64,000 nucleotides of DNA, taken from NCBI GenBank assembly GCA_030583785.1, contig CP129475.1, positions 1,106,209 through 1,170,208 of the forward strand, given 5' to 3'. How positions within the stretch are numbered: the first letter of the stretch is position 1; each line of letters starts with the position of its first letter. Source of the DNA: Candidatus Dojkabacteria bacterium. Lineage in GTDB: Bacteria > Patescibacteriota > Dojkabacteria > B142 > OLB20. The translations under genes and the position numbers were made by a program. Positions 1 through 64,000 of this stretch are shown piece after piece. The notes beneath the pieces were generated by a model. That model saw nothing but the letters and a program-made list of their open reading frames with translations, was not told the origin of the DNA and searched no databases.

Positions 1-406
1 TCCTTTACTTAGTAAAAGAATAGCAAAACGGGTTTTGGCTGTCAGTCAATTTGAACTACTGACCGATTATGGTCTACGCACCCTTTCAGTTAGAGATAAA
101 AGCTATAAGGGACATTACCATGGGAATCAAAAAGAGCGAGATCAAGCCTATCACCAGGGAACAATTTGGCCATTTCTTCTGGGACTCTATGTAAAGGCTT
201 ATCTTAATGTGCATTCTCATAGTCAAAAAGCAAAAAAAGAAATGCAGGCTCTTCTCTCTAAGTTCGAAAAGAAGCTGGTAGCGGATGGGGAAGATTATAT
301 TGCAGAAATTTATGACCCAAATACAATGAAGCCTGATGGATGTATTTCACAGGCATGGAGTGCTGCAACTATTCTAGAAGCGCATTATCTGGTAAATAAA
401 AAATGA
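1..406 (+). CDS. C-terminal fragment (continues upstream of window) of an amylo-alpha-1,6-glucosidase / glycogen-debranching-enzyme-like six-hairpin glycosidase
   Basis: Frame 2 is open from position 2, so the TTG at 35 is probably internal. The 'GTIWPFLLGLYVKAY' region resembles the GDE_C family. The gene is overlapped by 4 nt with the next CDS. Confidence 0.45.
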   Translation, partial: PLLSKRIAKRVLAVSQFELLTDYGLRTLSVRDKSYKGHYHGNQKERDQAYHQGTIWPFLLGLYVKAYLNVHSHSQKAKKEMQALLSKFEKKLVADGEDYIAEIYDPNTMKPDGCISQAWSAATILEAHYLVNKK

Positions 407-2463
407 GTACAACACTTGTCCTTGGAAACAGCTCAATGTTAGTAAATATAAATCACGAAATGAAGATGAGTGATTTGTATTGGCCAAATGTCGGTCAGGA
501 AAACCATTTAAATAAGACTGTAAATGATCTCTATCTTTGGGTAGATGGTTCTCTTCATAATATTAACGAATGGGATTGTCATAGCATATACGAGAAAAAT
601 TCTCTGGTTGGGATAAGTAAGTTAACTAATAAGCAACTGAATGTTGATATCGAGGTACAAGAAGCAGTTCTTCATAACCAAGATGCACATATTAGAATTT
701 TCAAGTTAGTAAATAATTCCAACCTAGAAAGGCGAATAAGACTTTTTGCTTTGCAGAGATTTCATGTCAAAGAAACAGATATTGGAGATACCTGTCTATG
801 GTACCCGCCAGCAAATGCAATGGTTCATTACAAGAAGGATAGATACATTGCTACAGCGACGAGTGTAAAGTTATATCAGTTCACTTGTGCAGCTCCAGAC
901 GACAACGAAGGTAAAGGGGCAATGCCAGATTCGAACGGTGAACTGAAATTCAATCAAATCGCTACCGGAGAAGTTGAATCTTCTATTTCGATAGAAAGAA
1001 TAATTCAAGCAGATACATCGGTATACATAGACCTGATTACGGTTTGTGGACATTGTTTCGATGATGTCCAGAGGGACTTAGAAAGTATTAGAGACAAAGG
1101 ATCTTTGGAACTGATCAAAGAAACAAATGAATATTGGAAGAGTTTTATCAAGAATATTGAAGACAACTTGTCGATAAGTAATCTGCAAATCTTTCCTGAT
1201 GAAAACGATAACAAAAAACTGATAGATATGTTTTATCGATCTCAGTTAATTATTCGGACACAAACCGACAAAAATGGTGCAATTATCGCCGCAAATGACT
1301 CTACTTACTTAAAGGAGGGCGGGAAAGACAGTTATGCGTACTTTTGGCCAAGAGATGCAGCCTTTGCTGCAAAGGCTCTTATTGACAGTGGTGATATTAA
1401 AATCGCCAAGAATTATATCGAGTATTGCGCAAATTTAATTGATCCTCGTGGATTCTTGTTACACCGATATTATTCTCAGTCTCAGAGTGGACTTGCTTCT
1501 AGCTGGCATCCTTGGATAGGTAACGATGGGAGCTATCAGCTTCCCATACAAATTGATGAAACAGCTTTGATGCTGACTATTGCAGAATCAATTATTAAGT
1601 CAGAATCAAACCGTGATTGGATAAAACAATACTGGACTAAGCTGATAAAGCCGGCAGCAGATTTTTTGGTGGATTACCGCTTTAATTCTACGCAAGAAAT
1701 TCCTCAGAAATTTAATGATCATATTGAAGGGTTCATATTTTCCGATAAAGGATTTGATACAGGAGCTTTTTCTATAGAAGTTAGTGGTCTTCCCAGATTG
1801 TCATATGATATTTGGGAGGTACGCCAAGGAGTATTTTGCTATTCTACTGCAGCTGTATATGCAGGGTTGTTAGCGGCTTCTGCTGTGGCAATGGAGATCG
1901 GAGAGTTGGATCATTCGGTCAGATTCAGACAAGTAGCAAGAAAGATAAGAGCCAAAGCAAACGAACTATTTATTGATAAAGAGAGAAAGCTAATCTCCGC
2001 AGGTATTTTTATTAATCATCAGACAGGAAAATTAGAAAGCGAAAAAGGTGCAGATGCTTCTGTACTTCTTGCTTTAAAACTAAATCTATTTGAAGTTGAT
2101 GAAGAAATCATTTTAAATACTGTTCGCTTTATCGAAGAGAAGCTCTGGTTGCAAACAGATATTGGTGGTTTAGCCAGAAAAGAAAGTGACTGGTATTTAA
2201 GAGTAGACAATGAATTACCAGGAAACCCATGGTTCATAACCACCGCATGGTTGGCGGAGTTTTGGGCAAGTAGAGGAAATATAGCCAAGGTTCAACGCTA
2301 TACAAAATGGATAATGGATCACGCAGATATTACTGGACTAATTGCCGAACAAGCTCATCCGTATAATGGTTATGGAATCTCTGTAAAGCCTTTGACTTGG
2401 TCACATACTGAAGTCATAAATGTGGTAAACACCATTTTGAAACTTGATGTTAAGCACTTGTAG
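403..2463 (+). CDS. glycoside hydrolase family 15-like (glucoamylase/glucodextranase-type) enzyme
   Basis: 686 aa with a 'YFWPRDAAFAAKALIDSGD' motif typical of GH15 (alpha/alpha)6 barrel enzymes. It sits in an alpha-glucan gene cluster. Confidence 0.55.
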   Translation: MSTTLVLGNSSMLVNINHEMKMSDLYWPNVGQENHLNKTVNDLYLWVDGSLHNINEWDCHSIYEKNSLVGISKLTNKQLNVDIEVQEAVLHNQDAHIRIFKLVNNSNLERRIRLFALQRFHVKETDIGDTCLWYPPANAMVHYKKDRYIATATSVKLYQFTCAAPDDNEGKGAMPDSNGELKFNQIATGEVESSISIERIIQADTSVYIDLITVCGHCFDDVQRDLESIRDKGSLELIKETNEYWKSFIKNIEDNLSISNLQIFPDENDNKKLIDMFYRSQLIIRTQTDKNGAIIAANDSTYLKEGGKDSYAYFWPRDAAFAAKALIDSGDIKIAKNYIEYCANLIDPRGFLLHRYYSQSQSGLASSWHPWIGNDGSYQLPIQIDETALMLTIAESIIKSESNRDWIKQYWTKLIKPAADFLVDYRFNSTQEIPQKFNDHIEGFIFSDKGFDTGAFSIEVSGLPRLSYDIWEVRQGVFCYSTAAVYAGLLAASAVAMEIGELDHSVRFRQVARKIRAKANELFIDKERKLISAGIFINHQTGKLESEKGADASVLLALKLNLFEVDEEIILNTVRFIEEKLWLQTDIGGLARKESDWYLRVDNELPGNPWFITTAWLAEFWASRGNIAKVQRYTKWIMDHADITGLIAEQAHPYNGYGISVKPLTWSHTEVINVVNTILKLDVKHL

Positions 2464-2465
2464 AC

Positions 2466-3881
2466 CTAATCAAGGTTGTGAAGATTGACGACTGTAAGTT
2501 TTCCTCGTGTCATTAGCTCTAGTGTTTCGATAGTTCCTTGCATGAATTGACCAGAGTCGTTGACCCCACCGAATGGGAAATTATCTGGACCTCTGTCTGT
2601 TCTGGCATTTATCTGAACTGTTCCGACTTCAAGTTTTGAGGAAATTCTGAAAGCTTCGTCAATGTCTTGACTATAGACGCTTGCCTGTAAGCCATATTTT
2701 AATTCTGCATGAACTTTAATGGCTTCTTGTTCGTCTTTAACGCGAATAATTGGCAGAACTGGACCAAACTGTTCTTCGCTAAATATTCGCATTTCAGGAC
2801 TTATTTTATCAATAATGCTTGCCTGCCAATGATTTTTTGATCTTTGCCCAGAGAGAGCAAGATGAGCTCCTTTTTCAGTCGCATCTGTAATTAGCTCACC
2901 AATGTAATCAGCTGATGCTTCGTCGATCATAGGATTAAGATCCAGCAAAGCTGATTTTTCAACAAGTTTATCTCTGAGTTTGTCTGCAATTCCATCGTAA
3001 GCAATGACGATTTTTTGTGCAGTACATCTTTGCCCACAATAAGAAAAACCGCCTGAAACAATTTCTGAAGTTGCGACTTCTATGTCTGAATTATTTGTGA
3101 CAATAGCAGCGTCTTTCCCCCCAAGCTCTAAAAGCAAGGGAATACCGGTTGAGATTTTCCCGATATGTCTACCAACACCCGTGCTTCCTGTAAAGGCGAT
3201 AAGCTTAATTCGTTCGTCTGTTATTAATACATCTCCAATTTCTGAAGAGCTTCCGGTGACGATATTTAGTACCCCGTCAGGAAGGCCTGCTTCAAAGAAC
3301 TTGCTATAGAACGCAGTGGCAGAGAAACTACCTTGCGTTGCAGGTTTGAAAACAACTGTATTGCCAGCAAGAATTGCCGGTGCGATCTTCGTTATGGATA
3401 GATTTATCGGATAATTAAACGAAGAAATTGCCAGAATCACTCCCAAGGGTTCTCGTGTATAGAGACCTGTTTTTCTCATTCTTTCGTATTGTCCGGTTAT
3501 GTCCCCATAATACAATCGACCAGTTTGCTGAGCTAGCGCTTGCATAACAAGCTTAATGTAGCCAATCGACCGATTAATTTCGCTTTCTGCATCTTTTGGG
3601 AATTTTCCGATTTCTTTGCTTAGGACTTGAGCAAGTTCATCTTTGCTTTCAATAAGTCGTGCAATAATTTTTTCAAATATTTCTAATCTTGCAGATAGAG
3701 ATGTATTTCTCCAGGTTAAAAATGAATTTGCGGCCATGTCTATAGCTAACGTTGCTTGTTTGGCAGAGGCTGCCTGAACTTGCGCAAATGGATTAAGGTC
3801 CCAGGGTGAATTGAGAGTGATAGTCTTTCCGTTTTCGGATTCCTGCCAGTCGGATCCTATTTTTAGATGAGCGGTTTGCAT
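2466..3881 (-). CDS. aldehyde dehydrogenase family protein, probably non-phosphorylating NADP-dependent glyceraldehyde-3-phosphate dehydrogenase (GapN-like)
   Basis: 471 aa with the ALDH signature 'LELGGKD' and the catalytic-Cys region 'FSYCGQRCTA'. Length is typical of GapN. Confidence 0.7.
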   Translation of the reverse strand: MQTAHLKIGSDWQESENGKTITLNSPWDLNPFAQVQAASAKQATLAIDMAANSFLTWRNTSLSARLEIFEKIIARLIESKDELAQVLSKEIGKFPKDAESEINRSIGYIKLVMQALAQQTGRLYYGDITGQYERMRKTGLYTREPLGVILAISSFNYPINLSITKIAPAILAGNTVVFKPATQGSFSATAFYSKFFEAGLPDGVLNIVTGSSSEIGDVLITDERIKLIAFTGSTGVGRHIGKISTGIPLLLELGGKDAAIVTNNSDIEVATSEIVSGGFSYCGQRCTAQKIVIAYDGIADKLRDKLVEKSALLDLNPMIDEASADYIGELITDATEKGAHLALSGQRSKNHWQASIIDKISPEMRIFSEEQFGPVLPIIRVKDEQEAIKVHAELKYGLQASVYSQDIDEAFRISSKLEVGTVQINARTDRGPDNFPFGGVNDSGQFMQGTIETLELMTRGKLTVVNLHNLD

Positions 3882-3992
3882 ATTTATTCTTTAACTAATT
3901 TATACTAGCAGTTAAGGTTTCAACCAACAACAAATTTTTTACTTATAATTTGTTTCAATATTTGTTAGAGTAAATAATACTTAATCTGCCCG

Positions 3993-6900
3993 ATGGAAGA
4001 TACGATTTTTCGTGCATATGATGTTAGAGGCACGGTCCCAGATCAATTGAATACTCAAGTTGCTTATGCGGTTGCCAAGGCATATTTCGAAATAACTCCT
4101 GGATCAAATTTCATTATCGGTTACGACATGAGAGAATCCTCTCTCCCGTTTGCCAGAGCTTTTGCTAAGGCCGCACAAGATATGGGAAGAAGCCTGGTAA
4201 GTCTTGGCAGAACAACAACGGATATGCTTTATTTTGGTCTTGGCAGTAAAAACTTTGATGGTGGAATAATGATTACCGCTTCACATAATCCCAAACATTG
4301 GAACGGAATCAAATTAATGAGCAAAGGTGTTGTTCCTATAGATATGAATCAGCTGAGAGTTCGTTATCAAGAAAATAATTTGCAAGTGCAAGAAGCAGAC
4401 ATTAAGTTTAATGAAGAAATTCCAATCGTAAATTATGACAAAGATTTTACAGATTTCATCCTTTCGCTTGTCGATCCAACAACATTCCCGGCTTTAAAGG
4501 TTATTGTTGATGCCGGAAATGGAATGGGAGGATTGCATGCCAGAAAAGTTTTTCAATTGCTACCTATGATTGAAGTAATTGAAATGTATTTTGAACCAAA
4601 TGCGAATTTTCCACATCATCAGGCAAATCCAGTCGTTCCATCCAACACAAAAGAGCTTAGTCAAAAGGTTATTTCAGAAAACGCAGACCTTGGAATTGCT
4701 TTTGATGGAGATGGAGATAGATGTGTCTTTGTAGACGAAAATGGCAATTATGTTTCGCCGCATATTATTCTGGCGATTTTTGCCCGATTTTTTCTGCAAA
4801 GAAGTCCTGGGGCAAAAATCGCCTATGAATACAGAAACATCTACGCTCTTGACTCTGTATTAAAAGAATATCAAGGAGTTGGACTGCCATCAAAAGCTGG
4901 TCATTCATTTTTTAAAGAGCTAATGCACAGAGAAGGTGCAATATTTGGAGGCGAAAGCAGTGCACATTATTATTTTCAGGATACTTTTAATGCAGATAGT
5001 GGCATACTCCCATTTCTTCTTATATTCCAAATACTTGGTACAGAAAAGAAAAAGCTTTCAGAGTTAGTGAACGAGTTCAAGCATAAGTTTTTTAGCAGTG
5101 GTGAACTCAATTTTATTCTGCAGTCAAACAAAACCGTCGAAGAAGTATATCAAGCACTCACTGATTCTTTTCATCCTAAGAGTACAACTATGCCTGACGG
5201 CTTGGTTATTGAATTTGACAATTGGAGACTCAATGCTAGACCTTCGAATACAGAGCCAATGGTTCGTATAAATATAGAAGCCCTATCTGAAAATCAGTTA
5301 GAGGAATCTATAACAAAAGTCCACGAAGTGATGGGAGATTTTGCAATCTACCTTGGTGATTCTAGTTACTCAACACAAGAAGATTTGCACTCTCCCTTGA
5401 AAGATAGATATTTAAAACTGCTTCAGAATTTGTGGTATACATGGAATCCCCATTATATTCTTCCGATTATCGACCTTTATGGCGATGGTTGGCGAAAAAA
5501 TTCTCCGCCAGGTGAGTTTGCTTCTCAATACGGCAAAAAAAGACTCGATTCCATACTTACCGATAAATCATGGGAGATTGAGCAGAATTTAAGGTTGTTT
5601 GATATGTATATGGATAAAACTATTCCAACTCATTACAAAGCCTTACTCTCAGAAGAAAGATACTTGTTCCTTAAAATACTTGAACAAAAACCAATAGCTT
5701 ACTTTAGTATGGAGTATGGACTTGTTGACTGGCTCCAGATCTATTCTGGTGGACTCGGAGTCTTAGCCGGTGATTACATCAAACAGGCAAGTGATATGGG
5801 GTTACCACTTGTTGCACTGGGTATTTTCTATCATCAAGGATATTTTCATCAAGACTTCAACGAGCATGGTGAGCAGGTAGAAACATATATAGCTCAAAAT
5901 CCAGAAGAATATCCCTTAGAACTACTTAAAGATGAATCGGGTAATCCTGTATATGCAGAAATAGAGATAGTAGATCATATTGTTTATGTTCGAGCATGGA
6001 AGTTAAAAGTCGGCAGAGTAGATCTATACCTTTTGGATACAAATTTCGAGGCAAACGAGCGCTACGAAGATAAAATGATCAGCGCACATCTATACGGAGG
6101 AGATCAAGATACCCGTATTCGTCAAGAAATTCTGCTTGGAATTGGTGGTCCTAGAGTATTAAAACTTCTAGGTATCGAGCCAAGCCTTTATCATATGAAC
6201 GAAGGTCATTCGGGGTTTTTGGTAGTTGAACTTGCAAGAAGGTATATCGAAGAAGGGGGATTAACATTTGAACAGGCAGTTAAGAAAATCGATGATGAAC
6301 TCGTGTTTACAAATCATACACTTAAACAGGCAGGAAACGATATTTTTTCTTACGAACTAATCGAAAAATATTTTGTAACTTATCTAGACAACCTAAAGAC
6401 CGATCTGCCAAAACTTTACGATCTTGGAAAAGATGACCTTTACGCAGAAGGAAATTTCTCTATGACAATACTCGGTTTAAGAAATGCCAAGATCAGCAAT
6501 GCCGTAAGTAAGATTCATGGTCAGGCTGCAGCAAAGCTCTGGCCAGATTATAATCTTGTTCCTGTAACAAATGGCGTGCATATGCCAACTTGGGTTTCCC
6601 CAGAAATACATCAACTTCTTGATGCTTATGTCGGCGAGAATTGGCATATACCAGGATCGGCTGTAGATTTTGAAAAGATACAAATTATTCCCGATTCAGA
6701 GTTATGGCAAGCACATTTTAGAAGGAAAGAGAAACTCATTAACTCGTTAAACAATGAACTTGGACTTGACCTGAAAACAGATGCCTTGACTGTAGCTTGG
6801 TCTAGAAGACTTACAGCATATAAAAGGCCAGATATGATCGTGTCTGACCTAGAAAGATTAAAGCGCTTGGTAGGTAACGAAGATCGCCCTCTGCAGATTC

Positions 6901-7421
6901 TAATATCTGGGAAAGCACACCCGAAAGATACAAATGGAAAAGAGATTCTGGCAAGAATGAACAGAAGCCTTTCTGCCAGTGAATTTAGTAATAAAGTTGT
7001 ACTTTTACCGGGTTATAACTGGCAATTGGCTAGAAGAATAGTCTCTGGTGCAGATGTTTGGCTAAATACTCCATATAGGTTCGAAGAAGCATCAGGAACA
7101 AGCGGCATGAAAGCTGCTGCAAATGGAGTCTTACAGCTTACTACCAGAGATGGATGGACTGACGAGGTAGACTGGTTTAAAAAAGGTTGGGTAATTGATG
7201 AACAACACCCTGTTGATTCTTTGCACGATACGCTAGAATATAAATTAATACCATTGTTCTTTGAGTTGAATGCAAGTAGTTATAATACAGAGTGGGTCAG
7301 TATGATGAAGAACTCAATGCAGTCAGTACTTTACGAGTACTCAACTGAAAGAATGATAATGGAGTATTTATCAAATATTTATGGACCGATTTTAAAAGCA
7401 AAGGACGATGGAGAATCTTGA
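3993..7421 (+). CDS. fusion protein: N-terminal phosphoglucomutase/phosphomannomutase (alpha-D-phosphohexomutase) + C-terminal alpha-glucan (glycogen/maltodextrin) phosphorylase, GT35
   Basis: N-terminal half has the phosphoserine loop 'TASHNPKHWNGIKL' and the 'GDGDRC' Mg site. From about aa 470 there is an 'NLWYTWN' box (archaeal-type glucan phosphorylase N-domain) and the PLP-site motif 'EASGTSGMKAAANG'. It is one uninterrupted 1142-aa ORF. Confidence 0.75.
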   Translation: MEDTIFRAYDVRGTVPDQLNTQVAYAVAKAYFEITPGSNFIIGYDMRESSLPFARAFAKAAQDMGRSLVSLGRTTTDMLYFGLGSKNFDGGIMITASHNPKHWNGIKLMSKGVVPIDMNQLRVRYQENNLQVQEADIKFNEEIPIVNYDKDFTDFILSLVDPTTFPALKVIVDAGNGMGGLHARKVFQLLPMIEVIEMYFEPNANFPHHQANPVVPSNTKELSQKVISENADLGIAFDGDGDRCVFVDENGNYVSPHIILAIFARFFLQRSPGAKIAYEYRNIYALDSVLKEYQGVGLPSKAGHSFFKELMHREGAIFGGESSAHYYFQDTFNADSGILPFLLIFQILGTEKKKLSELVNEFKHKFFSSGELNFILQSNKTVEEVYQALTDSFHPKSTTMPDGLVIEFDNWRLNARPSNTEPMVRINIEALSENQLEESITKVHEVMGDFAIYLGDSSYSTQEDLHSPLKDRYLKLLQNLWYTWNPHYILPIIDLYGDGWRKNSPPGEFASQYGKKRLDSILTDKSWEIEQNLRLFDMYMDKTIPTHYKALLSEERYLFLKILEQKPIAYFSMEYGLVDWLQIYSGGLGVLAGDYIKQASDMGLPLVALGIFYHQGYFHQDFNEHGEQVETYIAQNPEEYPLELLKDESGNPVYAEIEIVDHIVYVRAWKLKVGRVDLYLLDTNFEANERYEDKMISAHLYGGDQDTRIRQEILLGIGGPRVLKLLGIEPSLYHMNEGHSGFLVVELARRYIEEGGLTFEQAVKKIDDELVFTNHTLKQAGNDIFSYELIEKYFVTYLDNLKTDLPKLYDLGKDDLYAEGNFSMTILGLRNAKISNAVSKIHGQAAAKLWPDYNLVPVTNGVHMPTWVSPEIHQLLDAYVGENWHIPGSAVDFEKIQIIPDSELWQAHFRRKEKLINSLNNELGLDLKTDALTVAWSRRLTAYKRPDMIVSDLERLKRLVGNEDRPLQILISGKAHPKDTNGKEILARMNRSLSASEFSNKVVLLPGYNWQLARRIVSGADVWLNTPYRFEEASGTSGMKAAANGVLQLTTRDGWTDEVDWFKKGWVIDEQHPVDSLHDTLEYKLIPLFFELNASSYNTEWVSMMKNSMQSVLYEYSTERMIMEYLSNIYGPILKAKDDGES

Positions 7422-7728
7422 CGATTACAATTCGCCCTGGAAAAGAGCTGCATTTGAATTTGCTCTTGCTATTGCTGTTATTGTTTTGTTCATATTAATT
7501 GGTATTGCAGCTTACAATGCTGTACAAGAAGAAATTAGGCAACAGCAGTTGATTGGCGGCGAGCTATTAAAAAAGTGCCAGCAAGTTTATCTTGTAGATG
7601 TATATCCATATAACCAAAGTAGTAATATTGATAGAGCAAAATTAGAAGAATTCTATCGTATGAATCGTGAGTGTAGAATATTCAACCTTACAGACCTAGA
7701 CCCCATCTTCCTCAGGAATGTCCAATAA
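7408..7728 (+). CDS. small membrane protein, hypothetical
   Basis: 106 aa with one clear TM helix ('FALAIAVIVLFILIGIAAY'). It overlaps the preceding gene end by 14 nt. Confidence 0.35.
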   Translation: MENLDDYNSPWKRAAFEFALAIAVIVLFILIGIAAYNAVQEEIRQQQLIGGELLKKCQQVYLVDVYPYNQSSNIDRAKLEEFYRMNRECRIFNLTDLDPIFLRNVQ

Positions 7729-7826
7729 GATTCCGAAATAATACGGACAACTTAATTACTAAAAATCTGTCCGCATTTCAACTACACCCAGAATAGACTG
7801 CATCGAATTTTGGCTAGATAGTTTGG

Positions 7827-9482
7827 GTGTTTTTGACCGAATCTTTAGCTTTAGATATTGCTTTATGCATGGTTATTGGTGTAATCTGTATTGCGATGAC
7901 AGAGATAATAAACCCTGAACAAATAATTGCAGAAGAAAGGTTCCGAAACGAGTTAGGTAGTCGTATCGATTTCTTGATTGCTAATCAATCAGGCTCCGTA
8001 ACTGCAGAAGATCTTCTCAGACGAGGGATGAGAATTGACCCATCAGAAATCCCTAACCCCATAGAAATGTCACCTCCTTTCAGGCAACAAGAGATAATTG
8101 AAGTAGATAGAATCCCCGGGATCATTGTTATGACAGATACTCATTTAATGCCGCAGAATGAAGAAACTCCTTCTTCGACAAAAAGAACAGGTTACGGACT
8201 ATGGAGAATTCCTGCATTTAGAAACGGATCAAGGCTAGTAGATAATGCAAGTTGGTGGGCTCTTCGTCAATTAGCAAAACCCATAGAATCTGCCCTTTCC
8301 GGTGATGATGGAGCAGATGTCATTTTTCATGCTGGTGATGCAATTGACAGTTACACAACTGGGTCGTTTCTAAGTGCTATGGGAGATCTAGAATCATATG
8401 TACAGAAACGCTTTCAAAATGCAGATCGAAACGGTAGAGCTGGCTATTATAGTGTAGGCGAAGGTAATCACGAAAAAGCTTATCAAGGACCAGATCTGAT
8501 TGCCGGTTACGCTGGCCTAAAAGGTTCTATGCTTTCAGAAGAAAGCTTTACTCTTATTGTAAATGCAATAAAATCGGGAATTAGTATTAAGGCAATTGCT
8601 TCAGCTTTTTCTGCCGCAGGAAAAGAAGTTGATATCTCAGATCCAATAATTCATCCTGCAATGCGTTGGTATATTTTTAGACTTGTGACAGGCCCTGAGG
8701 TCGGAATGTTCCAGGCTAAACAAGACGAGGCGAATCATTCTATGGCCTTTTTAAACTCAGAGTTTAACGGACCTGGATGTACATTGCTTGATCTAGAGGA
8801 AAGCTTAAGAAGGATCGGCCTCTTTGATACAAGTATTGGTCAAGAGGTGTTAGAAACCTATAAAGATGATTTTCTTAGACAGGAACGAGTTATTGATTCA
8901 CTCTTGAATGAGCTAATAAATGATGGTGATCATAAGGCAACGGTATACGCTCATAATCCTGTCCGAATGCAAGAAATTCTCGCTGGTGAAATGTTTGCTA
9001 AGCTTGTCAAACACTCCGAGACTGTAGCTTTCGAAGATGTAATGTCCCTTGTACAGGATCGTATCCTAGTAATTGGCGGGCACTACCATTTTGAACCAAA
9101 AAAGGCTGAGAGACGAAAAGGTGTAAGAGTATTAAGTGCCATCTCCAGACAATTAATGGGGCCGTTAGCCATGAAGCCTGCGGAATATCCTTCGATATTT
9201 GGAAGCGAGGGTAGACTTCAAATTATTCTTGGAGCTGTCGAAGTTATCCTCAGGCAAGGAACTTTTCAAACATATCCCAAAGGCGATAAAGCAGAAATCT
9301 TAATTGGTTCTGCAGATGATCCAAGAAGTGTATTTGTTGACGCCGAGGATATTATGTCAACATTTAATAGTCTGAAAAGAAAGTCCTTCGTGAACCGCGC
9401 TGGACAGATGTTAAAGAGAATCAATATATATGCCGGAGGCGGGGATCGAACCCGCACGGCTGTTAAGGCCAAAGGATTTTAA
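7827..9482 (+). CDS. hypothetical protein (551 aa)
   Basis: Long ORF with an N-terminal TM segment and no motif I recognise. Its last ~17 codons are a read-through of the antisense strand of tRNA-Leu. Confidence 0.4.
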   Translation: MFLTESLALDIALCMVIGVICIAMTEIINPEQIIAEERFRNELGSRIDFLIANQSGSVTAEDLLRRGMRIDPSEIPNPIEMSPPFRQQEIIEVDRIPGIIVMTDTHLMPQNEETPSSTKRTGYGLWRIPAFRNGSRLVDNASWWALRQLAKPIESALSGDDGADVIFHAGDAIDSYTTGSFLSAMGDLESYVQKRFQNADRNGRAGYYSVGEGNHEKAYQGPDLIAGYAGLKGSMLSEESFTLIVNAIKSGISIKAIASAFSAAGKEVDISDPIIHPAMRWYIFRLVTGPEVGMFQAKQDEANHSMAFLNSEFNGPGCTLLDLEESLRRIGLFDTSIGQEVLETYKDDFLRQERVIDSLLNELINDGDHKATVYAHNPVRMQEILAGEMFAKLVKHSETVAFEDVMSLVQDRILVIGGHYHFEPKKAERRKGVRVLSAISRQLMGPLAMKPAEYPSIFGSEGRLQIILGAVEVILRQGTFQTYPKGDKAEILIGSADDPRSVFVDAEDIMSTFNSLKRKSFVNRAGQMLKRINIYAGGGDRTRTAVKAKGF

Positions 9483-9514
9483 GTCCTTCGTGTCTACCAT
9501 TCCACCACCCCGGC
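9430..9514 (-). tRNA. tRNA-Leu (anticodon TAA), type II with long variable arm
   Basis: Hand-folded from the reverse complement: acceptor GCCGGGG/CTCCGGC, anticodon stem AAGGA/TCCTT, loop CTTAAAA, T-arm GCGGG-TTCGATC-CCCGC. No CCA is encoded. Confidence 0.8.
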
Positions 9515-9541
9515 AATTAATCTTTTTTTGATTTTCAAGTA

Positions 9542-9615
9542 AGGTGACGGCGGGATTCGAACCCGCGCGTAAGGGTTTTGCAGACCCTGGCCTTAACCAG
9601 CTTGGCTACGTCACC
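9542..9615 (-). tRNA. tRNA-Cys (anticodon GCA)
   Basis: Reverse complement folds with acceptor GGTGACG/CGTCACC, anticodon stem AGGGT/ACCCT, loop CTGCAAA and T-loop TTCGAAT. Confidence 0.8.
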
Positions 9616-9678
9616 TCAGCATGGGAATTGTAGCAGAAAATTACTTTCGATATAAGTCCTGTTTGAGAATTGGTCTTG

Positions 9679-10002
9679 TTAAACAGATTCCAAAAAAAGA
9701 ATATCTGCATCCATCTGGTTAAAGATTTCGCTTTCTTGAAAATCTTCTATGATAAGTTCGTCTATCTGCGTTATTGTTAAACCAATCTCCTCATGACTGG
9801 TCGATATTGTTCCAGGATCAGAAAATAGATTGATTACAAAAAACAAACAAGCAAATCCGAAAAACAGATAGCTCAGTATTTCGAGCAAAGGCTTATTTTT
9901 GTTAAAGGAAGCAAATGCTCGCTTTTCAATATTTGAAAGCTCTTCAGCTGGTATATCCTTTTGCCTTAACATATCTTCAATATATTTATCTGCTTTATTC
10001 AT
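9679..10002 (-). CDS. putative anti-sigma factor / small membrane protein
   Basis: 107 aa with a single TM helix, immediately downstream of an ECF sigma gene with the stop and start overlapping. Confidence 0.4.
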   Translation of the reverse strand: MNKADKYIEDMLRQKDIPAEELSNIEKRAFASFNKNKPLLEILSYLFFGFACLFFVINLFSDPGTISTSHEEIGLTITQIDELIIEDFQESEIFNQMDADILFLESV

Positions 10003-10484
10003 TAGATTATTAGATTTGACTTAATTCTTTTAATAATTCGATTGTGTATTACTTTTACATTATTGATTGTAATCCCAAGTGTAGTAGCAATTTCGTTATA
10101 TGTTCTGCCCTGAAAGTACTTAAGCTCGATGACTTTTTTGTCTCTCGTATTTAGGAGGCTTAATACATTATGGACAATGTTATTACTGCTTTTGATCTCT
10201 TCTGGTTTTTTTGTGTTTGTTTGACCAATTGTATCTTCAAAGCTACTTGTGATAAGTTCAATTCTGTATTTTCTCCTTAGGTAGTCATTGATTTTATTCT
10301 TAACTATTCGCAACAGATAAGAGTCGGTATTATTTTCTATAGTAACATTGCTTTTCCAGAGAGCAAGGAATGAATCTGCAACTATGTCTTCTGTATCGTG
10401 AATACTTGGAATCCTGCTATAGACATACCTAAATATCTTTTTAAAATTTATTTTGTAATAACTTGTAAACTCTGAGCTGGTCAT
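10002..10484 (-). CDS. ECF-type RNA polymerase sigma-70 family factor
   Basis: 160 aa. A region-2-like N-terminus ('DIVADSFLALWKS') and a region-4 HTH ('TYNEIATTLGITINNVKVIHNRIIKRIK'). Confidence 0.75.
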   Translation of the reverse strand: MTSSEFTSYYKINFKKIFRYVYSRIPSIHDTEDIVADSFLALWKSNVTIENNTDSYLLRIVKNKINDYLRRKYRIELITSSFEDTIGQTNTKKPEEIKSSNNIVHNVLSLLNTRDKKVIELKYFQGRTYNEIATTLGITINNVKVIHNRIIKRIKSNLII

Positions 10485-10789
10485 TACTCAAGGCTTCCAA
10501 AATCTTCAAAATCATTCTCGTAGTTTAAACTGTTCATATCCCTAGTTATATCGTTTATTAGACTATCTATCTCATTTTTGTAGGTTTCTGGCAGTTTGTC
10601 GCTATCATCCTCTTCACCGAGTAAAAAGGGCTCATCAAATACAGGAATATCTTCAAGGTCGTTAACAGTGATATCTGTCAATGTATCGATCTGTTCATCT
10701 TTTTGGATATTGTTTTGTCTAGACATGTTAATAACTATCGCTGCAACTATTAGAACTAAAGACACGATTAGTACTATTTTAGTTTTCAT
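10484..10789 (-). CDS. secreted acidic protein, hypothetical
   Basis: 101 aa with an N-terminal signal/TM segment and an acidic C-terminal half. Confidence 0.4.
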   Translation of the reverse strand: MKTKIVLIVSLVLIVAAIVINMSRQNNIQKDEQIDTLTDITVNDLEDIPVFDEPFLLGEEDDSDKLPETYKNEIDSLINDITRDMNSLNYENDFEDFGSLE

Positions 10790-10798
10790 GCTTATTGA

Positions 10799-11320
10799 TT
10801 AGTTTGATCTCGATGTATTAAGTAAAGCTCTTAACTCTGGCTTAATCTCGTCATTGATCATGATTCTGATTTCGAGGGCTTTCTCTCTTGCTTTTAGTAA
10901 ATTATTTCTTGCCCTCGTTATTGCTTGCTTGTATTCACCTTCATTGTTCCCGCATACATGGTTTTTAGAGTCGTTTAACTCTTTAATCACTTGATTGTAT
11001 TCGTATGCGAATTCTCTTACTTTTTGATTAAGTTCACCAAGACTAGCTTTAAGATCTTCGACATCGTAACCTTCATTCTCAAGTCTTGTTATTAATTCCG
11101 TCACCTTCTGATAGATGTTTTGATATCTTTCGACATGTCTGTTTTTGTTCTGCTCGTATCTGCTGGTTATTAAATCAACTCTTTGAGTAACAATGGTGCA
11201 TCGATTTGCAACTCTTTCTCTTGCTTGTGAATTATCTTGTGCTACAGCTGGACTAGCACTTAAAAGGCTGAGTGAAACTAGGGAAATAATCACTAAGAAT
11301 GTTTTGATGAGTACATTCAT
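10799..11320 (-). CDS. secreted coiled-coil protein, hypothetical
   Basis: 173 aa with signal peptide 'LSLLSASPAVAQ' and charged heptad-like sequence. Confidence 0.4.
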   Translation of the reverse strand: MNVLIKTFLVIISLVSLSLLSASPAVAQDNSQARERVANRCTIVTQRVDLITSRYEQNKNRHVERYQNIYQKVTELITRLENEGYDVEDLKASLGELNQKVREFAYEYNQVIKELNDSKNHVCGNNEGEYKQAITRARNNLLKAREKALEIRIMINDEIKPELRALLNTSRSN

Positions 11321-11393
11321 AATAAATTGAGAATAATATGTATATAATATAAGTCGTTTGAGGGTTACAAGGCTAGCGGTTTAAAAAAACTAT

Positions 11394-12341
11394 CTAAAAA
11401 GCTAGTTCACTAATAACAAATACAACATAGATTGATAAAAGAATAGCACTTTCTTTTTGCGACAGAAAACTACGGGAGCGCATGAAAATAAAGAACAAAA
11501 TGAATCCAAGCACTGAGAATATTAAGAGTTTAGTAAAGTTTGCATCTAATACAATTCCACCAGATACTAGCCCCAGAACTGACATAATCAGCGGATTGAA
11601 TAGTGCAGATCCGAGATAGTTGCCAAATCCAATTTCTGATCTTCCTTTTATGGCAGCAATAATAACAAGTGAGATTTCTGGTAGATTTGTACCTATTGAA
11701 AGTCCAATCAAGGCAAGTATAAAAGGCGAGAGGTTGATACTTGATCCTATTTTGTCGATTCCTTCAACTAGTATGTTGCTGGAAAAGATTAGGATAATTG
11801 ATCCAACTGTAACGAAACTTAAGGCTAAGGCAACTTTTGAGTGGTGTAGTTTAGCAATTTTTCTTTTATTGCGAACCTTTTTCGCAGAGGCCTTATCTCC
11901 GAAGTAAAGAAAAAGTGCCAGTATTACATACATAACAAACATGGACCAGCTTTCTTGAAGCGATAGTACATTGTCCAGTAAAAAAATATGTGGAACCAGT
12001 AAAAATAATATGCAAAGAAAAGTGTTTCTAACACCGAAGCCGTTGCTGAGATGAATCCCCTTTGCTAGCATTCCTAAGAGCGGGATTACAAACATCAGCA
12101 GGACTAGAGAGCCTCCAAGCAGATTGCCCACAGAGATTTCAAGTCTATCTTCGATGAAAGAATTATACGCAACACTAACCTCTGTGAGTGATGTGAATAG
12201 GCCTAGAATAAAAAAAGAAACAATGAACGAAGAACTGTTCAACTTTTTGGCAATTTCGTCAATCGGTTTAACCGCCAAGGTTGCTCCTATCCAAATTCCT
12301 ACAAATGCTATTAAGATTATTATCCAGTCGTTAAGTAACAT
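11394..12341 (-). CDS. Ca2+:cation antiporter (CaCA / Na+-Ca2+ exchanger) family membrane protein
   Basis: 315 aa polytopic protein with duplicated alpha-repeat motifs 'GNLLGGSLVLL' and 'GNYLGSALFN', plus 'GTNLPEI'. Confidence 0.75.
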   Translation of the reverse strand: MLLNDWIIILIAFVGIWIGATLAVKPIDEIAKKLNSSSFIVSFFILGLFTSLTEVSVAYNSFIEDRLEISVGNLLGGSLVLLMFVIPLLGMLAKGIHLSNGFGVRNTFLCILFLLVPHIFLLDNVLSLQESWSMFVMYVILALFLYFGDKASAKKVRNKRKIAKLHHSKVALALSFVTVGSIILIFSSNILVEGIDKIGSSINLSPFILALIGLSIGTNLPEISLVIIAAIKGRSEIGFGNYLGSALFNPLIMSVLGLVSGGIVLDANFTKLLIFSVLGFILFFIFMRSRSFLSQKESAILLSIYVVFVISELAF

Positions 12342-12420
12342 ACTATTGATTAATAGAATCTATGAAATTCTCTATTAGATTGATTGAGAAGTAAATAGTT
12401 GTGATTACTATTTTGCATAG

Positions 12421-12497
12421 TGGTCGGGGTGGGCAGACTCGAACTGCCGACCTCGCGCACCCGAAGCGCGCATTCTAGCCAACTGAACTACACCCCG
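12421..12497 (-). tRNA. tRNA-Pro (anticodon CGG), CCA encoded
   Basis: Reverse complement CGGGGTG...CACCCCGACCA. Anticodon stem CGCGC/GCGCG with loop TTCGGGT. An alternative register would give Arg-TCG but has a worse stem. A paralogue 100 nt away reads Pro-GGG. Confidence 0.65.
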
Positions 12498-12503
12498 TGA
12501 AGA

Positions 12504-12590
12504 TGGTGCCAGAGGAGGGAATTGAACCCTCACTCCGATAAAAGAACACGGCTCTGAACCGTGCGCGTCTACCAGTTCCGCCACTCTGGC
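12504..12590 (-). tRNA. tRNA-Leu (anticodon CAG), long variable arm, CCA encoded
   Basis: Reverse complement GCCAGAG...CTCTGGCACCA. Anticodon stem CACGG/CCGTG with loop TTCAGAG, a 17-nt variable arm and T-loop TTCAATT. Confidence 0.8.
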
Positions 12591-12595
12591 AAAAA

Positions 12596-12669
12596 TCGGG
12601 GTGACTAGACTCGAACTAGCGACCTCACGCACCCCATGCGTGCGTTCTAGCCAACTGAACTACACCCCG
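12596..12669 (-). tRNA. tRNA-Pro (anticodon GGG)
   Basis: Reverse complement CGGGGTGTAGTTCAGTTGGCTAGAACGCACGCATGGGGTGCGTG..., anticodon loop ATGGGGT. Its 5' half is nearly identical to the Pro-CGG gene. Confidence 0.7.
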
Positions 12670-12749
12670 AAGTGCAGATATTATACACCTCAAGATAAAC
12701 TTGAGAAACACTTGCCGTCTTTCGTCAGTCTGATTATTATCTATATAAG

Positions 12750-13634
12750 ATGCGCAATAAATCTTCGCATAAACTCAAGCTAATCAAGTTTCGTTCCTCT
12801 CTCACAAGAGGGTTAAATTTCGATCTTTTTTCGAATCGTTATGTCCTTGCTCTGGCTACGGTTTCCATGTTGGTTGCATTTATTTATCAATTGTTAGAAG
12901 GCGATCTTGCCAGCATGTTTTGGTCTGTTCCTTATGTAGGTGTCTATTCTTTTCTGATTTGGGCCTTAGCCAGAGAAATTGATCCAGATCATAATCTGAC
13001 TGCATATATTTCTTCGGCGCTGAGTGCTGTATTATTAGTGTTTATGCCCGTCTACTTTAATCAAGCTCTACTGCTTATTTTTCTGTTGGTTGTCTTGTCA
13101 AGGATGATTTCCAGAATAAATGGTAATAAAGCGAGTTTAATAGATAGTGTCTTGTTAACAACGCTTACTTTGACGATTACAGTTATTGGTCGAAACTTTC
13201 TCGTTCCATTATTCACGAGTATTGCCTTCCTTTTTGACTTTCTTCTTATTGGCTCTAATAAGCGAGCAGGAATCTTTACTTTGATTAATGGTCTTATCAG
13301 TTTGTATTTTGTTTATAACCATGGTGCATCTATCTCTCAACATCGATTAGTCGGAGAACATTTCTTTCTAATTCTTTATCTTGTTGTTGTATTTCTTGTT
13401 TATGCATTATTCATTGGTAGATCTGTTCAAGCTCAAGACGATTTGAACAATACAAAACTTGAAGATCGCAGAATTTTTTCGGTTAGAATACTTTTTCTTT
13501 GGACAACTGCCGTATTGTCGATACAGGGTGGAACAACAGCTTTAGCAGGCCTTGCCGGCCTCTGGATTATATTACTAACTGCACCGCTAGTTTCGTTAAC
13601 ACATAAACTAATTAAGATTGGACCAAAAAAATAA
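12750..13634 (+). CDS. integral membrane protein, hypothetical
   Basis: 294 aa with multiple hydrophobic helices. The true start may be internal. Confidence 0.4.
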   Translation: MRNKSSHKLKLIKFRSSLTRGLNFDLFSNRYVLALATVSMLVAFIYQLLEGDLASMFWSVPYVGVYSFLIWALAREIDPDHNLTAYISSALSAVLLVFMPVYFNQALLLIFLLVVLSRMISRINGNKASLIDSVLLTTLTLTITVIGRNFLVPLFTSIAFLFDFLLIGSNKRAGIFTLINGLISLYFVYNHGASISQHRLVGEHFFLILYLVVVFLVYALFIGRSVQAQDDLNNTKLEDRRIFSVRILFLWTTAVLSIQGGTTALAGLAGLWIILLTAPLVSLTHKLIKIGPKK

Positions 13635-13813
13635 CAACAAAAAGATTTTCTTTCCAGATATCGGAGACTCCTTATTTACTGCTGATTTTATTATTGGTCA
13701 GATTCCGGTGATCTGTATTGATGACAGTGAAGATATTAAAGAAAAGAAGAAAAAATATATTAAAAGAAAGTTGGCCTCTTTACGAAGTAGCTTACGTACT
13801 CCATAATTATTAA

Positions 13814-14281
13814 ATGGAAAACCCCAAACAATTAGCCTTAGAGTTTCTAAAGCAAAACAAAATCGGAGTGCTGGCAACAGCCAATGCAGAAGGTGCCCCA
13901 CACGGTACTCTTGTATATTATGTTATTGATAATGACTTTAACCTTTATTTCGTTACTAAACTAGACACCACAAAAGCAAAAAACATTGCTCAAAACCCAC
14001 GAGTAGCTTTTGTTGTTGGAACCAAAGACGAACCAGTTACAGCCCAGTTGCAAGGCAAAGCCGCGCATTTTCAAGGCCCTACTGAGGTCAAGTTAATTGA
14101 TCAAATCCTTGCTATAGCACATACCGGAAATTACCATTGGCCACCAATCTTGCAGATTCAAGCAGGAAAGCCGGCGGTTTTTGTAATCGAAGTTCATAGA
14201 GTACAGTTCTACGATGAAAGGATAGTAGATTTACCCGAAAACAACTACGCTGAATTTTTTATTGAAAGAGCAAATACATGA
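13814..14281 (+). CDS. pyridoxamine 5'-phosphate oxidase-like FMN-binding split-barrel protein
   Basis: 155 aa. The 'GVLATANAEGAPHGTLVYYV' N-terminus matches the PNPOx-like / general-stress-protein-26 fold family. Confidence 0.55.
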   Translation: MENPKQLALEFLKQNKIGVLATANAEGAPHGTLVYYVIDNDFNLYFVTKLDTTKAKNIAQNPRVAFVVGTKDEPVTAQLQGKAAHFQGPTEVKLIDQILAIAHTGNYHWPPILQIQAGKPAVFVIEVHRVQFYDERIVDLPENNYAEFFIERANT

Positions 14282-14631
14282 TGAACTTTAGTCATAATTC
14301 CCGAACACTTTTTGCGCTAGGGTCGTTTCTTATGTGGTTATCACTTGTCATCCTCGTATTTATTGATTCAACGGGACAGCTTGGACAGCAGGGTGATGTG
14401 CTTGTTGCTTTGCAGGAACATAGCTTTACTAGGATTATGTTCGCGGATATTGGTGCGTTATCTACTGTTGCAGCAATATGGATATTCTTCTCCAATAACA
14501 ATCTGAAAAGCAGATTTCTGTTTGCTCCGCTGACCTTGTTTGTCGGTTCTTTCTCGCTCCTACTATATTTAGTTGTCTACTTTTTAGCTACAGGAGATGA
14601 AACAACGAAGAAAAAAAAGTCTGATAGATAA
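14278..14631 (+). CDS. small membrane protein, hypothetical
   Basis: 117 aa with 3-4 TM helices. It overlaps its neighbours. Confidence 0.35.
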   Translation: MMNFSHNSRTLFALGSFLMWLSLVILVFIDSTGQLGQQGDVLVALQEHSFTRIMFADIGALSTVAAIWIFFSNNNLKSRFLFAPLTLFVGSFSLLLYLVVYFLATGDETTKKKKSDR

Positions 14632-15187
14632 TCTCCTTAGAAGTGGGATGCAAATAAGTCCCTCTATGCCGATTTATGCAAAAATTACCTACATTAATAT
14701 ATCCGGTTTTTTTGGAATTACTGTATTCTTTGTGTACGGTATCGTGCATATACTTAGGGGAAGCAGTGCTTTAGGTTTATTTGAACTGGCAATTTCTCTG
14801 GGATTTATTGTTGGGTTAGTCCTCTTAAGGCTGTCTGCTTCAATTTCATATACTCAAATCGTTACATCTGTTCTAATTTATATAAGCTCTGCTGTTCTTA
14901 TTATAACTGGTGGCTTATCAGGAACCGGCATCTATTGGTTGTTGGTATTTCCAATAATCTTAATGAATTTTTGGGGTTGTTATAAGGGAATCATATGGGT
15001 TACAGGAAGTCTTGTTGTTATTTCAACCTTGCTTCTGCTTTCCTATTTCGGGCTATTGCCAATCTACTATGATAAACCTGAAGTGCTTGTAATCAGTGTG
15101 GCAATAATCGTTCAGACAATATTCTTATGGCTTAAGGAGTATTTATGTAATTGTAGTAACAGAGATATCGTTCATGGCTCAAAGTAG
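14597..15187 (+). CDS. stand-alone polytopic membrane sensor-module protein (paralogue of the following kinase's N-terminal domain)
   Basis: 196 aa. The 'GIYWLLVFPIILMNFWGCYKGIIW' block is alignable to 'GLYWLFVFPPSIFLIWGRSKSIYW' in the adjacent histidine kinase. Confidence 0.4.
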   Translation: MKQRRKKSLIDNLLRSGMQISPSMPIYAKITYINISGFFGITVFFVYGIVHILRGSSALGLFELAISLGFIVGLVLLRLSASISYTQIVTSVLIYISSAVLIITGGLSGTGIYWLLVFPIILMNFWGCYKGIIWVTGSLVVISTLLLLSYFGLLPIYYDKPEVLVISVAIIVQTIFLWLKEYLCNCSNRDIVHGSK

Positions 15188-16883
15188 CGATCCACAAAAC
15201 AGATTTACAGGAATATTTGAAGGCAAGCAGACCTCACAAGAAGAGATATACAGGATATCAACTGTTCGAGGATTGATGATGCTTGCACTGCTGGTTACCT
15301 TGGCATTAGTAACAATAAATGCTTTCGCAGGTAATACAACTCTAGCCATAGCAGAAATCGTAATAGGACTTGCCATAATTGTTGGTTTAGTATCACTACA
15401 CAGGCAAGAGAATGTAATTATTGCTCGCTGGATAGTTGGATTTGTGATGCTTTACTATTTGATACTCGTTATTGCTTTGGGTGGCTTCAGGAATTTGGGA
15501 TTATACTGGCTTTTTGTTTTTCCGCCTTCGATCTTTTTGATTTGGGGAAGAAGCAAGTCCATCTACTGGTTTGTCGTATTCTTTTCCATATGCATTCTAT
15601 CAGCAGTCCTTGTTCTTTTGGGAGCTCTGTATTCACCTTACGAACCACTTGAGATAGCGATTTTCTCTTTAGGATTCTTATTATCAATAATTTATATCTA
15701 CCGATATCAGAATTACCTAGAAGAGCAAAAGACTTCTTTAGACCATGTTTCTTTGATGTATAAAGAAGCTGCTGACGAAGCACAAGAAAACCAAGAAAGA
15801 CTCGTAAAAATATTGTTCTCAATTGGAGACGCGGTAATCGTGCTTGATAAAGACAGAAAGATAACGATGGTAAATCCGATTGCAGAACAAATTTCCGGAT
15901 TTACTTCAGATTTGTTAATTGGGACAAAGTTATTCGAAGTGCTTCGCTTTGTTCATGCTGATTCAGGGTCCGATCAGAGTAACTTTGTGGATACGGTTTA
16001 TAACTCTGGCAGAGTCACAAATATGGATCGAGACACAATATTAATTACTAAATCAGAAGAACGAATACCAGTTGGAGATTCAGCCGCTCCAATCTTTGGA
16101 GTCGATGGTCAGGTAAATGGTTGTATCATTGTTTTTCGAGATATAACCCAAGAAAGCGAAATTGACAAGATGAAAAGCGAGTTTGTTTCTTTGGCTTCGC
16201 ATCAACTGCAAACACCGATCACACAATTACTTTATACTCTTGAACTGCTTCAGGATAAGAATCTTCTTGAAGCAGATATAAAACCAGAAGATCTTTTACA
16301 ACAAGCTGTAAAGGTCACCGAAGAAATGCGGGATCTCGTAAAGGATCTGCTTGATGTATCTAGAATAGAAAGCGGGAAAAAATTCAATCTGGTTTTTAAA
16401 CAGGAAAACATGTTGAGTTTGTTACAAGAGGTGATATCTGAGGTTAAGCCAACCTCAGAACAAAGAGGCATTAACATTGAGCTATCTGCAGCTTCTGGAT
16501 GCGAAAATGTTCAAATCGAAATGGACAGGTCGAAAATCAAAGAGGTGATCTTGAATCTTCTCAGTAATGCAGTCAAGTATTCTAAACCTACTCAAATTGT
16601 AAAGGTTAGAGTTCTTTGTAATAAAGAAAATATGGTTGTACAAATTGAAGATAATGGGATTGGTATACCAAAAAACGAGCAGAGCCGAATATTCACGAAG
16701 CTTTTTAGAGCCAACAATGTAAGATCGCAAGAGATTGAGGGAACAGGTTTAGGTTTATATATTGCAAAAAGTATAATTGAAGCACATTCGGGTCGAATTT
16801 ACTTTGAATCAGTTGAGAATGTGCATACAATCTTCACATTCGAACTGCCATTTAAACAACTCCTGATTGCAGAACAAGAATAA
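15174..16883 (+). CDS. sensor histidine kinase (membrane module - PAS - HisKA - HATPase_c)
   Basis: PAS-like region 'ITMVNPIAEQISGF', H-box 'SLASHQLQTPIT', N-box 'LLSNAVKYS' and G-box 'GTGLGLYIAKSII'. Confidence 0.8.
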   Translation: MAQSSDPQNRFTGIFEGKQTSQEEIYRISTVRGLMMLALLVTLALVTINAFAGNTTLAIAEIVIGLAIIVGLVSLHRQENVIIARWIVGFVMLYYLILVIALGGFRNLGLYWLFVFPPSIFLIWGRSKSIYWFVVFFSICILSAVLVLLGALYSPYEPLEIAIFSLGFLLSIIYIYRYQNYLEEQKTSLDHVSLMYKEAADEAQENQERLVKILFSIGDAVIVLDKDRKITMVNPIAEQISGFTSDLLIGTKLFEVLRFVHADSGSDQSNFVDTVYNSGRVTNMDRDTILITKSEERIPVGDSAAPIFGVDGQVNGCIIVFRDITQESEIDKMKSEFVSLASHQLQTPITQLLYTLELLQDKNLLEADIKPEDLLQQAVKVTEEMRDLVKDLLDVSRIESGKKFNLVFKQENMLSLLQEVISEVKPTSEQRGINIELSAASGCENVQIEMDRSKIKEVILNLLSNAVKYSKPTQIVKVRVLCNKENMVVQIEDNGIGIPKNEQSRIFTKLFRANNVRSQEIEGTGLGLYIAKSIIEAHSGRIYFESVENVHTIFTFELPFKQLLIAEQE

Positions 16884-16886
16884 AGG

Positions 16887-17549
16887 ATGGCTAGATCAAA
16901 GCAGAAAAAGTTTGCAGACTTCAACAAATCTAAATATGCTTTTGATTACAAGAACGAAATCCAACTAAAGTTATTAAAAGAGGCTTTGGCAGTAGGGACT
17001 TCTGTTGTTATTGAGCTTGGTTGTGGAAAGGGGGCTTACACTATAGCTTTAGCAGAAAAGAATGAAGACGGGTTATTCCTAGGTGTAGATATTCAAGGCG
17101 AGCGACTTGCATTTGCCTGCAAGGCTGCGGAAGACAAGAAACTTTCTAACTGTCGCTTTTTTAGAGCCCCGATCCAAAGAATTGACGAATTCCTTGAACC
17201 GTTATCTATTGATTCGATTTGGTTAACATTTCCCGATCCATTTCCCCGGTTAAGGCAGGCGAAGAGAAGACTAACTTCGTTAGGGTTTTTGCAGAAATAC
17301 AAAGAGATCCTAAAAAATGAGGGTATCATTCATCTAAAGACAGATTCTTTTGAGTTGGCAAATTTTACGAAGGAACAAATCGACAAGGCAAATTATCTAA
17401 AAGCTATTACAGATATCTGTAATGTAGATTCTTTGCCACCAGATCATGAAGCACGACTAGTTCAAACAGACTTTGAAAAGAAGCATAGGTCGAAAGGCGC
17501 AACTATTTATTATCTTTCGGCTCGTTTAATAGAGGATCCTGCTCAATAA
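16887..17549 (+). CDS. trmB: tRNA (guanine46-N7)-methyltransferase
   Basis: 220 aa. SAM motif 'VIELGCGKGAYTIALAEKN' and 'IWLTFPDPFP' are characteristic of TrmB. Confidence 0.75.
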   Translation: MARSKQKKFADFNKSKYAFDYKNEIQLKLLKEALAVGTSVVIELGCGKGAYTIALAEKNEDGLFLGVDIQGERLAFACKAAEDKKLSNCRFFRAPIQRIDEFLEPLSIDSIWLTFPDPFPRLRQAKRRLTSLGFLQKYKEILKNEGIIHLKTDSFELANFTKEQIDKANYLKAITDICNVDSLPPDHEARLVQTDFEKKHRSKGATIYYLSARLIEDPAQ

Positions 17550-18147
17550 TTTCGATAAAACTATCATGGATAAGTAGAGATTGAAAATCAGTGAATGCAA
17601 TAATTGAATCAATTGTAGAACTTACTTTAAATAGATTAGCAAAAGATTCAGAATACTTCGGATTTCCCAGATGTGGAATAGGTAAGAAATCTACAAGCGA
17701 TAATGCTTTTGTTGAAGGCATATCATCAGGGGCTTGATCAAAGAATCTTATAGGACTAATGTCTTTTGCTGCAAGGACTGATCCGGCGCTTGAACCAAAA
17801 TAGATTGTGCCATCGTTAACTCTACCTCTGCATTGTGAAAGAAAACCACTTTCGTTAGCGATATTTAACAAATCAAATGTGTTCCCGCCAGCAACAAAAA
17901 TAACATTTGCTTTGCATAATCTATCGTAGAGGAACGAGTCTTGAACTTCTTTTAGATCGATAATATCGAGATTATAACCTAATTTTTTCAGTGCGTTCTT
18001 ATCGTTGATCATAAACCAAGGATCTGGATATCTATCTGCCGCGTTGGGAATAAAAGCAACTCTTGTGTTTACTGGATTTAATTCAAAAATCTTGGTAAAT
18101 TCGACAACCATATTTGCTGCGATAGAGCTTAGGAACAAATTCTTCAT
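17503..18147 (-). CDS. peptidase S51 family (dipeptidase E / cyanophycinase-like)
   Basis: 214 aa with 'VIFVAGGNTFDLL' and the nucleophile region 'YFGSSAGSV'. Confidence 0.55.
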   Translation of the reverse strand: MKNLFLSSIAANMVVEFTKIFELNPVNTRVAFIPNAADRYPDPWFMINDKNALKKLGYNLDIIDLKEVQDSFLYDRLCKANVIFVAGGNTFDLLNIANESGFLSQCRGRVNDGTIYFGSSAGSVLAAKDISPIRFFDQAPDDMPSTKALSLVDFLPIPHLGNPKYSESFANLFKVSSTIDSIIAFTDFQSLLIHDSFIEIIEQDPLLNEPKDNK

Positions 18148-18602
18148 GATTCTTTTTTAATCTCAACTTTATTTCTGGTAATGCTTTGCAAGGTCTGAAT
18201 TAACTGCTCGGGATTCTTGGTACCGATGACATAAACAGTATCATCTCTGAGTATTATTTTTACAGCTTTGTAGCCGTCGACACTGTATATCCATCCATTA
18301 GCTAGAGGTTTAATCCCCCAAGTATAAAACAATGGCTCCTCGAAATTGGAGATCTCTTTTATTTCTGAAACATCAATATTTTTTTTCAATATCCAGCCAA
18401 GTGTTATTGATATTTTGTAACGATCAACTTCGGTTCTCATGAATGAATAAAGCAGAAAGAAGAAGGACAAGAATAAGATAAGTCCAAAGCAAAGAATCGA
18501 GTATCCAAAAATATAACCTAGGTAAATTGATCCGACGATGCTACCTCCAATTAAGCCAATTAGGATCTTCCCAACTTGTGTTTCTTTGTAGAGAATATTC
18601 AT
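18144..18602 (-). CDS. membrane protein, hypothetical (bacterial PH-like?)
   Basis: 152 aa with two N-terminal TM helices and a soluble C-terminus. Confidence 0.35.
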   Translation of the reverse strand: MNILYKETQVGKILIGLIGGSIVGSIYLGYIFGYSILCFGLILFLSFFFLLYSFMRTEVDRYKISITLGWILKKNIDVSEIKEISNFEEPLFYTWGIKPLANGWIYSVDGYKAVKIILRDDTVYVIGTKNPEQLIQTLQSITRNKVEIKKES

Positions 18603-18686
18603 ATAGTTAATGATACATTCACTTATTAACTACTGCAATTTTTCCAGCCTAGATGACCTAACTTCTATATTCCTTTACAATGAATT

Positions 18687-20192
18687 ATGAAACGAATGTG
18701 GTTAAGGAAAAATGTAATGTTCAACTTGCTAATGGCACAAGATCAGAATAGTTTGGTCAACTTCAGCCAGCTTGAACCGAGTTTAGATCGAATGTATGAA
18801 ATTGGTATTCGCGCTCTATTTATTAATCCGTTTTTTGATACTGGAACAAGATTAAAAAAGACAGAGGTCGCTCATCGTTTTCCAAGAGGTGCTTTTAAGG
18901 GGAGTCCTTATGCCGTCTATGATCATATGTCTATAGAAGATGATCTGCTCTATGAATCCGACGATGATTATATCGATCAATCCAGCGCATTTAAAGACTT
19001 TGTAATTAAGGCACACAGAAGAGGTATCAGGGTGGTGTTAGATTTTATAACAAATCATACTAGTCACGACTTTCCCCTGCAGAAATATTATCCAGAATGG
19101 TTTTTATATAAAGAAGACATTCTGTCTTTGGAATCTCCCTATTTGAGCTTTGCGGATTTAGGGAAAAAATTGCCATGGGGCGATGCAAAGCACACAGTTA
19201 TTCCATTTATCAACGGGGATTTTTATTGGAGCGATACAGCTCAGTTAAACTGGGAAAAGGATTTGCCCCCAGCTCCCAATGAGCCTCCAAACAATCCATC
19301 TCTAAGAGCAATGTTCGATTATTTCATTACAGTCGCAAATTATTGGGTGGCGGAGTTTGGAGTTGATGGGTTTAGATGCGATCTTGCCGATAGAATCCCG
19401 CAAGAATTTTGGGTTGAATGCATATCTGCAGTAAAGAAGACAGCAGCTACTTATAAGCAGGGAGTTTATACGCTTGACGGTGATTCCATTTTTATTGCCG
19501 AGACAAGATCTCAGGATCGAGAAACCTTGCATGAAGCAGGATTTGATTTCGTTTACAGTAGTCTGGCTGAATCTCTTTTTGATAATCGTAAATTGAAAGA
19601 TTATTTAGGCAGTATCTCGGGCGAGAAGTGGTTAAACTTCACTGACACATATGATTTTTATCCTGATTCAAGGCTGCCTGAATCGGTTTATGAGAATATT
19701 AGCGATAAAGACCTATCCAGAAATAGTCCAGCATATTGGGCAATAGCAGCAACGCTTCCTGGGCTTGCTATGATGTATACGGGAATCGAAAAAAAATCTT
19801 GGCAGTTTTTCTTGGAAGCAAAAGATAATACCGACACTAATCACTCAAATGCCAATGCCTATGAAAAGATTAACGAAATACGAGCCACGCAAAAAGCTCT
19901 GTGGGGTAGCGAGATGCAGACCTTGGAGTGTAATGGAGAAAAGAGTGATGCTATTATTGCCTACCTGCGCGGTGTTGGCAAAGAGAAGCTAATCATTATT
20001 GTTAACACAAGTCGAGAAGATGTTTCTGATGTTTTTGTAGATGTGACTGTAGCTTTAGAGAGCTATGAGCGTAATTATATATTAAAGGATTTGGTTACCG
20101 GATCAATTTTCCTTAGAACTGGACCTATGTTGCAAATTGATCTTAAGGCACAGTCCTATCATATATTTAAAGTAGAAGAACAATGGGGTTAA
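18687..20192 (+). CDS. alpha-amylase family glycoside hydrolase (GH13)
   Basis: 501 aa with region I 'VVLDFITNHTSHD' and region II 'GFRCDLADRIP'. Confidence 0.65.
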   Translation: MKRMWLRKNVMFNLLMAQDQNSLVNFSQLEPSLDRMYEIGIRALFINPFFDTGTRLKKTEVAHRFPRGAFKGSPYAVYDHMSIEDDLLYESDDDYIDQSSAFKDFVIKAHRRGIRVVLDFITNHTSHDFPLQKYYPEWFLYKEDILSLESPYLSFADLGKKLPWGDAKHTVIPFINGDFYWSDTAQLNWEKDLPPAPNEPPNNPSLRAMFDYFITVANYWVAEFGVDGFRCDLADRIPQEFWVECISAVKKTAATYKQGVYTLDGDSIFIAETRSQDRETLHEAGFDFVYSSLAESLFDNRKLKDYLGSISGEKWLNFTDTYDFYPDSRLPESVYENISDKDLSRNSPAYWAIAATLPGLAMMYTGIEKKSWQFFLEAKDNTDTNHSNANAYEKINEIRATQKALWGSEMQTLECNGEKSDAIIAYLRGVGKEKLIIIVNTSREDVSDVFVDVTVALESYERNYILKDLVTGSIFLRTGPMLQIDLKAQSYHIFKVEEQWG

Positions 20193-20698
20193 ACATTAAA
20201 AAGGTATTATTCGCAGGTAAATTTTTGCCATATATATATTTGTTCGCCTCGGCGTTAGGATTATTGATTTTGGCTCTAATTTATATTAATGGTTCTTCTC
20301 AACCAACTGAAATTACTGGAAATCGAGATGCAGATGGTCAAAGACTGAGCCTTGACCAGGAAAATAAAAATCTTACATCAGAGACTGTCACTACATTTAA
20401 TTTTACGACTAATGGAGAACTAACTGATGCCAAGGCAACTTTAGTTAGTTTAGATGAACAAGTGGAATTGATTCTTGATCTAGGATCAAACAGCGAGGTA
20501 GATGGGTATTCTCTAGCTTTGCATCACGGTAGTTGCCAAGACTTGAACGAACAAAAAATAAGTTTGGGGGAGTTAGATAATTCTGGAAAGAGTATCGAGA
20601 TTACCACAGAAGTTAAAGACTTTATTCAAGAGAGTAGGCCACTTGTGATCAAGAACTTAGATGGTGAAGTTCTCTTTTGCACCAATATAAAGCTATGA
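20183..20698 (+). CDS. exported/membrane-anchored hypothetical protein
   Basis: 171 aa with an N-terminal TM helix. It overlaps its neighbours by a few nt. Confidence 0.35.
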   Translation: MGLNIKKVLFAGKFLPYIYLFASALGLLILALIYINGSSQPTEITGNRDADGQRLSLDQENKNLTSETVTTFNFTTNGELTDAKATLVSLDEQVELILDLGSNSEVDGYSLALHHGSCQDLNEQKISLGELDNSGKSIEITTEVKDFIQESRPLVIKNLDGEVLFCTNIKL

Positions 20699-21696
20699 AG
20701 ATTGCAATTTTCGAAGCAGAACAAGAGTATGTTTCGACATATGAATCTTCTTTCCCTGATCATGATCTAGTCTGTTTTAACGAGCCGCTTCGTGAACATA
20801 ATCTGGAACTAGCAAGAGATGCAGAAATGCTATCTGTCTTTGTTGGCTCGATTCTATCTGCCGAGGTTGTGGCTGCTCTACCGAAACTAAGATTTATTGC
20901 AACAAGATCAACTGGATATAATCATATCGATCTTGACGCCTGCAGCAAAAACGGAGTAAAGGTCCTGAATGTCCCGTCTTACGGCGAGAAAACTGTTGCG
21001 GAGCATACTTTCGCATTGCTTCTGGCAGTATCTCGGAATATTCACAGATCATATCTGCGAGTTCAATCCGGCAATTTTGCGGTTAAAGATCTGGTAGGAT
21101 TTGAACTCGCAGACAAAACAATTGGTATTATTGGCACCGGCAGTATTGGTATAAATGTCATTAAAATTGCCAAAGGTTTCGATATGAGGGTCTTGGCTTA
21201 TTCCAGAACGAAAAAGCCAGAACTAGAAAAATTGTATGCAGTGGAGTATTGTCAAAATATCGAGGAATTACTCGCAAGATCAGATGTAATCTCTTTACAT
21301 GTTCCATATACAAAAGATACGCATCATCTAATAGGTTCTCATAACAGCAGGTTTATAAAGAAGGGGGCAGTTATAATCAATACCTCTCGAGGAGAACTTA
21401 TTGATACAGACGAACTTTATCAACTGCTGAAGAACCAAGTCATTAGCGGTGCCGGGCTTGATGTTATTGAAGGAGAAGAGCATATTTCCGAAGATTTTGA
21501 GCTAATCAGCAGTAATAAGAATCCGGAGTTAATAAGGCAAATATACCGTGATCGTGAAATTTTTAAGATGGACAATGTTGTTTACACTCCACATAGTGGT
21601 TTTAATAGCAAAGAGGCATTAGACAGGTTAATCAAGAATTCAATCAGTAATATGAAATTTGTAATTGCAGGAAATCTAAGTAATCTAGTAAATTGA
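20677..21696 (+). CDS. D-isomer-specific 2-hydroxyacid dehydrogenase (D-lactate/phosphoglycerate dehydrogenase-like)
   Basis: 339 aa with Rossmann motif 'GIIGTGSIGINV' and a catalytic Arg/Glu/His arrangement ('SRGELIDTDEL', 'TPHSG'). Confidence 0.75.
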   Translation: MHQYKAMKIAIFEAEQEYVSTYESSFPDHDLVCFNEPLREHNLELARDAEMLSVFVGSILSAEVVAALPKLRFIATRSTGYNHIDLDACSKNGVKVLNVPSYGEKTVAEHTFALLLAVSRNIHRSYLRVQSGNFAVKDLVGFELADKTIGIIGTGSIGINVIKIAKGFDMRVLAYSRTKKPELEKLYAVEYCQNIEELLARSDVISLHVPYTKDTHHLIGSHNSRFIKKGAVIINTSRGELIDTDELYQLLKNQVISGAGLDVIEGEEHISEDFELISSNKNPELIRQIYRDREIFKMDNVVYTPHSGFNSKEALDRLIKNSISNMKFVIAGNLSNLVN

Positions 21697-21717
21697 TTAA
21701 GATATAACGAAATTTAC

Positions 21718-22080
21718 ATGCTTGGTGAACTGGAACAAAAAATAATGAATGTAATCTGGGCTTCTAATTGTCCCTTAAAGCCTGCACAAGTTCAAAGCGC
21801 CTTGTGTTGCGATTTGGCATATACCACTGTTATGACGGTTATGAAAAGACTTACCGATAAAGGTTTGTTAACAAGAGAAAAAAAAGGAAATACATATTAT
21901 TACTTTGGTACAACCGCCAAAACAGACTACGCAAAAAACCACTTAAGAAAACTTTTCGATTCTTTAGTAGATTCTTATGGAAATGTTGCAATATCAGAAT
22001 TTGTCGGATCTTTGAAAGATAATCCTAAAGATATACAGAAGCTTGTTGACTATTTAAACAATCAAGATGATCAATCATAA
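21718..22080 (+). CDS. BlaI/MecI/CopY-family winged-helix transcriptional repressor
   Basis: 120 aa. 'LGELEQKIMNVIW...YTTVMTVMKRLTDKGLLTREKKGNTYYY' is a penicillinase-repressor family signature. Confidence 0.7.
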   Translation: MLGELEQKIMNVIWASNCPLKPAQVQSALCCDLAYTTVMTVMKRLTDKGLLTREKKGNTYYYFGTTAKTDYAKNHLRKLFDSLVDSYGNVAISEFVGSLKDNPKDIQKLVDYLNNQDDQS

Positions 22081-22912
22081 ACGACTGGGCGACCTTCTCT
22101 TTTTTTGCGTTTCGTTTGTTGCGCTTGTACAGGTTGCGTTATTGGCGATGCTTTCTGATGTCGTAATTTCTTTTATTGAATCAAAAATAAGATTTTGTTA
22201 TGCAATTATCAGTGGAGTTGTAAGGTTTGATCCAGCAGTATTCACAGTTGATTTCATGATTATGGTTACCTATCTCCTAATTTGGATAGCTTTATTACTA
22301 AAACTGGGTTCAAAGCTTTTGGCCGTTTCTTTTAAAATCATAACTTCACACAGGTATATTAAAAGTCTTGTCGTAAAGACTAGACAAGATATAAGGTTGA
22401 TCATTAATCGAAAAGATCTTGTATTCACCGCAGGATTCTTATCCCCTCAGGTGTTTGTAAGTTCAAACATCAGATCTAGATTAGAAGCTAATGAATACAA
22501 AGCTGTAATTGAGCATGAGTTTTTCCATGCCCGTAATTATCATCCACTAAAAAAATTACTTCTTGAATTGTTCTTGTTTAGTTTTCCCCGCTTTATTGCT
22601 AGTAGAATTATGAAATCATATGAGGAGTTAACCGAAATTGCAGCGGATGATTATGCCAGAAAACGAGGGGCAACAAATAAAGAAATCGCAAGTGCATTAG
22701 TAAAACTTTGGGAAATAGACGAACACATGGGATATTATGCTGTTTCATTTTTGCAAATTCGTTCAAGAATTGGCACTATTACAGGTGCTAAAGAGAGTGT
22801 CTTTAAGTATTCCTTTTTGTTATTACTGATTTCATCATTTTTATTATTCCTAATGATTACATTTATTAACGGTCAAGAGCTTTTGTTATCTTGTAAAATT
22901 GCGTATTATTAA
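22067..22912 (+). CDS. BlaR1-like M56 family membrane metalloprotease (signal transducer, no obvious sensor domain)
   Basis: 281 aa polytopic protein with HExxH ('IEHEFFHARNYH'). It overlaps the blaI-like gene by 14 nt. Confidence 0.6.
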   Translation: MINHKRLGDLLFFCVSFVALVQVALLAMLSDVVISFIESKIRFCYAIISGVVRFDPAVFTVDFMIMVTYLLIWIALLLKLGSKLLAVSFKIITSHRYIKSLVVKTRQDIRLIINRKDLVFTAGFLSPQVFVSSNIRSRLEANEYKAVIEHEFFHARNYHPLKKLLLELFLFSFPRFIASRIMKSYEELTEIAADDYARKRGATNKEIASALVKLWEIDEHMGYYAVSFLQIRSRIGTITGAKESVFKYSFLLLLISSFLLFLMITFINGQELLLSCKIAYY

Positions 22913-22997
22913 TCTGCACTCTTGAGCTTTTTCTGCTTGACACTGTCAATTTAATCTACTACATTTGTAGGAGTATATTATTTTAATTTAAATAAAT

Positions 22998-23825
22998 ATG
23001 TCTAATAAGCATAATAAAAAAGCAGACACAGGTTCTCCTGTGAATGTTACAGAAGAATCTGTAGATATCGAACTTCAACAGTTTCTTATTCCCATTTCGA
23101 TCATTATTAGTGGAGTTCTTATTGCAGCTTCGGTTTTCTTTAGTGTCAGGGGCTTGACCGGAGGAGCGGTCACTAATACAAATACAAATCCTTCACCGAC
23201 AGCAGCTGTTCTAGGTGAACCAGACGAGAATGGTTTTACCCCTGCAGTAGTTAACATTGCTGATGCACCTTTATTGGGTAATAGAGATTCGGCAAAAGTT
23301 GCAATCGTTGAATTTAGCGATTTTGAATGTCCATTCTGTCAAAGATTTCATAACGAAACCTTTGATCAAATTATTCAAGAGTATGTCGATACAGGAAAAG
23401 CGATCTTTGTTTACAGAGATTTCCCATTAAGTTTTCATAATCCTGAAGCAACCAATGCATCCTTGGCAGCAAGATGTGTATTCGAACAAGCAGGCAATAA
23501 CGGCTTCTTCAAATTTACTTCAGAATACTATGCTAGAACTCTAAGTAATAAAGCAGGTCTGCCAGAAGGAACAACTCTTGCAAGTCTTGCTGGCTCTATT
23601 GAAGGTGTAAATGTGGATAGTTTCAATTCTTGCTATAGCGAAAAGAGATACGAAGGAAAAATTGCTACAGATATTGCAGACGGTTCAGCAGCAGGAATAA
23701 CAGGAACCCCTGGTTTTATTATAGGAGTCCTAGACTCTAATGGAAATGTAGAAGGACTTAATGTCCCTGGAGCACAGCCATTTGATGTTTTCAAACAAGT
23801 TATTGATGAGCAATTAGCTAGATAG
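22998..23825 (+). CDS. DsbA-family thiol:disulfide oxidoreductase (membrane-anchored, extracytoplasmic)
   Basis: 275 aa with an N-terminal TM and the thioredoxin active site 'CPFC' within 'EFSDFECPFCQRFH'. Confidence 0.7.
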   Translation: MSNKHNKKADTGSPVNVTEESVDIELQQFLIPISIIISGVLIAASVFFSVRGLTGGAVTNTNTNPSPTAAVLGEPDENGFTPAVVNIADAPLLGNRDSAKVAIVEFSDFECPFCQRFHNETFDQIIQEYVDTGKAIFVYRDFPLSFHNPEATNASLAARCVFEQAGNNGFFKFTSEYYARTLSNKAGLPEGTTLASLAGSIEGVNVDSFNSCYSEKRYEGKIATDIADGSAAGITGTPGFIIGVLDSNGNVEGLNVPGAQPFDVFKQVIDEQLAR

Positions 23826-23843
23826 TAATAGATCAAACTTTTA

Positions 23844-23877
23844 AGAGTGCCGCGCAAGCGGCACTCTTTAGTTCTTG
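23844..23877 (+). terminator. rho-independent terminator-like hairpin after dsbA-like gene
   Basis: Stem AAGAGTGCCGC / GCGGCACTCTT with GCAA loop, followed by TAGTTCTT. Confidence 0.5.
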
Positions 23878-23954
23878 ACAAGAAACGATAATTTTTTGTA
23901 TATTCTTAGCAGTCTAGATATTAGACTGCTAATTTACTTATTACATTATCTGTT

Positions 23955-24377
23955 ATGAGAAAAAAAGCAATAACATTGTTTGACCCGTCAAGAATATTTA
24001 GCGACGATTTCATGGACGCCTTTTTTGGCAATACAGGTCTTGATTTTCAATACACTAATGAACTTGAAATGTTCGAAGATGAAGATAAGGTTGTTGTTAA
24101 ACTAAAAGCTCCAGGTTATAAAAGAGAGAATGTAGAAATTACAATAGAAGATAATGTCCTTTCCATTTCGGGAACAGCAGAAGAAGTGGTAGAAGAAGAA
24201 GAGAAAAAGAAGAAATATTACTATAAAGAAATGAAGCATGGATCGTTTAACAGGTCAGTTCGTCTTCCTGTTAGAGTTAAGGCAGATGGTGCTAAGGCAG
24301 AGTTCAAAGATGGTATAATCGAGATCCATATGCCTAAGGCAGAAGATGTAAAGCCCAAAAAGATTACTATAGAATAA
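23955..24377 (+). CDS. Hsp20/alpha-crystallin family small heat-shock protein
   Basis: 140 aa. The ACD core and the C-terminus 'GIIEIHMPKA' are typical of Hsp20. Confidence 0.8.
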   Translation: MRKKAITLFDPSRIFSDDFMDAFFGNTGLDFQYTNELEMFEDEDKVVVKLKAPGYKRENVEITIEDNVLSISGTAEEVVEEEEKKKKYYYKEMKHGSFNRSVRLPVRVKADGAKAEFKDGIIEIHMPKAEDVKPKKITIE

Positions 24378-24390
24378 TTTAGTCAGATAT

Positions 24391-24411
24391 GCGCCACACT
24401 TCGTGTGGCGC
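24391..24411 (+). terminator. GC-rich hairpin between hsp20 and rsmI
   Basis: GCGCCACAC-TTC-GTGTGGCGC perfect inverted repeat followed by an A-run. It may act bidirectionally. Confidence 0.4.
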
Positions 24412-25101
24412 AAAATTATGAAACACCCACTTGCAGTTCTTGCCGTTCCCATAGGAAACCTTGAAGATATTAGCAAAAGAGCAATAAGCTATTTGGCAGA
24501 TGCTGATTATATTTTTGCAGAAGATACGCGTCGAACCAAAAAGCTAATCGAACTTCTCAAAATTTCGACAAATGCTTCAATTAAATCGTATCGGGAACAA
24601 AACCACGATATTGCAGCACCTTTAATAAAAAAATGTATTGACTCTGGTGCCAAGGTAGTATTAGTTAGCGATAGTGGTACACCTGCCATATCAGATCCTG
24701 GGTATCTTCTAATCGAAGATTTGCGTCAGCACGGTTACGAAGTTATTGCTGTACCTGGACCAAGCTCAGTTATTGCGGCACTAAGTATTGCAGGGATATC
24801 AACAGAAAAATTTCTTTTTTTAGGATTCTTTCCCAAGAAAGGCAATAAAAGGTTTGAAGAATTAGACCAAGCAAGGCAAATTCGTGCCACATGGGTTCTG
24901 CTTGAATCTCCACAAAGAATAACAAAAACACTTAAGATTTTGGCAGACAGATATGGAGATTCTCTTAAAGTTGCCGCAATAAAAGAGATCAGTAAACTCC
25001 ACGAAAGAACATTCTACGGGAACATTAGCGAGGTGTATGCGCAAGTATGCAAATCAAACACAAAGGGTGAATGGGTGTTAGTAGGACGATTTGTTGAATA
25101 A
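24403..25101 (+). CDS. rsmI: 16S rRNA (cytidine1402-2'-O)-methyltransferase
   Basis: 232 aa tetrapyrrole-methylase fold. 'LAVLAVPIGNLEDIS...ADYIFAEDTRRTKKLIELL' matches RsmI. Confidence 0.75.
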   Translation: MWRKIMKHPLAVLAVPIGNLEDISKRAISYLADADYIFAEDTRRTKKLIELLKISTNASIKSYREQNHDIAAPLIKKCIDSGAKVVLVSDSGTPAISDPGYLLIEDLRQHGYEVIAVPGPSSVIAALSIAGISTEKFLFLGFFPKKGNKRFEELDQARQIRATWVLLESPQRITKTLKILADRYGDSLKVAAIKEISKLHERTFYGNISEVYAQVCKSNTKGEWVLVGRFVE

Positions 25102-25118
25102 GGAAGTTTGCTTAGAAA

Positions 25119-25370
25119 CTAGTCAACAAGTTCTGCGCCGGCAAACTTGCCTTTGTTGCGAAGTGTTTTGTAGGCCTTCATGGATACAGTAATTACTTGA
25201 ACTTTGCCATCCATATTTACCTTTACTTTTCTAAGGTTTGGCTTCCAAGTTCGTTTTACCTTTTGGGAACGATATGACCAAGCTCCTCCTCCTCCGGAAG
25301 AACCTCTTCTGTGTTTTTTGTGATTGCCGGTAGATGTTCTTCTGCCGGTAAGGTCGCAAACTCGTGCCAT
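25119..25370 (-). CDS. rpmB: 50S ribosomal protein L28 (bL28)
   Basis: 'MARVCDLTGRR..GNHKKH...KRTWKPNLRKVKV' matches the bL28 consensus. Start is assigned to the internal Met (MARV), not the 122-aa upstream extension. It carries a Gly-rich insertion. Confidence 0.8.
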   Translation of the reverse strand: MARVCDLTGRRTSTGNHKKHRRGSSGGGGAWSYRSQKVKRTWKPNLRKVKVNMDGKVQVITVSMKAYKTLRNKGKFAGAELVD

Positions 25371-25490
25371 GATTAGAAAAGTCTTAGTACTTGGTAATAA
25401 TACAACATACCGGCGCTTTTTGTCAAAAGTAATTATTTGCTCAATTATATAACAATTAGATATAATCCGTGGTATTGTTAAAAACACTTA

Positions 25491-26963
25491 ATGGCATTAA
25501 GTCCAGATAATCCAGTAGTAGGTTACGACAGCGAAGGAAACAGGATTGAGAATAGCTTAAATAGTTTGCCTTTTAACTCAGCTCTTCTAACTACAGGTGA
25601 TTTCTTTCTTTATTACCATTTAATCTCGTCAATCCGTAGAATTGATCCTCCTGCTCAAGAAGAGGTTGAGAGGATCAGACAATACCTGGAGATGGCAAGA
25701 TATCCGGAATGGGATCTTGGGCCTGCTAATCAAGGCAAACCCGAAGCTCTCGTACTCTTTCAAAACATAAATCATTGGGGTAAACACTTCGGGACAGAAA
25801 CACAGATAGTTAGAGGTTCTACTAGTGTCTTTAAAACTTCACTAGATGTTGAGTCTGAGGAGTATAGAGAAAGCATGTTTAGCCTAGTTGAATCAGCTTT
25901 CGCAGATTGTGGAGTATTACTTAGAGCAATTCTTAAGGATATAGATAATAATGTTCTGGATGCAGATAAAATGCTTGCGGCATTAATCGTTAAAGAAGAT
26001 ATGCTATATCACAAGTTCAGGACAGATAATGCTAACATGTTTGCTAGTTTACAAGGTTCCGATTTTGCCCAAGAGGATATTTTGCCGACAGACGATGACT
26101 TTACTAGAGAAAGAAAGATAGAGCTTAGGCTTCGGCAAATCGTTGCCGAGGCGGGTTACAACCCTCAGCATAGTGAACACAATACTATGCAGAGGGCGTT
26201 GACATCTTTTGCTAGACAAGCTTCAGAGCGATGGTCAGAAATGAATCCGGAACTTGCAGAGTTTGATGATTCACTTAGCGTTATTTTTTCTAAGGGAAGA
26301 TTTTACGCTTTTGCAGAGTTACTTGCCGGCGTGCCCGTCAGAGATGAGGATTATGTCCATTCTCTTATAACAATTCTTAGGCGCGAGAAGCTATACCAGC
26401 AGTTGTTCGGTCTATCTAATCTTGGCGATCCCGAGAACATCGATTATTTTCACGAAGACGCAGCTGGGCTTGGACTGGGACCTATAAACTACGGGTTACT
26501 AGAAGATGAAAATGGGTGGAATCGATTTCTTGAAATTTCACGAAAGCTTTTTGCAATAACACAGTTAAAAGACGAGGACTTGTTTGCGGTAGGTTCTTAC
26601 CTTCCAAGTGTAGGTGCGGGCTTAATAAAATATTCTGAAATGTCTGGAAGCTCTGTTAAGAACAATATTATTGCAGCGTTAATGCAACATTTGCTAATAA
26701 CCGAAATTGCAGCAATTAGGAGCAGCGACACAAATTCTACACATACAGAAACATTCAATAGCTATTGTCGTTTATTAGGAGTACCCACCCCAGAGGATAT
26801 TGGTATCGAAGAATTGCACGCCCAAAGTATACAAAAACTCTATGCAGAGAATACAAATTTTGGGATTGGTGATATAATTAGACAACTTCCTCGAGAAGTT
26901 TGTGAATATATTGGCAGGTATTGGTCATTTTTTAACTCAACATACCGAACCTGCAAAAGATAG
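25491..26963 (+). CDS. hypothetical protein (490 aa)
   Basis: Long ORF with backbone-like composition and no recognisable motif. Confidence 0.4.
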   Translation: MALSPDNPVVGYDSEGNRIENSLNSLPFNSALLTTGDFFLYYHLISSIRRIDPPAQEEVERIRQYLEMARYPEWDLGPANQGKPEALVLFQNINHWGKHFGTETQIVRGSTSVFKTSLDVESEEYRESMFSLVESAFADCGVLLRAILKDIDNNVLDADKMLAALIVKEDMLYHKFRTDNANMFASLQGSDFAQEDILPTDDDFTRERKIELRLRQIVAEAGYNPQHSEHNTMQRALTSFARQASERWSEMNPELAEFDDSLSVIFSKGRFYAFAELLAGVPVRDEDYVHSLITILRREKLYQQLFGLSNLGDPENIDYFHEDAAGLGLGPINYGLLEDENGWNRFLEISRKLFAITQLKDEDLFAVGSYLPSVGAGLIKYSEMSGSSVKNNIIAALMQHLLITEIAAIRSSDTNSTHTETFNSYCRLLGVPTPEDIGIEELHAQSIQKLYAENTNFGIGDIIRQLPREVCEYIGRYWSFFNSTYRTCKR

Positions 26964-26980
26964 TTATTAATTACTCAGAA

Positions 26981-27184
26981 ATGGAACCAACAACACCAGA
27001 TTATTTTAAAGTTCTGGGTAACTATGGTCTAAATTGGTCTCAGCCCATAAATCCTTCTGATCCTCTTCCTAGCCACATGGATCGATCAAGTAGAGATGGT
27101 GGCTCACACAGACCTCTATTGAGTGAACAGCAAAAGGCACCAACTGAATCTGTTGCTATTCCGGAATACATTCCCGAACCATAA
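26981..27184 (+). CDS. small hypothetical protein
   Basis: 67 aa, Pro/Ser-rich. Uncertain. Confidence 0.2.
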   Translation: MEPTTPDYFKVLGNYGLNWSQPINPSDPLPSHMDRSSRDGGSHRPLLSEQQKAPTESVAIPEYIPEP

Positions 27185-27252
27185 TTCCTGTTACGGGTCG
27201 TTTTTATTTACTCCTCTCCCTGTTATAATTACATCTCAGAAGTGTTTTCTGC

Positions 27253-27326
27253 TGCCGGGTCGTCTAAAGGTAGGACTTTGGTTTCTGGCACCAAAAATCG
27301 GGGTTCGAATCCCTGCCCGGCAACCA
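27253..27326 (+). tRNA. tRNA-Gln (anticodon CTG), CCA encoded
   Basis: Acceptor TGCCGGG/CCCGGCA with U1-A72, D-stem GTCT/GGAC, anticodon stem TTGGT/ACCAA with loop TTCTGGC, T-arm CGGGG-TTCGAAT-CCCTG, then discriminator A and CCA. Confidence 0.75.
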
Positions 27327-28784
27327 AGTTGTACTCCCTGTATGGTCAACTATACAGTCGAATGGTTCGAGCCATGTAAATTCAATCTTTTTGTTCTTCA
27401 AAATAAAGTTCGAGCCGACCGAAATTAGTACCTCTTTTCTGTCATAGTGATCTCCAGTTGTGAATACTAAATGTGCCATTCTAGCTACAATAATCATACG
27501 CTCATACTGTTCGAGCCATCTATTTCCTGCCTTTTCGCATTCCTTTAGAGTCTGTTTTGCATTTTGAGACTCCATTACAAGTTGCCCTATTTGCAAATCC
27601 AAATCTTCTTTAGGTATTATTCCATCTGAGTAAAGATCCAATAACCTAGATTTTTTTAATTCAATCTTCTTAACTTCATTATTCCAAAAATCAAGACTTC
27701 CTATATATGCATCTGTTTCTATTTTGTTTCTCTCTTTTAAGCCAGCCAAAATAGCCTTTTGAACATCTTCATCAATGGAAATCCTTTTGAGCTGTGTCTC
27801 TATTTGTTCATTGAGCAATTCTTCTCGTATATATTTTTGAGAGCAAGTTCCTTTTTTCTTCGTGCATCGATAGTAAGTATGTCCTTTTTTTATCTCAGAT
27901 GTTATTGAACAACCACATTCGCCACAGTGAAATAGACCATGATACATAGACATGCCCTTTTTTCTTTTTAACATTGATGGTTTTCCTTTCATTTTCATAA
28001 TTTTTTGTACCTGTAAAAATTTACCAATATTTACAATGGGCATGTGAGCACCCTCATATCTCTCCCCCCCATAGACCAATACTCCTGCATAAAATGGGTT
28101 TTTAAGAGTGTTTTGTATCATACTCTTAGATAACATATTACCACTTTTACTCCTTAGTCCCCATTTAAAAGATTCTTGCCTGATCTCAGTCATCGTGTAA
28201 TTGCCTGTGCCATACTCATAAAAAAGTTTTTGCACTAGATAAAACTTTTCAGGATCTGGAAGAATTTTTTTATCTCGATTTATGTATCCTAATAGTGCTT
28301 GTGTTGGCCATTCACCTTTTTTCAACTTTGTTTTTTGTCCTCTTTTGATATTTTGACTTAGACTGTCAACATAGTATTTAGATTGGCCAAACGCTAGACT
28401 TAAACTGAACTTACCTTGAGGAGAGTTATCGACCCAATAAGTTGGAAATTTTAAATCTCTAATAACACCTCTATCCATTAAATAAATAATCTTTCCACCA
28501 TCAATTGAATTTCTAGCCAACCTATCGGGGTGCCATGCAATAATACCACTTGCAACACCGCTTTCTAGTAATTCAATCATTTTATTAAAAACTTCGCGAC
28601 CAGGTTCCTTAGCAGTTTTAGATTCTATGAAAACTTCAACAACTGTAAGTTTATTACTCAACGCAAATTCCTTTGCTTCAGAAATTTGGGACTCTATTGA
28701 TTGGACTTGACGATTATCTTCGTCAGTTGATTTACGACAATAGATAAAATATCTTATATCTGTTGTGCCTATTGATTTATTCAT
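27264..28784 (-). CDS. large serine recombinase (integrase)
   Basis: 506 aa. The resolvase-type catalytic N-terminus 'YCRKSTDEDNRQVQSIESQ' has the serine nucleophile. It is followed by a recombinase domain and Cys-rich zinc-ribbon ('CGECGC...CTKKKGTC'). The last ~20 codons run antisense through the tRNA-Gln 3' half. Confidence 0.8.
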   Translation of the reverse strand: MNKSIGTTDIRYFIYCRKSTDEDNRQVQSIESQISEAKEFALSNKLTVVEVFIESKTAKEPGREVFNKMIELLESGVASGIIAWHPDRLARNSIDGGKIIYLMDRGVIRDLKFPTYWVDNSPQGKFSLSLAFGQSKYYVDSLSQNIKRGQKTKLKKGEWPTQALLGYINRDKKILPDPEKFYLVQKLFYEYGTGNYTMTEIRQESFKWGLRSKSGNMLSKSMIQNTLKNPFYAGVLVYGGERYEGAHMPIVNIGKFLQVQKIMKMKGKPSMLKRKKGMSMYHGLFHCGECGCSITSEIKKGHTYYRCTKKKGTCSQKYIREELLNEQIETQLKRISIDEDVQKAILAGLKERNKIETDAYIGSLDFWNNEVKKIELKKSRLLDLYSDGIIPKEDLDLQIGQLVMESQNAKQTLKECEKAGNRWLEQYERMIIVARMAHLVFTTGDHYDRKEVLISVGSNFILKNKKIEFTWLEPFDCIVDHTGSTTWLPGRDSNPDFWCQKPKSYL

Positions 28785-29427
28785 ATTTTTCTATTGCAAT
28801 CTTTCTAATTACTTTGCCAACGATTACAAAACTTGGGTCGTTTGTTTTAATTGGTTTGAAATCATCATTAGCAGGTCTTAATTCAACATAACCGCCTCTT
28901 TCATAATAATATTTAAGTGTTGCATTGTCGTTTATCTTTGCAACTACAATGTCGCCATTATTTATTGATGCATAAGGGTCGATGATCATAATATCACCAG
29001 GTAATATTCCTGCGTCCTTCATAGATAACCCATTAGCTCTTAAGCCAAATAGATCCTTCTTCTTTGATAGAGTTCCGTCATCGGGTAATGGTAGAAATTC
29101 GCCAGCATCTTCAATTGCTTCCTGAGGTGTACCGCAAGGGACTGAACCAAGTATAGGAATTCTTATCATTTCTAAAAAAATATTCTCTTCTTTAATTCCC
29201 ATATCCATTAATCTTGCTTTCCGCCTTATCTGAAGCATACTACCCCATGTAATTCCCAATGCTTTTGCATAATTTCTCAAGGTACTTTCGTCTGGTTCTG
29301 CGTATAACCCATTTTCAATTTGAGATACATATCCGTTCGTCTTCATTTTTAAAGCTTTTGCAACATCTACCTGAGACAAACCTTTTGATATTCGTATTTC
29401 CTTCAACAGAGATCCTATTGTGTACAT
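28777..29427 (-). CDS. LexA/CI-like repressor: XRE HTH + S24 self-cleaving peptidase domain
   Basis: 216 aa. N-terminal HTH 'LSQVDVAKALKMKTNGYVSQIENG'. The C-terminal 'GLSMKDAGILPGDIMIIDP' and '...VVAKIND' carry the S24 Ser/Lys dyad. Confidence 0.75.
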   Translation of the reverse strand: MYTIGSLLKEIRISKGLSQVDVAKALKMKTNGYVSQIENGLYAEPDESTLRNYAKALGITWGSMLQIRRKARLMDMGIKEENIFLEMIRIPILGSVPCGTPQEAIEDAGEFLPLPDDGTLSKKKDLFGLRANGLSMKDAGILPGDIMIIDPYASINNGDIVVAKINDNATLKYYYERGGYVELRPANDDFKPIKTNDPSFVIVGKVIRKIAIEKYE

Positions 29428-29464
29428 TCGATTTCAAATATAAGTTAATACATATATTTTATAC

Positions 29465-29488
29465 AGTCAACTGTATACTGTCAACTGT
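29465..29488. promoter_or_regulatory. two direct copies of GTCAACTGTA (14-bp centre-to-centre) embedded in ACAGT/ACTGT half-site symmetry; candidate operators
   Basis: TACAGTCAACTGTATACTGTCAACTGTACA lies in the divergent intergenic region between the CI-like and Cro-like genes. A TTGACA-N17/18-TATGAT promoter-like element sits at ~29574-29602. Confidence 0.4.
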
Positions 29489-29613
29489 ACAATTTAGAAT
29501 TTTACAAAGTGTTATATCCTACGGTTCTAACTTTGTTCAGCTCCCTCTCTCATCTGGTCAACTTTGTAAAATTTTTGACATGGGGTACCCAAGAAATATA
29601 TGATTAAGCATAT

Positions 29614-29844
29614 ATGAAAACTAAGGTTTCAGAAATAAAAATAAAGAACAATCTCATTGGTATGAGAAAGAAGAAGAAGCTTTCTCGGGCGAAGATAGCT
29701 GAACTGTGTGGCATAAGTCAGGGTGCATATTTTGCTATAGAAATGGGACGATCAATTCCAAATCTTAAAACTGCTTATGCTATTTCCAAAGCCTTAGGAG
29801 TTAAGTTAGAAAAATTATTTTATGCAAATGTTTATGAAAAGTAA
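29614..29844 (+). CDS. Cro/XRE-family small HTH regulator
   Basis: 76 aa, 'LSRAKIAELCGISQGAYFAIEMGRSIPNLKTAYAISKALGV'. Confidence 0.65.
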   Translation: MKTKVSEIKIKNNLIGMRKKKKLSRAKIAELCGISQGAYFAIEMGRSIPNLKTAYAISKALGVKLEKLFYANVYEK

Positions 29845-30025
29845 CAATAGTGAGTTTTCAGTTGAATACTTAAATCTAATCAGAGAAATCTTTACAAAAA
29901 AATATGGGTATGAGTTGCCAGAAGATAAGGTAATACGAATTGCTCGCAATTTATCAAGGTTCGGGGCTGTATGTAGTAATTACTCGAGAAAGAAACAAGG
30001 ATTAAAACCAATGTATGCAATATGA
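29822..30025 (+). CDS. small hypothetical protein (ICE early region)
   Basis: 67 aa, overlapping its neighbours. Confidence 0.3.
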   Translation: MQMFMKSNNSEFSVEYLNLIREIFTKKYGYELPEDKVIRIARNLSRFGAVCSNYSRKKQGLKPMYAI

Positions 30026-30423
30026 ACAAGATAGATGAAAAACAAAAATTAAAAATTCTTGAACTAATAAAAAAACATTTAGGGAAGGAAAATCCAATTC
30101 AAGTCGATGACCTTATTCAAGAAGTTATGATACCTGACCGAGAGATTAGGCGAATTGTTCAGTACCTAATCAATGAAGATAAGTATCCAATAGGCTCTAC
30201 TACGAAAGGCCCATATGGATTCTTCATGATTGTAAGCTTCGAGGACTATCTTGAGGCTGTTAAAAACCTCAATAATAGAAAAGAAAAACTTAAGGAGCGT
30301 GTTAGTTCCTTAAGAGAAGCTTGTATTCGTGATGGAATTCAAGTTCCGAAAGTTGAATTTTTTGATGCAAAGTCAAAAACAATTTTCAAAATATCTAATT
30401 CAGTTGTTATTTATCTTAAATAA
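30022..30423 (+). CDS. hypothetical protein (ICE early region)
   Basis: 133 aa with no recognisable motif. Confidence 0.35.
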   Translation: MNKIDEKQKLKILELIKKHLGKENPIQVDDLIQEVMIPDREIRRIVQYLINEDKYPIGSTTKGPYGFFMIVSFEDYLEAVKNLNNRKEKLKERVSSLREACIRDGIQVPKVEFFDAKSKTIFKISNSVVIYLK

Positions 30424-30791
30424 TGAAATTTTCAAAAACTTTATACGACTATTTTGTATTACTTACGATGCCGTATTTATCGAAGGAAGAATTTCAAGTC
30501 ACAGTTTATATCTGCTCACAATTGTCTTCAAATAACTGTAATTGGGGTTTTGTAAGTAAATCGGTATTGGTTGACGGTTTTCATCCAATTAACAAATTTG
30601 GAGTCATGACAACAGGAGGAAATGGAACTGGACTTACAACCGAACAAGTTATTAAAGGTTTGGAACAAGCAAAAGACAGAGAATTTCTTTTAATAAGCGA
30701 AATTGAAGATGATCCTGATTTGATTAAGGTTGAAATCAATCAAAATTATTTAAAATTTCACGCTTTTGAATATGTTCAAAAAAACATTTAA
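30423..30791 (+). CDS. hypothetical protein (ICE early region)
   Basis: 122 aa. Its stop overlaps the next start. Confidence 0.35.
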   Translation: MKFSKTLYDYFVLLTMPYLSKEEFQVTVYICSQLSSNNCNWGFVSKSVLVDGFHPINKFGVMTTGGNGTGLTTEQVIKGLEQAKDREFLLISEIEDDPDLIKVEINQNYLKFHAFEYVQKNI

Positions 30792-33700
30792 GAACCTTCT
30801 AATTATTGTATTAACAATAATCTCAAGTGGGATTCACAACTTACTGTTAGTTCAGCCAGTTTTTGCAGATTCTTTCTATCCGTCTGCTGATACACTAGAT
30901 TGTAATTTTGCAATGTCCACTTCTGTTTCATACAGAAGTTTACCGATAAACTCTTCAGATGAAAATGGACTTTCATACAATTTAGCTGATGTTTATGGAG
31001 CAAGCGGTAATTATCCTGAAACACATAGAATTACCGATATTACAGATATTACTTATCCTGATGCTCATAGATACAGAGGTGTAGCCGATCGGATTGCTAT
31101 ACCACCGAATACTCGTGTTGATATCGGATTTTATGTTCATAATTATGCTGGACACACAATAACAGCTCATCAAGGATATTTGTTTGTATCAAGGGCAAAT
31201 ACATCAAATGGTGATTGGGGAAGACTTGGAGCAGGTGGAAATGTAGGAAGTATTTCATATGAATATGCAGGTGTAAATCGTGTAAGAAATGGAAGATATG
31301 TAACTACAGGAAATCTTGGAACCTATCCTGCGAATCCTATTAGTAACCCTCCATTAGGGCGAACCATTTATTCATTTACTTCGATTCAACCAATGCAGAT
31401 TCAGTCAAGAACTGCTAATTATGAATTTCTTTCAGGTGGATTATTAAGAATCAGATACGATTTAGTGGTAAGAAATGTGTCTCAATATACATTAAACAAT
31501 ATTAGAGTGTATGATGACCTTCCATCAGGAGAAGTATTTGATGAAACACATACTTTCAATGCAGGTCAGACAAGAGCATTTGTCTATTACGCCAATATGG
31601 GAACGACATATCCCACAAATATAGCAAACTCACCTGCTGTAGTTACTGACCCTAATCGACATAAGGAAGAAGCCTCATTTGCTTCAAATAATATTTTGGA
31701 AACTAATCCTGAATCAAGAACGCTTATTGTAGAGCGAGATGATGCAGGTAGTGGTAATTGGACTGGTAGGCAACCAGACTTTTCTGCTTACTCAGGCGGT
31801 GACTATTACTTTATTGAATTATTACCATACTCAATACGATCTAGTGAAACAACAATAAATGTCCCCCCCAATATTACAATTAATAAGGTAGTTTCAGACC
31901 AAGATGAAGCCAATGTTGAATCAAATGATAGTAATCCTAACGAAGAGATAACATATACGATTACAGCTACAAATACTGGTGGCAACGCTACAGGTGTTAT
32001 TGTTGTTGATGATTATACTGAAACATTTTTAGAAATAATTTCAACTGATGGTGGAAATGATGACGGTAACAGAATAACTTGGGATATAGGGGACTTTAGA
32101 AATCAAGAAACAAGGGTCTTCACAGTAAGAGCAAGAGTAATCGCTCCTCTTTCGCATGGAACATATAATGCACCCAATTCAGTAACGATTGTTAGTGACC
32201 AAACTAATCCTATTTCTGACACAACTCAAACAACAATAACAGCGGAAGTTAGAATGGAAATTGATAAAACAGTTTCAGATAGTGATGAAGCACCGAGTGG
32301 TTCAAATCATATTCAAGGCGGAAATCCCATTAATACTGAAAGACAAGCCACATATAGAATACGAATCTCTAATACTGGTGATGCAGATGCTCACAATACA
32401 GTAATTCATGATGATGTAACTCCAATCTTAAGAAATGGAAGAATTCTCACTATTTCTGATAATGGTGTTTTGACTACTCAAATGAATGGAAGCGGTCAAT
32501 TAACAGGTCAAATTGTTTGGAATATTGGAGATTTGCCTCAAACTGAGACTAAAGAAGTTCAATTCACAGTTCAGTTCAATGCAGGAATTGAAGATAACAC
32601 TCAAATTCAAAACATTGCTGAAGTTAGAACAAATGAAGTGCCACCTGTAAGTGATACTACCTTAACAACTATTCATTCTCCTATTCTTGAAATTATAAAA
32701 GATGATGGTGTCGAAAATGCAGATCCTTCAGATACTATTCATTGGGTAATAACTGTTAGAAATACAGGTACAGGAAATGCCTACAATGTTGAGGTATATG
32801 ACATTGTACCTGAAAGAATGACAGTATCAGATATTTCTGATGATGGTGCATGGGACGGAAACACTCGAAGAGTTGCTTGGAGTACCACTGAGCCACAATA
32901 TATCCTTAATGGTTCATATCAGCCTGATTTAAGGAGTACATGGGGTTCAAACAAAACTCTTACCTTCAATGCAAAGTTAGATGCTATTTTCCCTATTGGA
33001 ACTACTAATCTTACAAATATTGCCATTACAGAAACTTCTTTCTATCCACCTGATCAAACTGAACATAATTTGCCAGTTGAAGCCTATCCTAATAATGATA
33101 TCGAAAAATATGTTATCAATGAAACCTCTGTCGCAAATAACAGAAGCTTTAGTGGTAATAATGTAGATAGTGCAGAATTTGGTGCAGATGCAGATTCAGT
33201 CTTTGGAAATGAAAAAGATGTTCATGCCCTTGCAGGAGACACTTTAAGGTACACCTTAGTCTATAGAAATACAGGAAACGCTCATAGTCCTGATACTTAC
33301 ATATCTGATCATTTGCCAAAATATATTACTGATAGCAACGGAAACAGATTTCAGATAGTTTTACTAAACGATATACACGATGCTTCTGAAGGATTTGTAA
33401 TTACTGAAACAGAAGATGGATTTGATATTGTTTGGGATATTGGTGAATTACAAGTTGGAAATGAATGGAATACAAAATCATTCCGAATAAAATTAAATTC
33501 AGATTCGACTACAACATTATCATCTGAAGATGTCCAAAGATTAGTCAATAATATTTCTGAAATTGGTTCAGAAAACGAACTTGTAAGAATTGATACTGAT
33601 AATGCAATTATTAGAGTAAACCAACCTAATGCAACTATTGAAAAGACTTCTGATAAGATTGAATATCAAAGCGATGAAGAAGTAATTTACACAATTACGA

Positions 33701-34869
33701 TATCAAATATTGGTAATGCGAAAGCTTCAGGTATCGTTAGTGATTCACTCCCCGAAGGGCTATCTTTCAAAAGTACAAACTATGCTTCAGATAAAACACA
33801 AGTTAATGGTAGGGATTTAAGCTTTAATGTCGATTTAGATCCTTATCAATCGATTGAAATTTCTATTACTGCGAGTATAGATATCCCTGTTACTGATTTG
33901 GAAGTCTTCAATAATAAAGCTGTTTATAAATATAAAGACGACAATTCAAATAATAGACCTGATGTTGACGATGATATTGATATCACTGCACATGCCCCTA
34001 TTCTTGAGTTAGTTAAAGAACAAACACTACCTGAATATATTGCTCCTGCACAACCGATTGTTTACACAATCAACTTTAGGAATGTTGGAACTGGATATTC
34101 TCCGAATACTATTCTTACGGACAATTTACCTGAACATGTAACATTTGTTGAATTTTTACCTTCTGACAATGGCTTTACAGGTGTATACGATGAAGCAAAT
34201 CATAGTGTTAGTTGGGATTTGGGTAAACTTGAATCAAATCAAAGCGGTTCAGTTTCTTTCAGAGTAGTAATAGATATTCCTACTCCTGATGGAACAGAAA
34301 TAAAAAATACTGCAATTATTACTAATCCTGTAAGTGATGAAGTAGAAAGTGAAGTTATTACTGCAACTGCGAGTTCATGCTGTATGGGGGGATTCATTTG
34401 GGAAGATGAAAACAGTAACGCTATTTACGATGAAGATGAAAAAGGAATATCGAATGTTAGGATTAATATTAGTTGGGAAGCAACAGAATATCTTCCTGAA
34501 CATAATGTTGATATTTCCACTTCAGAAAATGGACATTATGAATATAACGGACTTCCATATTTTACAGTTTTAACTATCCGAGTCTTTAAACCTCAAGGTT
34601 ACGACAATATTACAACTCCTTCTGAGTTCAAGCTTGTATTACTGCCCCCTACTGATGATGGTGTAAATGAAGATTATGTAAAAGATGGAGTCAGATATTT
34701 AACTGCTTCAGGCTGTAGCAATTTCTTCAATGCAGGGATTTATCGAGATGTAATTATTGCTCAGACTGGTTTATCAGTTCTTATACCACTTTCAATTGGG
34801 ATAGCTCTTATTGGCTCAGGAATAGCCTTAATTAATTTAATTCATAAATCTAAAAAGAAAAAGCAATGA
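30766..34869 (+). CDS. giant cell-surface protein with multiple DUF11 ('conserved repeat domain') Ig-like repeats and a C-terminal sortase-type sorting signal (IAQTG + TM + basic tail)
   Basis: 1367 aa with an N-terminal signal peptide. Blocks such as 'ITYTITATNTGGNATGVIVVDD', 'IHWVITVRNTGTGNAYNVEVYDIVPE' and 'VIYTITISNIGNAKASGIVSDSLPEGL' recur. The C-terminus is '...IAQTG-LSVLIPLSIGIALIGSGIALINLI-HKSKKKKQ'. Confidence 0.7.
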   Translation: MNMFKKTFKNLLIIVLTIISSGIHNLLLVQPVFADSFYPSADTLDCNFAMSTSVSYRSLPINSSDENGLSYNLADVYGASGNYPETHRITDITDITYPDAHRYRGVADRIAIPPNTRVDIGFYVHNYAGHTITAHQGYLFVSRANTSNGDWGRLGAGGNVGSISYEYAGVNRVRNGRYVTTGNLGTYPANPISNPPLGRTIYSFTSIQPMQIQSRTANYEFLSGGLLRIRYDLVVRNVSQYTLNNIRVYDDLPSGEVFDETHTFNAGQTRAFVYYANMGTTYPTNIANSPAVVTDPNRHKEEASFASNNILETNPESRTLIVERDDAGSGNWTGRQPDFSAYSGGDYYFIELLPYSIRSSETTINVPPNITINKVVSDQDEANVESNDSNPNEEITYTITATNTGGNATGVIVVDDYTETFLEIISTDGGNDDGNRITWDIGDFRNQETRVFTVRARVIAPLSHGTYNAPNSVTIVSDQTNPISDTTQTTITAEVRMEIDKTVSDSDEAPSGSNHIQGGNPINTERQATYRIRISNTGDADAHNTVIHDDVTPILRNGRILTISDNGVLTTQMNGSGQLTGQIVWNIGDLPQTETKEVQFTVQFNAGIEDNTQIQNIAEVRTNEVPPVSDTTLTTIHSPILEIIKDDGVENADPSDTIHWVITVRNTGTGNAYNVEVYDIVPERMTVSDISDDGAWDGNTRRVAWSTTEPQYILNGSYQPDLRSTWGSNKTLTFNAKLDAIFPIGTTNLTNIAITETSFYPPDQTEHNLPVEAYPNNDIEKYVINETSVANNRSFSGNNVDSAEFGADADSVFGNEKDVHALAGDTLRYTLVYRNTGNAHSPDTYISDHLPKYITDSNGNRFQIVLLNDIHDASEGFVITETEDGFDIVWDIGELQVGNEWNTKSFRIKLNSDSTTTLSSEDVQRLVNNISEIGSENELVRIDTDNAIIRVNQPNATIEKTSDKIEYQSDEEVIYTITISNIGNAKASGIVSDSLPEGLSFKSTNYASDKTQVNGRDLSFNVDLDPYQSIEISITASIDIPVTDLEVFNNKAVYKYKDDNSNNRPDVDDDIDITAHAPILELVKEQTLPEYIAPAQPIVYTINFRNVGTGYSPNTILTDNLPEHVTFVEFLPSDNGFTGVYDEANHSVSWDLGKLESNQSGSVSFRVVIDIPTPDGTEIKNTAIITNPVSDEVESEVITATASSCCMGGFIWEDENSNAIYDEDEKGISNVRINISWEATEYLPEHNVDISTSENGHYEYNGLPYFTVLTIRVFKPQGYDNITTPSEFKLVLLPPTDDGVNEDYVKDGVRYLTASGCSNFFNAGIYRDVIIAQTGLSVLIPLSIGIALIGSGIALINLIHKSKKKKQ

Positions 34870-35023
34870 TTACATTAGTTGTTTTTATAAGCTTATTTAT
34901 AGTCTATGTCACATTCATATTTTTTCGAGGTGTTCATCGGGAGAAAAAAGACAGAAAGCATAAAAAAGCTAAAGATCCTCTTATTGAGGAAGAAAATCAA
35001 ACTTAAATTATTAAACAAACATA

Positions 35024-35362
35024 ATGAAAGACAAAATAAAGAAAATTAGAAATCTCGTATTAGCAAGTGCATCTTTTCTGATGTATCCATTCATTGCACT
35101 TCAAACTGTTTATGCTCAATCTGATCCAAGTGCTGAAATCTCAGCAATAATTGAAAGGATTGTTACCTTAGCAACTAGAGTCGGTTCAGGTGTATTTATC
35201 CTTTTCATTATCAAAGATGCTTTTGATATGTTGAATAATAAAGATAATCCGCAATATCGGGGTGTTTTAGCAAGAGATATTGTCCTTTTCCTTATTGCCG
35301 CACTATTCCTCTTCAAGCCTGACTTTATTTTAGATGCAATTAAATTCATAGCTAATGTCTAA
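35024..35362 (+). CDS. VirB2/TrbC-like T4SS pilin-like protein
   Basis: 112 aa with signal peptide ending 'VYAQ' and two hydrophobic helices. Positioned at the head of the T4SS block. Confidence 0.4.
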   Translation: MKDKIKKIRNLVLASASFLMYPFIALQTVYAQSDPSAEISAIIERIVTLATRVGSGVFILFIIKDAFDMLNNKDNPQYRGVLARDIVLFLIAALFLFKPDFILDAIKFIANV

Positions 35363-35364
35363 TT

Positions 35365-37416
35365 ATGTTTAATTTCTTCAAGCACTACAAACCAATACAT
35401 GACGAAGCTACTAAGTTTAAAAGCAAAATTCAAAATGCTTCAGAAGAACAAAGAAAGCTTATAAACAAGCTCTTTGTTATTGGGATTGCCCTGATGTTAC
35501 TCATTGGGGCGATCCAATTAGCATTTCTCTTTTTGAATCAGAACACTAATTTACCTTCACCTATTCAACAGATAGAACAAAAAATTGAGGAAACACCTTT
35601 ACCTGATGGTACTGGAGTTCTTGATATACCTGAAGAAGCAAAAGGTCAATCTATACCTAATCCATTTGATCTATTTAATCCTTTCTCAAGTTTTCAAGAG
35701 TCTGTAGTGGATTCAATATCAGAGATTGTTATGCAAGGACTTGAGTTGTTTGATGATTATGTGGCTTTTACTCCTAATATTGCGAAAAATGATGGACAGA
35801 TAGTAGATGCTAGAGGAAACAATATCCCAATAAAAGTAGACAAGTTTTATAACGCTACACAAAGTGTTGCTTGGTTATTGCTTCCTTTAGTAATTGTTAT
35901 GACTGGTACATATTTAGTTCTGGAAGGCTCAGTTAAAGGCATTTATTTGCTTCAAGAAATCGCTAAAAAGACAATACTTTTTGTTATTGGAATGGTTGCA
36001 ATGCGATTTATATTTGCAACTGCAATCGATCTTACCAATGCACTAGATCGTTTTGTATTAGCAAGATTAGTAGCTACTAGCTCAACAGGTACATTGTCTG
36101 AATCCCTATTAGTGTCATTAGGAATGCAGATAACTGATCAAAAACTTGAGTTTTCAGTTACTTCGGTTATGAATGTCTTCTCCGAAATCATTTTATGGAT
36201 TGGACTGTTCTTTTTACTAACAACATTACTATTTCAGTTTATTATCCGATTCTTTCATGTGCTTTTGCACATGATTATGTTTCCAATTGTTTTTATTGTT
36301 GGACTTCTTCCAAGTGGTGAAGAATTTTTCAAGTCATACATTGAGGAAACACTAAGAGCTTTGTTTATGCAACCAATATTTTTAGTTGGTATAGGTATAG
36401 CACTCGAAATTATTAAAGGTGTTAACGAACCTATTCCAAAAGTCATACTTGGGCTTGGCTCACTTGCATTCCTAAACTTAATCCCTGCTATTGTAAATCG
36501 TTTCTCAGGTATCTTATGGGGTGTTGGCGGAGGTATTGCAGGAGGTATTGTTGCAGGAGCAACAATTGATCAAGCAAGAAAAGCTAAGGAAGGTATCGTT
36601 GCTGGAATGTCAGGAGGAAAATCTAACTCTGTAAGATCATGGGCAAGTAAAGCACTTGGGGAATCTATTGTTTCTAAACTACCAATGGGAAATACAGCAA
36701 GTAAGGTTGCTGATACTGGTCTAGCAATTCAAAGTGGTATTGCAAAGACAAAAGGAGTTGCAGGAACATTTAAAAATGCAGTTTCTTCAGGTGAAAGTTC
36801 CAAAAAGGCTTTTGCAACACTTGGAATGAAACCGCTTGATAATCGAGCATTAAAAGATGCAGGAAGTAAAACTTTATATTCGCTCTCGCCAAATACAGAA
36901 AAGATTCAAGATTTATCTGTAAAAGACAGCACTCTGCTAAACAATGGTCTGAAACAATCGACATTTTCATCTGTATTCAACAGTTCAGCTCTAGTTGAAG
37001 AACCTGCAAATATAAATCAAATGATGGATTTGTCACTAATCTCATTTTCAAATCCAAATACTTCACAGTATATAAACGAAGCTGTTCAGTCAGTACCAAC
37101 TGAAATCAATCAGGGAAGAACTTTCGATACAACAAATCAAAAACATTGGGGACATATAACGGATTGGTATACAAAAAACGAATTACTTACTGGTGCAAAA
37201 CCAAATGTTATTGAGAAGTTTGTACAAAATCCTGAAAACAGAATGGGAATTATATCTAAAGCTACAAATGAAGGATATTTCCAATCACAAGGGATTCAAA
37301 CTGTAAAAATAGTTGATCAAGTTCAAGGTCAAAATCCAGTTTCAAAGTATTACCCAGTAAACAATAAGTTAATTCAAAGTAATAATGCAGGAAATCGTAC
37401 CACCAAAACTAAATAG
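35365..37416 (+). CDS. VirB6/TcpH-like polytopic T4SS channel protein
   Basis: 683 aa with more than 6 TM helices and a long Gly/Ser-rich extracellular tail. Confidence 0.4.
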   Translation: MFNFFKHYKPIHDEATKFKSKIQNASEEQRKLINKLFVIGIALMLLIGAIQLAFLFLNQNTNLPSPIQQIEQKIEETPLPDGTGVLDIPEEAKGQSIPNPFDLFNPFSSFQESVVDSISEIVMQGLELFDDYVAFTPNIAKNDGQIVDARGNNIPIKVDKFYNATQSVAWLLLPLVIVMTGTYLVLEGSVKGIYLLQEIAKKTILFVIGMVAMRFIFATAIDLTNALDRFVLARLVATSSTGTLSESLLVSLGMQITDQKLEFSVTSVMNVFSEIILWIGLFFLLTTLLFQFIIRFFHVLLHMIMFPIVFIVGLLPSGEEFFKSYIEETLRALFMQPIFLVGIGIALEIIKGVNEPIPKVILGLGSLAFLNLIPAIVNRFSGILWGVGGGIAGGIVAGATIDQARKAKEGIVAGMSGGKSNSVRSWASKALGESIVSKLPMGNTASKVADTGLAIQSGIAKTKGVAGTFKNAVSSGESSKKAFATLGMKPLDNRALKDAGSKTLYSLSPNTEKIQDLSVKDSTLLNNGLKQSTFSSVFNSSALVEEPANINQMMDLSLISFSNPNTSQYINEAVQSVPTEINQGRTFDTTNQKHWGHITDWYTKNELLTGAKPNVIEKFVQNPENRMGIISKATNEGYFQSQGIQTVKIVDQVQGQNPVSKYYPVNNKLIQSNNAGNRTTKTK

Positions 37417-38149
37417 AGAAACAGGTATTCTTTCAATAATACTAAACAGAAGGAATTTCCTTGTTCTAGTAGCAATACTGCTATCTTTCACTATATGGTC
37501 AACAGAGATTCTAAATACTCCTGATCAAAAAATACTTGCTGAATTAGTCTTAGGAGGACTGCTTATTCCTTTTATGTTTGACGCTTATGGAAGACCGCTT
37601 CATGTTTACTTAATTGATGGTATTAAGCATGTATTCTCAAAAAAGAGACAAAGAATTGTACTTGGAAAGGATATTTCGGAAGGAATAATTATTGTTAATG
37701 ATTATCAGTATTCAAGGGTTTTTCAAATTGAACCGATTAACCTTTCGATGAGTAGTGAAGAAGATATTTATGCTTTTAAGAAATATTTACAACAAGCCTT
37801 ATTTGCACTTAAGCATCAAATCCAAATTATCACAATTCAGAAGCATTCAACACATGATAAAGCATTAGAGACAGAAATCGGTAGATACAAAAACCTCAAA
37901 GGGAAACTTCAAGATGAATGTAAATCATATTTGTTAGCTTACCAAGATTTGACTCTAACAATGGAGAGAAGCTTCTATCTTGTCTTAACAGCTTACGCTA
38001 AGGGTTTAGATGATGCAAAACTTAAGCTTGAGGATCAAGAGAATTCATTTGGAAAGTTATTAGAGCAAACCAAAGTGAGACTTATCCCTTTATCAACTCA
38101 AGAAATACTGAATTTGTCTAATCATATTTTATTAATAGCTGAAGAATGA
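37385..38149 (+). CDS. T4SS-associated membrane protein, hypothetical
   Basis: 254 aa with an N-terminal TM. It is translationally coupled between the VirB6-like and VirB4-like genes. Confidence 0.35.
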   Translation: MQEIVPPKLNRETGILSIILNRRNFLVLVAILLSFTIWSTEILNTPDQKILAELVLGGLLIPFMFDAYGRPLHVYLIDGIKHVFSKKRQRIVLGKDISEGIIIVNDYQYSRVFQIEPINLSMSSEEDIYAFKKYLQQALFALKHQIQIITIQKHSTHDKALETEIGRYKNLKGKLQDECKSYLLAYQDLTLTMERSFYLVLTAYAKGLDDAKLKLEDQENSFGKLLEQTKVRLIPLSTQEILNLSNHILLIAEE

Positions 38150-39975
38150 ACCCTATTAAGTATTTTGCAACACAATCAAAATGGGCATGGCAAGATTTGA
38201 ATTTTAAAATCGAGTCAAAAGGTCGTGAATATATTCGTGATGGAATTATTAAACAGGAAATTGCAAAGCTATCTCCTGACGATTCATTGGTTTACGAATT
38301 TATCAATAAAGGAAAGTTTATTGATCTTGGGAATGGAATCATTCAAACCTACATGATATCTGAATTTCCTCAGATTATTTATCCTAATTGGCTTTACGAT
38401 TTAACTAATTACAGCGAACCAATTGTTTTATCACAGTTTATAAAGCCAATAGATCCGCAAAAAGCACTTGCAGGACTTAGAAATAGAATAACTAATCTTT
38501 CAGCTCAATATTATGAACGAGCAGAAAAAGGAAAAGTTCATACTTCTGACTTAGAACAAGCAATTGCAGATGCACGAAGCATTGAAGATGCAATTGTTAG
38601 AGGTGTTGAAAAGCTTTACTCAATGACTATGTACATAAAGTTAGATTCAATTAACGAAAAACTCTTGAGTAAAAGTGATAAAAGCCTAAAGGATCTAACT
38701 TTCGCTAAACAAATTGAGCTACATCAACTTGTTTTCAAACAATCTGAAGGGATTGAATCATTCTTACCAAAAGGAGTTGATAAAGTTAGTGAAGAGTTCT
38801 ATCTCACAAGTTCCAATGTTTCGTCATCGTTACCATTTACTACTGCAACACTTAATGATCCTGACGGAATATTTTATGGAATAACAATAGGTGGTGAAAA
38901 GATTCGTTTTGACAGATTCTCTAAAACCTCCAAAAATTTTAACGGAATTATCTTTGCTACTTCAGGTGCAGGAAAGAGTTTTTCAGCGAAATTAGAGGCA
39001 TATAGGAGCTTGTTTAGGGGGATTAATGTTTATGTCATTGATCCTGAAGGTGAATTTAGAACCCTATGTAATGCAGTCGGTGGTACAAATATCGATATCA
39101 ATCCTGAAAGCCCAACAAAGGTAAATCCACTACAGTTTTTCTCAAGTAATGTTGATTCAAAGGAAGTAATGAGAACCCATTTAGGAGTTGTTAAAGGGCT
39201 TCTGAAGATTTGGTTATCGAGTAAAACATACAATAGAGGGATTATTAGTAAAGCTGTAAATAATGCTTACGCTTCAAAAGGAATAATACTTGAAGATCCC
39301 TCAACATACTCAAAAGAACCTCCAACTGTATCAGATTTGATAGCTAGTTTTGAAAAAGAAAGTGCTGATGGAAAACAAATCGCAGTTGAATTACTAGAAT
39401 ATTCAAAAAAAGGTGAACTCGGAGATCTTTACGATAATGCTTCAACAAGTGATGTTAATTTTAACTCTCCAATGGTTGTATTCAATATTCAGAAAGTACC
39501 TGACCAAGAGAAACAAGCTTCAATTTTCTACTTATCAAATTTTATATGGCAAAAAGTTTTATCAAATAGGAAAAGAAAGGTTTTGATAATTGATGAGGCT
39601 CACTTACTCCTAAAAGATGAGTCTTCAGCGAACTTTATTGAAAATCTTGTAAGACGAGGAAGAAAATATAATCTCGGAGTCATTTGTATTTCACAAGATG
39701 TTGACGATTTCCTTAATTCACCTCAAGGAAGTGTTATTGCGAAGAATGCTGATACAGCTCTGATACTTGCTCAAAAGAAACAATCAATACCAAACTTAGC
39801 TAAAGCGTTTGATCTATCAGATATTGAAAAAGACTACATAACAAGACTGACCAAAGGTCAAGCCTTGTTTATCAAAGGAAATACTCATTCTCATATTTAT
39901 ATTTACGCTACTCCTCATGAAAGGCAACTTTATTCATCGAGTGCTGAAGAATTAGCTAAAAATGATAAAAAATAA
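38146..39975 (+). CDS. VirB4/TraC/TrsE-family conjugal-transfer ATPase
   Basis: 609 aa. Walker A 'ATSGAGKSF', Walker B 'KVLIIDEAHLLL', and 'ICISQDVDDF' typical of VirB4-like proteins. Confidence 0.7.
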   Translation: MNPIKYFATQSKWAWQDLNFKIESKGREYIRDGIIKQEIAKLSPDDSLVYEFINKGKFIDLGNGIIQTYMISEFPQIIYPNWLYDLTNYSEPIVLSQFIKPIDPQKALAGLRNRITNLSAQYYERAEKGKVHTSDLEQAIADARSIEDAIVRGVEKLYSMTMYIKLDSINEKLLSKSDKSLKDLTFAKQIELHQLVFKQSEGIESFLPKGVDKVSEEFYLTSSNVSSSLPFTTATLNDPDGIFYGITIGGEKIRFDRFSKTSKNFNGIIFATSGAGKSFSAKLEAYRSLFRGINVYVIDPEGEFRTLCNAVGGTNIDINPESPTKVNPLQFFSSNVDSKEVMRTHLGVVKGLLKIWLSSKTYNRGIISKAVNNAYASKGIILEDPSTYSKEPPTVSDLIASFEKESADGKQIAVELLEYSKKGELGDLYDNASTSDVNFNSPMVVFNIQKVPDQEKQASIFYLSNFIWQKVLSNRKRKVLIIDEAHLLLKDESSANFIENLVRRGRKYNLGVICISQDVDDFLNSPQGSVIAKNADTALILAQKKQSIPNLAKAFDLSDIEKDYITRLTKGQALFIKGNTHSHIYIYATPHERQLYSSSAEELAKNDKK

Positions 39976-40844
39976 TGGAAAATAAAGAGATTAGAAAAAA
40001 CTTAAAACATGGGTATTTATTTTTATCAATAATCCTGTTGGTTATTTTTGCTACATCTCTTTCTATCGAAATATATCTTAAAGGCGGATTTAAGTTTAAC
40101 TTCTCATCATCGAATACTGATAACTCAAATATCGAAGAATTAGTTGATACAAATGTAACAGATAATTCAGATATCTTTCTTGAATTTCAAAATATAACCG
40201 AAGGCTTTAAGACAAAGGAAAGTAAAATCATAATTGTTGCAAAAACTGACTTAGGAAATAAAGCATGGATTAATTCAAAGGAAATAACAGTTAATCCTGA
40301 AGGACTTTTTGAAAGCGAAATTGAACTTATTGTTGGCTCAAACGAAATTGTTATTGAGGCAGAAAATCCTAATAATCAAAAATCATTAAAAAAGATAAGT
40401 GTTACAAGGGAATCAGATCCTATTCCAACTGAAAAGCCAAAAGTTGAACCAAAAGTCGAGAAACCAGTTGTAAATACACCTATTCCAAAAGTTGAACCAA
40501 CACCTATCATTAAGCCAAATCCCGAACCTCAACCAACGCCAACTATAACAGCATTGAAGTTGAATTGTTCTATTACAAATACACAACCAAAAGTTGACCA
40601 AACTGTATCTCTTGATTGCACAGTCAAAGATCAGAACTCAAACCTAATCAATGGAGCTAATGGCACAGCATCAATAAATTGGCAATCAGGAGTTCAAACC
40701 ATTTCATTCCCAAACTCACAAAATGGATCTATGAAAATTAGTTTTGTTGTTCCTGCAAATAATAATGGAACTATTTCAGGAAGTGTTCGAATATCCAAAG
40801 ATGGATTAACTGTTACATCTAATTTTTCAATTATTGTGCAATAA
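39975..40844 (+). CDS. membrane-anchored extracellular protein with Pro-rich linker (T4SS accessory)
   Basis: 289 aa with an N-terminal TM and a 'PKVEPKVEKPVV...PNPEPQPTPT' linker. Confidence 0.4.
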   Translation: MENKEIRKNLKHGYLFLSIILLVIFATSLSIEIYLKGGFKFNFSSSNTDNSNIEELVDTNVTDNSDIFLEFQNITEGFKTKESKIIIVAKTDLGNKAWINSKEITVNPEGLFESEIELIVGSNEIVIEAENPNNQKSLKKISVTRESDPIPTEKPKVEPKVEKPVVNTPIPKVEPTPIIKPNPEPQPTPTITALKLNCSITNTQPKVDQTVSLDCTVKDQNSNLINGANGTASINWQSGVQTISFPNSQNGSMKISFVVPANNNGTISGSVRISKDGLTVTSNFSIIVQ

Positions 40845-41906
40845 ATGGAAGAAAATAAGCCACTACAAGCAACTAAAAATGCTATAGAGATTGGAGATAG
40901 CCTTCTTGGTGATACATTAGGTTTAGCTTCAAATAAAGTTGCTCCTGTAGTTGGCCCATTAGTCGTAAACATTTTGTGGAAGAATAAATGGAACATTCTA
41001 CTGTTTGGGATTGTATTTCTATGCTTTGGTGTCTTTGTGCTTGAATCGATAGCGTATCAGGTACTTGCAGGTTATAGAGAAATCATTAATGAAATTCCAA
41101 AGGATCATAAAGAATGTATTGAAAAATCAAGCCGAAAATACGATTTAGAATTTGAACTTGTTGCTTCATACGGAAAAGTGATAGCCAATTTTGATAGCAC
41201 TCACAAAGGCTCAGGTATTGGGTTATTGGAAATAACTCAGTCTGATTGGGATAAGGCAAAGACTGACGGAAGCGGTAATAATGAGGTCTCAGCTGATGAA
41301 CTGTGTGATAACTATTTTACACTTGCAAATCTACTCTCACAAAACTCAGGAGATTCTAAAGAAAAGATTTACGCATATTCATACCCTAAGAAAGATGAAG
41401 TATACGAGCAATACCAAATGTATGTTGGATTAATGCTTATTCCTTATGGTAATCCAGTCGGCTTAAATAGATCAGATTTAATAACAGTTACCTCAGGCTA
41501 CAACATTGTCAGAGTAATTGATGGATATAGGCATGTTCACAAAGGAGTTGATCTTGTACCTTCATCTCAATGGTACAAAGAAAATCAAGGTAAAGGCTCA
41601 ACTGATGCAGTTAATAGAGCGATTATTTCAGGTACAGTCTCAAATTTCAAAGATGGGAATGGTGCATTGTGTTCATACATTACAAATATGTTTTATCGAG
41701 TTATGTACTGTCATTGTGATGCCATTATTGCTCAAGATGGAGCAAATGTTAGATATGGAGATCCGATTTGTTTTATGGGCAGTACAGGGTTCTCTACAGG
41801 TGTTCATACGCATGTAGGAGTTTATGAGAAGAATGGTTTAGGAGGTTGGAACAATATTGATCCGACCCCATTTTTATTTCCAATCAGAAATAATGGAAAC
41901 AATTGA
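40845..41906 (+). CDS. bifunctional cell-wall hydrolase: lytic transglycosylase-like (SLT) + M23 (LytM) peptidase domains
   Basis: 353 aa. SLT-like 'GSGIGLLEITQSDW'. M23 motifs 'YRHVHKGVDL' (HxxxD) and 'GVHTHVG' (HxH). Confidence 0.6.
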   Translation: MEENKPLQATKNAIEIGDSLLGDTLGLASNKVAPVVGPLVVNILWKNKWNILLFGIVFLCFGVFVLESIAYQVLAGYREIINEIPKDHKECIEKSSRKYDLEFELVASYGKVIANFDSTHKGSGIGLLEITQSDWDKAKTDGSGNNEVSADELCDNYFTLANLLSQNSGDSKEKIYAYSYPKKDEVYEQYQMYVGLMLIPYGNPVGLNRSDLITVTSGYNIVRVIDGYRHVHKGVDLVPSSQWYKENQGKGSTDAVNRAIISGTVSNFKDGNGALCSYITNMFYRVMYCHCDAIIAQDGANVRYGDPICFMGSTGFSTGVHTHVGVYEKNGLGGWNNIDPTPFLFPIRNNGNN

Positions 41907-43230
41907 GAAAAACACAATTGAAATACTAGATACAACGCTTAAGCATGGGTTTTCGCAAATACCCAGAACTGTACTTAAAGCTAAAAACTTAAGTATGCAG
42001 TCTAAAACGCTTTATGCTTTGTTACTTGATTATGCTTGGCAAAAAGATCAATGTTTTCCAGGGCAAGATAGACTAGCTACAGACTTAGGAGTTCATAGGA
42101 ATACTATTCAGAAATATCTGATTGAACTACGAACCTTTAAGCTTATTAAATGGGTAAGACGAGGTTTAAAACAAACGAACATTTACTACATTTTACCGAT
42201 AAATCATCTCATTCAAAATCTACCTGATGCACAAGCACGAGTGCATCAAGATTCACAAGATAATGTGCATACAGTTGCCCAAACAACTGTGCATAAATTA
42301 GAAGAAGATGAATATAAGAAGAAAGAATATAAAAAGCCGTTATCGTTAAGCAACGCCAACGAACAATTAAATCTTAATACTTTTGATACAGAAGCTTTAG
42401 TTATCGCAAAGGAACTCAATGATGAAAAAAGCATTAAATTTTACCAAAAGATTGTTAATCAAAAGAAAAAAGGTGAAATTGCTGATGAAGATATTGTTTC
42501 TGCACTTGATGACACAAGACGAATGGTCAGAACTGATCAAGTGGATGGAAAACGATTTCTTAGAAATCCTGCAAGTTGGTTTGTCTCTACTTTGCAAAAG
42601 CTCACTCAAAAGCGGAAGGAAAAAGAACAAAAAGTGAAAGTCGAATCAATGTTGGAAAAGTTCCACAAGTCCTTTACCTTAAAGATTGTTGTATTAATAA
42701 CCTCACTTTTACTTGTCGGTTTTAATATAAATATACCTGTCTATGCTTCTGAAAATATAGATATCACGATAGATAGCGTATTTGAAGCACATAACCAAAT
42801 TAGAAAAGAAAACAGTCTTCCCGAATTTATTCTTAATGAAGAGCTAACCAAAAGTGCATACCTAAAAGCTGTTACGATGAAGTTTCAAAAATGTTGGTCG
42901 CATTACTGTCCTGATTCTCCATGGGGGAATTTTAGTGTTGTTGGATATGAATATGAAATCGCAGGAGAGAATCTTGCTCATGGCTTCACTGATCCTGATG
43001 TTTTGATAAAAGCTTGGCTTGATAGCCCAACTCATAAAGCAAACATAATGAACGATAAATACTCAGAAATTGGGATTGCTGTGATTGAATCTTCATTCTT
43101 AGACGATTCAACTGACAAGATTGTTGTTGTTCATTTCGCAAAGCCTAAATTGAACCCACTAAATAACGATTTTTTAGCATTTCAGAACAAAATAATATTA
43201 GGAAACAAACTATGTTGGAGCAACTATTAG
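41857..43230 (+). CDS. three-part protein: N-terminal winged-HTH (replication-initiator/HTH_36-like), central TM helix, C-terminal extracellular CAP/SCP/PR-1 domain
   Basis: 457 aa. N-terminus 'LYALLLDYAWQKDQCFPGQDRLATDLGVHRNTIQKYL'. TM 'IVVLITSLLLVGF'. CAP signature 'KAWLDSPTHKANIMNDKYSEIGIAV'. Confidence 0.5.
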   Translation: MIRPHFYFQSEIMETIEKNTIEILDTTLKHGFSQIPRTVLKAKNLSMQSKTLYALLLDYAWQKDQCFPGQDRLATDLGVHRNTIQKYLIELRTFKLIKWVRRGLKQTNIYYILPINHLIQNLPDAQARVHQDSQDNVHTVAQTTVHKLEEDEYKKKEYKKPLSLSNANEQLNLNTFDTEALVIAKELNDEKSIKFYQKIVNQKKKGEIADEDIVSALDDTRRMVRTDQVDGKRFLRNPASWFVSTLQKLTQKRKEKEQKVKVESMLEKFHKSFTLKIVVLITSLLLVGFNINIPVYASENIDITIDSVFEAHNQIRKENSLPEFILNEELTKSAYLKAVTMKFQKCWSHYCPDSPWGNFSVVGYEYEIAGENLAHGFTDPDVLIKAWLDSPTHKANIMNDKYSEIGIAVIESSFLDDSTDKIVVVHFAKPKLNPLNNDFLAFQNKIILGNKLCWSNY

Positions 43231-45860
43231 AAAATAGCATATTAATATTTGGGCTGACTATCTCAATTATTTCCACTCTTGGATTAATAAGTTGGTACTT
43301 TTTTCAGCTATTCATTTCACGCAGGAGTTCAAGAAATATTAATGGTTTTGTGATGCAGGTTATACCACCTAAATATTCATCGTTAGAAGTTAAGACAAAA
43401 CAAGGAGAAAGATTCGCTTTACAAAGATTTGTAGATAACCTAACAGCTTCAGCTAAAAACAATAGAATTTCTTTTGAAATATATGCAGATAGTGATGGCA
43501 TTAAATTTCTTGTTTGGACACCATCAAAACAAATACAAGACTTAATAAAGCTTAATTTATACAGTACTTACAAGGAACGAGTAAAAATACAGACTCTCGA
43601 TAATGATCCTTTAAAAGAGTTTAACCTTAATGAATCTACAATAAACGAGTATAAGAGTCTTAAGCATGATGTTTATATGCTTATGGATGTTCGAGATTTT
43701 GAAAGCATGGATCCAGTAACCGATATTCTTACTTCTATGACTAACATGGAGTCAGATAATAAAATGCTATTTCAGTTAGTATTAAGCCCTTCAAGAATTG
43801 ATAAAGAGGCTTTGAGAATGGCTAAAGAGAACTTTAGGCTCTTAAGATCTGAAATTACATGGTTTTCAGTTTTTCTTAATCATTTCGAGGTATATTTACT
43901 ATATTTTATCCCACTACTGCCATTCCTTATTTTTAAAGCACTCTCTGAAGTTTCAAGATCATTTTCAGCTAGACCTGAAAATATTGATCCTATGGTATTG
44001 CTCTCCGACCAAGACCCTAGAAAAATACTTGTAGATAAAGACTCACTACAAAATTTCTTTAGTTTAATGGACGAAAAGTATAAGACTTCGTTCACAACCT
44101 ACATTCGAGTTATTGCACAAGGAAATCAAAAGTTTGAGAAATTAAATAGTATTGAACAGTCTTTGGAATCGATGAAAAGTGAGACTCAGAATAGATTAGT
44201 TCGCAAATTATCTAATAAATATACTGATTTAGAGCAACGCTTCATTTACCCTGAAAGTAGTATTTTTCCCTTCTATCGTGAGCTATTCACTTCTCAAGGA
44301 GCTTTATCATCAAGAGAAATTTCGATGATTTACCATCTTCCATCTAAAATTTTCGATCCTGTTATTGAGCATTTTGTATCTCCTGATATTCCAGTTAAAA
44401 AAGAATACAGGACAAAGCATCAAAACTCAGACCTAAAACTTGGAATTAATAACACTCACGAAAAGCAATATGGTGTTTACTTACCTACTGAAAATAGAAA
44501 GAGACATTTAGTTGTTACAGGTCAAACAGGTACAGGGAAATCCACAATACTTAAGAACTTTATATTGCAGGATATAGATAATAATCTTTTAAAGGGTGAA
44601 AAAAGAGGGTTAATACTAATGGATCCTCATGAGGACTTCTTTATGGATTTATTAAAACGACTCCCAGAGAACTACAAAGAAAGTAAAAAGCTAATTGCTT
44701 GGGATACACAAAGTGAAGAATGGTATTTCGGGTTTAATCCAATTTATGCGGTTGGTATGACTGAAAGAGAAATTGATTTAACAATTGATTCTAATTTCAA
44801 ACTTATCGAAAAGATTATCAAGAGGGCTAATCCTGAAGTCGGTATGGGTATGACAGGAAAACCGATGTTACTAAATGCAATGAAAACTTTAATGGTGTTT
44901 CAAAATGAATGGGTTAATAAACATAATTCAACAATCGAAGCGACTAGCCTTATGGATAAAGTAGCACCAACACTACTAGATGTAAGAACACTTTTATTTG
45001 ATGAGAAATTTTCTGAAACAATTAAAAAGTTCATAGATTTTGATAAATATGAAGGTTTAAGAACATTTTGGAATGTCACATTACCTAATTACAAAAAATC
45101 TCAAAACTGGGCTGAGATACAACAGGGTTTTGATAATAAGCTCTCTCAAATACTTACTGGTATTTTGATGTATACATTCGGGCAATCTAAAAGCTCAGTT
45201 AATATTGCGGATATTATCCGTAAGTCAAAAGTATTACTTGTAAACCTATCGTCAAAAAACATCGGTGAAGAAGGCATGAGTTTGCTTGGATCTCTGTTAA
45301 TTTCAAAGATATGGTTTGAATCTAAAAGAATTGCTGAAAATGATCGAAAGCCTTTTGTAGTTTATGCTGATGAGTTTCAAAACTTCGCTAGTTCTGATTT
45401 TTCACAGGCTTTATCTGAAGCAAGAAAGTTTAAGCTTGAATTGATACTTGCTCACCAATTCTTTCAACAACTTCCTGACGATGTATTTCATGCGGTTATG
45501 GGCAATGTGAAGAACAAAGTCTATTACCGATGTGGTTTAGAAGACTGCCAAATAATCTCTAAGGATTTACAAGGTAAGGTATTAGAGCAAGAGGTAATGG
45601 AAGTACCTGAATTTCATGCGAATGTAAAAGCAGGTGAAGATGTGTTTTCAATATATATACCAAAAGAACGAGATACGACTATTTCAGTTGTTGAAGTTAA
45701 AGCTTTTATAGATAGTAACTATAAAGCTCTTGGTAAAAGTAGAAAATCGATTGATTCTGAAATAGTAAATCGCAGGAATTGGATACTGAAAGGTTGCAAA
45801 ATAGAGGTATCCAATGAGATTACTGATGGATTGTCCTTGCAATCAGGAGAAATCCTTTAA
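43212..45860 (+). CDS. type IV coupling protein (VirD4/TraG/TcpA-like FtsK-fold ATPase)
   Basis: 882 aa with an N-terminal TM, Walker A 'VVTGQTGTGKST' and Walker B 'FVVYADEFQNF'. Confidence 0.65.
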   Translation: MLEQLLENSILIFGLTISIISTLGLISWYFFQLFISRRSSRNINGFVMQVIPPKYSSLEVKTKQGERFALQRFVDNLTASAKNNRISFEIYADSDGIKFLVWTPSKQIQDLIKLNLYSTYKERVKIQTLDNDPLKEFNLNESTINEYKSLKHDVYMLMDVRDFESMDPVTDILTSMTNMESDNKMLFQLVLSPSRIDKEALRMAKENFRLLRSEITWFSVFLNHFEVYLLYFIPLLPFLIFKALSEVSRSFSARPENIDPMVLLSDQDPRKILVDKDSLQNFFSLMDEKYKTSFTTYIRVIAQGNQKFEKLNSIEQSLESMKSETQNRLVRKLSNKYTDLEQRFIYPESSIFPFYRELFTSQGALSSREISMIYHLPSKIFDPVIEHFVSPDIPVKKEYRTKHQNSDLKLGINNTHEKQYGVYLPTENRKRHLVVTGQTGTGKSTILKNFILQDIDNNLLKGEKRGLILMDPHEDFFMDLLKRLPENYKESKKLIAWDTQSEEWYFGFNPIYAVGMTEREIDLTIDSNFKLIEKIIKRANPEVGMGMTGKPMLLNAMKTLMVFQNEWVNKHNSTIEATSLMDKVAPTLLDVRTLLFDEKFSETIKKFIDFDKYEGLRTFWNVTLPNYKKSQNWAEIQQGFDNKLSQILTGILMYTFGQSKSSVNIADIIRKSKVLLVNLSSKNIGEEGMSLLGSLLISKIWFESKRIAENDRKPFVVYADEFQNFASSDFSQALSEARKFKLELILAHQFFQQLPDDVFHAVMGNVKNKVYYRCGLEDCQIISKDLQGKVLEQEVMEVPEFHANVKAGEDVFSIYIPKERDTTISVVEVKAFIDSNYKALGKSRKSIDSEIVNRRNWILKGCKIEVSNEITDGLSLQSGEIL

Positions 45861-45917
45861 TTAAGTTTATTTAATTTATGAAAATGCTGTTCCTTCCGCC
45901 AATTTCAGTCTCGGTAT

Positions 45918-45958
45918 GAGTGATTGGGTGGACTTCTTCGAACTCCACCCAATCACTC
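45918..45958. repeat. perfect 15-bp-stem hairpin (GAGTGATTGGGTGGA / TCCACCCAATCACTC, 11-nt loop)
   Basis: Seen directly in the intergenic region between the coupling-protein gene and the relaxation-like gene. Not followed by a T-run. Candidate oriT or terminator. Confidence 0.5.
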
Positions 45959-46043
45959 CCTCGACTACGATTAATGGTGTGTGTACCCTTAATCTAATCC
46001 GATGGATTGAACTTGGCGGTGCGGAACATAAATATAAATAAAT

Positions 46044-46940
46044 ATGGAAAATATTAGAATAACATACAATCAAATAGAACTAGTAGATACTATACATTCA
46101 TTCAGGTACTTACCTCTTAAAGTATTAATAAAAATTGCAAAAAAACAAAATCTCTATTCACATAAACAAAACTTAGGACGAATCATAATTAAACTTGAAA
46201 AACGAGGTTATATAAAATCTTTCTTCTATGGCAACAATTGGAAAGTTTTATATATTACGAAATTGGGCGGTGAATTATTGACTCAAGCGAAAGGAATATT
46301 GGCAAAAGACTTGTCTGTGCCAAATCAAAATGGAAAATTACAATTTGCCATGCTTGAGCATACGGTGAGTATTGCAGAGCTATACGAACAGTTGACCGAT
46401 CAATTACCAAATTATACGAATTTACGACTTGTAGACTGGCAAGGCGATCAAAAATGTTTCTACCAATATACGATTCGTGTTTACGATTCAGGAAGGAATC
46501 AGAAACGAAACCTTTCTCCCGATTCGTACTTTAAACTCATTAAAGGTGATGAAAGCATAGAATTCTTTCTAGAGTACGATACGGGGCAAATGGATAAAGA
46601 CCAACTGGCACGAAAGTTTATGCGGTATTTTGAATATTTCATATATGGTAACTGGAAGGAGAGTTTTCTAACTTTCCCTTCAATACTTTTCGTAACTGAG
46701 CGTTCTGAAAAAGAAATTTCAAAATTAGTTGTTCAAGACAACTTTAATATTGAACAGGCTTTAGAAAACAGAAATCAGTTTACTGATTCTGACAATGTTA
46801 TTTACAGAGGTATTGGTTATTCCGATAACCTTAAAAGCTATAGCTTTGAGGAAATAACATCTTTTCTAAAAACTAGAATTATATTTACGAAAAAGAATGA
46901 AATATGGTCAAAACAATTACTCGAGAAGTTATCGCAATAA
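46044..46940 (+). CDS. replication-relaxation family-like protein (putative relaxase/replication-initiator of the element)
   Basis: 298 aa. Its size and N-terminal wHTH-like region resemble PF13814-type proteins of Gram-positive ICEs. Weak, context-based call. Confidence 0.35.
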   Translation: MENIRITYNQIELVDTIHSFRYLPLKVLIKIAKKQNLYSHKQNLGRIIIKLEKRGYIKSFFYGNNWKVLYITKLGGELLTQAKGILAKDLSVPNQNGKLQFAMLEHTVSIAELYEQLTDQLPNYTNLRLVDWQGDQKCFYQYTIRVYDSGRNQKRNLSPDSYFKLIKGDESIEFFLEYDTGQMDKDQLARKFMRYFEYFIYGNWKESFLTFPSILFVTERSEKEISKLVVQDNFNIEQALENRNQFTDSDNVIYRGIGYSDNLKSYSFEEITSFLKTRIIFTKKNEIWSKQLLEKLSQ

Positions 46941-47440
46941 CAGGAATTGTTTTGGTTTTGTTTGGGATCTTTGTTTTCTACCAAACGACTTCTCCTGAAG
47001 TTGCTTATCAACTAAAACCTCCTGATATTCAGGAATTAACTCTTTCAGCCGAGACGACTGAAGATTTATCCGTAAACAGATTAATAATTCCTGCTATTGG
47101 AGTTGATATGCAGATTGGTTCAGAGAAACGATTTCTTGATTTTGGAGGCTGGGTACAATCCTCAAATCAAGAAAATGAACCTAATCTTATCGCAATTCAT
47201 AGGTTTGGTTGGGACAATCTTTCTCCTGAACAGAAAATAAAGCAAACTTTATACCATGTTCAGAAACTTAAAGGTGGCGACAAAATATATCTGATATGGA
47301 ATGGTGAAAGATATCAATACGAAGTTACAGATTTAATAGATGATACTAACAACCCACCAATTACCGACGACTTAGTTTTATACACCTGCAAATTCTTCAA
47401 CAGTTCACATCGGATATTTGTTCAGACGAAAAGGATTTGA
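46904..47440 (+). CDS. small sortase-like transpeptidase
   Basis: 178 aa with an N-terminal TM. His in 'LIAIHRFGW', Cys in 'LVLYTC' (as in TLxTC), and a downstream Arg ('FVQTKRI'). Confidence 0.4.
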   Translation: MVKTITREVIAITGIVLVLFGIFVFYQTTSPEVAYQLKPPDIQELTLSAETTEDLSVNRLIIPAIGVDMQIGSEKRFLDFGGWVQSSNQENEPNLIAIHRFGWDNLSPEQKIKQTLYHVQKLKGGDKIYLIWNGERYQYEVTDLIDDTNNPPITDDLVLYTCKFFNSSHRIFVQTKRI

Positions 47441-47588
47441 ACACACACCTTTTAACAAAAGGTAGAAAACTTTAAATAATCACTTTTGAAGGGGTAAACC
47501 CCATAAATATTATTCATAATTAGTTAAGGATTATTTAATTTTTGATCAGTACAATTTAGATATATCTAAATTGTTAAAGGAAAAGCCT

Positions 47589-47705
47589 ATGGATGTTCAA
47601 GCAAAGGAGATGCTTCGAATAGAAGTCGAAGCTCAGTTGCATAGGCTTCTCGATAAAATCGAGGAGCTGAATTATCTACTGCAAGTTTTATTTGCAGAGA
47701 TATAA
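47589..47705 (+). CDS. 38-aa helical peptide (MDVQAKEMLRIEVEAQLHRLLDKIEELNYLLQVLFAEI), hypothetical
   Basis: Good SD (AAGGAAAAG-N5-ATG). Followed 6 nt later by a perfect hairpin. Below the ORF-track length cutoff. Confidence 0.3.
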   Translation: MDVQAKEMLRIEVEAQLHRLLDKIEELNYLLQVLFAEI

Positions 47706-47711
47706 CAAGGA

Positions 47712-47737
47712 GAGGGAAAGGTTAGCCCCTTTCCCTC
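47712..47737 (+). terminator. 10-bp perfect hairpin GAGGGAAAGG-TTAGCC-CCTTTCCCTC
   Basis: Seen directly. The T-tract is weak (CAATCTTTAT). Confidence 0.4.
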
Positions 47738-48103
47738 AATCTTTATGTCGTTACACGACTTAAAACAAACATTATTTCCCTTTCTAGTTAAAAGTCTAGC
47801 ATAAAAATTCTAAGATAGCTGGCGTTTCAGCTATCGCTTTCACTTGCTACCTTTCAGGTTTGCAAGGATTTGCTTTTCGCTTTGCTCAAATTCCTCCTTG
47901 TCAAATCAGCCTTTTTATACTGCCTTCACTTCCTTTGGTCGTTTCGGCTCGCTTTTTCTCTCTTAAGAAAGGGAAAAACTTCCTTACTTAAAACAAAAGC
48001 TCTTTGACAATTGAATAGCCTGAGTTGAAAGCTAGTAACCGCTATGTATTGACTAGTGAGGTGGACAGCTTGGGAGGAATAAATAATTTTTTACATTATC
48101 AAA

Positions 48104-48397
48104 ATGAAATTACTTACAAAAGAAATTCTTGAGAAGTTACCAAAACTTTACACACAGGAAGAAAAAGGACTTGAAGCAGTTGCCATAGTTAAGTTTTTTA
48201 CTCCTGATAGTAACTGGACATGGTACGCAACAGAATTTGACGGAGAAGATTTATTTTTCGGACTTGTTGAAGGTTTTGAAAAAGAAATCGGATATTTCAG
48301 ACTTTCAGAACTTCAAAGCGTGAAAGGTGCATTAGGTCTACCAATTGAAAGAGATATGTTTTTCAAACCTAAAACACTAAACGAATTGATGAACTGA
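48104..48397 (+). CDS. DUF2958-like protein (family common on conjugative plasmids/ICEs)
   Basis: 97 aa. The 'WTWYATEFDGEDLFFGLVEGFEKEIGYFRLSELQ...GLPIERDMFFKP' pattern matches my recollection of DUF2958. Confidence 0.45.
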   Translation: MKLLTKEILEKLPKLYTQEEKGLEAVAIVKFFTPDSNWTWYATEFDGEDLFFGLVEGFEKEIGYFRLSELQSVKGALGLPIERDMFFKPKTLNELMN

Positions 48398-48404
48398 AAA
48401 AGAA

Positions 48405-48436
48405 CCTTTGAGGGTGGGCAGGCTAAACCCTCAAAT
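48405..48436. repeat. hairpin repeat copy 1: CCTTTGAGGGTGGGCAGGCTAAACCCTCAAAT
   Basis: 9-bp stem TTTGAGGGT/ACCCTCAAA. A near-identical copy occurs at 49319-49350. Confidence 0.6.
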
Positions 48437-48443
48437 CTAAATT

Positions 48444-48848
48444 ATGAATTATTACAAAATGGTTACTACTTTATCGCTAGATTGGATTAAAAAAATCAAT
48501 CCATATTACTGGGATACTTTACTGGAAGATGAGGGAATAATGTGGAATACATTATGGTGCTTTGATGAAACACAGTGGACAGAGCGAAACGCTCAAATAG
48601 TCAGAGAGTGCGGAATGATACCAATTGAGGTTGACGGATTGATTTTCTGTGGTCTGGCAGGTTGTGGAATGGATTTAACTGCAAATATTATTTACACACA
48701 ATACAAGCTAACAGGCTTTATTGAACAAGACCACGCCTACTACTTGAAACATCAAGCAAAAGAATTTGTTGAGTATGTTATCGGAGAGAAGGCAAGAGAC
48801 GAACTAATTCAATGTGTAAATAAGTTTTATAAGGATATAGAAATATGA
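48444..48848 (+). CDS. hypothetical protein
   Basis: 134 aa with no motif recognised. Confidence 0.35.
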   Translation: MNYYKMVTTLSLDWIKKINPYYWDTLLEDEGIMWNTLWCFDETQWTERNAQIVRECGMIPIEVDGLIFCGLAGCGMDLTANIIYTQYKLTGFIEQDHAYYLKHQAKEFVEYVIGEKARDELIQCVNKFYKDIEI

Positions 48849-49027
48849 AAAGCTACTTGATACTAAATCGCTTATATAAATTCATCAAAGAAATAAACGA
48901 AAAAACCTTCATAGGACTAATTGAAGGAGCAAAGGATGAAAAAGAAGCACTCAACAGAGCAAAAGCAAAATTCAAACTTTGGCGGAATGAAGAGCTTATC
49001 GCAGAGGAGTGCTATATACAAGTATAA
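48845..49027 (+). CDS. small hypothetical protein
   Basis: 60 aa, translationally coupled to the previous gene. Confidence 0.25.
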   Translation: MKSYLILNRLYKFIKEINEKTFIGLIEGAKDEKEALNRAKAKFKLWRNEELIAEECYIQV

Positions 49028-49032
49028 CAGGT

Positions 49033-49065
49033 TAAGGGCGGAGGTCAAAAGCTTCCACCCTTACT
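49033..49065. repeat. imperfect hairpin TTAAGGGCGGAGG-TCAAAAGC-TTCCACCCTTAC
   Basis: 11 of 13 positions pair. It follows a small ORF, like the other two hairpins. Confidence 0.35.
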
Positions 49066-49099
49066 AAAACAATAAATATAAATTTATTTAACAAAATAA

Positions 49100-49300
49100 A
49101 TGGATTACATTAAATACCCAATAGCAAAAACATTAATTGAATGTATTGAACACTTAGACAAAGGCGGAGAGCTTTGGCAGGAGTTGAGTACAACACCTGA
49201 AGATGGCGAACTAGCTCAAATCGAAGATTATGACGAACTGATGGATTTAGTCGATTATGAAGAAAATGTGGAGAATTGGGAAATCCATCTAGTAGATTAA
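49100..49300 (+). CDS. small acidic hypothetical protein
   Basis: 66 aa, highly acidic (E/D-rich). Confidence 0.3.
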   Translation: MDYIKYPIAKTLIECIEHLDKGGELWQELSTTPEDGELAQIEDYDELMDLVDYEENVENWEIHLVD

Positions 49301-49318
49301 TTTTCAATACCTTTGAGG

Positions 49319-49350
49319 GTGGTAAGGTTAAACCCTCAAATATTGAGCAT
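49319..49350. repeat. hairpin repeat copy 2: CCTTTGAGGGTGGTAAGGTTAAACCCTCAAAT
   Basis: Same 9-bp stem as copy 1, with loop differing at ~4 positions. Confidence 0.6.
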
Positions 49351-49471
49351 TTGGGGCTTACTTTCTTTATCTATAGCCGAAATAAGAAAGTAAGCAAAGA
49401 AAGTTGGCTTTCCATTTAACAAGGAATAAATTTTAAGGTACAATGAGACATATTACTTTGCATTCATTACT

Positions 49472-49678
49472 TTGATGAATTCTATCGCAGAAAAAATACG
49501 AAATAAAAGGTCGGAATTAGGTTTAACCCAAGAGCAACTAGCAATTAAAGCTGGTATCCCTTATACAACGCTCTCAAAGATTGAAAATGATTTAGTCCCC
49601 AATCCCACAATAAAAACATTAAAAAAAATTGCTGATGCTTTGGGTATTTTAGTTGACGATTTATTAGGTAATGATTAG
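49472..49678 (+). CDS. XRE-family HTH regulator (possible controller of downstream R-M module)
   Basis: 68 aa, 'LGLTQEQLAIKAGIPYTTLSKIENDLV'. Its 3' end overlaps the SNF2 gene start by 8 nt. Confidence 0.65.
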   Translation: MMNSIAEKIRNKRSELGLTQEQLAIKAGIPYTTLSKIENDLVPNPTIKTLKKIADALGILVDDLLGND

Positions 49679-52600
49679 AAATTTTAATAATAGAACAACT
49701 AAAGTTGGAGATGATCTAAAAAACACAGTTACTAGTAAAAGCAAAGTTGATGTCGCAGCTGCACTATTTTCAATCTATGGATTTGATTCTCTTAAAAAAG
49801 AATTAAATAAAATCCAATCTATGCGATTTATATTTACAGATCCTACATTTATTGAACTGGATAAAAGCCGAAGAGAACAAAGGTTATTCAAAATAAACGC
49901 GAATTTAACCCAAAAATCAATAAACGGAACAGCTTTAGAGATAAATTTGAGAAACGAACTTAAGGGTAAGGCAATTGCAAAAGAATGCAGGTTATGGATT
50001 GAAAAAAAGGTGAAATTTAAAACAAATACTAGCCATAGGTTTATACAAGAGCAATTAATCATTAATAACGAAGATGAACAATACTTATACAATGGCATAA
50101 ATGAGTTTAGTAGTGCAGGCTTTGGATATGAAAAGGACAATGCAATACTTAGGCAAATTATTAAAACTGATGAGCCTGAAATGACTCGAGAATTCATCAA
50201 AAATTTTAATGAGGTCTGGAATGACGAGTCGGCATTAAAAGATATTACTGATGAGGTTCTTGATTACATAGCGGATTTATATAAAGAAAATTCTCCTGAA
50301 TTTATTTACTACTTAACATTGTTCAATATCTTTGATGAATTCTTGGAAGATATTACTGAAGATGAGTTAGCAAATGAGAAAACAGGATTCAAAGAATCAG
50401 TTGTTTGGAATAAATTGTACGATTTCCAAAAAGACGCTGTACTTGGGATTATAAATAAACTTGAGAGACATAATGGATGTATCCTTGCAGACAGCGTTGG
50501 TCTTGGTAAGACTTTCACAGCTTTAGGAGTAATTAAATACTACCAAGAAAGAAACAAGAGTGTTCTAGTTCTATGTCCAAAAAAACTAAGTGATAACTGG
50601 CAAACATTTCTTGGTAATTATGAAGACAATCCTTTAATAAAGGATAGGTTTAACTATCATGTTCTGTATCATACAGATCTACTGAGAGAACGAGGATTTT
50701 CAAACAGTATTGATTTATCGAGGATTAATTGGGGTAATTACGATTTACTTGTAATTGATGAATCACATAACTTTCGAAATAATGATCAAAGAAAAGATAA
50801 ACTGACAAGATATCAGACTTTACTAAATAAAGTAATTAAGACTGGTGTAAAAACAAAAATTTTAATGCTCTCTGCAACACCAGTAAATAATAGATTTACA
50901 GATTTAAAAAATCAAATTGCTTTAGCATATGAAGGTAAAGTTGATTCTGTTGATGAGAAAATGGATGTTACCAAATCAATTGATGTTATTTTGAGGAATG
51001 CTCAAAAAACTTTCAACGATTGGTCTAAACTTGATATCGAGGAAAGAAACGCCAAAACTTTATTGCAAATGTTAAGTGGTAATTTCGATTTCTTTAAACT
51101 TCTCGACAGCATTACGATCGCACGAAGCCGAAAACATATTGAACGCTATTACGACTCAACAAAAATTGGTAAGTTCCCAAACAGACTTAAACCAATTACA
51201 CATAGATCGAATATTACGAATTTACCCAATTTTATAGAGATTAAAGATTTATATTTAGCCCTCTCAAAGCTTAATTTATCACTGTATACTCCATTTGAAT
51301 ACATTCTAGAAGATAAAAAAGGGTTCTATAGTGATATTTATGATACTAATGTCTCTGAAAGAGTTAGCTTTAAGCAACTTAGTCGAGAACAAAGTCTACA
51401 AAAGCTTATGAGGGTCAACTTACTAAAACGATTAGAAAGTTCTGTTGACTCGTTCAGAATTACCTTGGATAAGTTTATTCAGAAAGTTGAGCATGTCCTT
51501 TCAAGTATTGAGAAATATGAGAAGGAAGGGCTAAATTTTAAAAATAATTCAATTAGTATCGAGACAAATGAAGTCGATTTCGAGAACGAAGATTGGCTAG
51601 ATGAAGATTTCAGTATTGGTGAGAAAGTAAAAATTAATCTCGAAGACATGAATACTACTGGTTGGAAAGATGATTTAAATGCGGATTTAAAGATAGCTTC
51701 TGATTTACTCGCCGAAATGAAGAAAGTGACACCAGAACATGATACAAAACTAATCGATCTAAAAGGATATATTGAGAATAAAATTAAAAATCCAATTAAT
51801 GCAGGTAATAGAAAAGTACTTATCTTCAGTGCTTTTGCAGATACTGTAAATTATCTGTATGAAAACTTAGCACCATATCTCAAGAATAATCTTTCTTTAG
51901 ATGTTGCAAAGGTAACAGGTTCGGATAAAAATGAAGCAACTTTGAAGATTGATACTCAATTCAATAACTTACTAATTCATTTTTCTCCGATTTCAAAGGG
52001 AAGACAGGACAAATACGCTGAAAATAAAGATATTGATGTTTTGATAGCAACTGATTGTATATCAGAAGGTCAAAATCTACAGGATTGTGATACCTTGATT
52101 AATTATGATATTCATTGGAATCCTGTTCGTATTATTCAAAGGTTTGGAAGAATTGACAGAATTGGGTCAAAGAATAAGGATATTCAGTTGATTAATTTTT
52201 GGCCTCAACTATCCTTAGATGATTATATTAATCTTAAGAATCGTGTCGAGACTAAAATGTTTATTGTTGATGCGACAGCTACTGGTGAAGATAATGTATT
52301 AACAAATGAATCTTCTGACCTACTTTTTCGAAAAAAACAATTAGAAAAATTGCAAAATGAAGTAGTTGATATCGAAGATATGGATTCAGGAGTATCAATT
52401 ACAGACTTAGGACTTAACGATTTCAGGATGGATTTAGTTTCGTATTTAAACAGAGTAGGTACATTAGAGAATATTCCTAATGGAATGCACTCTGTTTGTA
52501 GAGCCAATAAATCCATAGGTGTAGATAGAGGTGTAATTTTTGTTCTGAAAAATCTCAATAATGAAGTAAATATTGATAAAACCAACCAATTACATCCATT

Positions 52601-52925
52601 CTATTTGGTGTATATTCGTGAAGATGGAGAAATTTTATCAAATCATCTTAATGTTAAGAACACCCTTGATATTTTGAGGTCTATTTCAAAAGGTCAATCA
52701 GAGCCAATCAAAGATGTGTATGCACTCTTCAACGAGGAGACAAATGATGGAAAGGATATGCATAAATACTCTGAGTTGTTGAACAATTCAATCAGTTCAA
52801 TATTAAATGTAAAAGATGAATCAGATGTTGATAGTCTTTTTAAGGTTGGAGGCACAACTGCCCTTATCAATAGCATTAAAGGGCTTGAAGACTTTGAGTT
52901 AATTTCATTTATTGTGATAAAGTAA
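49671..52925 (+). CDS. SNF2-family (SWI2/SNF2) helicase-like ATPase
   Basis: 1084 aa. Motif I 'ADSVGLGKTFTALGV', motif II 'DLLVIDESHNFRN', 'LSATPVNNRFTDL', and the helicase-C block 'ATDCISEGQNLQDC...NPVRIIQRFGRIDRIGS'. Confidence 0.75.
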   Translation: MIRNFNNRTTKVGDDLKNTVTSKSKVDVAAALFSIYGFDSLKKELNKIQSMRFIFTDPTFIELDKSRREQRLFKINANLTQKSINGTALEINLRNELKGKAIAKECRLWIEKKVKFKTNTSHRFIQEQLIINNEDEQYLYNGINEFSSAGFGYEKDNAILRQIIKTDEPEMTREFIKNFNEVWNDESALKDITDEVLDYIADLYKENSPEFIYYLTLFNIFDEFLEDITEDELANEKTGFKESVVWNKLYDFQKDAVLGIINKLERHNGCILADSVGLGKTFTALGVIKYYQERNKSVLVLCPKKLSDNWQTFLGNYEDNPLIKDRFNYHVLYHTDLLRERGFSNSIDLSRINWGNYDLLVIDESHNFRNNDQRKDKLTRYQTLLNKVIKTGVKTKILMLSATPVNNRFTDLKNQIALAYEGKVDSVDEKMDVTKSIDVILRNAQKTFNDWSKLDIEERNAKTLLQMLSGNFDFFKLLDSITIARSRKHIERYYDSTKIGKFPNRLKPITHRSNITNLPNFIEIKDLYLALSKLNLSLYTPFEYILEDKKGFYSDIYDTNVSERVSFKQLSREQSLQKLMRVNLLKRLESSVDSFRITLDKFIQKVEHVLSSIEKYEKEGLNFKNNSISIETNEVDFENEDWLDEDFSIGEKVKINLEDMNTTGWKDDLNADLKIASDLLAEMKKVTPEHDTKLIDLKGYIENKIKNPINAGNRKVLIFSAFADTVNYLYENLAPYLKNNLSLDVAKVTGSDKNEATLKIDTQFNNLLIHFSPISKGRQDKYAENKDIDVLIATDCISEGQNLQDCDTLINYDIHWNPVRIIQRFGRIDRIGSKNKDIQLINFWPQLSLDDYINLKNRVETKMFIVDATATGEDNVLTNESSDLLFRKKQLEKLQNEVVDIEDMDSGVSITDLGLNDFRMDLVSYLNRVGTLENIPNGMHSVCRANKSIGVDRGVIFVLKNLNNEVNIDKTNQLHPFYLVYIREDGEILSNHLNVKNTLDILRSISKGQSEPIKDVYALFNEETNDGKDMHKYSELLNNSISSILNVKDESDVDSLFKVGGTTALINSIKGLEDFELISFIVIK

Positions 52926-52926
52926 T

Positions 52927-53544
52927 ATGAATTTACAGTTACCAAATAAAGCTCGAGTACAAAAATTTATTCCAAAGAATAAGTTTTTTGCTAAGGCAGT
53001 TGTAAATTCAAAGCTAAAGGACGACTTTACTATCAAAATTGAGAAAATCACATGGCTTTATAAGGTCTCAGAAGAAACTGTTGGAATTCCAAAAACTAAA
53101 AATGTAGAAGAGATTCAAGTTTTTGAAATTATACTAAAGGAACAAGTTATACCTAAGAATATAATAACCTTAATAGATAAGACAATCCCATACCCAATAC
53201 TCTATCGTTTTTTTTATAAAGATCACTTTGCCTTCGGTATTACATACAAAATTGATGGAAACTTTAGTAACTTCTACTCCGAATGGGACTATCCACTTGA
53301 ATTTGAATTTAATGCAAAAAACCTAGAAATTGTGTATCAAAACATCGTGAAAGAGTTTATGCATAAATCGGAAAAGCCACAATTTGAAGAAGCATTCGAA
53401 GACGACAAACAGATTAAGATTCTTGAAAAAAACATTACAAATTTAAAAAATAGGATTAAACTTGAAACTCAATTTAAAAATAAAGTAGATTTGAATGAGG
53501 AGTTAACAAAACTTAAGTTACAATACAATAAATTATTAAACTAA
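52927..53544 (+). CDS. hypothetical protein accompanying the SNF2 helicase (possibly DUF4391-like)
   Basis: 205 aa. The start is 2 nt after the helicase stop. No catalytic motif seen. Confidence 0.3.
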   Translation: MNLQLPNKARVQKFIPKNKFFAKAVVNSKLKDDFTIKIEKITWLYKVSEETVGIPKTKNVEEIQVFEIILKEQVIPKNIITLIDKTIPYPILYRFFYKDHFAFGITYKIDGNFSNFYSEWDYPLEFEFNAKNLEIVYQNIVKEFMHKSEKPQFEEAFEDDKQIKILEKNITNLKNRIKLETQFKNKVDLNEELTKLKLQYNKLLN

Positions 53545-53551
53545 AAACAAT

Positions 53552-55396
53552 ATGAAAAAACTTTCTTTTAAAACACCAGATTTATCTATCGAGAATATTG
53601 AGAAATTACAAAAGTTATTTCCTAATGTTGTAACAGAAAAACAAAATGAGGTAGGCCAAATTGTTAAATCTATTGATTTTGATCTATTAAGACAATTATT
53701 GTCTGATAGTATTGTTGAAGATGAAAACGAGCGATATAGATTAGATTGGCCTGGTAAAAAAGCTTCATTACTGAAAGCAAACACCCCTATTACTAAAACA
53801 CTCAGACCAATTAGAGAAGAAAGCGTTAATTTTGATACAACACAGAATCTCTATATTGAGGGTGATAATTTTGAAGCATTGAAAATACTTCAAGAATCAT
53901 ATCTTGGTAAGATAAAGATGATTTATATTGATCCACCTTACAATACTGGTAAGGATTTTGTTTATAAGGATAATCGTAGTGTTAGCAAAGAAGATTATGA
54001 AGATCAGTTAGGTGTAGAAGATGAAGAAGGAGGAAAGTTATTCAGAAATACAGATACAAATGGAAGATTTCATAGCGATTGGTTATCTATGATGTATGAA
54101 AGATTATTGATTGCAAGAGACCTTTTAAAAGACGACGGAGTAATTTTTATGAGTATTGATGATAATGAAGTTCATAATTTAAGAAAAATTAGTGATGAAG
54201 TATTTGGAGAAGATAATTTTATAATTAATATTTGCCATAAATCAAGAGCTTCTGTTTCGAACGATAAGATTGTATCACCCAACCACAATCACATTCTGCT
54301 TTATGCTAAAGATATTGAAGTTATTGAGTCAATTCGAAGCTCTTTTGGTATAGAACCTGATTTAAATGGCTTTACAAATAGAGATGAAATGGGTGAATAC
54401 AAATTAGTACCAGTTGACGGTCCTGGAGGTGCAATGAAAGGGAATCCGTACTATGAGTTTCTAGGTATAAAAGGATATTGGAGATTTTCGAAGACTACAA
54501 TGCAAAAAATGTATGAAAATGGATTAATAATCAAAAAGGAAAATAGTTTACAACAAAAATATTATAAACAAGATGCAGAAAAAACTAGGAAAACTGTAAC
54601 TTCATGGTGGGATGATAAATTTTATACTTCAAATGCTACAAGAAGTTTAGCTGAGTTGATGGGTGGAAAAGTATTTGATAATCCTAAACATTTAGAATTG
54701 ATAACTAGAATGCTTACTCTACATGTTAGAGATGATAACGATATTGTACTGGACTACTTCTCTGGGTCTGCGACTACTGCTCATGCACTACTTCTACAAA
54801 ATGCTAGAGATGGAGTAAATAGAAAGTTTATTATGATTCAATTACCTGAAGAAACGGATGTAACTAGTGAAGCATATAAATCAGGTTATTTAAATATATG
54901 TCAAATTGGAAAGGAAAGAATTCGCCGAGCAGGTAAAAAAATTATTGCCGATTTTCAAGAACAATTGGAAAAGAGAGAGACACCATTAGATATCGGTTTT
55001 AGAGTCTATAAGGTTGATTCTACTAATATGAAAGACGTGTACTATCACCCATCGGATCTTACTCAGACTACTCTTGAAACTCTTATAGACAATGTAAAAG
55101 ATGACAGAACATCTGAAGATCTATTAACTCAAGTGATGCTTGATTTGGGCTTAGAGCTAACATTACCGATAGAAGTAAAAGAATACTCTGGTCATAAAGT
55201 GTTTTTCGTACAAGGTAATACTCTAATTGCCTGTTTTGAAAAAATAAAGGATTTTTCAATCGTTGATGATTTAGCAAAGCTAGAACCACTAAAGGTAGTA
55301 TTAAAAGATTCAAGTTTTGTAGATGACAAGGATAGAATCAATTTTGAGAATAGATTCAAGAGATTTTCACCCGATACTCAGATAACAGTGATTTAA
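53552..55396 (+). CDS. Type III R-M Mod-like N6-adenine DNA methyltransferase (beta-class)
   Basis: 614 aa. Motif IV 'IYIDPPYNTG' precedes motif I 'VLDYFSGSATTAHA', the beta-class order. Confidence 0.75.
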   Translation: MKKLSFKTPDLSIENIEKLQKLFPNVVTEKQNEVGQIVKSIDFDLLRQLLSDSIVEDENERYRLDWPGKKASLLKANTPITKTLRPIREESVNFDTTQNLYIEGDNFEALKILQESYLGKIKMIYIDPPYNTGKDFVYKDNRSVSKEDYEDQLGVEDEEGGKLFRNTDTNGRFHSDWLSMMYERLLIARDLLKDDGVIFMSIDDNEVHNLRKISDEVFGEDNFIINICHKSRASVSNDKIVSPNHNHILLYAKDIEVIESIRSSFGIEPDLNGFTNRDEMGEYKLVPVDGPGGAMKGNPYYEFLGIKGYWRFSKTTMQKMYENGLIIKKENSLQQKYYKQDAEKTRKTVTSWWDDKFYTSNATRSLAELMGGKVFDNPKHLELITRMLTLHVRDDNDIVLDYFSGSATTAHALLLQNARDGVNRKFIMIQLPEETDVTSEAYKSGYLNICQIGKERIRRAGKKIIADFQEQLEKRETPLDIGFRVYKVDSTNMKDVYYHPSDLTQTTLETLIDNVKDDRTSEDLLTQVMLDLGLELTLPIEVKEYSGHKVFFVQGNTLIACFEKIKDFSIVDDLAKLEPLKVVLKDSSFVDDKDRINFENRFKRFSPDTQITVI

Positions 55397-55403
55397 CTTC
55401 TGA

Positions 55404-58400
55404 TTGATAAAAATTATGAAATTAAAATTTAAACAACAAAAATATCAATCAGATGCTACTGAGTCAATTACGAACCTATTTCTTGGACAATCAAAGGGTT
55501 TAAGAAAAGAAATGGTAGGTAGACAAGGGTTTATGGTTGAAGAGATATTTTCAAATAAGAAATTAGAACTTTCTGAAGCTGAAATTCTAAACAATTTACA
55601 ATTAGTTCAAAAACAAAATGCCTTAAAGGTTTCAAAGAAACTTGAAGGACTGAACTTTACAGTTGAGATGGAAACTGGAACTGGTAAGACATATGTTTAC
55701 ACAAAAACTATGTTTGAACTTAATAAGTTGTATGGTTGGAGTAAGTTTATTATTCTCGTCCCATCTGTTGCAATTAGAGAAGGTGTTAATAAGTCATTAG
55801 AAATCACATCAGACCATTTTCAAGAAATATATGGAAAACGAATCAGATTTTCTATTTACAACACTCAAAACAAGTCGAATTTAAACAATATAAAGTCATT
55901 TGCAAATACTAGTAACATCGAAGCCATCATAATGAATTATCAGGCTTTCGCTACGAATAGCAAAGAATCACGAAAGATTTTTCAGAAACTTGATGGACTG
56001 CAATCTGAAAAACCAATCGATATTATTAAAAGATCTAGACCAATATTGATTGTTGACGAACCTCAAAGATTTGGCAATGCCGAATCAATGTTCCATGAAT
56101 TCAACCCTTTGTTCATATTAAGATATTCAGCAACACATAAAGCAGACAAAGAATACAACAAGGTTTATAGCCTAGATGCAATTGATGCATTTAATCAAAA
56201 ACTTGTGAAGAAGATTAGTGTTAAAGGAATTGAGGTCGTTGGTAATAGTGGTACAAATAGTTTCCTATTTCTAGACAGAATAAATATTAGCAAAGATTCA
56301 TTTCCAACAGCGAATATTGAACTTGAAGTAAAGCAACAGAGTGGCATTAAGAAATCAATAAGACGAATAAAAGAGACAGATGATTTGTTCCAATTGTCAG
56401 GAGAGTTACAACAGTATAAGGGTTTTGTTGTTAAAGAAATTAATGGATTATCAAACAAAGTTAGTTTCATTAATGGTATATCCGTAAGTGTTGGACAAAC
56501 AATTGGAGATGTCGATGAAGTTCATCTTAGAAGGATTCAGATTAGGGAAACAATTAAATCTCACCTTGAGAAAGAACAAACGATGTTTTCTAAGGGAATA
56601 AAGGTTTTATCGTTATTTTTTATTGATGAAGTATCTAAATATAAGACATATGACGATAATAACAATGAAATAAAGGGTGATTATGCAAAAATATTTGAAG
56701 AGGAGTATGAACAAGCTACTAGTCAAAAATCATTATTCAATCAGGAGTATAACGCATACCTTGAAAAATTTAGAGTTAGCGAAGTGCATAATGGATACTT
56801 CTCTATTGATAAAAAAGGAAGAATTATTAATTCGACTGAAAAAAGAGGAAGTTTGGGGAGTGATGATGTAAACGCTTACGACTTAATAATGAAGAATAAG
56901 GAGAGATTACTTAGTTTTGAAGAACCTACAAGGTTTATATTTTCCCATTCGGCACTCAGAGAAGGTTGGGATAATCCGAATGTTTTTCAGATATGTACTT
57001 TAAAACATAGTCAATCAACGATAAGCAAAAGACAGGAAATAGGTCGAGGACTTAGGATTAGTGTGAATAACGATGGGGATAGAATGGACTTTGAAAAACT
57101 TGAGACAGATTTCTTTGGTGTAAATACTCTCACTGTTATCGCAAGTGAATCTTATGATAATTTTGCACGAGAATTGCAAACAGAAATTTTAGACTCATTA
57201 TCCGATAGACCTATTAAGCTAACTGTTGATGTTCTGAAAAATAGAATACTTAAGAATACTGAAGGAGCTGAGTATTTATTTGATGATACAAAGGCAATGA
57301 ATCTGATTTTCAAGTTTCGAGAAAATGGATACTTGTCGGAAGACTATACATTAACTGAAAAACTTATCAAAGATATTGATAACGAAACATTGCTATTACC
57401 TTCTGACTTAAAAGAATATTCAATAGAAGTATCACAGATCATGAAGAAAATCTATGATACTGCAACATTTACAGCTACAAGCAATGAGAAAGCGGATAAT
57501 GTATTTGAAAAAGAATTAAAACCTAACGATAACTTTGCGAAAAAAGAATTTCAAGAACTTTGGAGCAAAATAAAAGTAATGACTGTTTATGATGTTTCAT
57601 TCGAAAGTAATGAGCTTATTAGTAAATCCGTAGAAGCGATTAATAAAGAATTAGAAGTAAGAAAAGTCATAATTAAAACAACACAAGGAGGACAAGTCGA
57701 AGAATTAACTGAGGAACTTTTGAAGGCGGGTGAAAGTATGACTTCAGCAAATATTCAGACTATGAGTGCAAAATCTATATTAGGAAATGTTAAATATGAT
57801 TTGATTTCAGAAATTACAAAAGGAGCAAATATAACAAGACAAACCGCTGTATCAATTTTACAAAAGATTAGTTCTCATAAGTTTGAATTATTCCAAGAAA
57901 ACCCTGAAGATTTTATTCAAAAAATAGTCAACCTTATTAATCAAGAAAAAGCAACAACCCTGATAAACAACATTACTTATTCGAAAATCAATGCGACTTA
58001 TGGAGATGACATTTTTACAATTAACAACTTTCAGGGATCATTACAGAAGAATATTCTTGAAGTAAAAAAACACATATACGATTACGTTAAAACAGACTCT
58101 GATGTAGAAAGAAAATTTGCAAATGACATGGAGAATGGAGAAATCTTAGTTTATGCAAAACTACCAAGCGGTTTTAAAATTCCTACACCTGTTGGTAATT
58201 ATAATCCCGATTGGGCTATCGTCTTTGATACCACAGACGTTAAATATATCTATTTTATAGCTGAGACCAAAGGTAGTATGAGTACAATGGATTTGAAGAA
58301 GACAGAGGAGTTAAAAATTGAGTATGCAAGAAAGCACTTCGAGTCGCTTGGAAACAAAGACATTAAGTATGATGTGATTACTACATACGATGATTTAAGG

Positions 58401-58418
58401 AATAAAGTAATGCAATAA
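55404..58418 (+). CDS. Type III restriction enzyme Res subunit (SF2 helicase + nuclease)
   Basis: 1004 aa. Motif I 'METGTGKTYV', motif II 'ILIVDEPQRF', 'ICTLKHSQSTISKRQEIGRGLR' (motif VI-like), and a C-terminal PD-(D/E)xK-like region. Confidence 0.7.
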   Translation: MIKIMKLKFKQQKYQSDATESITNLFLGQSKGLRKEMVGRQGFMVEEIFSNKKLELSEAEILNNLQLVQKQNALKVSKKLEGLNFTVEMETGTGKTYVYTKTMFELNKLYGWSKFIILVPSVAIREGVNKSLEITSDHFQEIYGKRIRFSIYNTQNKSNLNNIKSFANTSNIEAIIMNYQAFATNSKESRKIFQKLDGLQSEKPIDIIKRSRPILIVDEPQRFGNAESMFHEFNPLFILRYSATHKADKEYNKVYSLDAIDAFNQKLVKKISVKGIEVVGNSGTNSFLFLDRINISKDSFPTANIELEVKQQSGIKKSIRRIKETDDLFQLSGELQQYKGFVVKEINGLSNKVSFINGISVSVGQTIGDVDEVHLRRIQIRETIKSHLEKEQTMFSKGIKVLSLFFIDEVSKYKTYDDNNNEIKGDYAKIFEEEYEQATSQKSLFNQEYNAYLEKFRVSEVHNGYFSIDKKGRIINSTEKRGSLGSDDVNAYDLIMKNKERLLSFEEPTRFIFSHSALREGWDNPNVFQICTLKHSQSTISKRQEIGRGLRISVNNDGDRMDFEKLETDFFGVNTLTVIASESYDNFARELQTEILDSLSDRPIKLTVDVLKNRILKNTEGAEYLFDDTKAMNLIFKFRENGYLSEDYTLTEKLIKDIDNETLLLPSDLKEYSIEVSQIMKKIYDTATFTATSNEKADNVFEKELKPNDNFAKKEFQELWSKIKVMTVYDVSFESNELISKSVEAINKELEVRKVIIKTTQGGQVEELTEELLKAGESMTSANIQTMSAKSILGNVKYDLISEITKGANITRQTAVSILQKISSHKFELFQENPEDFIQKIVNLINQEKATTLINNITYSKINATYGDDIFTINNFQGSLQKNILEVKKHIYDYVKTDSDVERKFANDMENGEILVYAKLPSGFKIPTPVGNYNPDWAIVFDTTDVKYIYFIAETKGSMSTMDLKKTEELKIEYARKHFESLGNKDIKYDVITTYDDLRNKVMQ

Positions 58419-58440
58419 TTAAATTATTAATGGTATTTAT

Positions 58441-58656
58441 ATGAATAGACAATTAGTTAGCTCATCAAACATTGCAAGTATTGGATACGATCCAGATATG
58501 CAAACTCTTGAAATACAATTTCATAACGGAGGTATTTATCAATATTATAATGTTCCAGTAAGCATTTATAATGCATTAATGTCTGCATCTTCACATGGTG
58601 CTTACTTTGATCAACACATCAAAAAATCAGGTTATAGATTTAGTAAAGTAGGATGA
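58441..58656 (+). CDS. KTSC-domain small protein
   Basis: 71 aa. The '...IGYDPDMQTLEIQFHNGGIYQYYNVPVSIYNALMSASSHGAYFDQHIK' pattern matches the KTSC (PF13619-like) consensus as I recall it. Its stop overlaps the next start (ATGA). Confidence 0.55.
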   Translation: MNRQLVSSSNIASIGYDPDMQTLEIQFHNGGIYQYYNVPVSIYNALMSASSHGAYFDQHIKKSGYRFSKVG

Positions 58657-60425
58657 AAATAAGTAGTATAAATATACACAATTGGCGTTCAATAGAAAAT
58701 CTTTCACTCAAATTTGAAAATTTGATGATTTTTATTGGACAGAATAATCATGGGAAATCAAATGTTTTATCAGCAATTCTATTTTTCTTTGGTGAAGTGT
58801 CATTAAATATCACTGATTATAGAAAAGGAACAAATGAACTTTGGGTTGAATTAGAGTTTGTAGATTTAGATGAACATGATCAAACACAGTTTAAAAAATA
58901 CCTAACGACATCAAAGAGTATTAAAGTAAGGAGAACAGCAAATTCTGAGAATGGAGTTTCGTATAACGGATATACTCAAATACCTAAGAATATATTACTT
59001 AGTGAATCAATATTATCTGACTATACCAATCGAGAAAAAGCACAAGAGCTTCCGTATTATTCGTTACTGCCTTCTTCGGGAAGAATTACAAAAACTTTAC
59101 TCTCGGAGGCTTTAACAAGCTATCTAATTAACAATGCTAGTACGATTGAATTCGAATATAAGCTTGAAGAAAGCGGTTTTCTAGGTGCAAAAAATATTGC
59201 ACAAGGAATTTTCGGTACAGTAATCTTTGTCCCTGCTTTGAAGAATACATTGGACGAGTTATCTACAAAAGGTTCTTCCACTTTCAGTAAACTTCTTTCA
59301 AAAGTTATAACTGAGATGTCGGAAAATAATGATAAGTATAAGGAAGCAAGAGACAAAATTAAAGATTTAACAAAGATATTAAATAAGCAAAAAGATGATG
59401 GAAACTATAATGAAGAAAGACCAAAAGAATTAACCTCATTGGAAGAGAAAATTGAATCACAATTAATTACATGGAATACTAAAATTGATATTGAAATTTT
59501 CCCACCAAATATTGATGAAATTTTTAAACTTGGTACACAGGTATGGATTGATGATGGTGTCAAGACGGATATTAGTCATAAAGGACATGGTTTGCAAAGA
59601 TCAATCTTGTTTGCATTAATTAGATCTTGGGTTGATGTGTCTCAAGCGATTAAAAAAACAGAAGAGAGTGACGAAGATTTAGGAAGGAGATCGTCAAAAT
59701 CGACTTTCTTTGTTTTAGAAGAACCTGAATTGTATTTACATCCACAAGCACAAAGGGAGTTTTTTCAAGTATTGAAAACCCTTGCTGAGGGAGAAAATCA
59801 AATAGTACTAAGCACACACTCAAGCTATTTTATCGATTTAGCGTTGTATAAATCAATCTGTATAGTTAAAAAAGAAAGCTCTACATCTCCAACGGTTTGT
59901 TTTCAATGCTCAGATGATTTACTCGAAATGGTTGAAGAAAAGAAAGCATTCAATTTAACATACTGGATAAATCCTGATCGTGGAGAACTATTCTTTTCAG
60001 AAAAAACTATACTTGTCGAGGGTCAATCTGAGAAGACAATAATTCCTTTTCTTGCTAGTAGAATCGGAGTTTTTAAACATAGCTATACAATTGTAGATTG
60101 TGGTAGTAAAACTAACATCCCACTTTATATTCACCTCCTAAATAAATTTAAGCTCCCATATGTAGTCGTGTATGATAAAGATCATCAAGAAGGCAAAAAT
60201 TCACAGGCGATTCAATCAGCTGATATCGCTACTAATGCGATAACTGAGTCAATTGATACCTCTTTAGGAATAAGCATAGAGTTAATCAATGATATTGAGG
60301 AAGAGATAGGAATTACTGATAAAAGGGCACATGGTAAGCCATTTGAAGCACTTGAGCATATCACTCACAAATCATATTTGATATCTGAGGCTTTGAAAAA
60401 TAAAATTATCACAATTTATAAATAA
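58653..60425 (+). CDS. OLD-family nuclease: N-terminal AAA_15/ABC-type ATPase + C-terminal Toprim domain
   Basis: 590 aa. Walker A 'GQNNHGKSN', Walker B/D-loop 'FFVLEEPELYLHP', H-loop 'LSTHS', and Toprim 'TILVEGQSEKTIIPF' ... 'VVVYDKD'. Confidence 0.75.
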   Translation: MKISSINIHNWRSIENLSLKFENLMIFIGQNNHGKSNVLSAILFFFGEVSLNITDYRKGTNELWVELEFVDLDEHDQTQFKKYLTTSKSIKVRRTANSENGVSYNGYTQIPKNILLSESILSDYTNREKAQELPYYSLLPSSGRITKTLLSEALTSYLINNASTIEFEYKLEESGFLGAKNIAQGIFGTVIFVPALKNTLDELSTKGSSTFSKLLSKVITEMSENNDKYKEARDKIKDLTKILNKQKDDGNYNEERPKELTSLEEKIESQLITWNTKIDIEIFPPNIDEIFKLGTQVWIDDGVKTDISHKGHGLQRSILFALIRSWVDVSQAIKKTEESDEDLGRRSSKSTFFVLEEPELYLHPQAQREFFQVLKTLAEGENQIVLSTHSSYFIDLALYKSICIVKKESSTSPTVCFQCSDDLLEMVEEKKAFNLTYWINPDRGELFFSEKTILVEGQSEKTIIPFLASRIGVFKHSYTIVDCGSKTNIPLYIHLLNKFKLPYVVVYDKDHQEGKNSQAIQSADIATNAITESIDTSLGISIELINDIEEEIGITDKRAHGKPFEALEHITHKSYLISEALKNKIITIYK

Positions 60426-60427
60426 TT

Positions 60428-61465
60428 ATGTCAAAAATCATACAGTTAGACCAAAGGCTTAAAAGAACAAAGATTACATCGTTTGAAATAGAAAATGATG
60501 TGGTTTTCAATTATTTCAATAACCTTACTGATGGAGAAAGAGATGAGAAACTACAGAAGGCATTGTATATCGGTGTATTAGCATTGATGGAAGACAGATT
60601 GTCCTCATTCTTATCTAAGACTCAAAATGAATTAGGTACAGAATTGGAAAGCCTAAAAATGATTTTTGATATGAAGAAAGAAATCTTTTTCAAAACTACA
60701 GTTAAAGGTATGTTAGCTGAAGATGATGTAGCGGAGTTCCTAAATAGTTACTTTAAAGATAAAAAACTGAAGGATCGTGCTGAACTTACTGGAACTTCAG
60801 AAGGTTTATTACCAAAGAATAAATCAGGGGATATTATATGTTATGTAGATGGAGAAGAAGATAAGAAAATTGCATTAGAGATAAAATTCGATAAATCAAT
60901 GCGACTTGGTGATATCGAGAATAAAGATGTGTTTACTAAGAAACAAGATACTGCATGGAGCCAAATAATTGAAGCAAAAGCAAATAGAGGCTCTAAAGTA
61001 GGGATTATTGTCTTTGATATTTCCTTATGTGACAATTCTATCTTGAAGTTTACGGATAGTGTTGGATTTATCGATGGCATAGGTTTTATCGTTATAGTTG
61101 ATTCACAAAAAGGTAATTATTCAAATCTTGTAATTGCCTACAATCTAGCGAGAGATATTGTTATCAATGCTAAGGAGATTGAGTTTGATTCCAAGACACT
61201 CACTCTCATATTAAAAAGAATAATAAAAGATATTGATACATTCTTATCGATAAAATCCTTAGTGGAAAGCAATATTCAAACTAATGTCGAGATATTAAAG
61301 CAATTAGAAAAAGGACTATTACAGATGGAATTTAATCAGTTATATCTTCAAAAGTTTTTAACAGACGGCAAGCTTAATGAAAAAGATTTACTTGAGTTTT
61401 ATACCGCAGAGGATATAAAAGAAAAGTTCAAAGCCATAGAAAGTGAGCTTAATAGTAAGATTTAA
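60428..61465 (+). CDS. hypothetical protein, possible PD-(D/E)xK-fold nuclease
   Basis: 345 aa. 'ICYVDGEEDKKIALEIKFDK' has the D...E-x-K spacing. The start is 2 nt after the OLD stop. Confidence 0.3.
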   Translation: MSKIIQLDQRLKRTKITSFEIENDVVFNYFNNLTDGERDEKLQKALYIGVLALMEDRLSSFLSKTQNELGTELESLKMIFDMKKEIFFKTTVKGMLAEDDVAEFLNSYFKDKKLKDRAELTGTSEGLLPKNKSGDIICYVDGEEDKKIALEIKFDKSMRLGDIENKDVFTKKQDTAWSQIIEAKANRGSKVGIIVFDISLCDNSILKFTDSVGFIDGIGFIVIVDSQKGNYSNLVIAYNLARDIVINAKEIEFDSKTLTLILKRIIKDIDTFLSIKSLVESNIQTNVEILKQLEKGLLQMEFNQLYLQKFLTDGKLNEKDLLEFYTAEDIKEKFKAIESELNSKI

Positions 61466-61482
61466 TTTTATTACTTAATTAT

Positions 61483-61713
61483 ATGCAAACATATACTAAC
61501 AGAGGCGGGGATTCGAATGTACAAAGTTTTGAAAATGGCGATGACTACATAATTGTTGAATTTGGTGGAAATGGTAGATTCACGACTTACAAATATACTT
61601 ATGCTAGTGCAGGTCAACATGCTGTCGAGGAAATGAAAGATCTTGCTTTAGCAGGTCATGGACTTAATTCATATATTTCTTCGAACAAGCCTAATTATTC
61701 CGAAAGATGGTAA
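61483..61713 (+). CDS. second KTSC-domain small protein
   Basis: 76 aa. '...IIVEFGGNGRFTTYKYTYASAGQHAVEEMKDLALAGHGLNSYI' matches KTSC. It overlaps the next gene by 7 nt. Confidence 0.5.
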   Translation: MQTYTNRGGDSNVQSFENGDDYIIVEFGGNGRFTTYKYTYASAGQHAVEEMKDLALAGHGLNSYISSNKPNYSERW

Positions 61714-62819
61714 ATGATAGCTTTATCAAGGAAAGGTCTTACTATGAAGACATTTTTGATCTTCTAACTATCGAAGAAGCGTTAAGAATAAAAAATGATT
61801 CCCCCTCATCTGATAATTCCTACTCTGACAAATTTCCGCCTGAAACAGTAAAAGCTATGCGAAAAACAGTTAATGAACTACTGTTGTTTTTTTATTTAGG
61901 TGAAAGAGTAAAGAAAAAAAAATTGTATCTTGAAAGAATGTTGTCGGAAGATAAAGAAAAACAGCAATTTTACGACTCTAAGTTTGAACCAAACAACATA
62001 TTATGCCCATATTGTAAGTCACCTTTTAAGCTGATTGATAAAACATTAGATGACTACTCTAGTTCACAAATGCAAGTGATTTTTATGTATGAATGTATTA
62101 GTTGCAAGAAAAGGTCTTGTTTCTTTTCTGATGGCAAACTTAAAACATTTCCACCTGACGAATGTTCTAACTGTAAAAGTACTGATATTTCTGAAAAGTC
62201 AGTACAAACCCCAAGAAAAACTACTATTACTGCGAAATGTAATTCATGTGGTCATATTAATGAAACTATTTACGATTTGGATGAATTAGAGCAATCAAGG
62301 ACAGAGAGAGAAAAGTACAAGAATTCAATGTTTATGACATACAGAAGTGAATTTTGCCTTGATGAAAACTCTAAAGAGTATAAATCGTACATACATAGCT
62401 TAAATTCTCTTGAAACAATGAAAAAGCTTACAGCTGAATTTGAGGGTAATAGTCATGATCCAGTTATTCCGCTAATAAAAAGTATTTCGATTAAAACAGT
62501 TATTCAATTGGAAGATATTATTAATAAATCAATAAAAGACGACGGTTATGATCGATTTGTTTTGGGAGTTCCAGTTATTGATAAAGATGTTATTATTCAA
62601 TTCACTCTTTATGATATTAAAGGACGACCTGAACTTGAATCTACATATGAGCTTAAGAGAATCATAAAGATAGCATTAACAGATACTAATTGGAGACTGA
62701 TGAGCGAGGGAATCACTTATAATCTAGGAATCTTGTCAGGTAGATTGCGAGGTTATCAAGCTGAGAAATCTATTTACGAGTTAGCAAGGCAAAAGTATAA
62801 AAAGCAAACTAAGACTTAA
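61707..62819 (+). CDS. multi-zinc-ribbon protein, hypothetical
   Basis: 370 aa with four CxxC pairs ('CPYCKS', 'CISCKK', 'CSNCKS', 'CNSCGH') suggesting two zinc ribbons. The C-terminal half has no recognisable motif. Confidence 0.4.
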   Translation: MVNDSFIKERSYYEDIFDLLTIEEALRIKNDSPSSDNSYSDKFPPETVKAMRKTVNELLLFFYLGERVKKKKLYLERMLSEDKEKQQFYDSKFEPNNILCPYCKSPFKLIDKTLDDYSSSQMQVIFMYECISCKKRSCFFSDGKLKTFPPDECSNCKSTDISEKSVQTPRKTTITAKCNSCGHINETIYDLDELEQSRTEREKYKNSMFMTYRSEFCLDENSKEYKSYIHSLNSLETMKKLTAEFEGNSHDPVIPLIKSISIKTVIQLEDIINKSIKDDGYDRFVLGVPVIDKDVIIQFTLYDIKGRPELESTYELKRIIKIALTDTNWRLMSEGITYNLGILSGRLRGYQAEKSIYELARQKYKKQTKT

Positions 62820-62874
62820 TCTTATGCAAAATAATCTTTATTAAAAAGACTATTCATCTTTGTGAAAGTAACCT

Positions 62875-63528
62875 CTATATACTATCTGCGAACTTTTTAC
62901 CCTTGTGTGTATTGTAAGTTTCAATCATTTTTCTATAACTTACAACCATAGGTGTGGTTTCACTAATTAACTCTTGAATAGTAAGTTTATTCAAAGTTCC
63001 CTCTATTTTCTTTGTAAACCATTCAATGTACGTCTCAACATCTTCCGCGAAGTATGCCTTAGCGAAGAAGTGAATTGATGTCAAATGAGAATACGCATCT
63101 GCATTTCTTACCAATAATGATTCATCGGTTGTAGGGGGAGTTTTACTGTCAGTTGCTTCAATTGCCTCACATACTGATGCTACAAATTCTGAAGTACATC
63201 CGAACTGAGGAAGAAGCATTTTAACATATTCACAGCTTCTATTTTCATGACCATCTGGGTTTGCTTCTGTTCTTTCATATACCAAACCTGCATCATGTAG
63301 TAATCCTGCAAATAAAGCTACTTTTAAGTCTGCATTTGGGTAATACTTTGATTGGAATTTTTGAATGTTCTCGAGGACAAGGTCAATATGGTTTGGAAAA
63401 AACCATTGTCTATGTAGATAGTAGAACTTAAATTTTGGCAAGCTCTCTGCACTTGGGTGAAGGTTATAATAAACCTCATATACTTTTTTAAATAGTTCTT
63501 TGTCCTGAGTGTCCATCTTTGTTAACAT
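62875..63528 (-). CDS. HD-domain phosphohydrolase-like protein
   Basis: 217 aa. 'FPNHIDLVLEN' and 'AGLLHDAGLVYE' give the H...HD...D metal-binding pattern. Confidence 0.45.
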   Translation of the reverse strand: MLTKMDTQDKELFKKVYEVYYNLHPSAESLPKFKFYYLHRQWFFPNHIDLVLENIQKFQSKYYPNADLKVALFAGLLHDAGLVYERTEANPDGHENRSCEYVKMLLPQFGCTSEFVASVCEAIEATDSKTPPTTDESLLVRNADAYSHLTSIHFFAKAYFAEDVETYIEWFTKKIEGTLNKLTIQELISETTPMVVSYRKMIETYNTHKGKKFADSI

Positions 63529-64000
63529 TTAATTTAAAAATTTCTTGTTCTTTATCGTTAGCGTATTGTACCATTTCTTTTACAATATTGTTAACTTGTA
63601 TTTCAGATAATCTCACATTGAAGTATTTATAGTAACTCTCTAAAGCCTGAAATACGAGCATTAACACACCAGAAACAGTCTTTAGTCCTAATTGATCTCC
63701 CATTTCAAGCAGTAATGTTTTAGTCGGAAAGTAATTCATTTCCTGAATAACTGTAGACTCATGCACGATATTCTTTAGCATCATAAGGCTAATTGGAGAT
63801 TCAAAGGCTAGTGGTATTTTATCAAAATAGTATTTTCCAACAGGAGTTGCATTAATAATTAGGTCATATTTGCGAGATTCAATTTCCTCAATGGATTTGC
63901 ATATTTTGATTCCTTCCATTGTACTTTTTTGAGCTATATCATAACCATATATATTCATTCCTAACATTGAAAGATAGACAGATGTTGCTTTACCTGCTCC
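63488..64000 (-). CDS. shikimate/quinate dehydrogenase-like protein, N-terminally truncated by window edge
   Basis: 'LIINATPVGKY' resembles the AroE NAD(P)-site motif. The frame remains open to the window edge ('GAGKATSV' Gly-rich loop lies upstream of the listed Met). Confidence 0.45.
   Translation of the reverse strand, partial: GAGKATSVYLSMLGMNIYGYDIAQKSTMEGIKICKSIEEIESRKYDLIINATPVGKYYFDKIPLAFESPISLMMLKNIVHESTVIQEMNYFPTKTLLLEMGDQLGLKTVSGVLMLVFQALESYYKYFNVRLSEIQVNNIVKEMVQYANDKEQEIFKLNVNKDGHSGQRTI

Follow-up and report, generated by a model that had tools for sequence, protein, structure and literature searches.

The window analysed here is a stretch of 64,000 nucleotides from a Candidatus Dojkabacteria contig. 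On its forward strand lies a single continuous, ATG-started open reading frame (ORF; 3993..7421), which the ORF listing and its translation give as 1142 amino acids. Profile searches, matches to solved structures and the predicted fold agree that a phosphoglucomutase (PGM) and an alpha-glucan phosphorylase are covalently joined in this ORF, as a preliminary description made from the letters alone had proposed. The motifs on which that proposal was based are all present in the translation, TASHNPKHWNG (aa 95-105) and DGDGDR (aa 238-243) in the N-terminal half and NLWYTWN (aa 479-485) and EASGTSGMK (aa 1032-1040) in the C-terminal half, and a domain scan placed Pfam PGM_PMM_I-IV, DUF3417 and Phosphorylase all above their gathering scores. 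The protein is a 100% match to WKZ27918.1 (Candidatus Dojkabacteria, contig of 1,172,464 bp). GenBank labels this entry only as 'alpha-glucan family phosphorylase', the PGM part going unmentioned, and our literature search found no paper on a natural PGM-phosphorylase fusion, so that the architecture is indeed uncommon in annotation. The coding frame is open across the junction, as described; the accompanying statement that no nearby frame contains a stop was wrong, as the two other frames hold 76 and 89 stops, several of them at the junction. The GC content of the two halves is nearly equal (38.0% and 38.5%).

The N-terminal module (aa 1-447; 3993..5333, forward strand) is an alpha-D-phosphohexomutase of the PMM/PGM type with domains I-IV, as delimited by Pfam, PRK09542, the structure 5bmn and Foldseek. 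The four Pfam domains lie between aa 5 and 438. The top PDB match is the PGM of Xanthomonas citri [XcPGM (5bmn), 270-273 bits], and with this enzyme and the PMM/PGM of Pseudomonas aeruginosa (1k35) the module shares the four domains and the phosphoserine, DxDxDR, GExSxH and RxSNTxP loops. The phosphoserine loop TASHNP (aa 95-100; 4275..4292), with the catalytic Ser97 at 4281-4283, aligns with TASHNP of XcPGM and with TGSHNP (the Ser108 loop) of the P. aeruginosa enzyme, and is conserved across all intact fusions. The Mg2+-binding loop DGDGDR (4704..4721), the sugar-binding loop GESSAH (aa 320-325; 4950..4967), the counterpart of GEMSAH/GEMSGH, and the domain IV phosphate-binding loop RPSNTEP (aa 416-422; 5238..5258) could likewise be aligned to the solved enzymes, as could YDVRG and NGIK. 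The module differs from these enzymes in being only 29-32% identical to them and in having a phosphorylase covalently behind it. With the PMM/PGM model PRK09542 the match (aa 4-446) reached 390 bits, short of the equivalog cut-off of 618, and the archaeal GlmM model TIGR03990 scored 297 bits against a cut-off of 439; no NCBIfam trusted cut-off for a specific equivalog (PMM/PGM, GlmM or CpsG) was reached by the PGM half. Judged by these profiles, its assignment to the alpha-D-phosphohexomutase superfamily holds, and sequence does not settle whether the sugar is a glucose, mannose or glucosamine phosphate. No second PGM or GlmM was found elsewhere in the 64-kb window. A homologue search with the PGM half returned unfused PGMs only (36-41% identity), the named matches coming from Actinomycetota, Chloroflexota and a few other groups, and no stand-alone PGM from Dojkabacteria; the stand-alone PGMs found are at most about 41-43% identical to the PGM half of the window.

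The C-terminal module starts with the alpha-helical N-domain of the phosphorylase, DUF3417 (aa 475-580; 5415..5732, forward strand), which contains the NLWYTWNPHYILPIIDLYGDGWRKN box. PF11897 matched it at 35.5 bits (threshold 25; aa 475-579), and the region is helical in the predicted structure. The GT35 catalytic core follows (aa 581-1132; 5733..7388), with the Pfam Phosphorylase match at aa 733-1055. That this half is really a phosphorylase, as the preliminary description had it, is borne out by TIGR02094 ('alpha-glucan family phosphorylase'), which scored 632.3 bits against a cut-off of 191.7 over aa 568-1131, covering model positions 1-599 of 600. The pyridoxal phosphate (PLP) site EASGTSGMK (7086..7112) places the Schiff-base Lys1040 at 7110-7112. 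This lysine is found in every homologue aligned at the motif, and it is invariant in the 23 fusions of alignment A1 together with Arg938, Arg939, Tyr943, Lys944, His775 and GGLG 586-589. We take the motifs RRLTAYKR (aa 938-945), TNHT (aa 773-776) and GGLG to be equivalent, via KRIHEYKR, TNHT and GGLG, to K568/R569/Y573/K574, H377 and the G135 loop of the rabbit muscle enzyme. The Thermococcales maltodextrin phosphorylase model NF041129 scored 529.7 bits against an equivalog cut-off of 1500, by which the phosphorylase half is a relative and not a member of that equivalog. It resembles the Segatella copri phosphorylase ScGP (9l6i; 392 bits, 32% identity) in the DUF3417 helical N-domain preceding the GT35 core and in the PLP lysine within EASGTSGMK. 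Whereas the ScGP type (852 aa) has an extra C-terminal beta-sheet domain, the phosphorylase part of the window protein (about 670 aa) lacks it, and unlike both ScGP and the Thermococcales MalP the window protein bears a 447-aa N-terminal phosphohexomutase.

AlphaFold2 predicted the full chain with a mean pLDDT of 92.7 and a pTM of 0.92, a whole-chain value too high for modules that float independently. The model suggests a fixed arrangement in which the mutase is packed against the phosphorylase. Separately, the phosphorylase half matched 9l6i with a TM score of 0.72 and the PGM half matched XcPGM with 0.90-0.91 (Foldseek, normalised to 5bmn/5bmp). The 27-residue linker (aa 448-474; 5334..5414), delimited by alignment and by the prediction, is the least conserved segment of the fusion (31% mean pairwise identity); it is predicted to be partly ordered, with a strand at 451-453 and helices at 462-466 and 469-477.

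Three genes upstream and one downstream complete the locus. The 3' end of an amylo-alpha-1,6-glucosidase (GDE) gene (2..406, forward; Pfam GDE_C at 35-406) is cut by the window edge and is followed by a GH15 glucoamylase-family gene identified by profile searches (403..2463, forward). A GapN-type aldehyde dehydrogenase gene (2466..3881, reverse), recognized by profile and PDB matches, lies divergently to the fusion gene; each of its 11 highest-scoring PDB matches is a non-phosphorylating GAPDH (GapN), at 337-367 bits, and the next family reaches 236 bits. Downstream, orf106 (7408..7728, forward), which overlaps the fusion gene at its stop by 14 nt, encodes a small protein predicted to have one membrane helix. 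The glycogen-catabolism cluster of GDE, GH15 and GapN in the preliminary description thus stands, and its 'GDE fragment' is merely the 3' end of a gene at the window edge: its reading frame is already open at base 2, a GDE gene of full length (642-659 aa) is located upstream in the related loci L001 and L005, and GDE-like sequence directly precedes GH15 in L003. The order GDE-GH15-GapN(reverse)-fusion-orf106 is syntenic in L003 and L005, where orf106 is conserved 3' of the fusion, with orf551 coming next in L005. In L002, L003, L005, L008, L009 and L010, GapN is found no more than a few kb upstream of the phosphorylase gene, and in L003 and L005 the two are adjacent. Loci L001 and L009 carry a GT5 glycogen synthase and GH57 upstream, and L005 carries GH57 there. 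A promoter and terminator scan of 3700-9700 gave nothing above chance and did not point to an internal promoter at the junction, and Rfam detected only tRNAs in the window.

Orthologous fusions were found in related genomes. Full-length fusions are present in 34 further representatives (90% clusters) from independent assemblies, which are 37-98% identical, and the junction is kept in frame in all of them. An ORF of the identical length of 1142 aa came from at least five independent assemblies, including the Logan copies P0001 and P0364-P0366. In 8 of 185,579 GTDB species genomes, PGM domain IV, linker and DUF3417 were contiguous and in frame, as scanned with the narrower junction alignment A3, the 21-sequence alignment A2 being too diverse. 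A stop and start at the junction, which the preliminary description had named as the mark of a sequencing error, was not seen in these relatives. Only the draft MAG WS6 OLB21 has the gene in pieces, annotated as three ORFs (524, 187 and 400 aa). Its two frameshifts both lie inside the phosphorylase half, at least 60 codons past the junction, the first at an A7 homopolymer (5535..5541 in the window, forward; codon 515).

Phosphorylase and PGM are both textbook enzymes. Their joined architecture is rare, lineage-restricted and conserved: among 1.84 billion representatives, about six 50%-identity clusters span both halves. Much commoner among the top matches are fusions of a glycogen synthase (GT3/GT5) with DUF3417 and phosphorylase (1084-1425 aa), which likewise place a second glycogen enzyme directly before DUF3417; there, however, the partner is a glycosyltransferase working in the opposite metabolic direction, whereas the partner in the window consumes the phosphorylase product. 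Excerpts of a review on alpha-glucan enzymes (PMC11046441) describe the fusions TreS-Mak (Pep2), GlgB-MalQ and GlgA-GlgB, the chlamydial GlgA-GlgB having one inactive domain. These also join consecutive or related alpha-glucan steps with enzymes that differ from those in the window, and the same excerpts contain no PGM-phosphorylase fusion.

In a tree of the phosphorylase half, a single clade with 100% bootstrap support holds every N-extended form. In a tree of the PGM half, 34 fused halves and one stand-alone PGM (P0304) form a clade, also with 100% bootstrap. Deep branching inside the fusion clade is weakly supported, with many nodes below 60%. The fusion probably arose once, early in the Dojkabacteria lineage.

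Within this clade the state of the mutase varies. The window protein shares a complete set of catalytic and ligand-binding residues with 19 other cluster representatives, whereas 14 full-length representatives lack the catalytic Ser, the Mg ligands and the phosphate loop. In five others the module is shortened to about 300 aa, which retain domains I-II only, and in further ones it is absent. Dividing N-half by C-half identity gives 0.86 for intact forms and 0.47 for dead forms, which indicates extra constraint on the intact modules consistent with catalysis. Of the 17-18 substitutions inside the 90% cluster to which the window protein belongs, 14-15 are located in the N-terminal half, an observation that we counted against a bifunctional enzyme. 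Dead modules remain under purifying selection: those of L009 and L010 show pN 0.10 versus a saturated pS of 0.75, and per-domain pN/pS values of 0.06-0.20 versus 0.10-0.11 for the phosphorylase. The dead form P0012 is still predicted to have the four-domain PGM fold (pLDDT 94.2, pTM 0.91), with TM 0.89-0.90 to XcPGM at 20% identity. Stand-alone phosphorylases were verified by their context for P0024, P0026 and P0133. These relatives of about 670 aa could be ruled out as split genes, since their upstream neighbour is GH15, a sortase gene or an ORF of 107 aa that is unrelated, and no PGM remnant was detected upstream of them by tblastn. Other candidate losses were withdrawn, namely the '100%-supported' loss in P0134 and P0135, as the P0134 gene begins at base 1 of its contig, and those in P0125 and P0146, which begin mid-sequence inside the phosphorylase on contigs of 2-3 kb. 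The dead, truncated and stand-alone relatives show that both PGM chemistry and the module itself are dispensable to the phosphorylase.

The gene is real, its architecture is conserved, its catalytic residues are present and its gene context is as described. We infer that in this Dojkabacteria bacterium (WS6, candidate phyla radiation) it probably encodes a genuine bifunctional enzyme on one polypeptide, which converts glycogen or maltodextrin via glucose-1-phosphate (G1P) to glucose-6-phosphate (G6P). The C-terminal PLP-dependent GT35 module would phosphorolyse alpha-1,4-glucan from the non-reducing ends to alpha-D-glucose-1-phosphate, which the N-terminal phosphoserine/Mg2+ module would turn into G6P through glucose-1,6-bisphosphate. 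GDE and GH15 would contribute debranching and end-trimming, and G6P would enter glycolysis, GapN being encoded by the divergent neighbour. Since either reaction can also run in reverse, the fusion could supply G1P for glycogen synthesis as well. The mutase would be packed onto the phosphorylase rather than loosely tethered, and a kinetic advantage such as channelling of G1P between the active sites could in principle result. Relatives probably keep the module under selection after losing every catalytic residue because it has a second, structural or regulatory value; sister lineages with a dead, truncated or missing module show that mutase chemistry is not the sole reason for keeping it. A stronger form of this idea, possible but in our judgement doubtful, is that in this class of phosphorylase the PGM-fold module serves as an obligate structural or allosteric partner, packed on DUF3417/GT35 and a pseudoenzyme in several sub-lineages.

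Among the rivals to a bifunctional enzyme, the one that survives best, though we consider it unlikely, is that the module is mainly a structural or regulatory appendage, acting for example in the control of oligomerisation via DUF3417 or in hexose phosphate sensing, with a mutase activity that is weak, vestigial or irrelevant to flux. The dead representatives, whose modules retain purifying selection and the PGM fold, and the truncated forms with domains I-II fit this reading. So does the attachment of the module to the helical domain that, in ScGP, the closest solved phosphorylase, builds the oligomer (PMC12912991). The complete set of catalytic and ligand-binding residues in the window protein and 19 other representatives argues against it, as does the difference in identity ratio between intact and dead forms.

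It is still less probable that the module's substrate is a different one, making it an active phosphomannomutase or phosphoglucosamine mutase, and that the fusion reflects co-expression and not consecutive catalysis. Candidate phyla radiation genomes often have a single phosphohexomutase serving several pathways, which would agree with such a role. The best NCBIfam matches are the dual-specificity PMM/PGM and archaeal GlmM models, all below cut-off, and a dual-specificity PMM/PGM is among the closest solved relatives; yet dual specificity is compatible with a role in G1P conversion, and the top PDB match is a glucose-specific PGM. The module is, moreover, fused to and predicted to be packed on an enzyme with G1P as its only sugar-phosphate product, in a locus devoted to glycogen metabolism and glycolysis. 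We reject as highly improbable an artefact of assembly or of a frameshift, or a chimeric contig in which two adjacent genes were joined, readings for which the three ORFs of OLB21 might be cited: the OLB21 breaks lie elsewhere than the junction, which is in frame in orthologues down to 37% identity, the 1142-aa ORF recurs independently, the GC content is equal across the halves, and the linker is partly ordered in the whole-chain model.

Cell-free biomanufacturing cascades combine alpha-glucan phosphorylase and PGM to convert starch or maltodextrin and phosphate to G6P without ATP, as seen in excerpts of two reports (PMC2716334, PMC6190512). Those engineered cascades mix separate enzymes in vitro, whereas the window protein is a natural covalent form; if its sequence is a guide, it would be a ready-made ATP-free catalyst from glucan and phosphate to G6P, a pair otherwise assembled from separate enzymes. 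For the biology of the candidate phyla radiation, the bifunctional enzyme would mean that a very small genome has compacted the route by which alpha-glucan, stored or scavenged, enters glycolysis. If the PGM-fold module were an obligate partner of the phosphorylase, this would be a previously undescribed way to build or regulate a GT35 phosphorylase, and the family would form a natural series from bifunctional to pseudoenzyme-bearing enzyme, truncated stub and stand-alone enzyme. With mutase modules that are intact, dead but under selection, truncated or absent, and a phosphorylase that is otherwise conserved, this family is an unusually clean evolutionary series in which to ask why catalytically dead domains persist.

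We identified in the window a single ATG-started open reading frame at 3993..7421 (+) which encodes a protein of 1142 amino acids, consisting of an N-terminal phosphohexomutase of the phosphoglucomutase (PGM) type, a linker and a C-terminal alpha-glucan phosphorylase. All motifs quoted in the preliminary description were found in its translation, and a Pfam scan recovered both expected halves, with PGM_PMM_I, II, III and IV at aa 5-438, DUF3417 at aa 475-579 and Phosphorylase at aa 733-1055. In NCBIfam, aa 568-1131 scored 632 bits (cut-off 191.7) against TIGR02094 ('alpha-glucan family phosphorylase'), and aa 4-446 scored 390 bits against the PMM/PGM model PRK09542, short of its equivalog cut-off of 618. 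GC content is equal in the two halves of the gene and the coding frame is not interrupted. The earlier statement that no nearby frame contains a stop is literally false, as the other two frames contain 76 and 89 stops, including several near codons of the junction itself, but the argument built on it is unharmed. Ten of the 17-18 differences from the 98% identical homologues P0001 and P0364 fall in aa 110-145 (window 4320-4427). This stretch of 36 residues at the boundary of domains I and II has the lowest model confidence in the PGM module (pLDDT 75-86) and is a hypervariable surface loop.

The fusion is real and not an assembly or frameshift artefact, as is evident from an identical GenBank record, independent copies and in-frame orthologues. 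Every residue of the protein is the same in P0360, which is GenBank WKZ27918.1, located on a contig of 1,172,464 bp and deposited as 'MAG: alpha-glucan family phosphorylase [Candidatus Dojkabacteria bacterium]'. Its 90% cluster holds four more copies of 1142 aa, each from independent Logan assemblies, and outside that cluster 34 further representatives (1086-1182 aa, 37-98% identity) are covered in both halves. An alignment spanning the junction was scanned against 185,579 GTDB genomes, one per species, and matched 13 loci. Eight of these (L003, L004, L005, L006, L007, L009, L010, and L011) have PGM domain IV, linker and DUF3417 joined in one uninterrupted frame, so that the orthologous fusions sought in related genomes do exist. 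Only in the draft MAG WS6 OLB21 is the gene split, into calls of 524, 187 and 400 aa. The first break, 60 codons beyond the junction, falls in an A7 run (window 5535-5541, codon 515) and leaves a 'PGM-only' ORF of 524 aa; the second lies within the phosphorylase core. These breaks look like draft frameshift errors or a pseudogene rather than a domain boundary, and the frameshift at the A7 site is most likely a sequencing error. In principle, the slippage-prone A7 run could uncouple the PGM and phosphorylase modules.

The preliminary description had called the architecture not commonly annotated, and it is indeed rare; it is present in databases yet apparently undescribed. An exhaustive HMMER search over 1.84 billion 50%-identity representatives covered both halves in one alignment only for P0005, P0011, P0156, P0152, P0216 and the truncated P0123, and the other long relatives in the HMMER list are glycogen synthase-DUF3417-phosphorylase fusions. 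Database names of the fusions are 'alpha-glucan family phosphorylase', 'Phosphomannomutase/phosphoglucomutase' or 'starch phosphorylase'. Full-text searches of open-access papers and preprints, including papers on candidate phyla radiation metabolism, a 2024 Chemical Reviews survey and a PNAS paper of 2026 about the clades of bacterial phosphorylases, gave no account of a natural fusion of PGM and phosphorylase, although such absence is not proof. The Chemical Reviews survey, which deals with prokaryotic alpha-glucan enzymes, lists the fusions TreS-Mak, GlgB-MalQ and GlgA-GlgB (PMC11046441). Two well-known enzyme families are thus joined in a rare architecture, which according to depositor labels is confined to Dojkabacteria and a small number of other MAGs of the candidate phyla radiation. 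These labels disagree for L004, L009, L010, L011, and L012 ('Doudnabacteria', 'Saccharibacteria', and a 1.7-kb contig in a Methanofastidiosum bin). Since the phosphorylase halves of all five loci fall in the Dojkabacteria clade with 58-62% identity, this suggests that the bins are mislabelled or contaminated.

The residues required for both activities are conserved in the protein. The PGM half aligned over its full length to Xanthomonas citri PGM (XcPGM; 272 bits) and P. aeruginosa PMM/PGM (209 bits), with the TASHNP phosphoserine loop (Ser97), the DGDGDR metal loop, the GESSAH sugar loop, the RPSNTEP phosphate loop of domain IV and the YDVRG and NGIK positions all in register. In the phosphorylase half, the PLP lysine Lys1040 (EASGTSGMK), His775 (TNHT), GGLG 586-589 and RRLTAYKR 938-945 are invariant in 23 fusion proteins; we take the latter to correspond to KRIHEYKR, the phosphate site in muscle phosphorylase. 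AlphaFold2 modelling of the whole chain (108-sequence alignment) gave a mean pLDDT of 92.7 and a pTM of 0.92, with the 27-residue linker partly ordered. The two modules are predicted to be packed in a defined mutual orientation, because such a pTM would be unexpected for modules lacking one. A Foldseek search with the model matched Segatella copri glycogen phosphorylase 9l6i (TM 0.72, 32% identity) and XcPGM (TM 0.90-0.91), and found no solved chain covering both modules.

An alignment of 124 relatives showed that the otherwise conserved phosphorylase carries an N-terminal module in one of four states: intact, dead, truncated or absent. Besides the window protein, 19 cluster representatives have intact motifs. 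In 14 representatives the module is full-length and catalytically dead, with for example SPQHG for TASHN, DQDGNS for DGDGDR and loss of the RxSxTEP loop; all three PGM motifs are missing in P0216. Five representatives have a truncated N-region of ~290-320 aa comprising domains I-II only. The module is absent from phosphorylases of ~670 aa, three of which are true stand-alone genes in their contigs with no PGM remnant upstream; P0125, P0134, and P0146, initially considered module-absent cases, are truncated gene fragments and were dropped. In a bootstrapped neighbour-joining tree of the phosphorylase half, every N-extended form and many unfused ones form one clade (100%), which contains a mixed clade (97%) and the main 'dead' clade (99-100%), the latter including the true stand-alone P0133. 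In the PGM-half tree, the fused halves form a 100% clade, relative to other PGMs, with one stand-alone PGM (P0304), which is 41-43% identical to them and whose stand-alone status was verified in its locus L016. The simplest history suggested by these trees, in which deep nodes are weakly supported, would be that the fusion arose once, long ago, and that its mutase module was later inactivated, shortened or lost repeatedly.

At matched phosphorylase divergence, dead modules show roughly half the conservation of intact ones (N-half/C-half identity ratio 0.47 vs 0.86). For the dead-module pair L009 and L010, non-synonymous divergence of the N-half is 0.10 and synonymous divergence 0.75, which is saturated; pN/pS is 0.06-0.20 per domain in the dead module and similar, 0.10-0.11, in the phosphorylase core. 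The AlphaFold2 model of the dead protein P0012 (pLDDT 94.2, pTM 0.91) has an N-module which superposes on XcPGM with a TM of 0.89-0.90 at 20% identity, a prediction aided by the intact homologues in the alignment. Because the dead module is under purifying selection and its PGM fold is predicted to persist, it has a non-catalytic role that is open to selection and is most simply structural. The more novel reading of the family is that the PGM fold would serve as a pseudoenzyme with a structural part. The PGM module is attached at the helical N-domain of the phosphorylase, and in the closest solved phosphorylase relative this domain builds the oligomer (PMC12912991).

The region upstream of the fusion contains the 3' end of a GDE gene, which the window edge truncates and whose frame is open from base 2, then a GH15 gene and a divergently oriented aldehyde dehydrogenase gene. 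The 11 best PDB matches of the dehydrogenase are all GapN (337-367 bits, vs 236 for the next family), in agreement with its earlier assignment. Downstream, orf106 (7408-7728) overlaps the fusion by 14 nt at the stop codon and encodes a 106-aa protein that matches no family and has a single predicted membrane helix. Two other Dojkabacteria genomes also keep it directly 3' of the fusion (L003 12277-12588, L005 12294-12587), and a gene of 104 aa is likewise found 3' of the stand-alone phosphorylase in L002; orf106 may be a partner of the phosphorylase. Next after orf106 is orf551 (551 aa, weak Metallophos match). The order GDE-GH15-GapN(-)-fusion-orf106 is common to L003 and L005 (WS6 OLB20), with orf551 next in L005. 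In L005 the fusion gene is intact, but GH15 and GapN (4212-8766) are frameshifted, each matching its window counterpart in two or three segments that lie in different frames; these are either errors of the draft assembly or pseudogenes. Six related loci have GapN a few kb or less upstream of the phosphorylase gene, and further upstream are GT5 glycogen synthase and GH57 genes (L001, L009) or a GH57 gene (L005). From this context the locus is therefore a cluster for glycogen synthesis and degradation linked to lower glycolysis. The 64-kb window contains no second PGM or phosphorylase. Genes for a GH13 alpha-amylase-family protein (18687-20192) and a D-2-hydroxyacid dehydrogenase (20677-21696), ~11 kb downstream of the fusion, fit a glucan-fermenting lifestyle.

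Elsewhere in the window, 27253-62819 is a probable integrative conjugative-type island adjoining tRNA-Gln(ctg) (27253-27326), which is overlapped by a large serine recombinase gene (27264-28784, minus strand). The island encodes a DUF11-repeat surface protein of 1367 aa (30766-34869), a TraG/VirB4-like ATPase (38146-39975), an M23 peptidase (40845-41906), an HTH+CAP protein (41857-43230), a Replic_Relax protein (46044-46940) and an SNF2 helicase (49671-52925). Its distal end carries defence cargo (53552-61465): a type III restriction-modification pair (N6/N4 methylase, 53552-55396; ResIII + RE_endonuc, 55404-58418) and an OLD-family AAA_15 + TOPRIM nuclease (58653-60425) with a 345-aa partner protein of no assigned family (60428-61465), an arrangement similar to that of Gabija/OLD systems. 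To our knowledge, such mobile elements are poorly documented for genomes of the candidate phyla radiation.

The fusion combines two complete sets of catalytic residues in one polypeptide with a conserved architecture and neighbourhood and a predicted compact fold. The GT35 module would phosphorolyse alpha-1,4-glucan to glucose-1-phosphate (G1P), which the mutase module would convert to glucose-6-phosphate (G6P) by means of its phosphoserine, with glucose-1,6-bisphosphate as the intermediate, and G6P would enter glycolysis, with GapN encoded by a neighbouring gene. Reverse flux from G6P via G1P to glucan or nucleotide sugar would chemically be equally allowed. The covalent fusion would provide the two activities in 1:1 stoichiometry and in proximity; true channelling of G1P, as proposed in the preliminary description, is possible but unsupported. 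Channelling aside, the fusion is real and its reading as an enzyme catalysing consecutive steps is supported.

Follow-up and report, generated by a model that had tools for sequence, protein, structure and literature searches.

A predicted sortase and its putative adhesin substrate in the transfer module of an integrative element of Dojkabacteria

The window analysed here, a stretch of 64,000 nucleotides from a member of the Dojkabacteria, contains a block of T4SS genes that opens with a large surface protein and closes with a small sortase-like gene, and it raises the question of whether a mobile element of the Patescibacteria brings its own sortase and substrate for the display of a mating adhesin. 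The explanation judged probable is that the block constitutes the transfer module of a Dojkabacteria integrative conjugative element (ICE) lodged at the 3' end of a tRNA-Gln gene, with a sortase-anchored adhesin serving mating contact. The combination of sortase and adhesin on a conjugative element has precedents in clostridial plasmids and is new for the Patescibacteria; its significance lies in the fact that these ultra-small bacteria were thought to have no transfer adhesins and, for the most part, no true conjugative elements.

Composition of the gene block and its counterparts in related loci

The single-strand block, which follows the recombinase and repressor of the element's left end, is listed below, together with the conserved gene upstream of the adhesin.

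30022..30423, plus strand: conserved 133-aa protein, upstream of the adhesin (relatives)
30766..34869, plus strand: surface adhesin, 1367 aa (Pfam, NCBIfam, orthologues)
34756..34866, plus strand: sorting signal of the adhesin (translation)
35024..35362, plus strand: VirB2/TrbC-like pilin, 112 aa (Pfam, relatives)
35365..37416, plus strand: polytopic membrane protein, 683 aa, VirB6-like by position (synteny)
37385..38149, plus strand: TrsD-like protein, a homologue of the VirB4 N-terminal domain, 254 aa (NCBIfam)
38146..39975, plus strand: VirB4 ATPase, 609 aa (NCBIfam, Pfam)
39975..40844, plus strand: membrane-anchored protein with a proline-rich linker and an Ig-like domain, 289 aa (translation)
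40845..41906, plus strand: peptidoglycan hydrolase with a C-terminal M23 peptidase domain, VirB1 role (Pfam, PDB)
41857..43230, plus strand: HTH_36 (replication/DNA-binding type) + TM + CAP protein (Pfam)
43212..45860, plus strand: membrane P-loop ATPase, 882 aa, coupling-protein (VirD4/TraD)-like (weak matches)
46044..46940, plus strand: Replic_Relax (PF13814) protein, MOBC-type relaxase candidate (Pfam)
46904..47440, plus strand: membrane-anchored sortase, 178 aa (HMM, PDB, AF2, Foldseek)

Copies of the 133-aa protein, for which no significant Pfam match was recorded, were present at 40-66% identity in 11 related loci. The 112-aa pilin matched Pfam TrbC (E = 0.002) and T4SS_pilin (E = 0.003), both under the curated cut-offs, and was conserved at 52-99% in relatives; VirB2-like pilins are typical of Patescibacteria T4SSs (PMC12102498). 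The 683-aa protein, which was syntenic in all relatives and contained long hydrophobic stretches in translation, yielded no family match in Pfam or NCBIfam, and its position suggests a VirB6-like component. The 289-aa protein, likewise syntenic in all relatives and with a weak Pfam match to Glucodextran_B, is a candidate wall-spanning part of the T4SS.

The TrsD-like protein aligned with NCBIfam VirB4_plasma (E = 2e-10, model positions 28-275 of 894), and TrsD has been described as typical of Patescibacteria T4SSs (PMC12102498). VirB4 itself matched VirB4_plasma (E = 2e-86) and the CD1110 family (E = 2e-83) in NCBIfam, plus P-loop_TraG and AAA_10 in Pfam. Since these best VirB4 models were those of the Mycoplasma-ICE and CD1110 families, since a separate TrsD-like protein was present, and since Patescibacteria VirB4s nest in MPF-FATA (PMC12102498), the T4SS seems related to MPF-FATA, not to FA, and its initial typing as MPF-FA appears doubtful.

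The hydrolase had been predicted to combine SLT and M23 domains: the M23 domain was detected (Pfam E = 6e-8; LytM in the PDB, E = 7.5e-6), while searches of Pfam and the PDB detected no SLT domain. The CAP half of the HTH_36 protein was absent from most relatives. Coupling-protein likeness of the 882-aa ATPase is suggested by weak Walker A matches (TIGR03743, E = 5e-8; TrwB, E = 0.005; TrwB_AAD_bind, E = 0.0035), a profile search of the PDB having found nothing, and by its conservation adjoining the relaxase in relatives. The relaxase candidate scored above the Pfam cut-off (E = 1.3e-13; 51.9 bits against 25.3), and PF13814 corresponds to MobC of CONJscan (PMC5357655).

When related loci long enough to span both ends of the module were compared, adhesin and sortase were found to bracket the same syntenic T4SS module in 12/12, the common genes being the VirB2-like pilin, the VirB6-like protein, TrsD, VirB4, the M23 hydrolase, the coupling-type ATPase (weak) and Replic_Relax. 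The pairing persisted in loci whose sortases and adhesins were as little as 35% and 33% identical, respectively, and the two were invariant core genes where the cargo to the right differed between loci. The pair belongs invariably to a conjugation module of monoderm type, which supports the core of the original prediction.

The predicted sortase and its putative substrate

The 178-aa protein carried a hydrophobic N-terminal helix and the motifs AIHRFG and LYTC in its translation. Among 21 relatives His99 (AIHRFG), Cys162 (LYTC) and Arg170 were invariant, and in a wider 69-sequence alignment H99, T161 and C162 remained invariant and R170 nearly so. Its AF2 model (pLDDT 83.7) comprised an N-terminal helix and eight strands, and among PDB structures the best 50 Foldseek matches of the model were all sortases (E = 1e-7 to 2e-5). 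Sequence matches were more distant: TIGR01076 was matched at E = 3e-5 with 23.8 bits, below the curated cut-off of 39.35 bits, and PDB 2kw8, B. anthracis SrtA, at E = 4.5e-4. A Pfam search with the window's own protein gave no match, yet 12/21 family members matched PF04203, the Pfam sortase family, at E<=0.01 (best E = 2.5e-7), a pattern indicative of a divergent member rather than a non-member. From sequence and modelled fold, the protein is accordingly a predicted sortase, and the original prediction was upheld in this respect.

The adhesin was organised as a signal peptide, an all-beta head of ~340 aa, a stalk of DUF11 repeats, an SdrD-B domain and a cell-wall sorting signal. Pfam recognised five DUF11 stretches (E = 3e-51) and one SdrD_B domain, located at 34384-34605, whereas NCBIfam counted seven DUF11-type repeats. 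The C-terminus read ...YRDVIIAQTG-LSVLIPLSIGIALIGSGIALINLI-HKSKKKKQ, in which IAQTG (residues 1331-1335; 34756-34770) was followed by a hydrophobic segment of 24 residues (34771-34842) and a basic tail of eight (34843-34866), confirming the tripartite signal first noticed; together with the N-terminal signal peptide, MNMFKKTFKNLLIIVLTIISSGIHNLLLVQPVFA/DS as read by eye off the translation, the protein thereby displayed the pentapeptide, hydrophobic segment, basic tail and export signal expected of a sortase substrate.

The signal was also more than a generic membrane anchor. A pentapeptide of the form [I/L/F]-A-[Q/D/E/K]-T-G was kept in 34 orthologue entries (20 database proteins and 14 genome loci), all of which also retained the hydrophobic segment and basic tail. 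Conservation in orthologues, the finding of a single sorting-signal protein in the 64-kb window and in each related locus, and the invariance of the sortase catalytic residues argue that the signal is non-random. Because position 3 varied (Q/D/E/K) while Ala, Thr, Gly and a hydrophobic position 1 were fixed, the motif belongs to the known LAxTG type, and not to the non-canonical 'xxQTG' type initially suggested.

Signals in which Ala replaces Pro at position 2 are known for class E sortases (PMC5148588), including Streptomyces SrtE1/E2 and Corynebacterium, and the associated adhesin, a putative substrate, shares this class E trait as [ILF]A[QDEK]TG across the 34 entries. The window sortase is, however, half the size of SrtE1, and it lacks the class E hallmarks (PMC5148588) of an extended beta3/beta4 loop bearing a conserved Tyr and of a long insertion between beta6 and beta7: its beta3/beta4 loop (residues 88-92, NQENE) had five residues and no such Tyr, and its beta6/beta7 loop (residues 148-157, ~10 aa) was without the 21-residue insertion. 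With no match to the class E model NF033747 at E<=1, short loops and no Tyr, assignment to class E was rejected; wider relatives matched D, C and E class models with none preferred.

Mating contact, attachment or polymerisation

It is most likely that the adhesin is fixed to the cell wall by the element's own sortase. Exported by way of its signal peptide, the adhesin would stay in the membrane, retained by the hydrophobic segment and basic tail at its C-terminus, until the membrane-anchored sortase cleaved the Thr-Gly bond of (I/L)A(Q/E/D)TG and passed the adhesin to a cell-wall precursor; the head, conserved in fold and swappable, would then be shown on the DUF11-repeat stalk. Its most likely role would be donor-recipient contact (mating-pair formation) for the T4SS, alongside the VirB2-like pilin. 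It may be conjectured that an element-borne sortase would render adhesin display independent of the sortase complement, if any, of the small host genome.

One close likeness is to plasmids pCW3 (C. perfringens Tcp plasmids; SrtD) and pCS1-1 (C. sordellii; srtB and CnaB beside the cst locus), each a monoderm conjugative element with its own sortase and a repeat-rich sortase-substrate protein beside T4SS genes, a likeness drawn from description and a shared sortase fold rather than protein sequence comparison. Unlike the tRNA-integrated element described here, however, these are Firmicutes plasmids with LPxTG-type signals, sortases of classes D and B, and no VirB2-like pilin. As cited in PMC8225981, plasmid-borne SrtD is reported to be required for efficient pCW3 transfer. 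Another parallel is PrgB of pCF10 (MPF-FATA), a large wall-anchored adhesin encoded with T4SS genes and bearing a C-terminal sorting signal, which promotes mating-pair formation (PMC12857230). The analogy with PrgB that had been drawn at the outset survives as a functional likeness, but not as family membership: PrgB combines an LPxTG signal with the host housekeeping sortase and has a functional polymer adhesin domain, whereas the window adhesin, with its own sortase and LAxTG-type signal, displayed DUF11-type repeats and SdrD_B as its only Pfam domains, no PrgB-type (GbpC-type) domain, and an unmatched head.

That head, modelled at pLDDT 81.7, produced no convincing match in the PDB (TM<=0.25), and it is exchanged between otherwise near-identical elements: P0025 was 42% identical to the window adhesin over the head, 91% over the stalk and 97% over the C-terminus, a head/stalk mosaic. 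Such exchange is as expected of a receptor-specificity determinant, and the adhesin might just as well mediate attachment to the host bacterium. A sortase-adhesin pair that is real but serves attachment of an epibiont to a host bacterium or surface, as a lifestyle or host-range trait, was considered as an alternative. Cultivated Patescibacteria grow while attached to host bacteria, a mode of growth for which T4SS genes are essential (PMC12102498, PMC12857230), most Patescibacteria T4SSs being held non-conjugative and to serve epibiotic growth (PMC12102498); moreover, inactivation of the plasmid sortase of C. sordellii pCS1-1 had little effect on transfer (PMC5770547), a dispensability that speaks against a mating role. 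Recipient specificity nevertheless explains head swapping equally well, the pair is invariant and brackets the T4SS genes while true cargo to the right varies, and the sortase ORF starts inside the Replic_Relax gene, sharing its last 37 nt, so that attachment as the primary function is regarded as rather unlikely.

Much less probable still is a class C-like polymerase that would link adhesins, or adhesin and another subunit, into a covalent fibre. Class C sortases were among the best fold and HMM matches of the 178-aa protein, and the small VirB2-like pilin is the only other obvious appendage in a module without a long one, but a single sorting-signal protein was found in each locus, no second subunit was seen, and the enzyme is minimal, with no more than short helices linking the membrane helix to the first strand of its model.

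Insertion site, mobility and place among patescibacterial systems

The features flanking the module were as follows.

27253..27326, plus strand: tRNA-Gln(CTG), integration target (ARAGORN)
27264..28784, minus strand: large serine recombinase (integrase), 506 aa (Pfam Resolvase, Recombinase, Zn_ribbon_recom)
28777..29427, minus strand: HTH_3 + Peptidase_S24 (LexA/CI-like) repressor (Pfam E = 8e-27 and 1e-12)
29456..29604, no strand: divergent promoter-like region, candidate operator (consensus matches only, not evidence of function)
47441..48103, no strand: non-coding stretch, candidate terminator and/or oriT (repeats)
48104..60425, plus strand: cargo, comprising a DUF2958 protein, SNF2 helicase + DUF4391 + type III Mod + Res, and an OLD-family nuclease

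The left junction was placed at 27324/27325 by comparison with L022 and L023, which were 99.3-99.4% identical to the window up to 27324 and then diverged, revealing an empty tRNA-Gln site; an otherwise 99.4%-identical genome exists without the element, the break falling exactly at the tRNA end. The last ~20 codons of the recombinase gene lay antisense to tRNA-Gln, and a similar overlap with other tRNAs was observed in L014, L015 and L017. Neither attR nor a tRNA-derived repeat was found within the 64-kb window, and the absence from it of the sequence that follows the empty site places the element's right end beyond 64000. Relatives abutted tRNA-Glu, -His and -Ser, making, with tRNA-Gln, four different tRNA genes. 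The empty site and the occupation of other tRNAs by relatives together indicate that, judged from these comparisons, the element is recently mobile and probably an ICE of Dojkabacteria.

A resident non-conjugative T4SS beside an unrelated island, with sortase and adhesin as ordinary chromosomal genes, would accord with the chromosomal, relaxase-free and immobile nature of most Patescibacteria T4SSs (PMC12102498), but it is disfavoured and highly improbable, given that the recombinase-to-cargo block is wholly missing from the 99.4%-identical genome and recurs at four tRNA genes rather than one fixed site, that a relaxase-family gene scoring over the Pfam cut-off and, on weak support, a coupling-type ATPase lie within it, and that its VirB4 is just 30-36% identical to other Dojkabacteria VirB4s, a gap from the element's own VirB4 clade (>=68% identity, roughly 80 clusters).

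The element resembles the chromosomal T4SSs surveyed by Quinonero-Coronel et al. 2025 (PMC12102498) in its MPF-FATA-like VirB4, separate TrsD, VirB2-like pilin(s), VirB6-like protein and M23-type hydrolase. Those systems were presumed non-conjugative, with no adhesins reported, relaxases rare and coupling-protein genes mostly far from virB4; here, by way of contrast, a polymorphic insertion carries the adhesin, sortase, coupling-type ATPase, MOBC relaxase and recombinase as one contiguous set. Tentatively, and with somewhat less than even confidence, a widespread, self-transmissible, Patescibacteria-native family may be envisaged which would unite a diderm-style VirB2 pilin with a monoderm-style wall-anchored adhesin, deploy a new minimal sortase lineage with LAxTG specificity independent of class E, and use a swappable head to set the range of recipients or host bacteria. 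If true, this would contrast with the view of Patescibacteria T4SSs as almost entirely non-conjugative and adhesin-free.

The Patescibacterium host, the probable tRNA-integrated ICE with its observable empty site and the VirB2-like pilin were points absent from the original prediction. In line with an inserted element, GC content stood at 0.38 up to roughly the 28-kb mark and dropped there to 0.33. The S24 repressor was conserved in L006, L007, L008 and L017, and the promoter-like region contained two 11/12 sigma-70-like matches on opposite strands and a 13-nt inverted repeat (29498-29510 / 29561-29573). PADLOC identified MTase_III (E = 1e-211), REase_III (E = 2e-285) and Old (E = 1e-76) in the cargo, and the non-coding stretch preceding it, a putative terminator and/or oriT, held a 24-nt perfect palindrome (47551-47574) and a GC-rich hairpin (47712-47737).

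Sortase and sorting signal

The adhesin and sortase genes stand at the two ends of one block of transfer genes:

30766-34869, plus strand: adhesin, 1367 aa
46904-47440, plus strand: sortase, 178 aa

Translation of the shorter reading frame, the first 37 nt of which also belong to the preceding gene, revealed a hydrophobic N-terminal helix together with the motifs AIHRFG and LYTC. Pfam returned no sortase match for this 178-aa protein, even at E<=10, and its identity was therefore drawn from its relatives, NCBIfam, PDB sequences and fold. The NCBIfam sortase model TIGR01076 was matched at E=3e-5, under the curated cut-off, while a PDB sequence search matched Bacillus anthracis SrtA (2kw8; E=4.5e-4); all eight PDB matches listed at E<=10 were sortases or sortase-like proteins, and a family profile run against the PDB sequences gave no gain over the single-sequence search. 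A database search yielded 24 relatives (41-96% identity), some of them named Dojkabacteria or Patescibacteria. H99, C162 and R170 were invariant in an alignment of 21 of the 24, and 12 of these 21 matched Pfam Sortase (best E=2.5e-7). In the AlphaFold2 model (pLDDT 83.7) eight strands come after a membrane helix, and its best 50 Foldseek PDB matches consisted entirely of class A, C and D sortases (E 1e-7 to 2e-5). The sortase fold on which the original prediction had been made to depend was thus found with AlphaFold2 and Foldseek and, with the three invariant residues, the NCBIfam match and the relatives, bears out the identification of this protein as a sortase.

A profile search against 1.8 billion representatives resolved 12 of them as a tight family at E<1e-30, set apart by a score gap from generic sortases; 888 proteins lay at E<=1e-3. 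The wider relatives matched the models for classes C, D and E with no preference. Names and sources looked up for 10 relatives, four close and six wider, comprised one Dojkabacteria name, for a close relative, and the plain name 'sortase' for one of the wider ones. Membership of class E, the features of which are a tyrosine in the beta3/beta4 loop and a 21-residue beta6/beta7 insertion (PMC5148588), was ruled out, since the NCBIfam class E model found no match in the window sortase and the loops differ: beta3/beta4 consists of five residues without the tyrosine, and beta6/beta7 of about 10 residues without the insertion. The 178-aa protein is a divergent minimal sortase outside the described classes.

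In the adhesin, Pfam located five DUF11 stretches (E=3e-51), overlapped by DUF7619, DUF7507 and DUF7927 matches, and an SdrD B-like domain at residues 1207-1280; NCBIfam recognised seven DUF11-type repeats. The C-terminus is a tripartite signal that reads ...NAGIYRDVIIAQTG / LSVLIPLSIGIALIGSGIALINLI / HKSKKKKQ, and on translation its IAQTG pentapeptide (residues 1331-1335) fell exactly at nt 34756-34770, where it had originally been placed. A six-frame scan of the 64-kb window found no second protein combining pentapeptide, hydrophobic segment and basic tail, and the same three parts end all 20 adhesin orthologues (45-78% identity), the pentapeptides being LAQTG (nine), IAQTG (five), FAQTG (two) and IADTG, IAETG, FADTG and LAKTG (one each). 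The signal is also kept in 14 genome loci as IAQTG, LAQTG, IAETG or IADTG. A plain transmembrane anchor at the adhesin C-terminus was ruled out because the pentapeptide is better conserved than the membrane segment after it. What stays constant is a hydrophobic residue plus Ala, Thr and Gly, with position 3 variable; judged by this conservation the motif is of the known LAxTG type that earlier work reports for actinobacterial class E sortases (PMC5148588), and the non-canonical xxQTG motif first proposed is given up.

The N-terminal head of the adhesin (residues 1-375, window 30766-31890) was modelled as all-beta (pLDDT 81.7), with no convincing PDB match to the model. P0025, the nearest orthologue over the full length, shares 91% identity in the DUF11 stalk and 97% in the C-terminus, against just 42% in the head; the heads of more distant orthologues are 61-70% identical and their stalks 59-66%. 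By these alignments the adhesin is a mosaic, in which at least two head types seem to be exchanged between elements, and such a head fits a swappable specificity domain. Orthologue lengths range from 932 to 1395 aa (with a 784-aa outlier), the differences arising from DUF11 repeat number.

Gene order and the transfer apparatus

Seventeen loci, including the complete Dojkabacteria chromosome CP129477.1, were gathered from species-representative genomes with VirB4 as anchor. All 12 that reach both ends share one gene order, namely adhesin, pilin-like protein, 683-aa membrane protein, TrsD-like protein, VirB4, 289-aa protein, M23 hydrolase, HTH_36 protein, 882-aa ATPase, Replic_Relax protein and sortase, an arrangement that persists down to 35% sortase and 33% adhesin identity. 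Exactly one sorting-signal protein occurs per locus. Where adhesin or sortase is missing, the locus is cut by a contig end (L010, L015, L018, L019) or holds an unrelated T4SS (L021). The predicted pairing of sortase and substrate within a conjugation module was upheld by this strict co-occurrence with the T4SS in every full locus and, since gene content to the right of the sortase varies among loci, the pair is core rather than cargo.

VirB4 (609 aa) gave Mycoplasma-ICE (E=2e-86) and CD1110 (E=2e-83) as its best NCBIfam families, the closest plasmid relatives being CD1110-family genes of Firmicutes and Actinobacteria at <=28% identity. The 254-aa protein upstream matched the N-terminal part of VirB4 (NCBIfam) and by this match corresponds to TrsD, the commonest Patescibacteria T4SS component in a published survey (PMC12102498). 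Weak Pfam matches to TrbC/VirB2 and T4SS_pilin were obtained with the 112-aa protein, a VirB2-like pilin being likewise typical of Patescibacteria T4SSs. An M23 domain was clear in the hydrolase by both Pfam and PDB sequence searches, and was the only domain that these found; neither search detected the SLT domain also ascribed to it. The 882-aa ATPase resembled TraD/TrwB around Walker A only, and a coupling-protein profile of nine orthologues found no PDB match. The 298-aa protein matched Replic_Relax (PF13814) above the Pfam cut-off, with no relative found in the PDB; PF13814 is equivalent to CONJscan MobC (PMC5357655), and relaxases of this class are the most frequent in Patescibacteria (PMC12102498). 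The evidence on the T4SS points to a probable MPF-FATA type rather than the MPF-FA of the original prediction.

The VirB4 clade of the element (>=68% identity) comprises about 80 clusters at 90% identity, and other Dojkabacteria VirB4s, 30-36% identical to that of the element, are separate from it. Dojkabacteria appear to have a second, distant VirB4 (P0311, P0324 and others; L021), presumably part of the T4SS resident in Patescibacteria, and a single cell may contain both systems. In a single reading frame at 41857-43230, a DNA-binding HTH_36 domain is joined to a hydrophobic segment and a CAP/SCP domain of extracellular type, a topology odd for a DNA-binding protein; in most related elements the HTH_36 half occurs alone.

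Insertion at tRNA-Gln

27253-27326: tRNA-Gln, left end of the element

The left end carries a large serine recombinase (minus strand) and an HTH plus S24 repressor (Pfam), and at 28 kb the GC content drops, from about 0.38 to about 0.33. Metagenomes scanned with the protein of the chromosomal flank gave no matches; an exact-protein look-up instead found two contigs, L022 (GCA_019454465.1) and L023, in which the gene directly left of the tRNA is identical in sequence. Both are 99.3-99.4% identical to window 18354-27324, split from it exactly after the tRNA, and there carry pyruvate kinase, iPGM and LepA genes and no element; three short contigs also stop precisely at this junction. The element is a mobile insertion, polymorphic between these genomes, and in its relatives the recombinase adjoins tRNA-Glu, tRNA-His or tRNA-Ser. 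The right end was looked for and not found: as the 64-kb window contains neither an attR or tRNA-derived repeat nor the sequence beyond the empty site, the element exceeds 36.7 kb. With integrase, repressor, T4SS genes, candidate coupling ATPase, MOBC relaxase, adhesin and dedicated sortase, it looks like a complete, recently mobile conjugative element of a Dojkabacteria host.

A tRNA is an unusual target for a large serine recombinase. The recombinase reading frame enters the antisense of the tRNA for about 20 codons (27264-27326), to the left of the empty-site junction, and related loci show this overlap too, with tRNA-Glu, -His and -Ser (L014 386-460, L015 425-499, L017 433-525); either attP contains a stretch identical to the tRNA, or the C-terminus of the recombinase differs between the integrated and excised states. 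One MAG, CAZCSM01, holds two distinct elements of this family (L008, L011). Near-identical elements labelled Micrarchaeota, Nomurabacteria, Delongbacteria or Saccharibacteria (noticed with L010 in JAHKLX01 and with proteins P0241 and P0286) probably reflect mis-binning or loose naming, and less probably cross-lineage transfer.

Proposed role, cargo and flanking sequence

The adhesin would be exported by Sec, cut between Thr and Gly and moved onto a wall precursor, its head would be displayed on the DUF11 stalk, and it would act in mating-pair formation. The main rival reading is that it attaches the cell to a host bacterium, not to a recipient; the sole systematic survey of Patescibacteria T4SSs, which lists no adhesins and few relaxases, holds these systems to be co-opted for non-conjugative roles (PMC12102498). 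Among known systems, two clostridial plasmids, pCW3 and pCS1-1, likewise carry sortase and adhesin on a conjugative element: SrtD of pCW3 is cited in PMC8225981 as necessary for efficient transfer, and in pCS1-1 srtB and CnaB adjoin the cst locus, srtB being dispensable for transfer (PMC5770547). The classic mating adhesin PrgB relies on the host sortase and has a different domain (PMC12857230), and the analogy originally drawn with PrgB is retained as a functional one only. The observation and core interpretation of the original prediction otherwise stand, with motif definition, SLT domain and MPF class corrected.

Full-text literature searches found no earlier description of the element or of Patescibacteria sortase-substrate pairs. 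The host phylum is new for such a system, as are the combination with a VirB2-like pilin, the pairing of a minimal unclassified sortase with an LAxTG-type signal, and a serine recombinase targeting a tRNA. The sortase itself is of interest for its compactness and probable LAxTG specificity, and the serine integrase, tRNA attB and transfer origin as a possible genetic tool for organisms hard to manipulate.

47441-48103: non-coding stretch of 660 nt after the sortase
49671-60425: defence cargo (PADLOC)
60428-61465 and 61707-62819: two unannotated reading frames after the defence cargo

The cargo comprises an SNF2 helicase ('HKD+Snf2' E=6e-126), DUF4391, a methyltransferase and a restriction enzyme, both type III (E=1e-211 and E=2e-285 respectively), and a nuclease of the OLD family (E=1e-76), and the element offers a concrete, testable path by which genes could pass horizontally between ultra-small bacteria, with restriction and OLD-nuclease defence as the genes carried.

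The non-coding stretch contains a perfect 24-nt palindrome (47551-47574), a GC-rich 10-bp hairpin (47712-47737) and further inverted repeats, and may serve as a terminator cluster or as oriT for the neighbouring MOBC relaxase. Between the S24 repressor and the transfer genes, 29456-29604 holds two 11/12 sigma-70-like promoter matches in opposite directions and a perfect 13-nt inverted repeat (29498-29510 / 29561-29573), and looks like a repressor-controlled switch region. In the region beyond DUF2958, a 33-nt hairpin-forming repeat (ACCTTTGAGGGTGG..ACCCTCAAAT) occurs in two copies 91% identical (48404-48436, 49309-49341), each after a small gene. The flanking chromosome also encodes a 1142-aa fusion protein (3993-7421), made up of an alpha-glucan phosphorylase domain and a full phosphoglucomutase with PGM_PMM domains I-IV; GH15, alpha-amylase and further genes of sugar metabolism surround it.

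Follow-up and report, generated by a model that had tools for sequence, protein, structure and literature searches.

A Type III-like mod-res pair in Candidatus Dojkabacteria is preceded on the same strand by the genes of an SNF2-family helicase and of a small partner. Does the extra pair belong with Mod and Res in a single restriction-modification (R-M) system and, if so, what does it contribute? The locus was analysed within a window, i.e. the whole stretch of 64,000 nt at positions 1,106,209-1,170,208 (forward strand) of contig CP129475.1 (assembly GCA_030583785.1). The textbook example of ATP-triggered sliding on DNA is provided by Type III enzymes, which hemimethylate a short asymmetric site and whose ATP-dependent cleavage requires two unmodified sites in inverse orientation. 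A literature search found no description of a four-gene SNF2-DUF4391-Mod-Res cassette, nor any test of the roles of SNF2 and DUF4391; matches to DUF4391 itself were all irrelevant. The PADLOC Type III models match Mod and Res only, and the NCBI annotation labels the helicase generically, as a helicase-related or SNF2-related protein, so that SNF2 and DUF4391 are easily overlooked.

Gene content and boundaries

The cassette comprises five open reading frames on the + strand, encoding XRE, SNF2, DUF4391, Mod and Res (Table 1), and is cargo of an ICE-like element. The coordinates (49472-58418) agree with those of an earlier note made from the letters of this stretch, as does the 8-nt overlap between XRE and SNF2. 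The gaps of 2, 8 and 8 nt given there were corrected; the intergenic spacers read from the sequence are 1 nt (SNF2-DUF4391), 7 nt (DUF4391-Mod) and 7 nt (Mod-Res). The likely start of Res is ATG 55416, at which its conserved N-terminus begins, and not TTG 55404. That of XRE is likely to be the in-frame ATG at its second codon (49475).

Table 1 Features of the cassette, numbered from the first nucleotide of the window
Feature	Position	Strand	Basis
Promoter-like site TTAACA-17-TACAAT, directly upstream of XRE	49416..49444	+	Consensus match only; weak
XRE-family HTH protein, 68 aa	49472..49678	+	Pfam HTH_3, E=2.5e-15; PADLOC Control_protein, E=3e-9
SNF2 protein N-terminal domain, aa 1-245	49671..50405	+	PLD-like by Foldseek of AF2 model
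SNF2-type ATPase core, aa ~246-890	50406..52340	+	Pfam SNF2-rel_dom + Helicase_C
SNF2 protein conserved C-terminal domain, aa ~891-1084	52341..52925	+	Column conservation
DUF4391 protein, 205 aa	52927..53544	+	PF14335, E=3.6e-36
Type III Mod, beta-class N6-adenine methyltransferase, 614 aa	53552..55396	+	Pfam N6_N4_Mtase; PADLOC MTase_III, 703 bits
Mod variable target-recognition domain, ~aa 225-395	54224-54736	+	Non-conserved across 117 orthologues
Type III Res	55404..58418	+	Pfam ResIII + RE_endonuc; PADLOC REase_III (PDLC03647), 948 bits
Res SF2 ATPase, ~aa 47-561	within 55404..58418	+	Pfam ResIII
Res PD-(D/E)xK nuclease, ~aa 888-994	58065-58385	+	Pfam RE_endonuc

Type III core

The window Mod shows the beta-class order that the earlier note had described: IYIDPPYNTG (motif IV) stands before DYFSGSATT (motif I), i.e. 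DPPY precedes FSGS, the counterpart of FxGxG, and the target-recognition domain (TRD) lies between them. IYIDPPYNTG and D.FsGSatT are conserved in 117 Mod orthologues; the TRD is not, and it has been exchanged between E. coli plasmid cassettes that are otherwise 98-99.8% identical. The EcoP15I Mod chain 4zcf_A was matched at 1.5e-58.

Res consists of an SF2 helicase-like ATPase followed by a C-terminal PD-(D/E)xK nuclease, a reading already made in the note and borne out by Pfam, PADLOC and the EcoP15I Res chain 4zcf_C (2.3e-74, with both helicase and nuclease parts aligned). Walker A, DEPQ, REGWDNPN, RQE.GRG and PDWAI...AETKG are at least 95% conserved in 83 orthologues. The mod gene immediately precedes res on the same strand, an order kept in related loci. 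By profile and structure-sequence comparison Mod and Res are thus Type III-like; the note had named a Type I/IIG-like character as an outcome that would speak against its reading, and this was not found.

With EcoP15I and EcoP1I, the classical Type III enzymes, the cassette shares the position of mod upstream of res, the beta-class N6A Mod with a central TRD and the domain order of Res; unlike them, it has two extra conserved genes, SNF2 and DUF4391, before mod. Plasmid-borne Res proteins of the EcoPI type, next to which SNF2 is not annotated, align with no more than the helicase half of the cassette Res (54% coverage, 32-34% identity). The NCBIfam endonuclease equivalog PRK15483 scored 366 bits, below its cut-off of 564. 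On sequence comparison, the cassette Res is a member of the broad Type III kind in a separate subfamily, and its clade is distinct from EcoPI-type Res.

Conservation of gene order

Two sets of loci were compared: 80 genomic loci found through DUF4391 and 80 metagenomic loci found through the N-terminus of the helicase. Where the neighbourhood could be assessed, DUF4391 in the genomic set was accompanied by SNF2 in 70/73 loci, Mod in 63/65 and Res in 48/48. Downstream of the helicase in the metagenomic set, DUF4391 was present in 60/60, Mod in 53/53 and Res in 41/42 assessable loci. The same co-directional order, SNF2-DUF4391-Mod-Res, recurs in ~160 independent loci from many phyla, an arrangement far beyond chance. 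The hosts include CPR bacteria, DPANN archaea and many other bacterial phyla. Plasmid-borne cassettes were found in E. coli, Listeria, Enterococcus, Bacillus cereus and Lactococcus, and the cassette also occurs on some IMG/VR contigs. A complete cassette spans 3154-12215 of the E. coli plasmid pLAO18 (NZ_OP242248.1). Even DUF4391 proteins that share no more than 24-32% identity with the window copy are encoded in this order, as on plasmids of E. coli, Acinetobacter, Sulfitobacter, Listeria, Lactococcus and Mycolicibacterium. The expanded Type III R-M module proposed from this one locus is thereby confirmed as real and very widespread.

No conserved flanking genes were found among the cassette loci. 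Apparent upstream gene 'families' were rejected, being antisense ORFs over the conserved start of the helicase. OLD-type genes lie 3' of Res in three loci only, and unrelated genes (RhuM, Bro-N, ORF6N and TIR-like) are inserted inside some cassettes.

Accessory ATPase and its partner

The 1084-residue protein matched PADLOC model PDLC01075 ('HKD+Snf2') over its full length with 420 bits. It has the SNF2-related N-lobe, the helicase C-lobe and the intact motifs of an SNF2-family motor (GLGKT, DESH, SATP and QRFGRIDR; motifs I, II, III and VI), and the PDB sequences matched by its core are those of SNF2 remodellers and RapA. These motifs are at least 95% conserved in 125 orthologues, except for one QRFGRIDR residue at 70-95%. 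The C-terminal domain shows high column conservation (54 orthologues) and matched no Pfam family.

For the N-terminal domain, nothing above noise came from a profile search against the PDB or from scanning 18 members with Pfam. The AF2 model, obtained from a shallow alignment of database matches, was poor (pLDDT 53). Its top 20 Foldseek matches in the PDB all belong to the PLD superfamily, with SauUSI first (probability 0.98, E=0.03). No invariant His was found among 18 diverse orthologues, and the HxK(x)4D motif of PLD/HKD nucleases is absent from the domain. Judged from a model of pLDDT 53 and weak E-values (at least 0.03), the fold of the domain is probably PLD-like, with its HKD motif degenerate; lacking a conserved histidine, the domain is not expected to support HKD catalysis. 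SauUSI/NgoAVII/CglI-type enzymes likewise have a PLD-like domain at the N-terminus and an SF2 ATPase behind it in the same polypeptide, and structurally the N-domain model came closest to SauUSI and the NgoAVII R-protein. Unlike in these enzymes, the PLD-like domain of the cassette is without a conserved histidine, the motor is of SNF2 type and the nuclease of the system resides on a separate protein, Res.

The suggestion that the 205-residue protein might be DUF4391 proved correct: PF14335 matched residues 3-197 with 125.7 bits against a cut-off of 29.9. The protein is basic (pI 9.05), and its AF2 model (pLDDT 90.9) consists of an N-terminal alpha/beta domain and a C-terminal helical hairpin, for which Foldseek returned nothing below E=0.03 in the PDB and nothing below E=0.05 in BFVD (viral). 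DUF4391 is the fastest-evolving framework in the cassette. Among 290 members only seven residues are at least 90% conserved, none of them His or Asp, and no catalytic constellation was seen. We propose that DUF4391, small and basic and with a helical hairpin, has no enzymatic activity. A role as specificity subunit was rejected, since DUF4391 and the Mod TRD show no co-variation. In one case DUF4391 carries a fused ASCH domain; its gene stands immediately after an SNF2 gene and precedes a TIR-like gene.

SNF2 and DUF4391 might form a second effector arm that targets unmethylated DNA in parallel to Res, in the manner of DISARM or BREX, with DUF4391 as a reader of the modification state or as an adaptor. 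The helicase does give partial matches to the DrmD, BrxHI/HII and ZorD models, and the single DUF4391-ASCH fusion followed by a TIR-like gene would fit such a role. However, the DrmD match, at 162 bits, fell far short of the cut-off of 610 and was confined to the C-lobe, the PLD-like domain is without a catalytic His, and Res was present in all but one of the assessable cassettes of both sets, among which no SNF2-DUF4391-Mod trio without Res was seen. DISARM class 1 (DrmD + DrmMI) likewise combines an SNF2 ATPase, an N6A methyltransferase and a PLD-type domain in one locus; unlike it, the cassette has a Type III Res and no DrmA- or DrmB-like gene. Neither the DrmA helicase nor DrmB (DUF1998) that define DISARM was found, nor a third helicase, a further DISARM- or BREX-like component or any other extra gene beyond the five ORFs of the window cassette. 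We regard a second arm as unlikely.

Evolutionary coupling of the components

In 68 complete cassettes, the Spearman coefficients were 0.855 for SNF2-Res, 0.79 for SNF2-DUF4391 and 0.78 for DUF4391-Res, a co-divergence of the kind expected of any co-inherited neighbours. In no two of these cassettes did near-identical helicases go with divergent Res proteins. The TRD of Mod was uncoupled from SNF2, DUF4391 and Res (rho ~0) in the same set. The four protein frameworks co-diverge, and the Mod TRD swaps freely.

Loss of components was found in one direction. On E. faecalis pE006-19, the first 31 SNF2 codons run into a stretch that matches the last 57 codons of DUF4391; Mod and Res are intact after this scar, and Res is 97% identical to those of complete cassettes. 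Plasmids of S. hominis and C. taeniosporum carry intact Mod and Res of the cassette clade and nothing else of the cassette. In the 80 genomic loci, SNF2 and DUF4391 were never seen without Mod/Res except in one rearranged and one truncated locus. The note had stated that its reading would fail if the pair occurred mostly without mod and res; the pair essentially never does so. Dependence is one-way: Mod and Res occur without SNF2 and DUF4391, never the reverse.

These observations bear on the view that SNF2-DUF4391 is a separate two-gene system that happens to lie near this Mod-Res clade in defence islands. Defence genes do cluster, and the RhuM, Bro-N, ORF6N and TIR-like insertions are in keeping with this. 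Against it stand the invariant order and strand across loci and phyla, spacers of 1-7 nt or overlapping genes, a pair that is never alone, and strong co-divergence with no module swapping. This explanation is close to refuted.

The cassette may also be compared with MANTIS/Gao_RL (BREX-related type 2), which consists of a DUF499 AAA+ protein, DUF3870, a BREX-type methyltransferase and an HKD-SF2 effector (10.64898/2026.09.23.753747). Common to both are four genes, two ATPases, a small co-regulator of unknown mechanism, a specificity-setting N6A methyltransferase and a helicase-nuclease, with a small repressor in some operons. The families differ: DUF499 AAA+ versus SNF2, DUF3870 versus DUF4391, BREX-type methyltransferase versus Type III Mod and HKD nuclease versus PD-(D/E)xK. 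None of the MANTIS families was matched among the window proteins with Pfam or PADLOC. Unlike in MANTIS, the PLD-like domain of the cassette is on the extra motor and is apparently dead, and Mod and Res survive without the extra pair. An identification of the cassette with the Gao_RL 'restriction-like' system was rejected because of its different composition; the relation is one of analogy only.

In MANTIS, MtsC depends on MtsA (AAA+) and MtsB, and the methyltransferase alone cannot bind DNA (10.64898/2026.09.23.753747). By the same four-gene logic, SNF2 and DUF4391 could load or activate Mod on DNA, so that methylation and restriction would both depend on the pair; the optional small repressor is a further parallel. 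However, the two systems have none of their four families in common, the cassette Mod is of the standard Type III kind and carries a TRD itself, and intact Mod and Res persist after clean loss of SNF2/DUF4391. This survival counts against a loader because loss of methylation with an active Res would be lethal. Such a dependence of Mod on the pair appears improbable.

Mode of action

The reading that we favour, with moderate confidence, is that the locus encodes a four-component R-M system derived from Type III, in which an accessory ATP-driven translocase module acts through a self-sufficient Mod-Res core. By homology, Mod would recognize a short sequence through its swappable TRD and methylate adenine as the self mark, and Mod-bound Res would communicate along the DNA using ATP and cleave it, where unmodified, by means of its PD-(D/E)xK nuclease. 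Mod and Res should be able to work as a core on their own. The Mod+Res-only plasmids could be inert remnants, in which case they would have no bearing on self-sufficiency.

In the SNF2 protein, an intact ATPase of the dsDNA-translocase type would stand between an inactive PLD-like N-domain and a conserved C-domain. With DUF4391 as its partner, the protein would make up a second ATP-driven module, accessory to the Mod-Res complex and working through it, not on its own. This module presumably has no nuclease, because the PLD-like domain lacks a conserved His and DUF4391 lacks a catalytic constellation. Recruited to Mod-Res on unmodified DNA, it may drive long-range site-site communication on protein-covered DNA, or clear the way for it. 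The outcome would be a restriction of higher efficiency or breadth, and methylation would proceed without the module. As tasks of the motor, driving, clearing and checkpointing are all compatible with the results. Of the two roles offered in the earlier note, modulation of Res translocation and an anti-anti-restriction layer, the first would fit this reading. From synteny and co-divergence, the only basis for it, we infer that the four proteins associate physically; which way the module affects restriction is likewise a matter of deduction.

The motor and its partner might instead restrain Res or strip it off host DNA, on entry into an unmethylated host or after replication, and so lower autoimmunity without boosting restriction. 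SNF2 enzymes displace proteins from DNA, and the cassette typically resides on mobile DNA (the ICE-like element of the window, many plasmids and some IMG/VR contigs). On the other hand, the Mod+Res-only derivatives are found on small plasmids that are themselves mobile or mobilizable, and no sequence feature favours inhibition over activation. We consider a safety or establishment function of this kind quite improbable.

A more far-reaching proposal may be made tentatively, although we think it rather doubtful: SNF2-DUF4391 would change the rules of Type III restriction. A protein of new fold would link Mod-Res to an active dsDNA translocase, which would replace or reinforce passive one-dimensional diffusion; DUF4391 could be the coupling device or a sensor of the methylation state. 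If this were true, DNA with single or same-orientation sites could be cut, or cutting could occur across protein roadblocks, and phages such as T7 would lose their classic way of escape. The cassette represents a large natural Type III branch that always has a second motor, of the chromatin-remodeller type, and an uncharacterized partner. Plasmid-borne cassettes are common, which makes it easily testable and relevant to phage resistance and to barriers to plasmid transfer. Alongside MANTIS, it would test 'two ATPases plus a small co-regulator' as a general design of methylation-based defence.

Upstream regulator

The XRE gene had been counted as part of the module in the earlier note. An HTH like XRE adjoins the SNF2 start in only 7/114 assessable cassettes; besides the window, one Mycolicibacterium plasmid and one Methylotuvimicrobium plasmid carry an XRE-like HTH at the start of the helicase. 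XRE is an optional accessory with a controller-like sequence, an occasional add-on and not a core component. Classical C-proteins, which bind operator repeats (C-boxes) in their own promoter, have been described mainly for Type II systems. The XRE gene resembles those of C-protein-controlled R-M operons in encoding a small HTH protein directly upstream of, and overlapping, the first gene, and in its match to the PADLOC control-protein model; unlike in those operons, the HTH occurs in a small minority of cassettes. The promoter-like site upstream of XRE is weak, because the number of such sites in the region does not exceed that in shuffled controls. As in C-protein-controlled operons, the promoter region contains motif repeats, here with a putative operator role: TTACTTT occurs four times around the promoter-like site, at 49358, 49387 (reverse complement), 49453 and 49467.

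Gene identification and boundaries

All five open reading frames proposed in the earlier note were found on the + strand where it had placed them (see table), and its guess that the 205-aa partner belongs to DUF4391 was borne out by the profile scan. The canonical Mod/Res pair it had claimed was recognized as such: PADLOC Type III subfamily models cover the full lengths of Mod (703 bits) and Res (948 bits), the alignment with Res of EcoP15I, the classical Type III reference, spans the helicase and nuclease regions of the window Res, and the window Mod aligns with EcoP15I Mod and one more solved Type III Mod. The helicase scored 420 bits with a PADLOC model described as 'HKD+Snf2'. The 8-nt overlap of XRE and helicase was read as claimed, but the gaps given as 2, 8 and 8 nt are spacers of 1, 7 and 7 nt. 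The second codon of XRE is ATG, and the ATG at 55416 starts the conserved Res N-terminus.

Cassette genes and surrounding features (window coordinates)
Feature	Position	Strand	Remarks
tRNA-Gln	27253-27326		adjoins insertion of ICE-like element
ICE-like element	27253-49300		
Large serine recombinase gene	27264-28784	-	ICE-like element; overlaps tRNA-Gln
Other ICE-like element genes			LexA/CI-like repressor; 1367-aa DUF11 surface protein; VirB4/TraG-like ATPase; M23 peptidase; coupling-protein-like ATPase; Replic_Relax protein; DUF2958
XRE	49472-49678	+	HTH_3 profile match
Helicase, 1084 aa	49671-52925	+	SNF2-rel_dom and Helicase_C profile matches
DUF4391 protein, 205 aa	52927-53544	+	DUF4391 profile 125.7 bits (cut-off 29.9)
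Mod	53552-55396	+	N6_N4_Mtase profile match
Res	55404-58418	+	ResIII and RE_endonuc profile matches
KTSC protein (71 aa), OLD-family gene, three ORFs	58441-62819	+	continue the tight co-directional array after Res

Conservation and spread

Two independent anchors were used to collect related genomic and metagenomic loci (L-numbers denote related loci, including those on plasmids and viral contigs). For the first, a DUF4391 alignment was scanned over one genome per species and the best 80 of 331 confirmed sites were fetched; in these, SNF2 lay directly upstream of DUF4391 in 70/73 assessable loci, with Mod (63/65) and Res (48/48) downstream. For the second, metagenomes were scanned with the helicase's own N-terminal domain, and DUF4391 (60/60), Mod (53/53) and Res (41/42 assessable loci) followed the helicase. 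The SNF2/205-aa pair is thus not found mostly without mod/res, as the earlier note had allowed; among the fetched loci it never occurred without them, save in one rearranged and one truncated locus. Plain co-location of SNF2–DUF4391 and Mod–Res is nearly excluded.

Hosts from the first anchor were very varied (CPR groups, DPANN and Thermoplasmata archaea, Omnitrophota, Planctomycetota, Desulfobacterota, Gammaproteobacteria, Bacteroidota, Spirochaetes and Bacillota). Seemingly fragmented loci belong to UGA-sense lineages: cassettes of Gracilibacteria, Peribacteria and Vampirococcus (L004, L013, L030, L038, L042, L050, L052) are shattered in code 11 and intact in genetic code 25, so recoded lineages are among those that the cassette has reached. 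Gene order is kept on plasmids of E. coli, Acinetobacter, Sulfitobacter, Listeria, Lactococcus and Mycolicibacterium, despite identities to the window copy of only 24-32% for DUF4391, ~50% for the helicase and 43-46% for Res. The E. coli collection held the cassette in 10/5426 genomes, where the NCBI names are helicase-related protein, DUF4391 protein, methyltransferase and Type III endonuclease. The DUF4391 family comprises 2787 representatives at E<=1e-3 in a 50%-identity library.

Eight contigs classed as viral (IMG/VR, L171-L178) carry the cassette, an XRE-like gene abutting the helicase in four. Tandem cassettes occur in L134, L170 and L042, with a second SNF2 gene immediately after the first Res. 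Guest genes recur between cassette genes (L002, L007, L025, L011, L015, L024, L040 and others), RhuM-family genes (~340 aa) in the Mod/Res gap and Bro-N or ORF6N genes (~280-310 aa) in the DUF4391/Mod gap; similar hitch-hikers occur in Type I operons. Next to a Type I R-M operon on a Planktothrix plasmid (L090:8950-14532), a distant helicase homologue (29.5% identity) precedes a hypothetical protein of 711 aa that takes the place of DUF4391–Mod–Res; this locus may be a sister system.

Catalytic motifs and predicted folds

Motifs conserved in at least 95% of sequences were Walker A, DEPQ, REGWDNPN, the arginine-finger region and the PD...ExK nuclease in Res (83 sequences), DPPY and an FxGxG-type motif in Mod (117), and motifs I, II, III and VI in the helicase (125). 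PDB profile search and Pfam scans found no sequence match for the first 245 helicase residues. A low-confidence model of this domain (pLDDT 53) gave only PLD-superfamily proteins among its top 20 structural matches in the PDB, all with weak E-values, including SauUSI, NgoAVII R-protein, phosphatidylserine synthase and polyphosphate kinase; the 'HKD+Snf2' description agrees with these. No histidine was invariant among 18 diverse orthologues, and the domain, if PLD-like at all, is for this reason not an HKD nuclease. A PLD nuclease was accordingly rejected by motif, and the PLD-like domain looks dead.

DUF4391 was modelled confidently (pLDDT 90.9) as an alpha/beta domain followed by a helical hairpin at the C-terminus; Foldseek searches of PDB and BFVD gave no significant match to this model. 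Only seven residues are at least 90% conserved among 290 members, none of them histidine or aspartate, and the pI is 9.05. The protein looks like a non-enzymatic adaptor or regulator.

A parallel DISARM/BREX-like arm was considered, as the helicase matches DrmD, BrxH and ZorD models in part and one DUF4391–ASCH fusion is present among the loci, but Res is always there (48/48 and 41/42 assessable loci) and the PLD-like domain appears dead. Identity with DISARM itself was rejected. The ASCH fusion (L180:3868-5010) lies directly 3' of an SNF2 gene, with a small TIR-like gene next.

Co-divergence of the parts

In 68 complete cassettes, mean pairwise identity was 0.61 for the helicase, 0.60 for the Mod framework, 0.55 for Res, 0.37 for DUF4391 and 0.23 for the target-recognition domain (TRD) of Mod. 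Divergence was strongly correlated among helicase, DUF4391, Res and Mod framework (Spearman 0.68-0.86), in no pair was the helicase nearly identical and Res divergent, and the TRD was uncorrelated with all other parts (rho -0.13 to 0). The cassette is therefore inherited as a single unit, its specificity being exchanged by TRD swaps. Two E. coli plasmids (L081 and L179) are 99.5% identical in helicase, 97.8% in DUF4391 and 99.8% in Res, with a TRD swapped over about 200 residues (only 22-55% identity). DUF4391 was ruled out as specificity subunit, since the TRD varies independently of it across the 68 cassettes and was swapped here while DUF4391 stayed nearly the same. A LAGLIDADG homing endonuclease gene adjoins the cassette on both plasmids.

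Mod and Res without the additional pair

Plasmid searches returned two kinds of Res, full-length matches (34-47% identity) versus EcoPI-type enzymes aligning over the helicase half only. Where checked, full-length matches had an SNF2 match a few kb away in the same record or were cassette deletion derivatives. In a rough tally, a full-length Res match was present in 142 plasmid records and the helicase in 109-117; thresholds differed between these searches, and a few outgroup enzymes are among the Res matches.

Three plasmids carry cassette-clade Mod and Res without SNF2/DUF4391. In E. faecalis pE006-19, a scar (L088:6803-7043) joins the first 31 codons of SNF2 to a match of the last 57 codons of DUF4391; Mod and Res are intact downstream, Res being 97% identical to those of complete cassettes. 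This 19.8-kb resistance plasmid thus holds a natural knock-out of SNF2 and DUF4391. On an S. hominis plasmid Mod and Res are intact, the latter 78% identical to Res of complete Listeria and Lactococcus cassettes, and there is no trace of SNF2 or DUF4391; a C. taeniosporum plasmid is similar.

Such lone intact pairs are hard to square with a loader, in which SNF2/DUF4391 would be needed for methylation, attractive as the analogy is with MANTIS (Gao_RL), a four-gene methylation-based defence system (preprint 10.64898/2026.09.23.753747). A safety role for the pair within a mobile cassette was considered as well. The observations fit a Type III core able to stand alone, with SNF2 and DUF4391 as an accessory ATP-driven module useless without it.

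Type III cleavage requires communication between distant sites, which bound proteins can block, and SNF2 enzymes translocate along duplex DNA and displace proteins. We infer a link between the two: the accessory module would be recruited to Mod–Res on unmodified DNA and would then drive long-range communication between sites, or clear its path.

Classification

The cassette Mod and Res agree with Type III enzymes in every feature testable by sequence. Because the window Res scores below the NCBIfam equivalog cut-off for Type III endonucleases and two additional genes are always present, the cassette is, judged by its sequences, a Type III subfamily of its own. Identity with MANTIS/Gao_RL was rejected. 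A lactococcal R-M survey defines a complete Type III system by a single gene for M and another for R, SNF2 helicase and DUF4391 being unmentioned. In the literature searched, DUF4391 was mentioned twice, neither time relevantly, and no survey describing the SNF2–DUF4391–Mod–Res arrangement was found. The cassette is widespread, conserved and experimentally accessible, yet is no new category.

XRE gene and genomic setting

XRE matches PADLOC control-protein models, in keeping with the resemblance to controller proteins noted earlier; its membership of the module did not hold, a similar HTH abutting the helicase start in only 7/114 cassettes. One Mycolicibacterium and one Methylotuvimicrobium plasmid also have this arrangement. 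On sequence grounds XRE is probably a regulatory extra found in only some cassettes, much as a repressor is optional in MANTIS operons. Upstream of XRE, a promoter-like site is surrounded by four copies of TTACTTT, all within 49356-49474. Two of these make up a perfect inverted repeat of 12 nt (49356-49367/49384-49395), and two make up a direct repeat, ATTACTTTG, whose copies lie 14 nt apart and which extends to the XRE start codon. XRE may use these repeats as operators.

In this CPR (Dojkabacteria) genome, the ICE-like element inserted next to tRNA-Gln carries the cassette as cargo, and GC content along it drops from about 0.39 to 0.31-0.34. The genes after Res are probably a second defence system. 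The OLD-family ATPase-TOPRIM nuclease following KTSC has 590 aa (PADLOC 'Old', 257 bits), and the three ORFs after it (345, 76 and 370 aa) had no match in Pfam or PADLOC. OLD-type genes lie 3' of Res in only three related loci.
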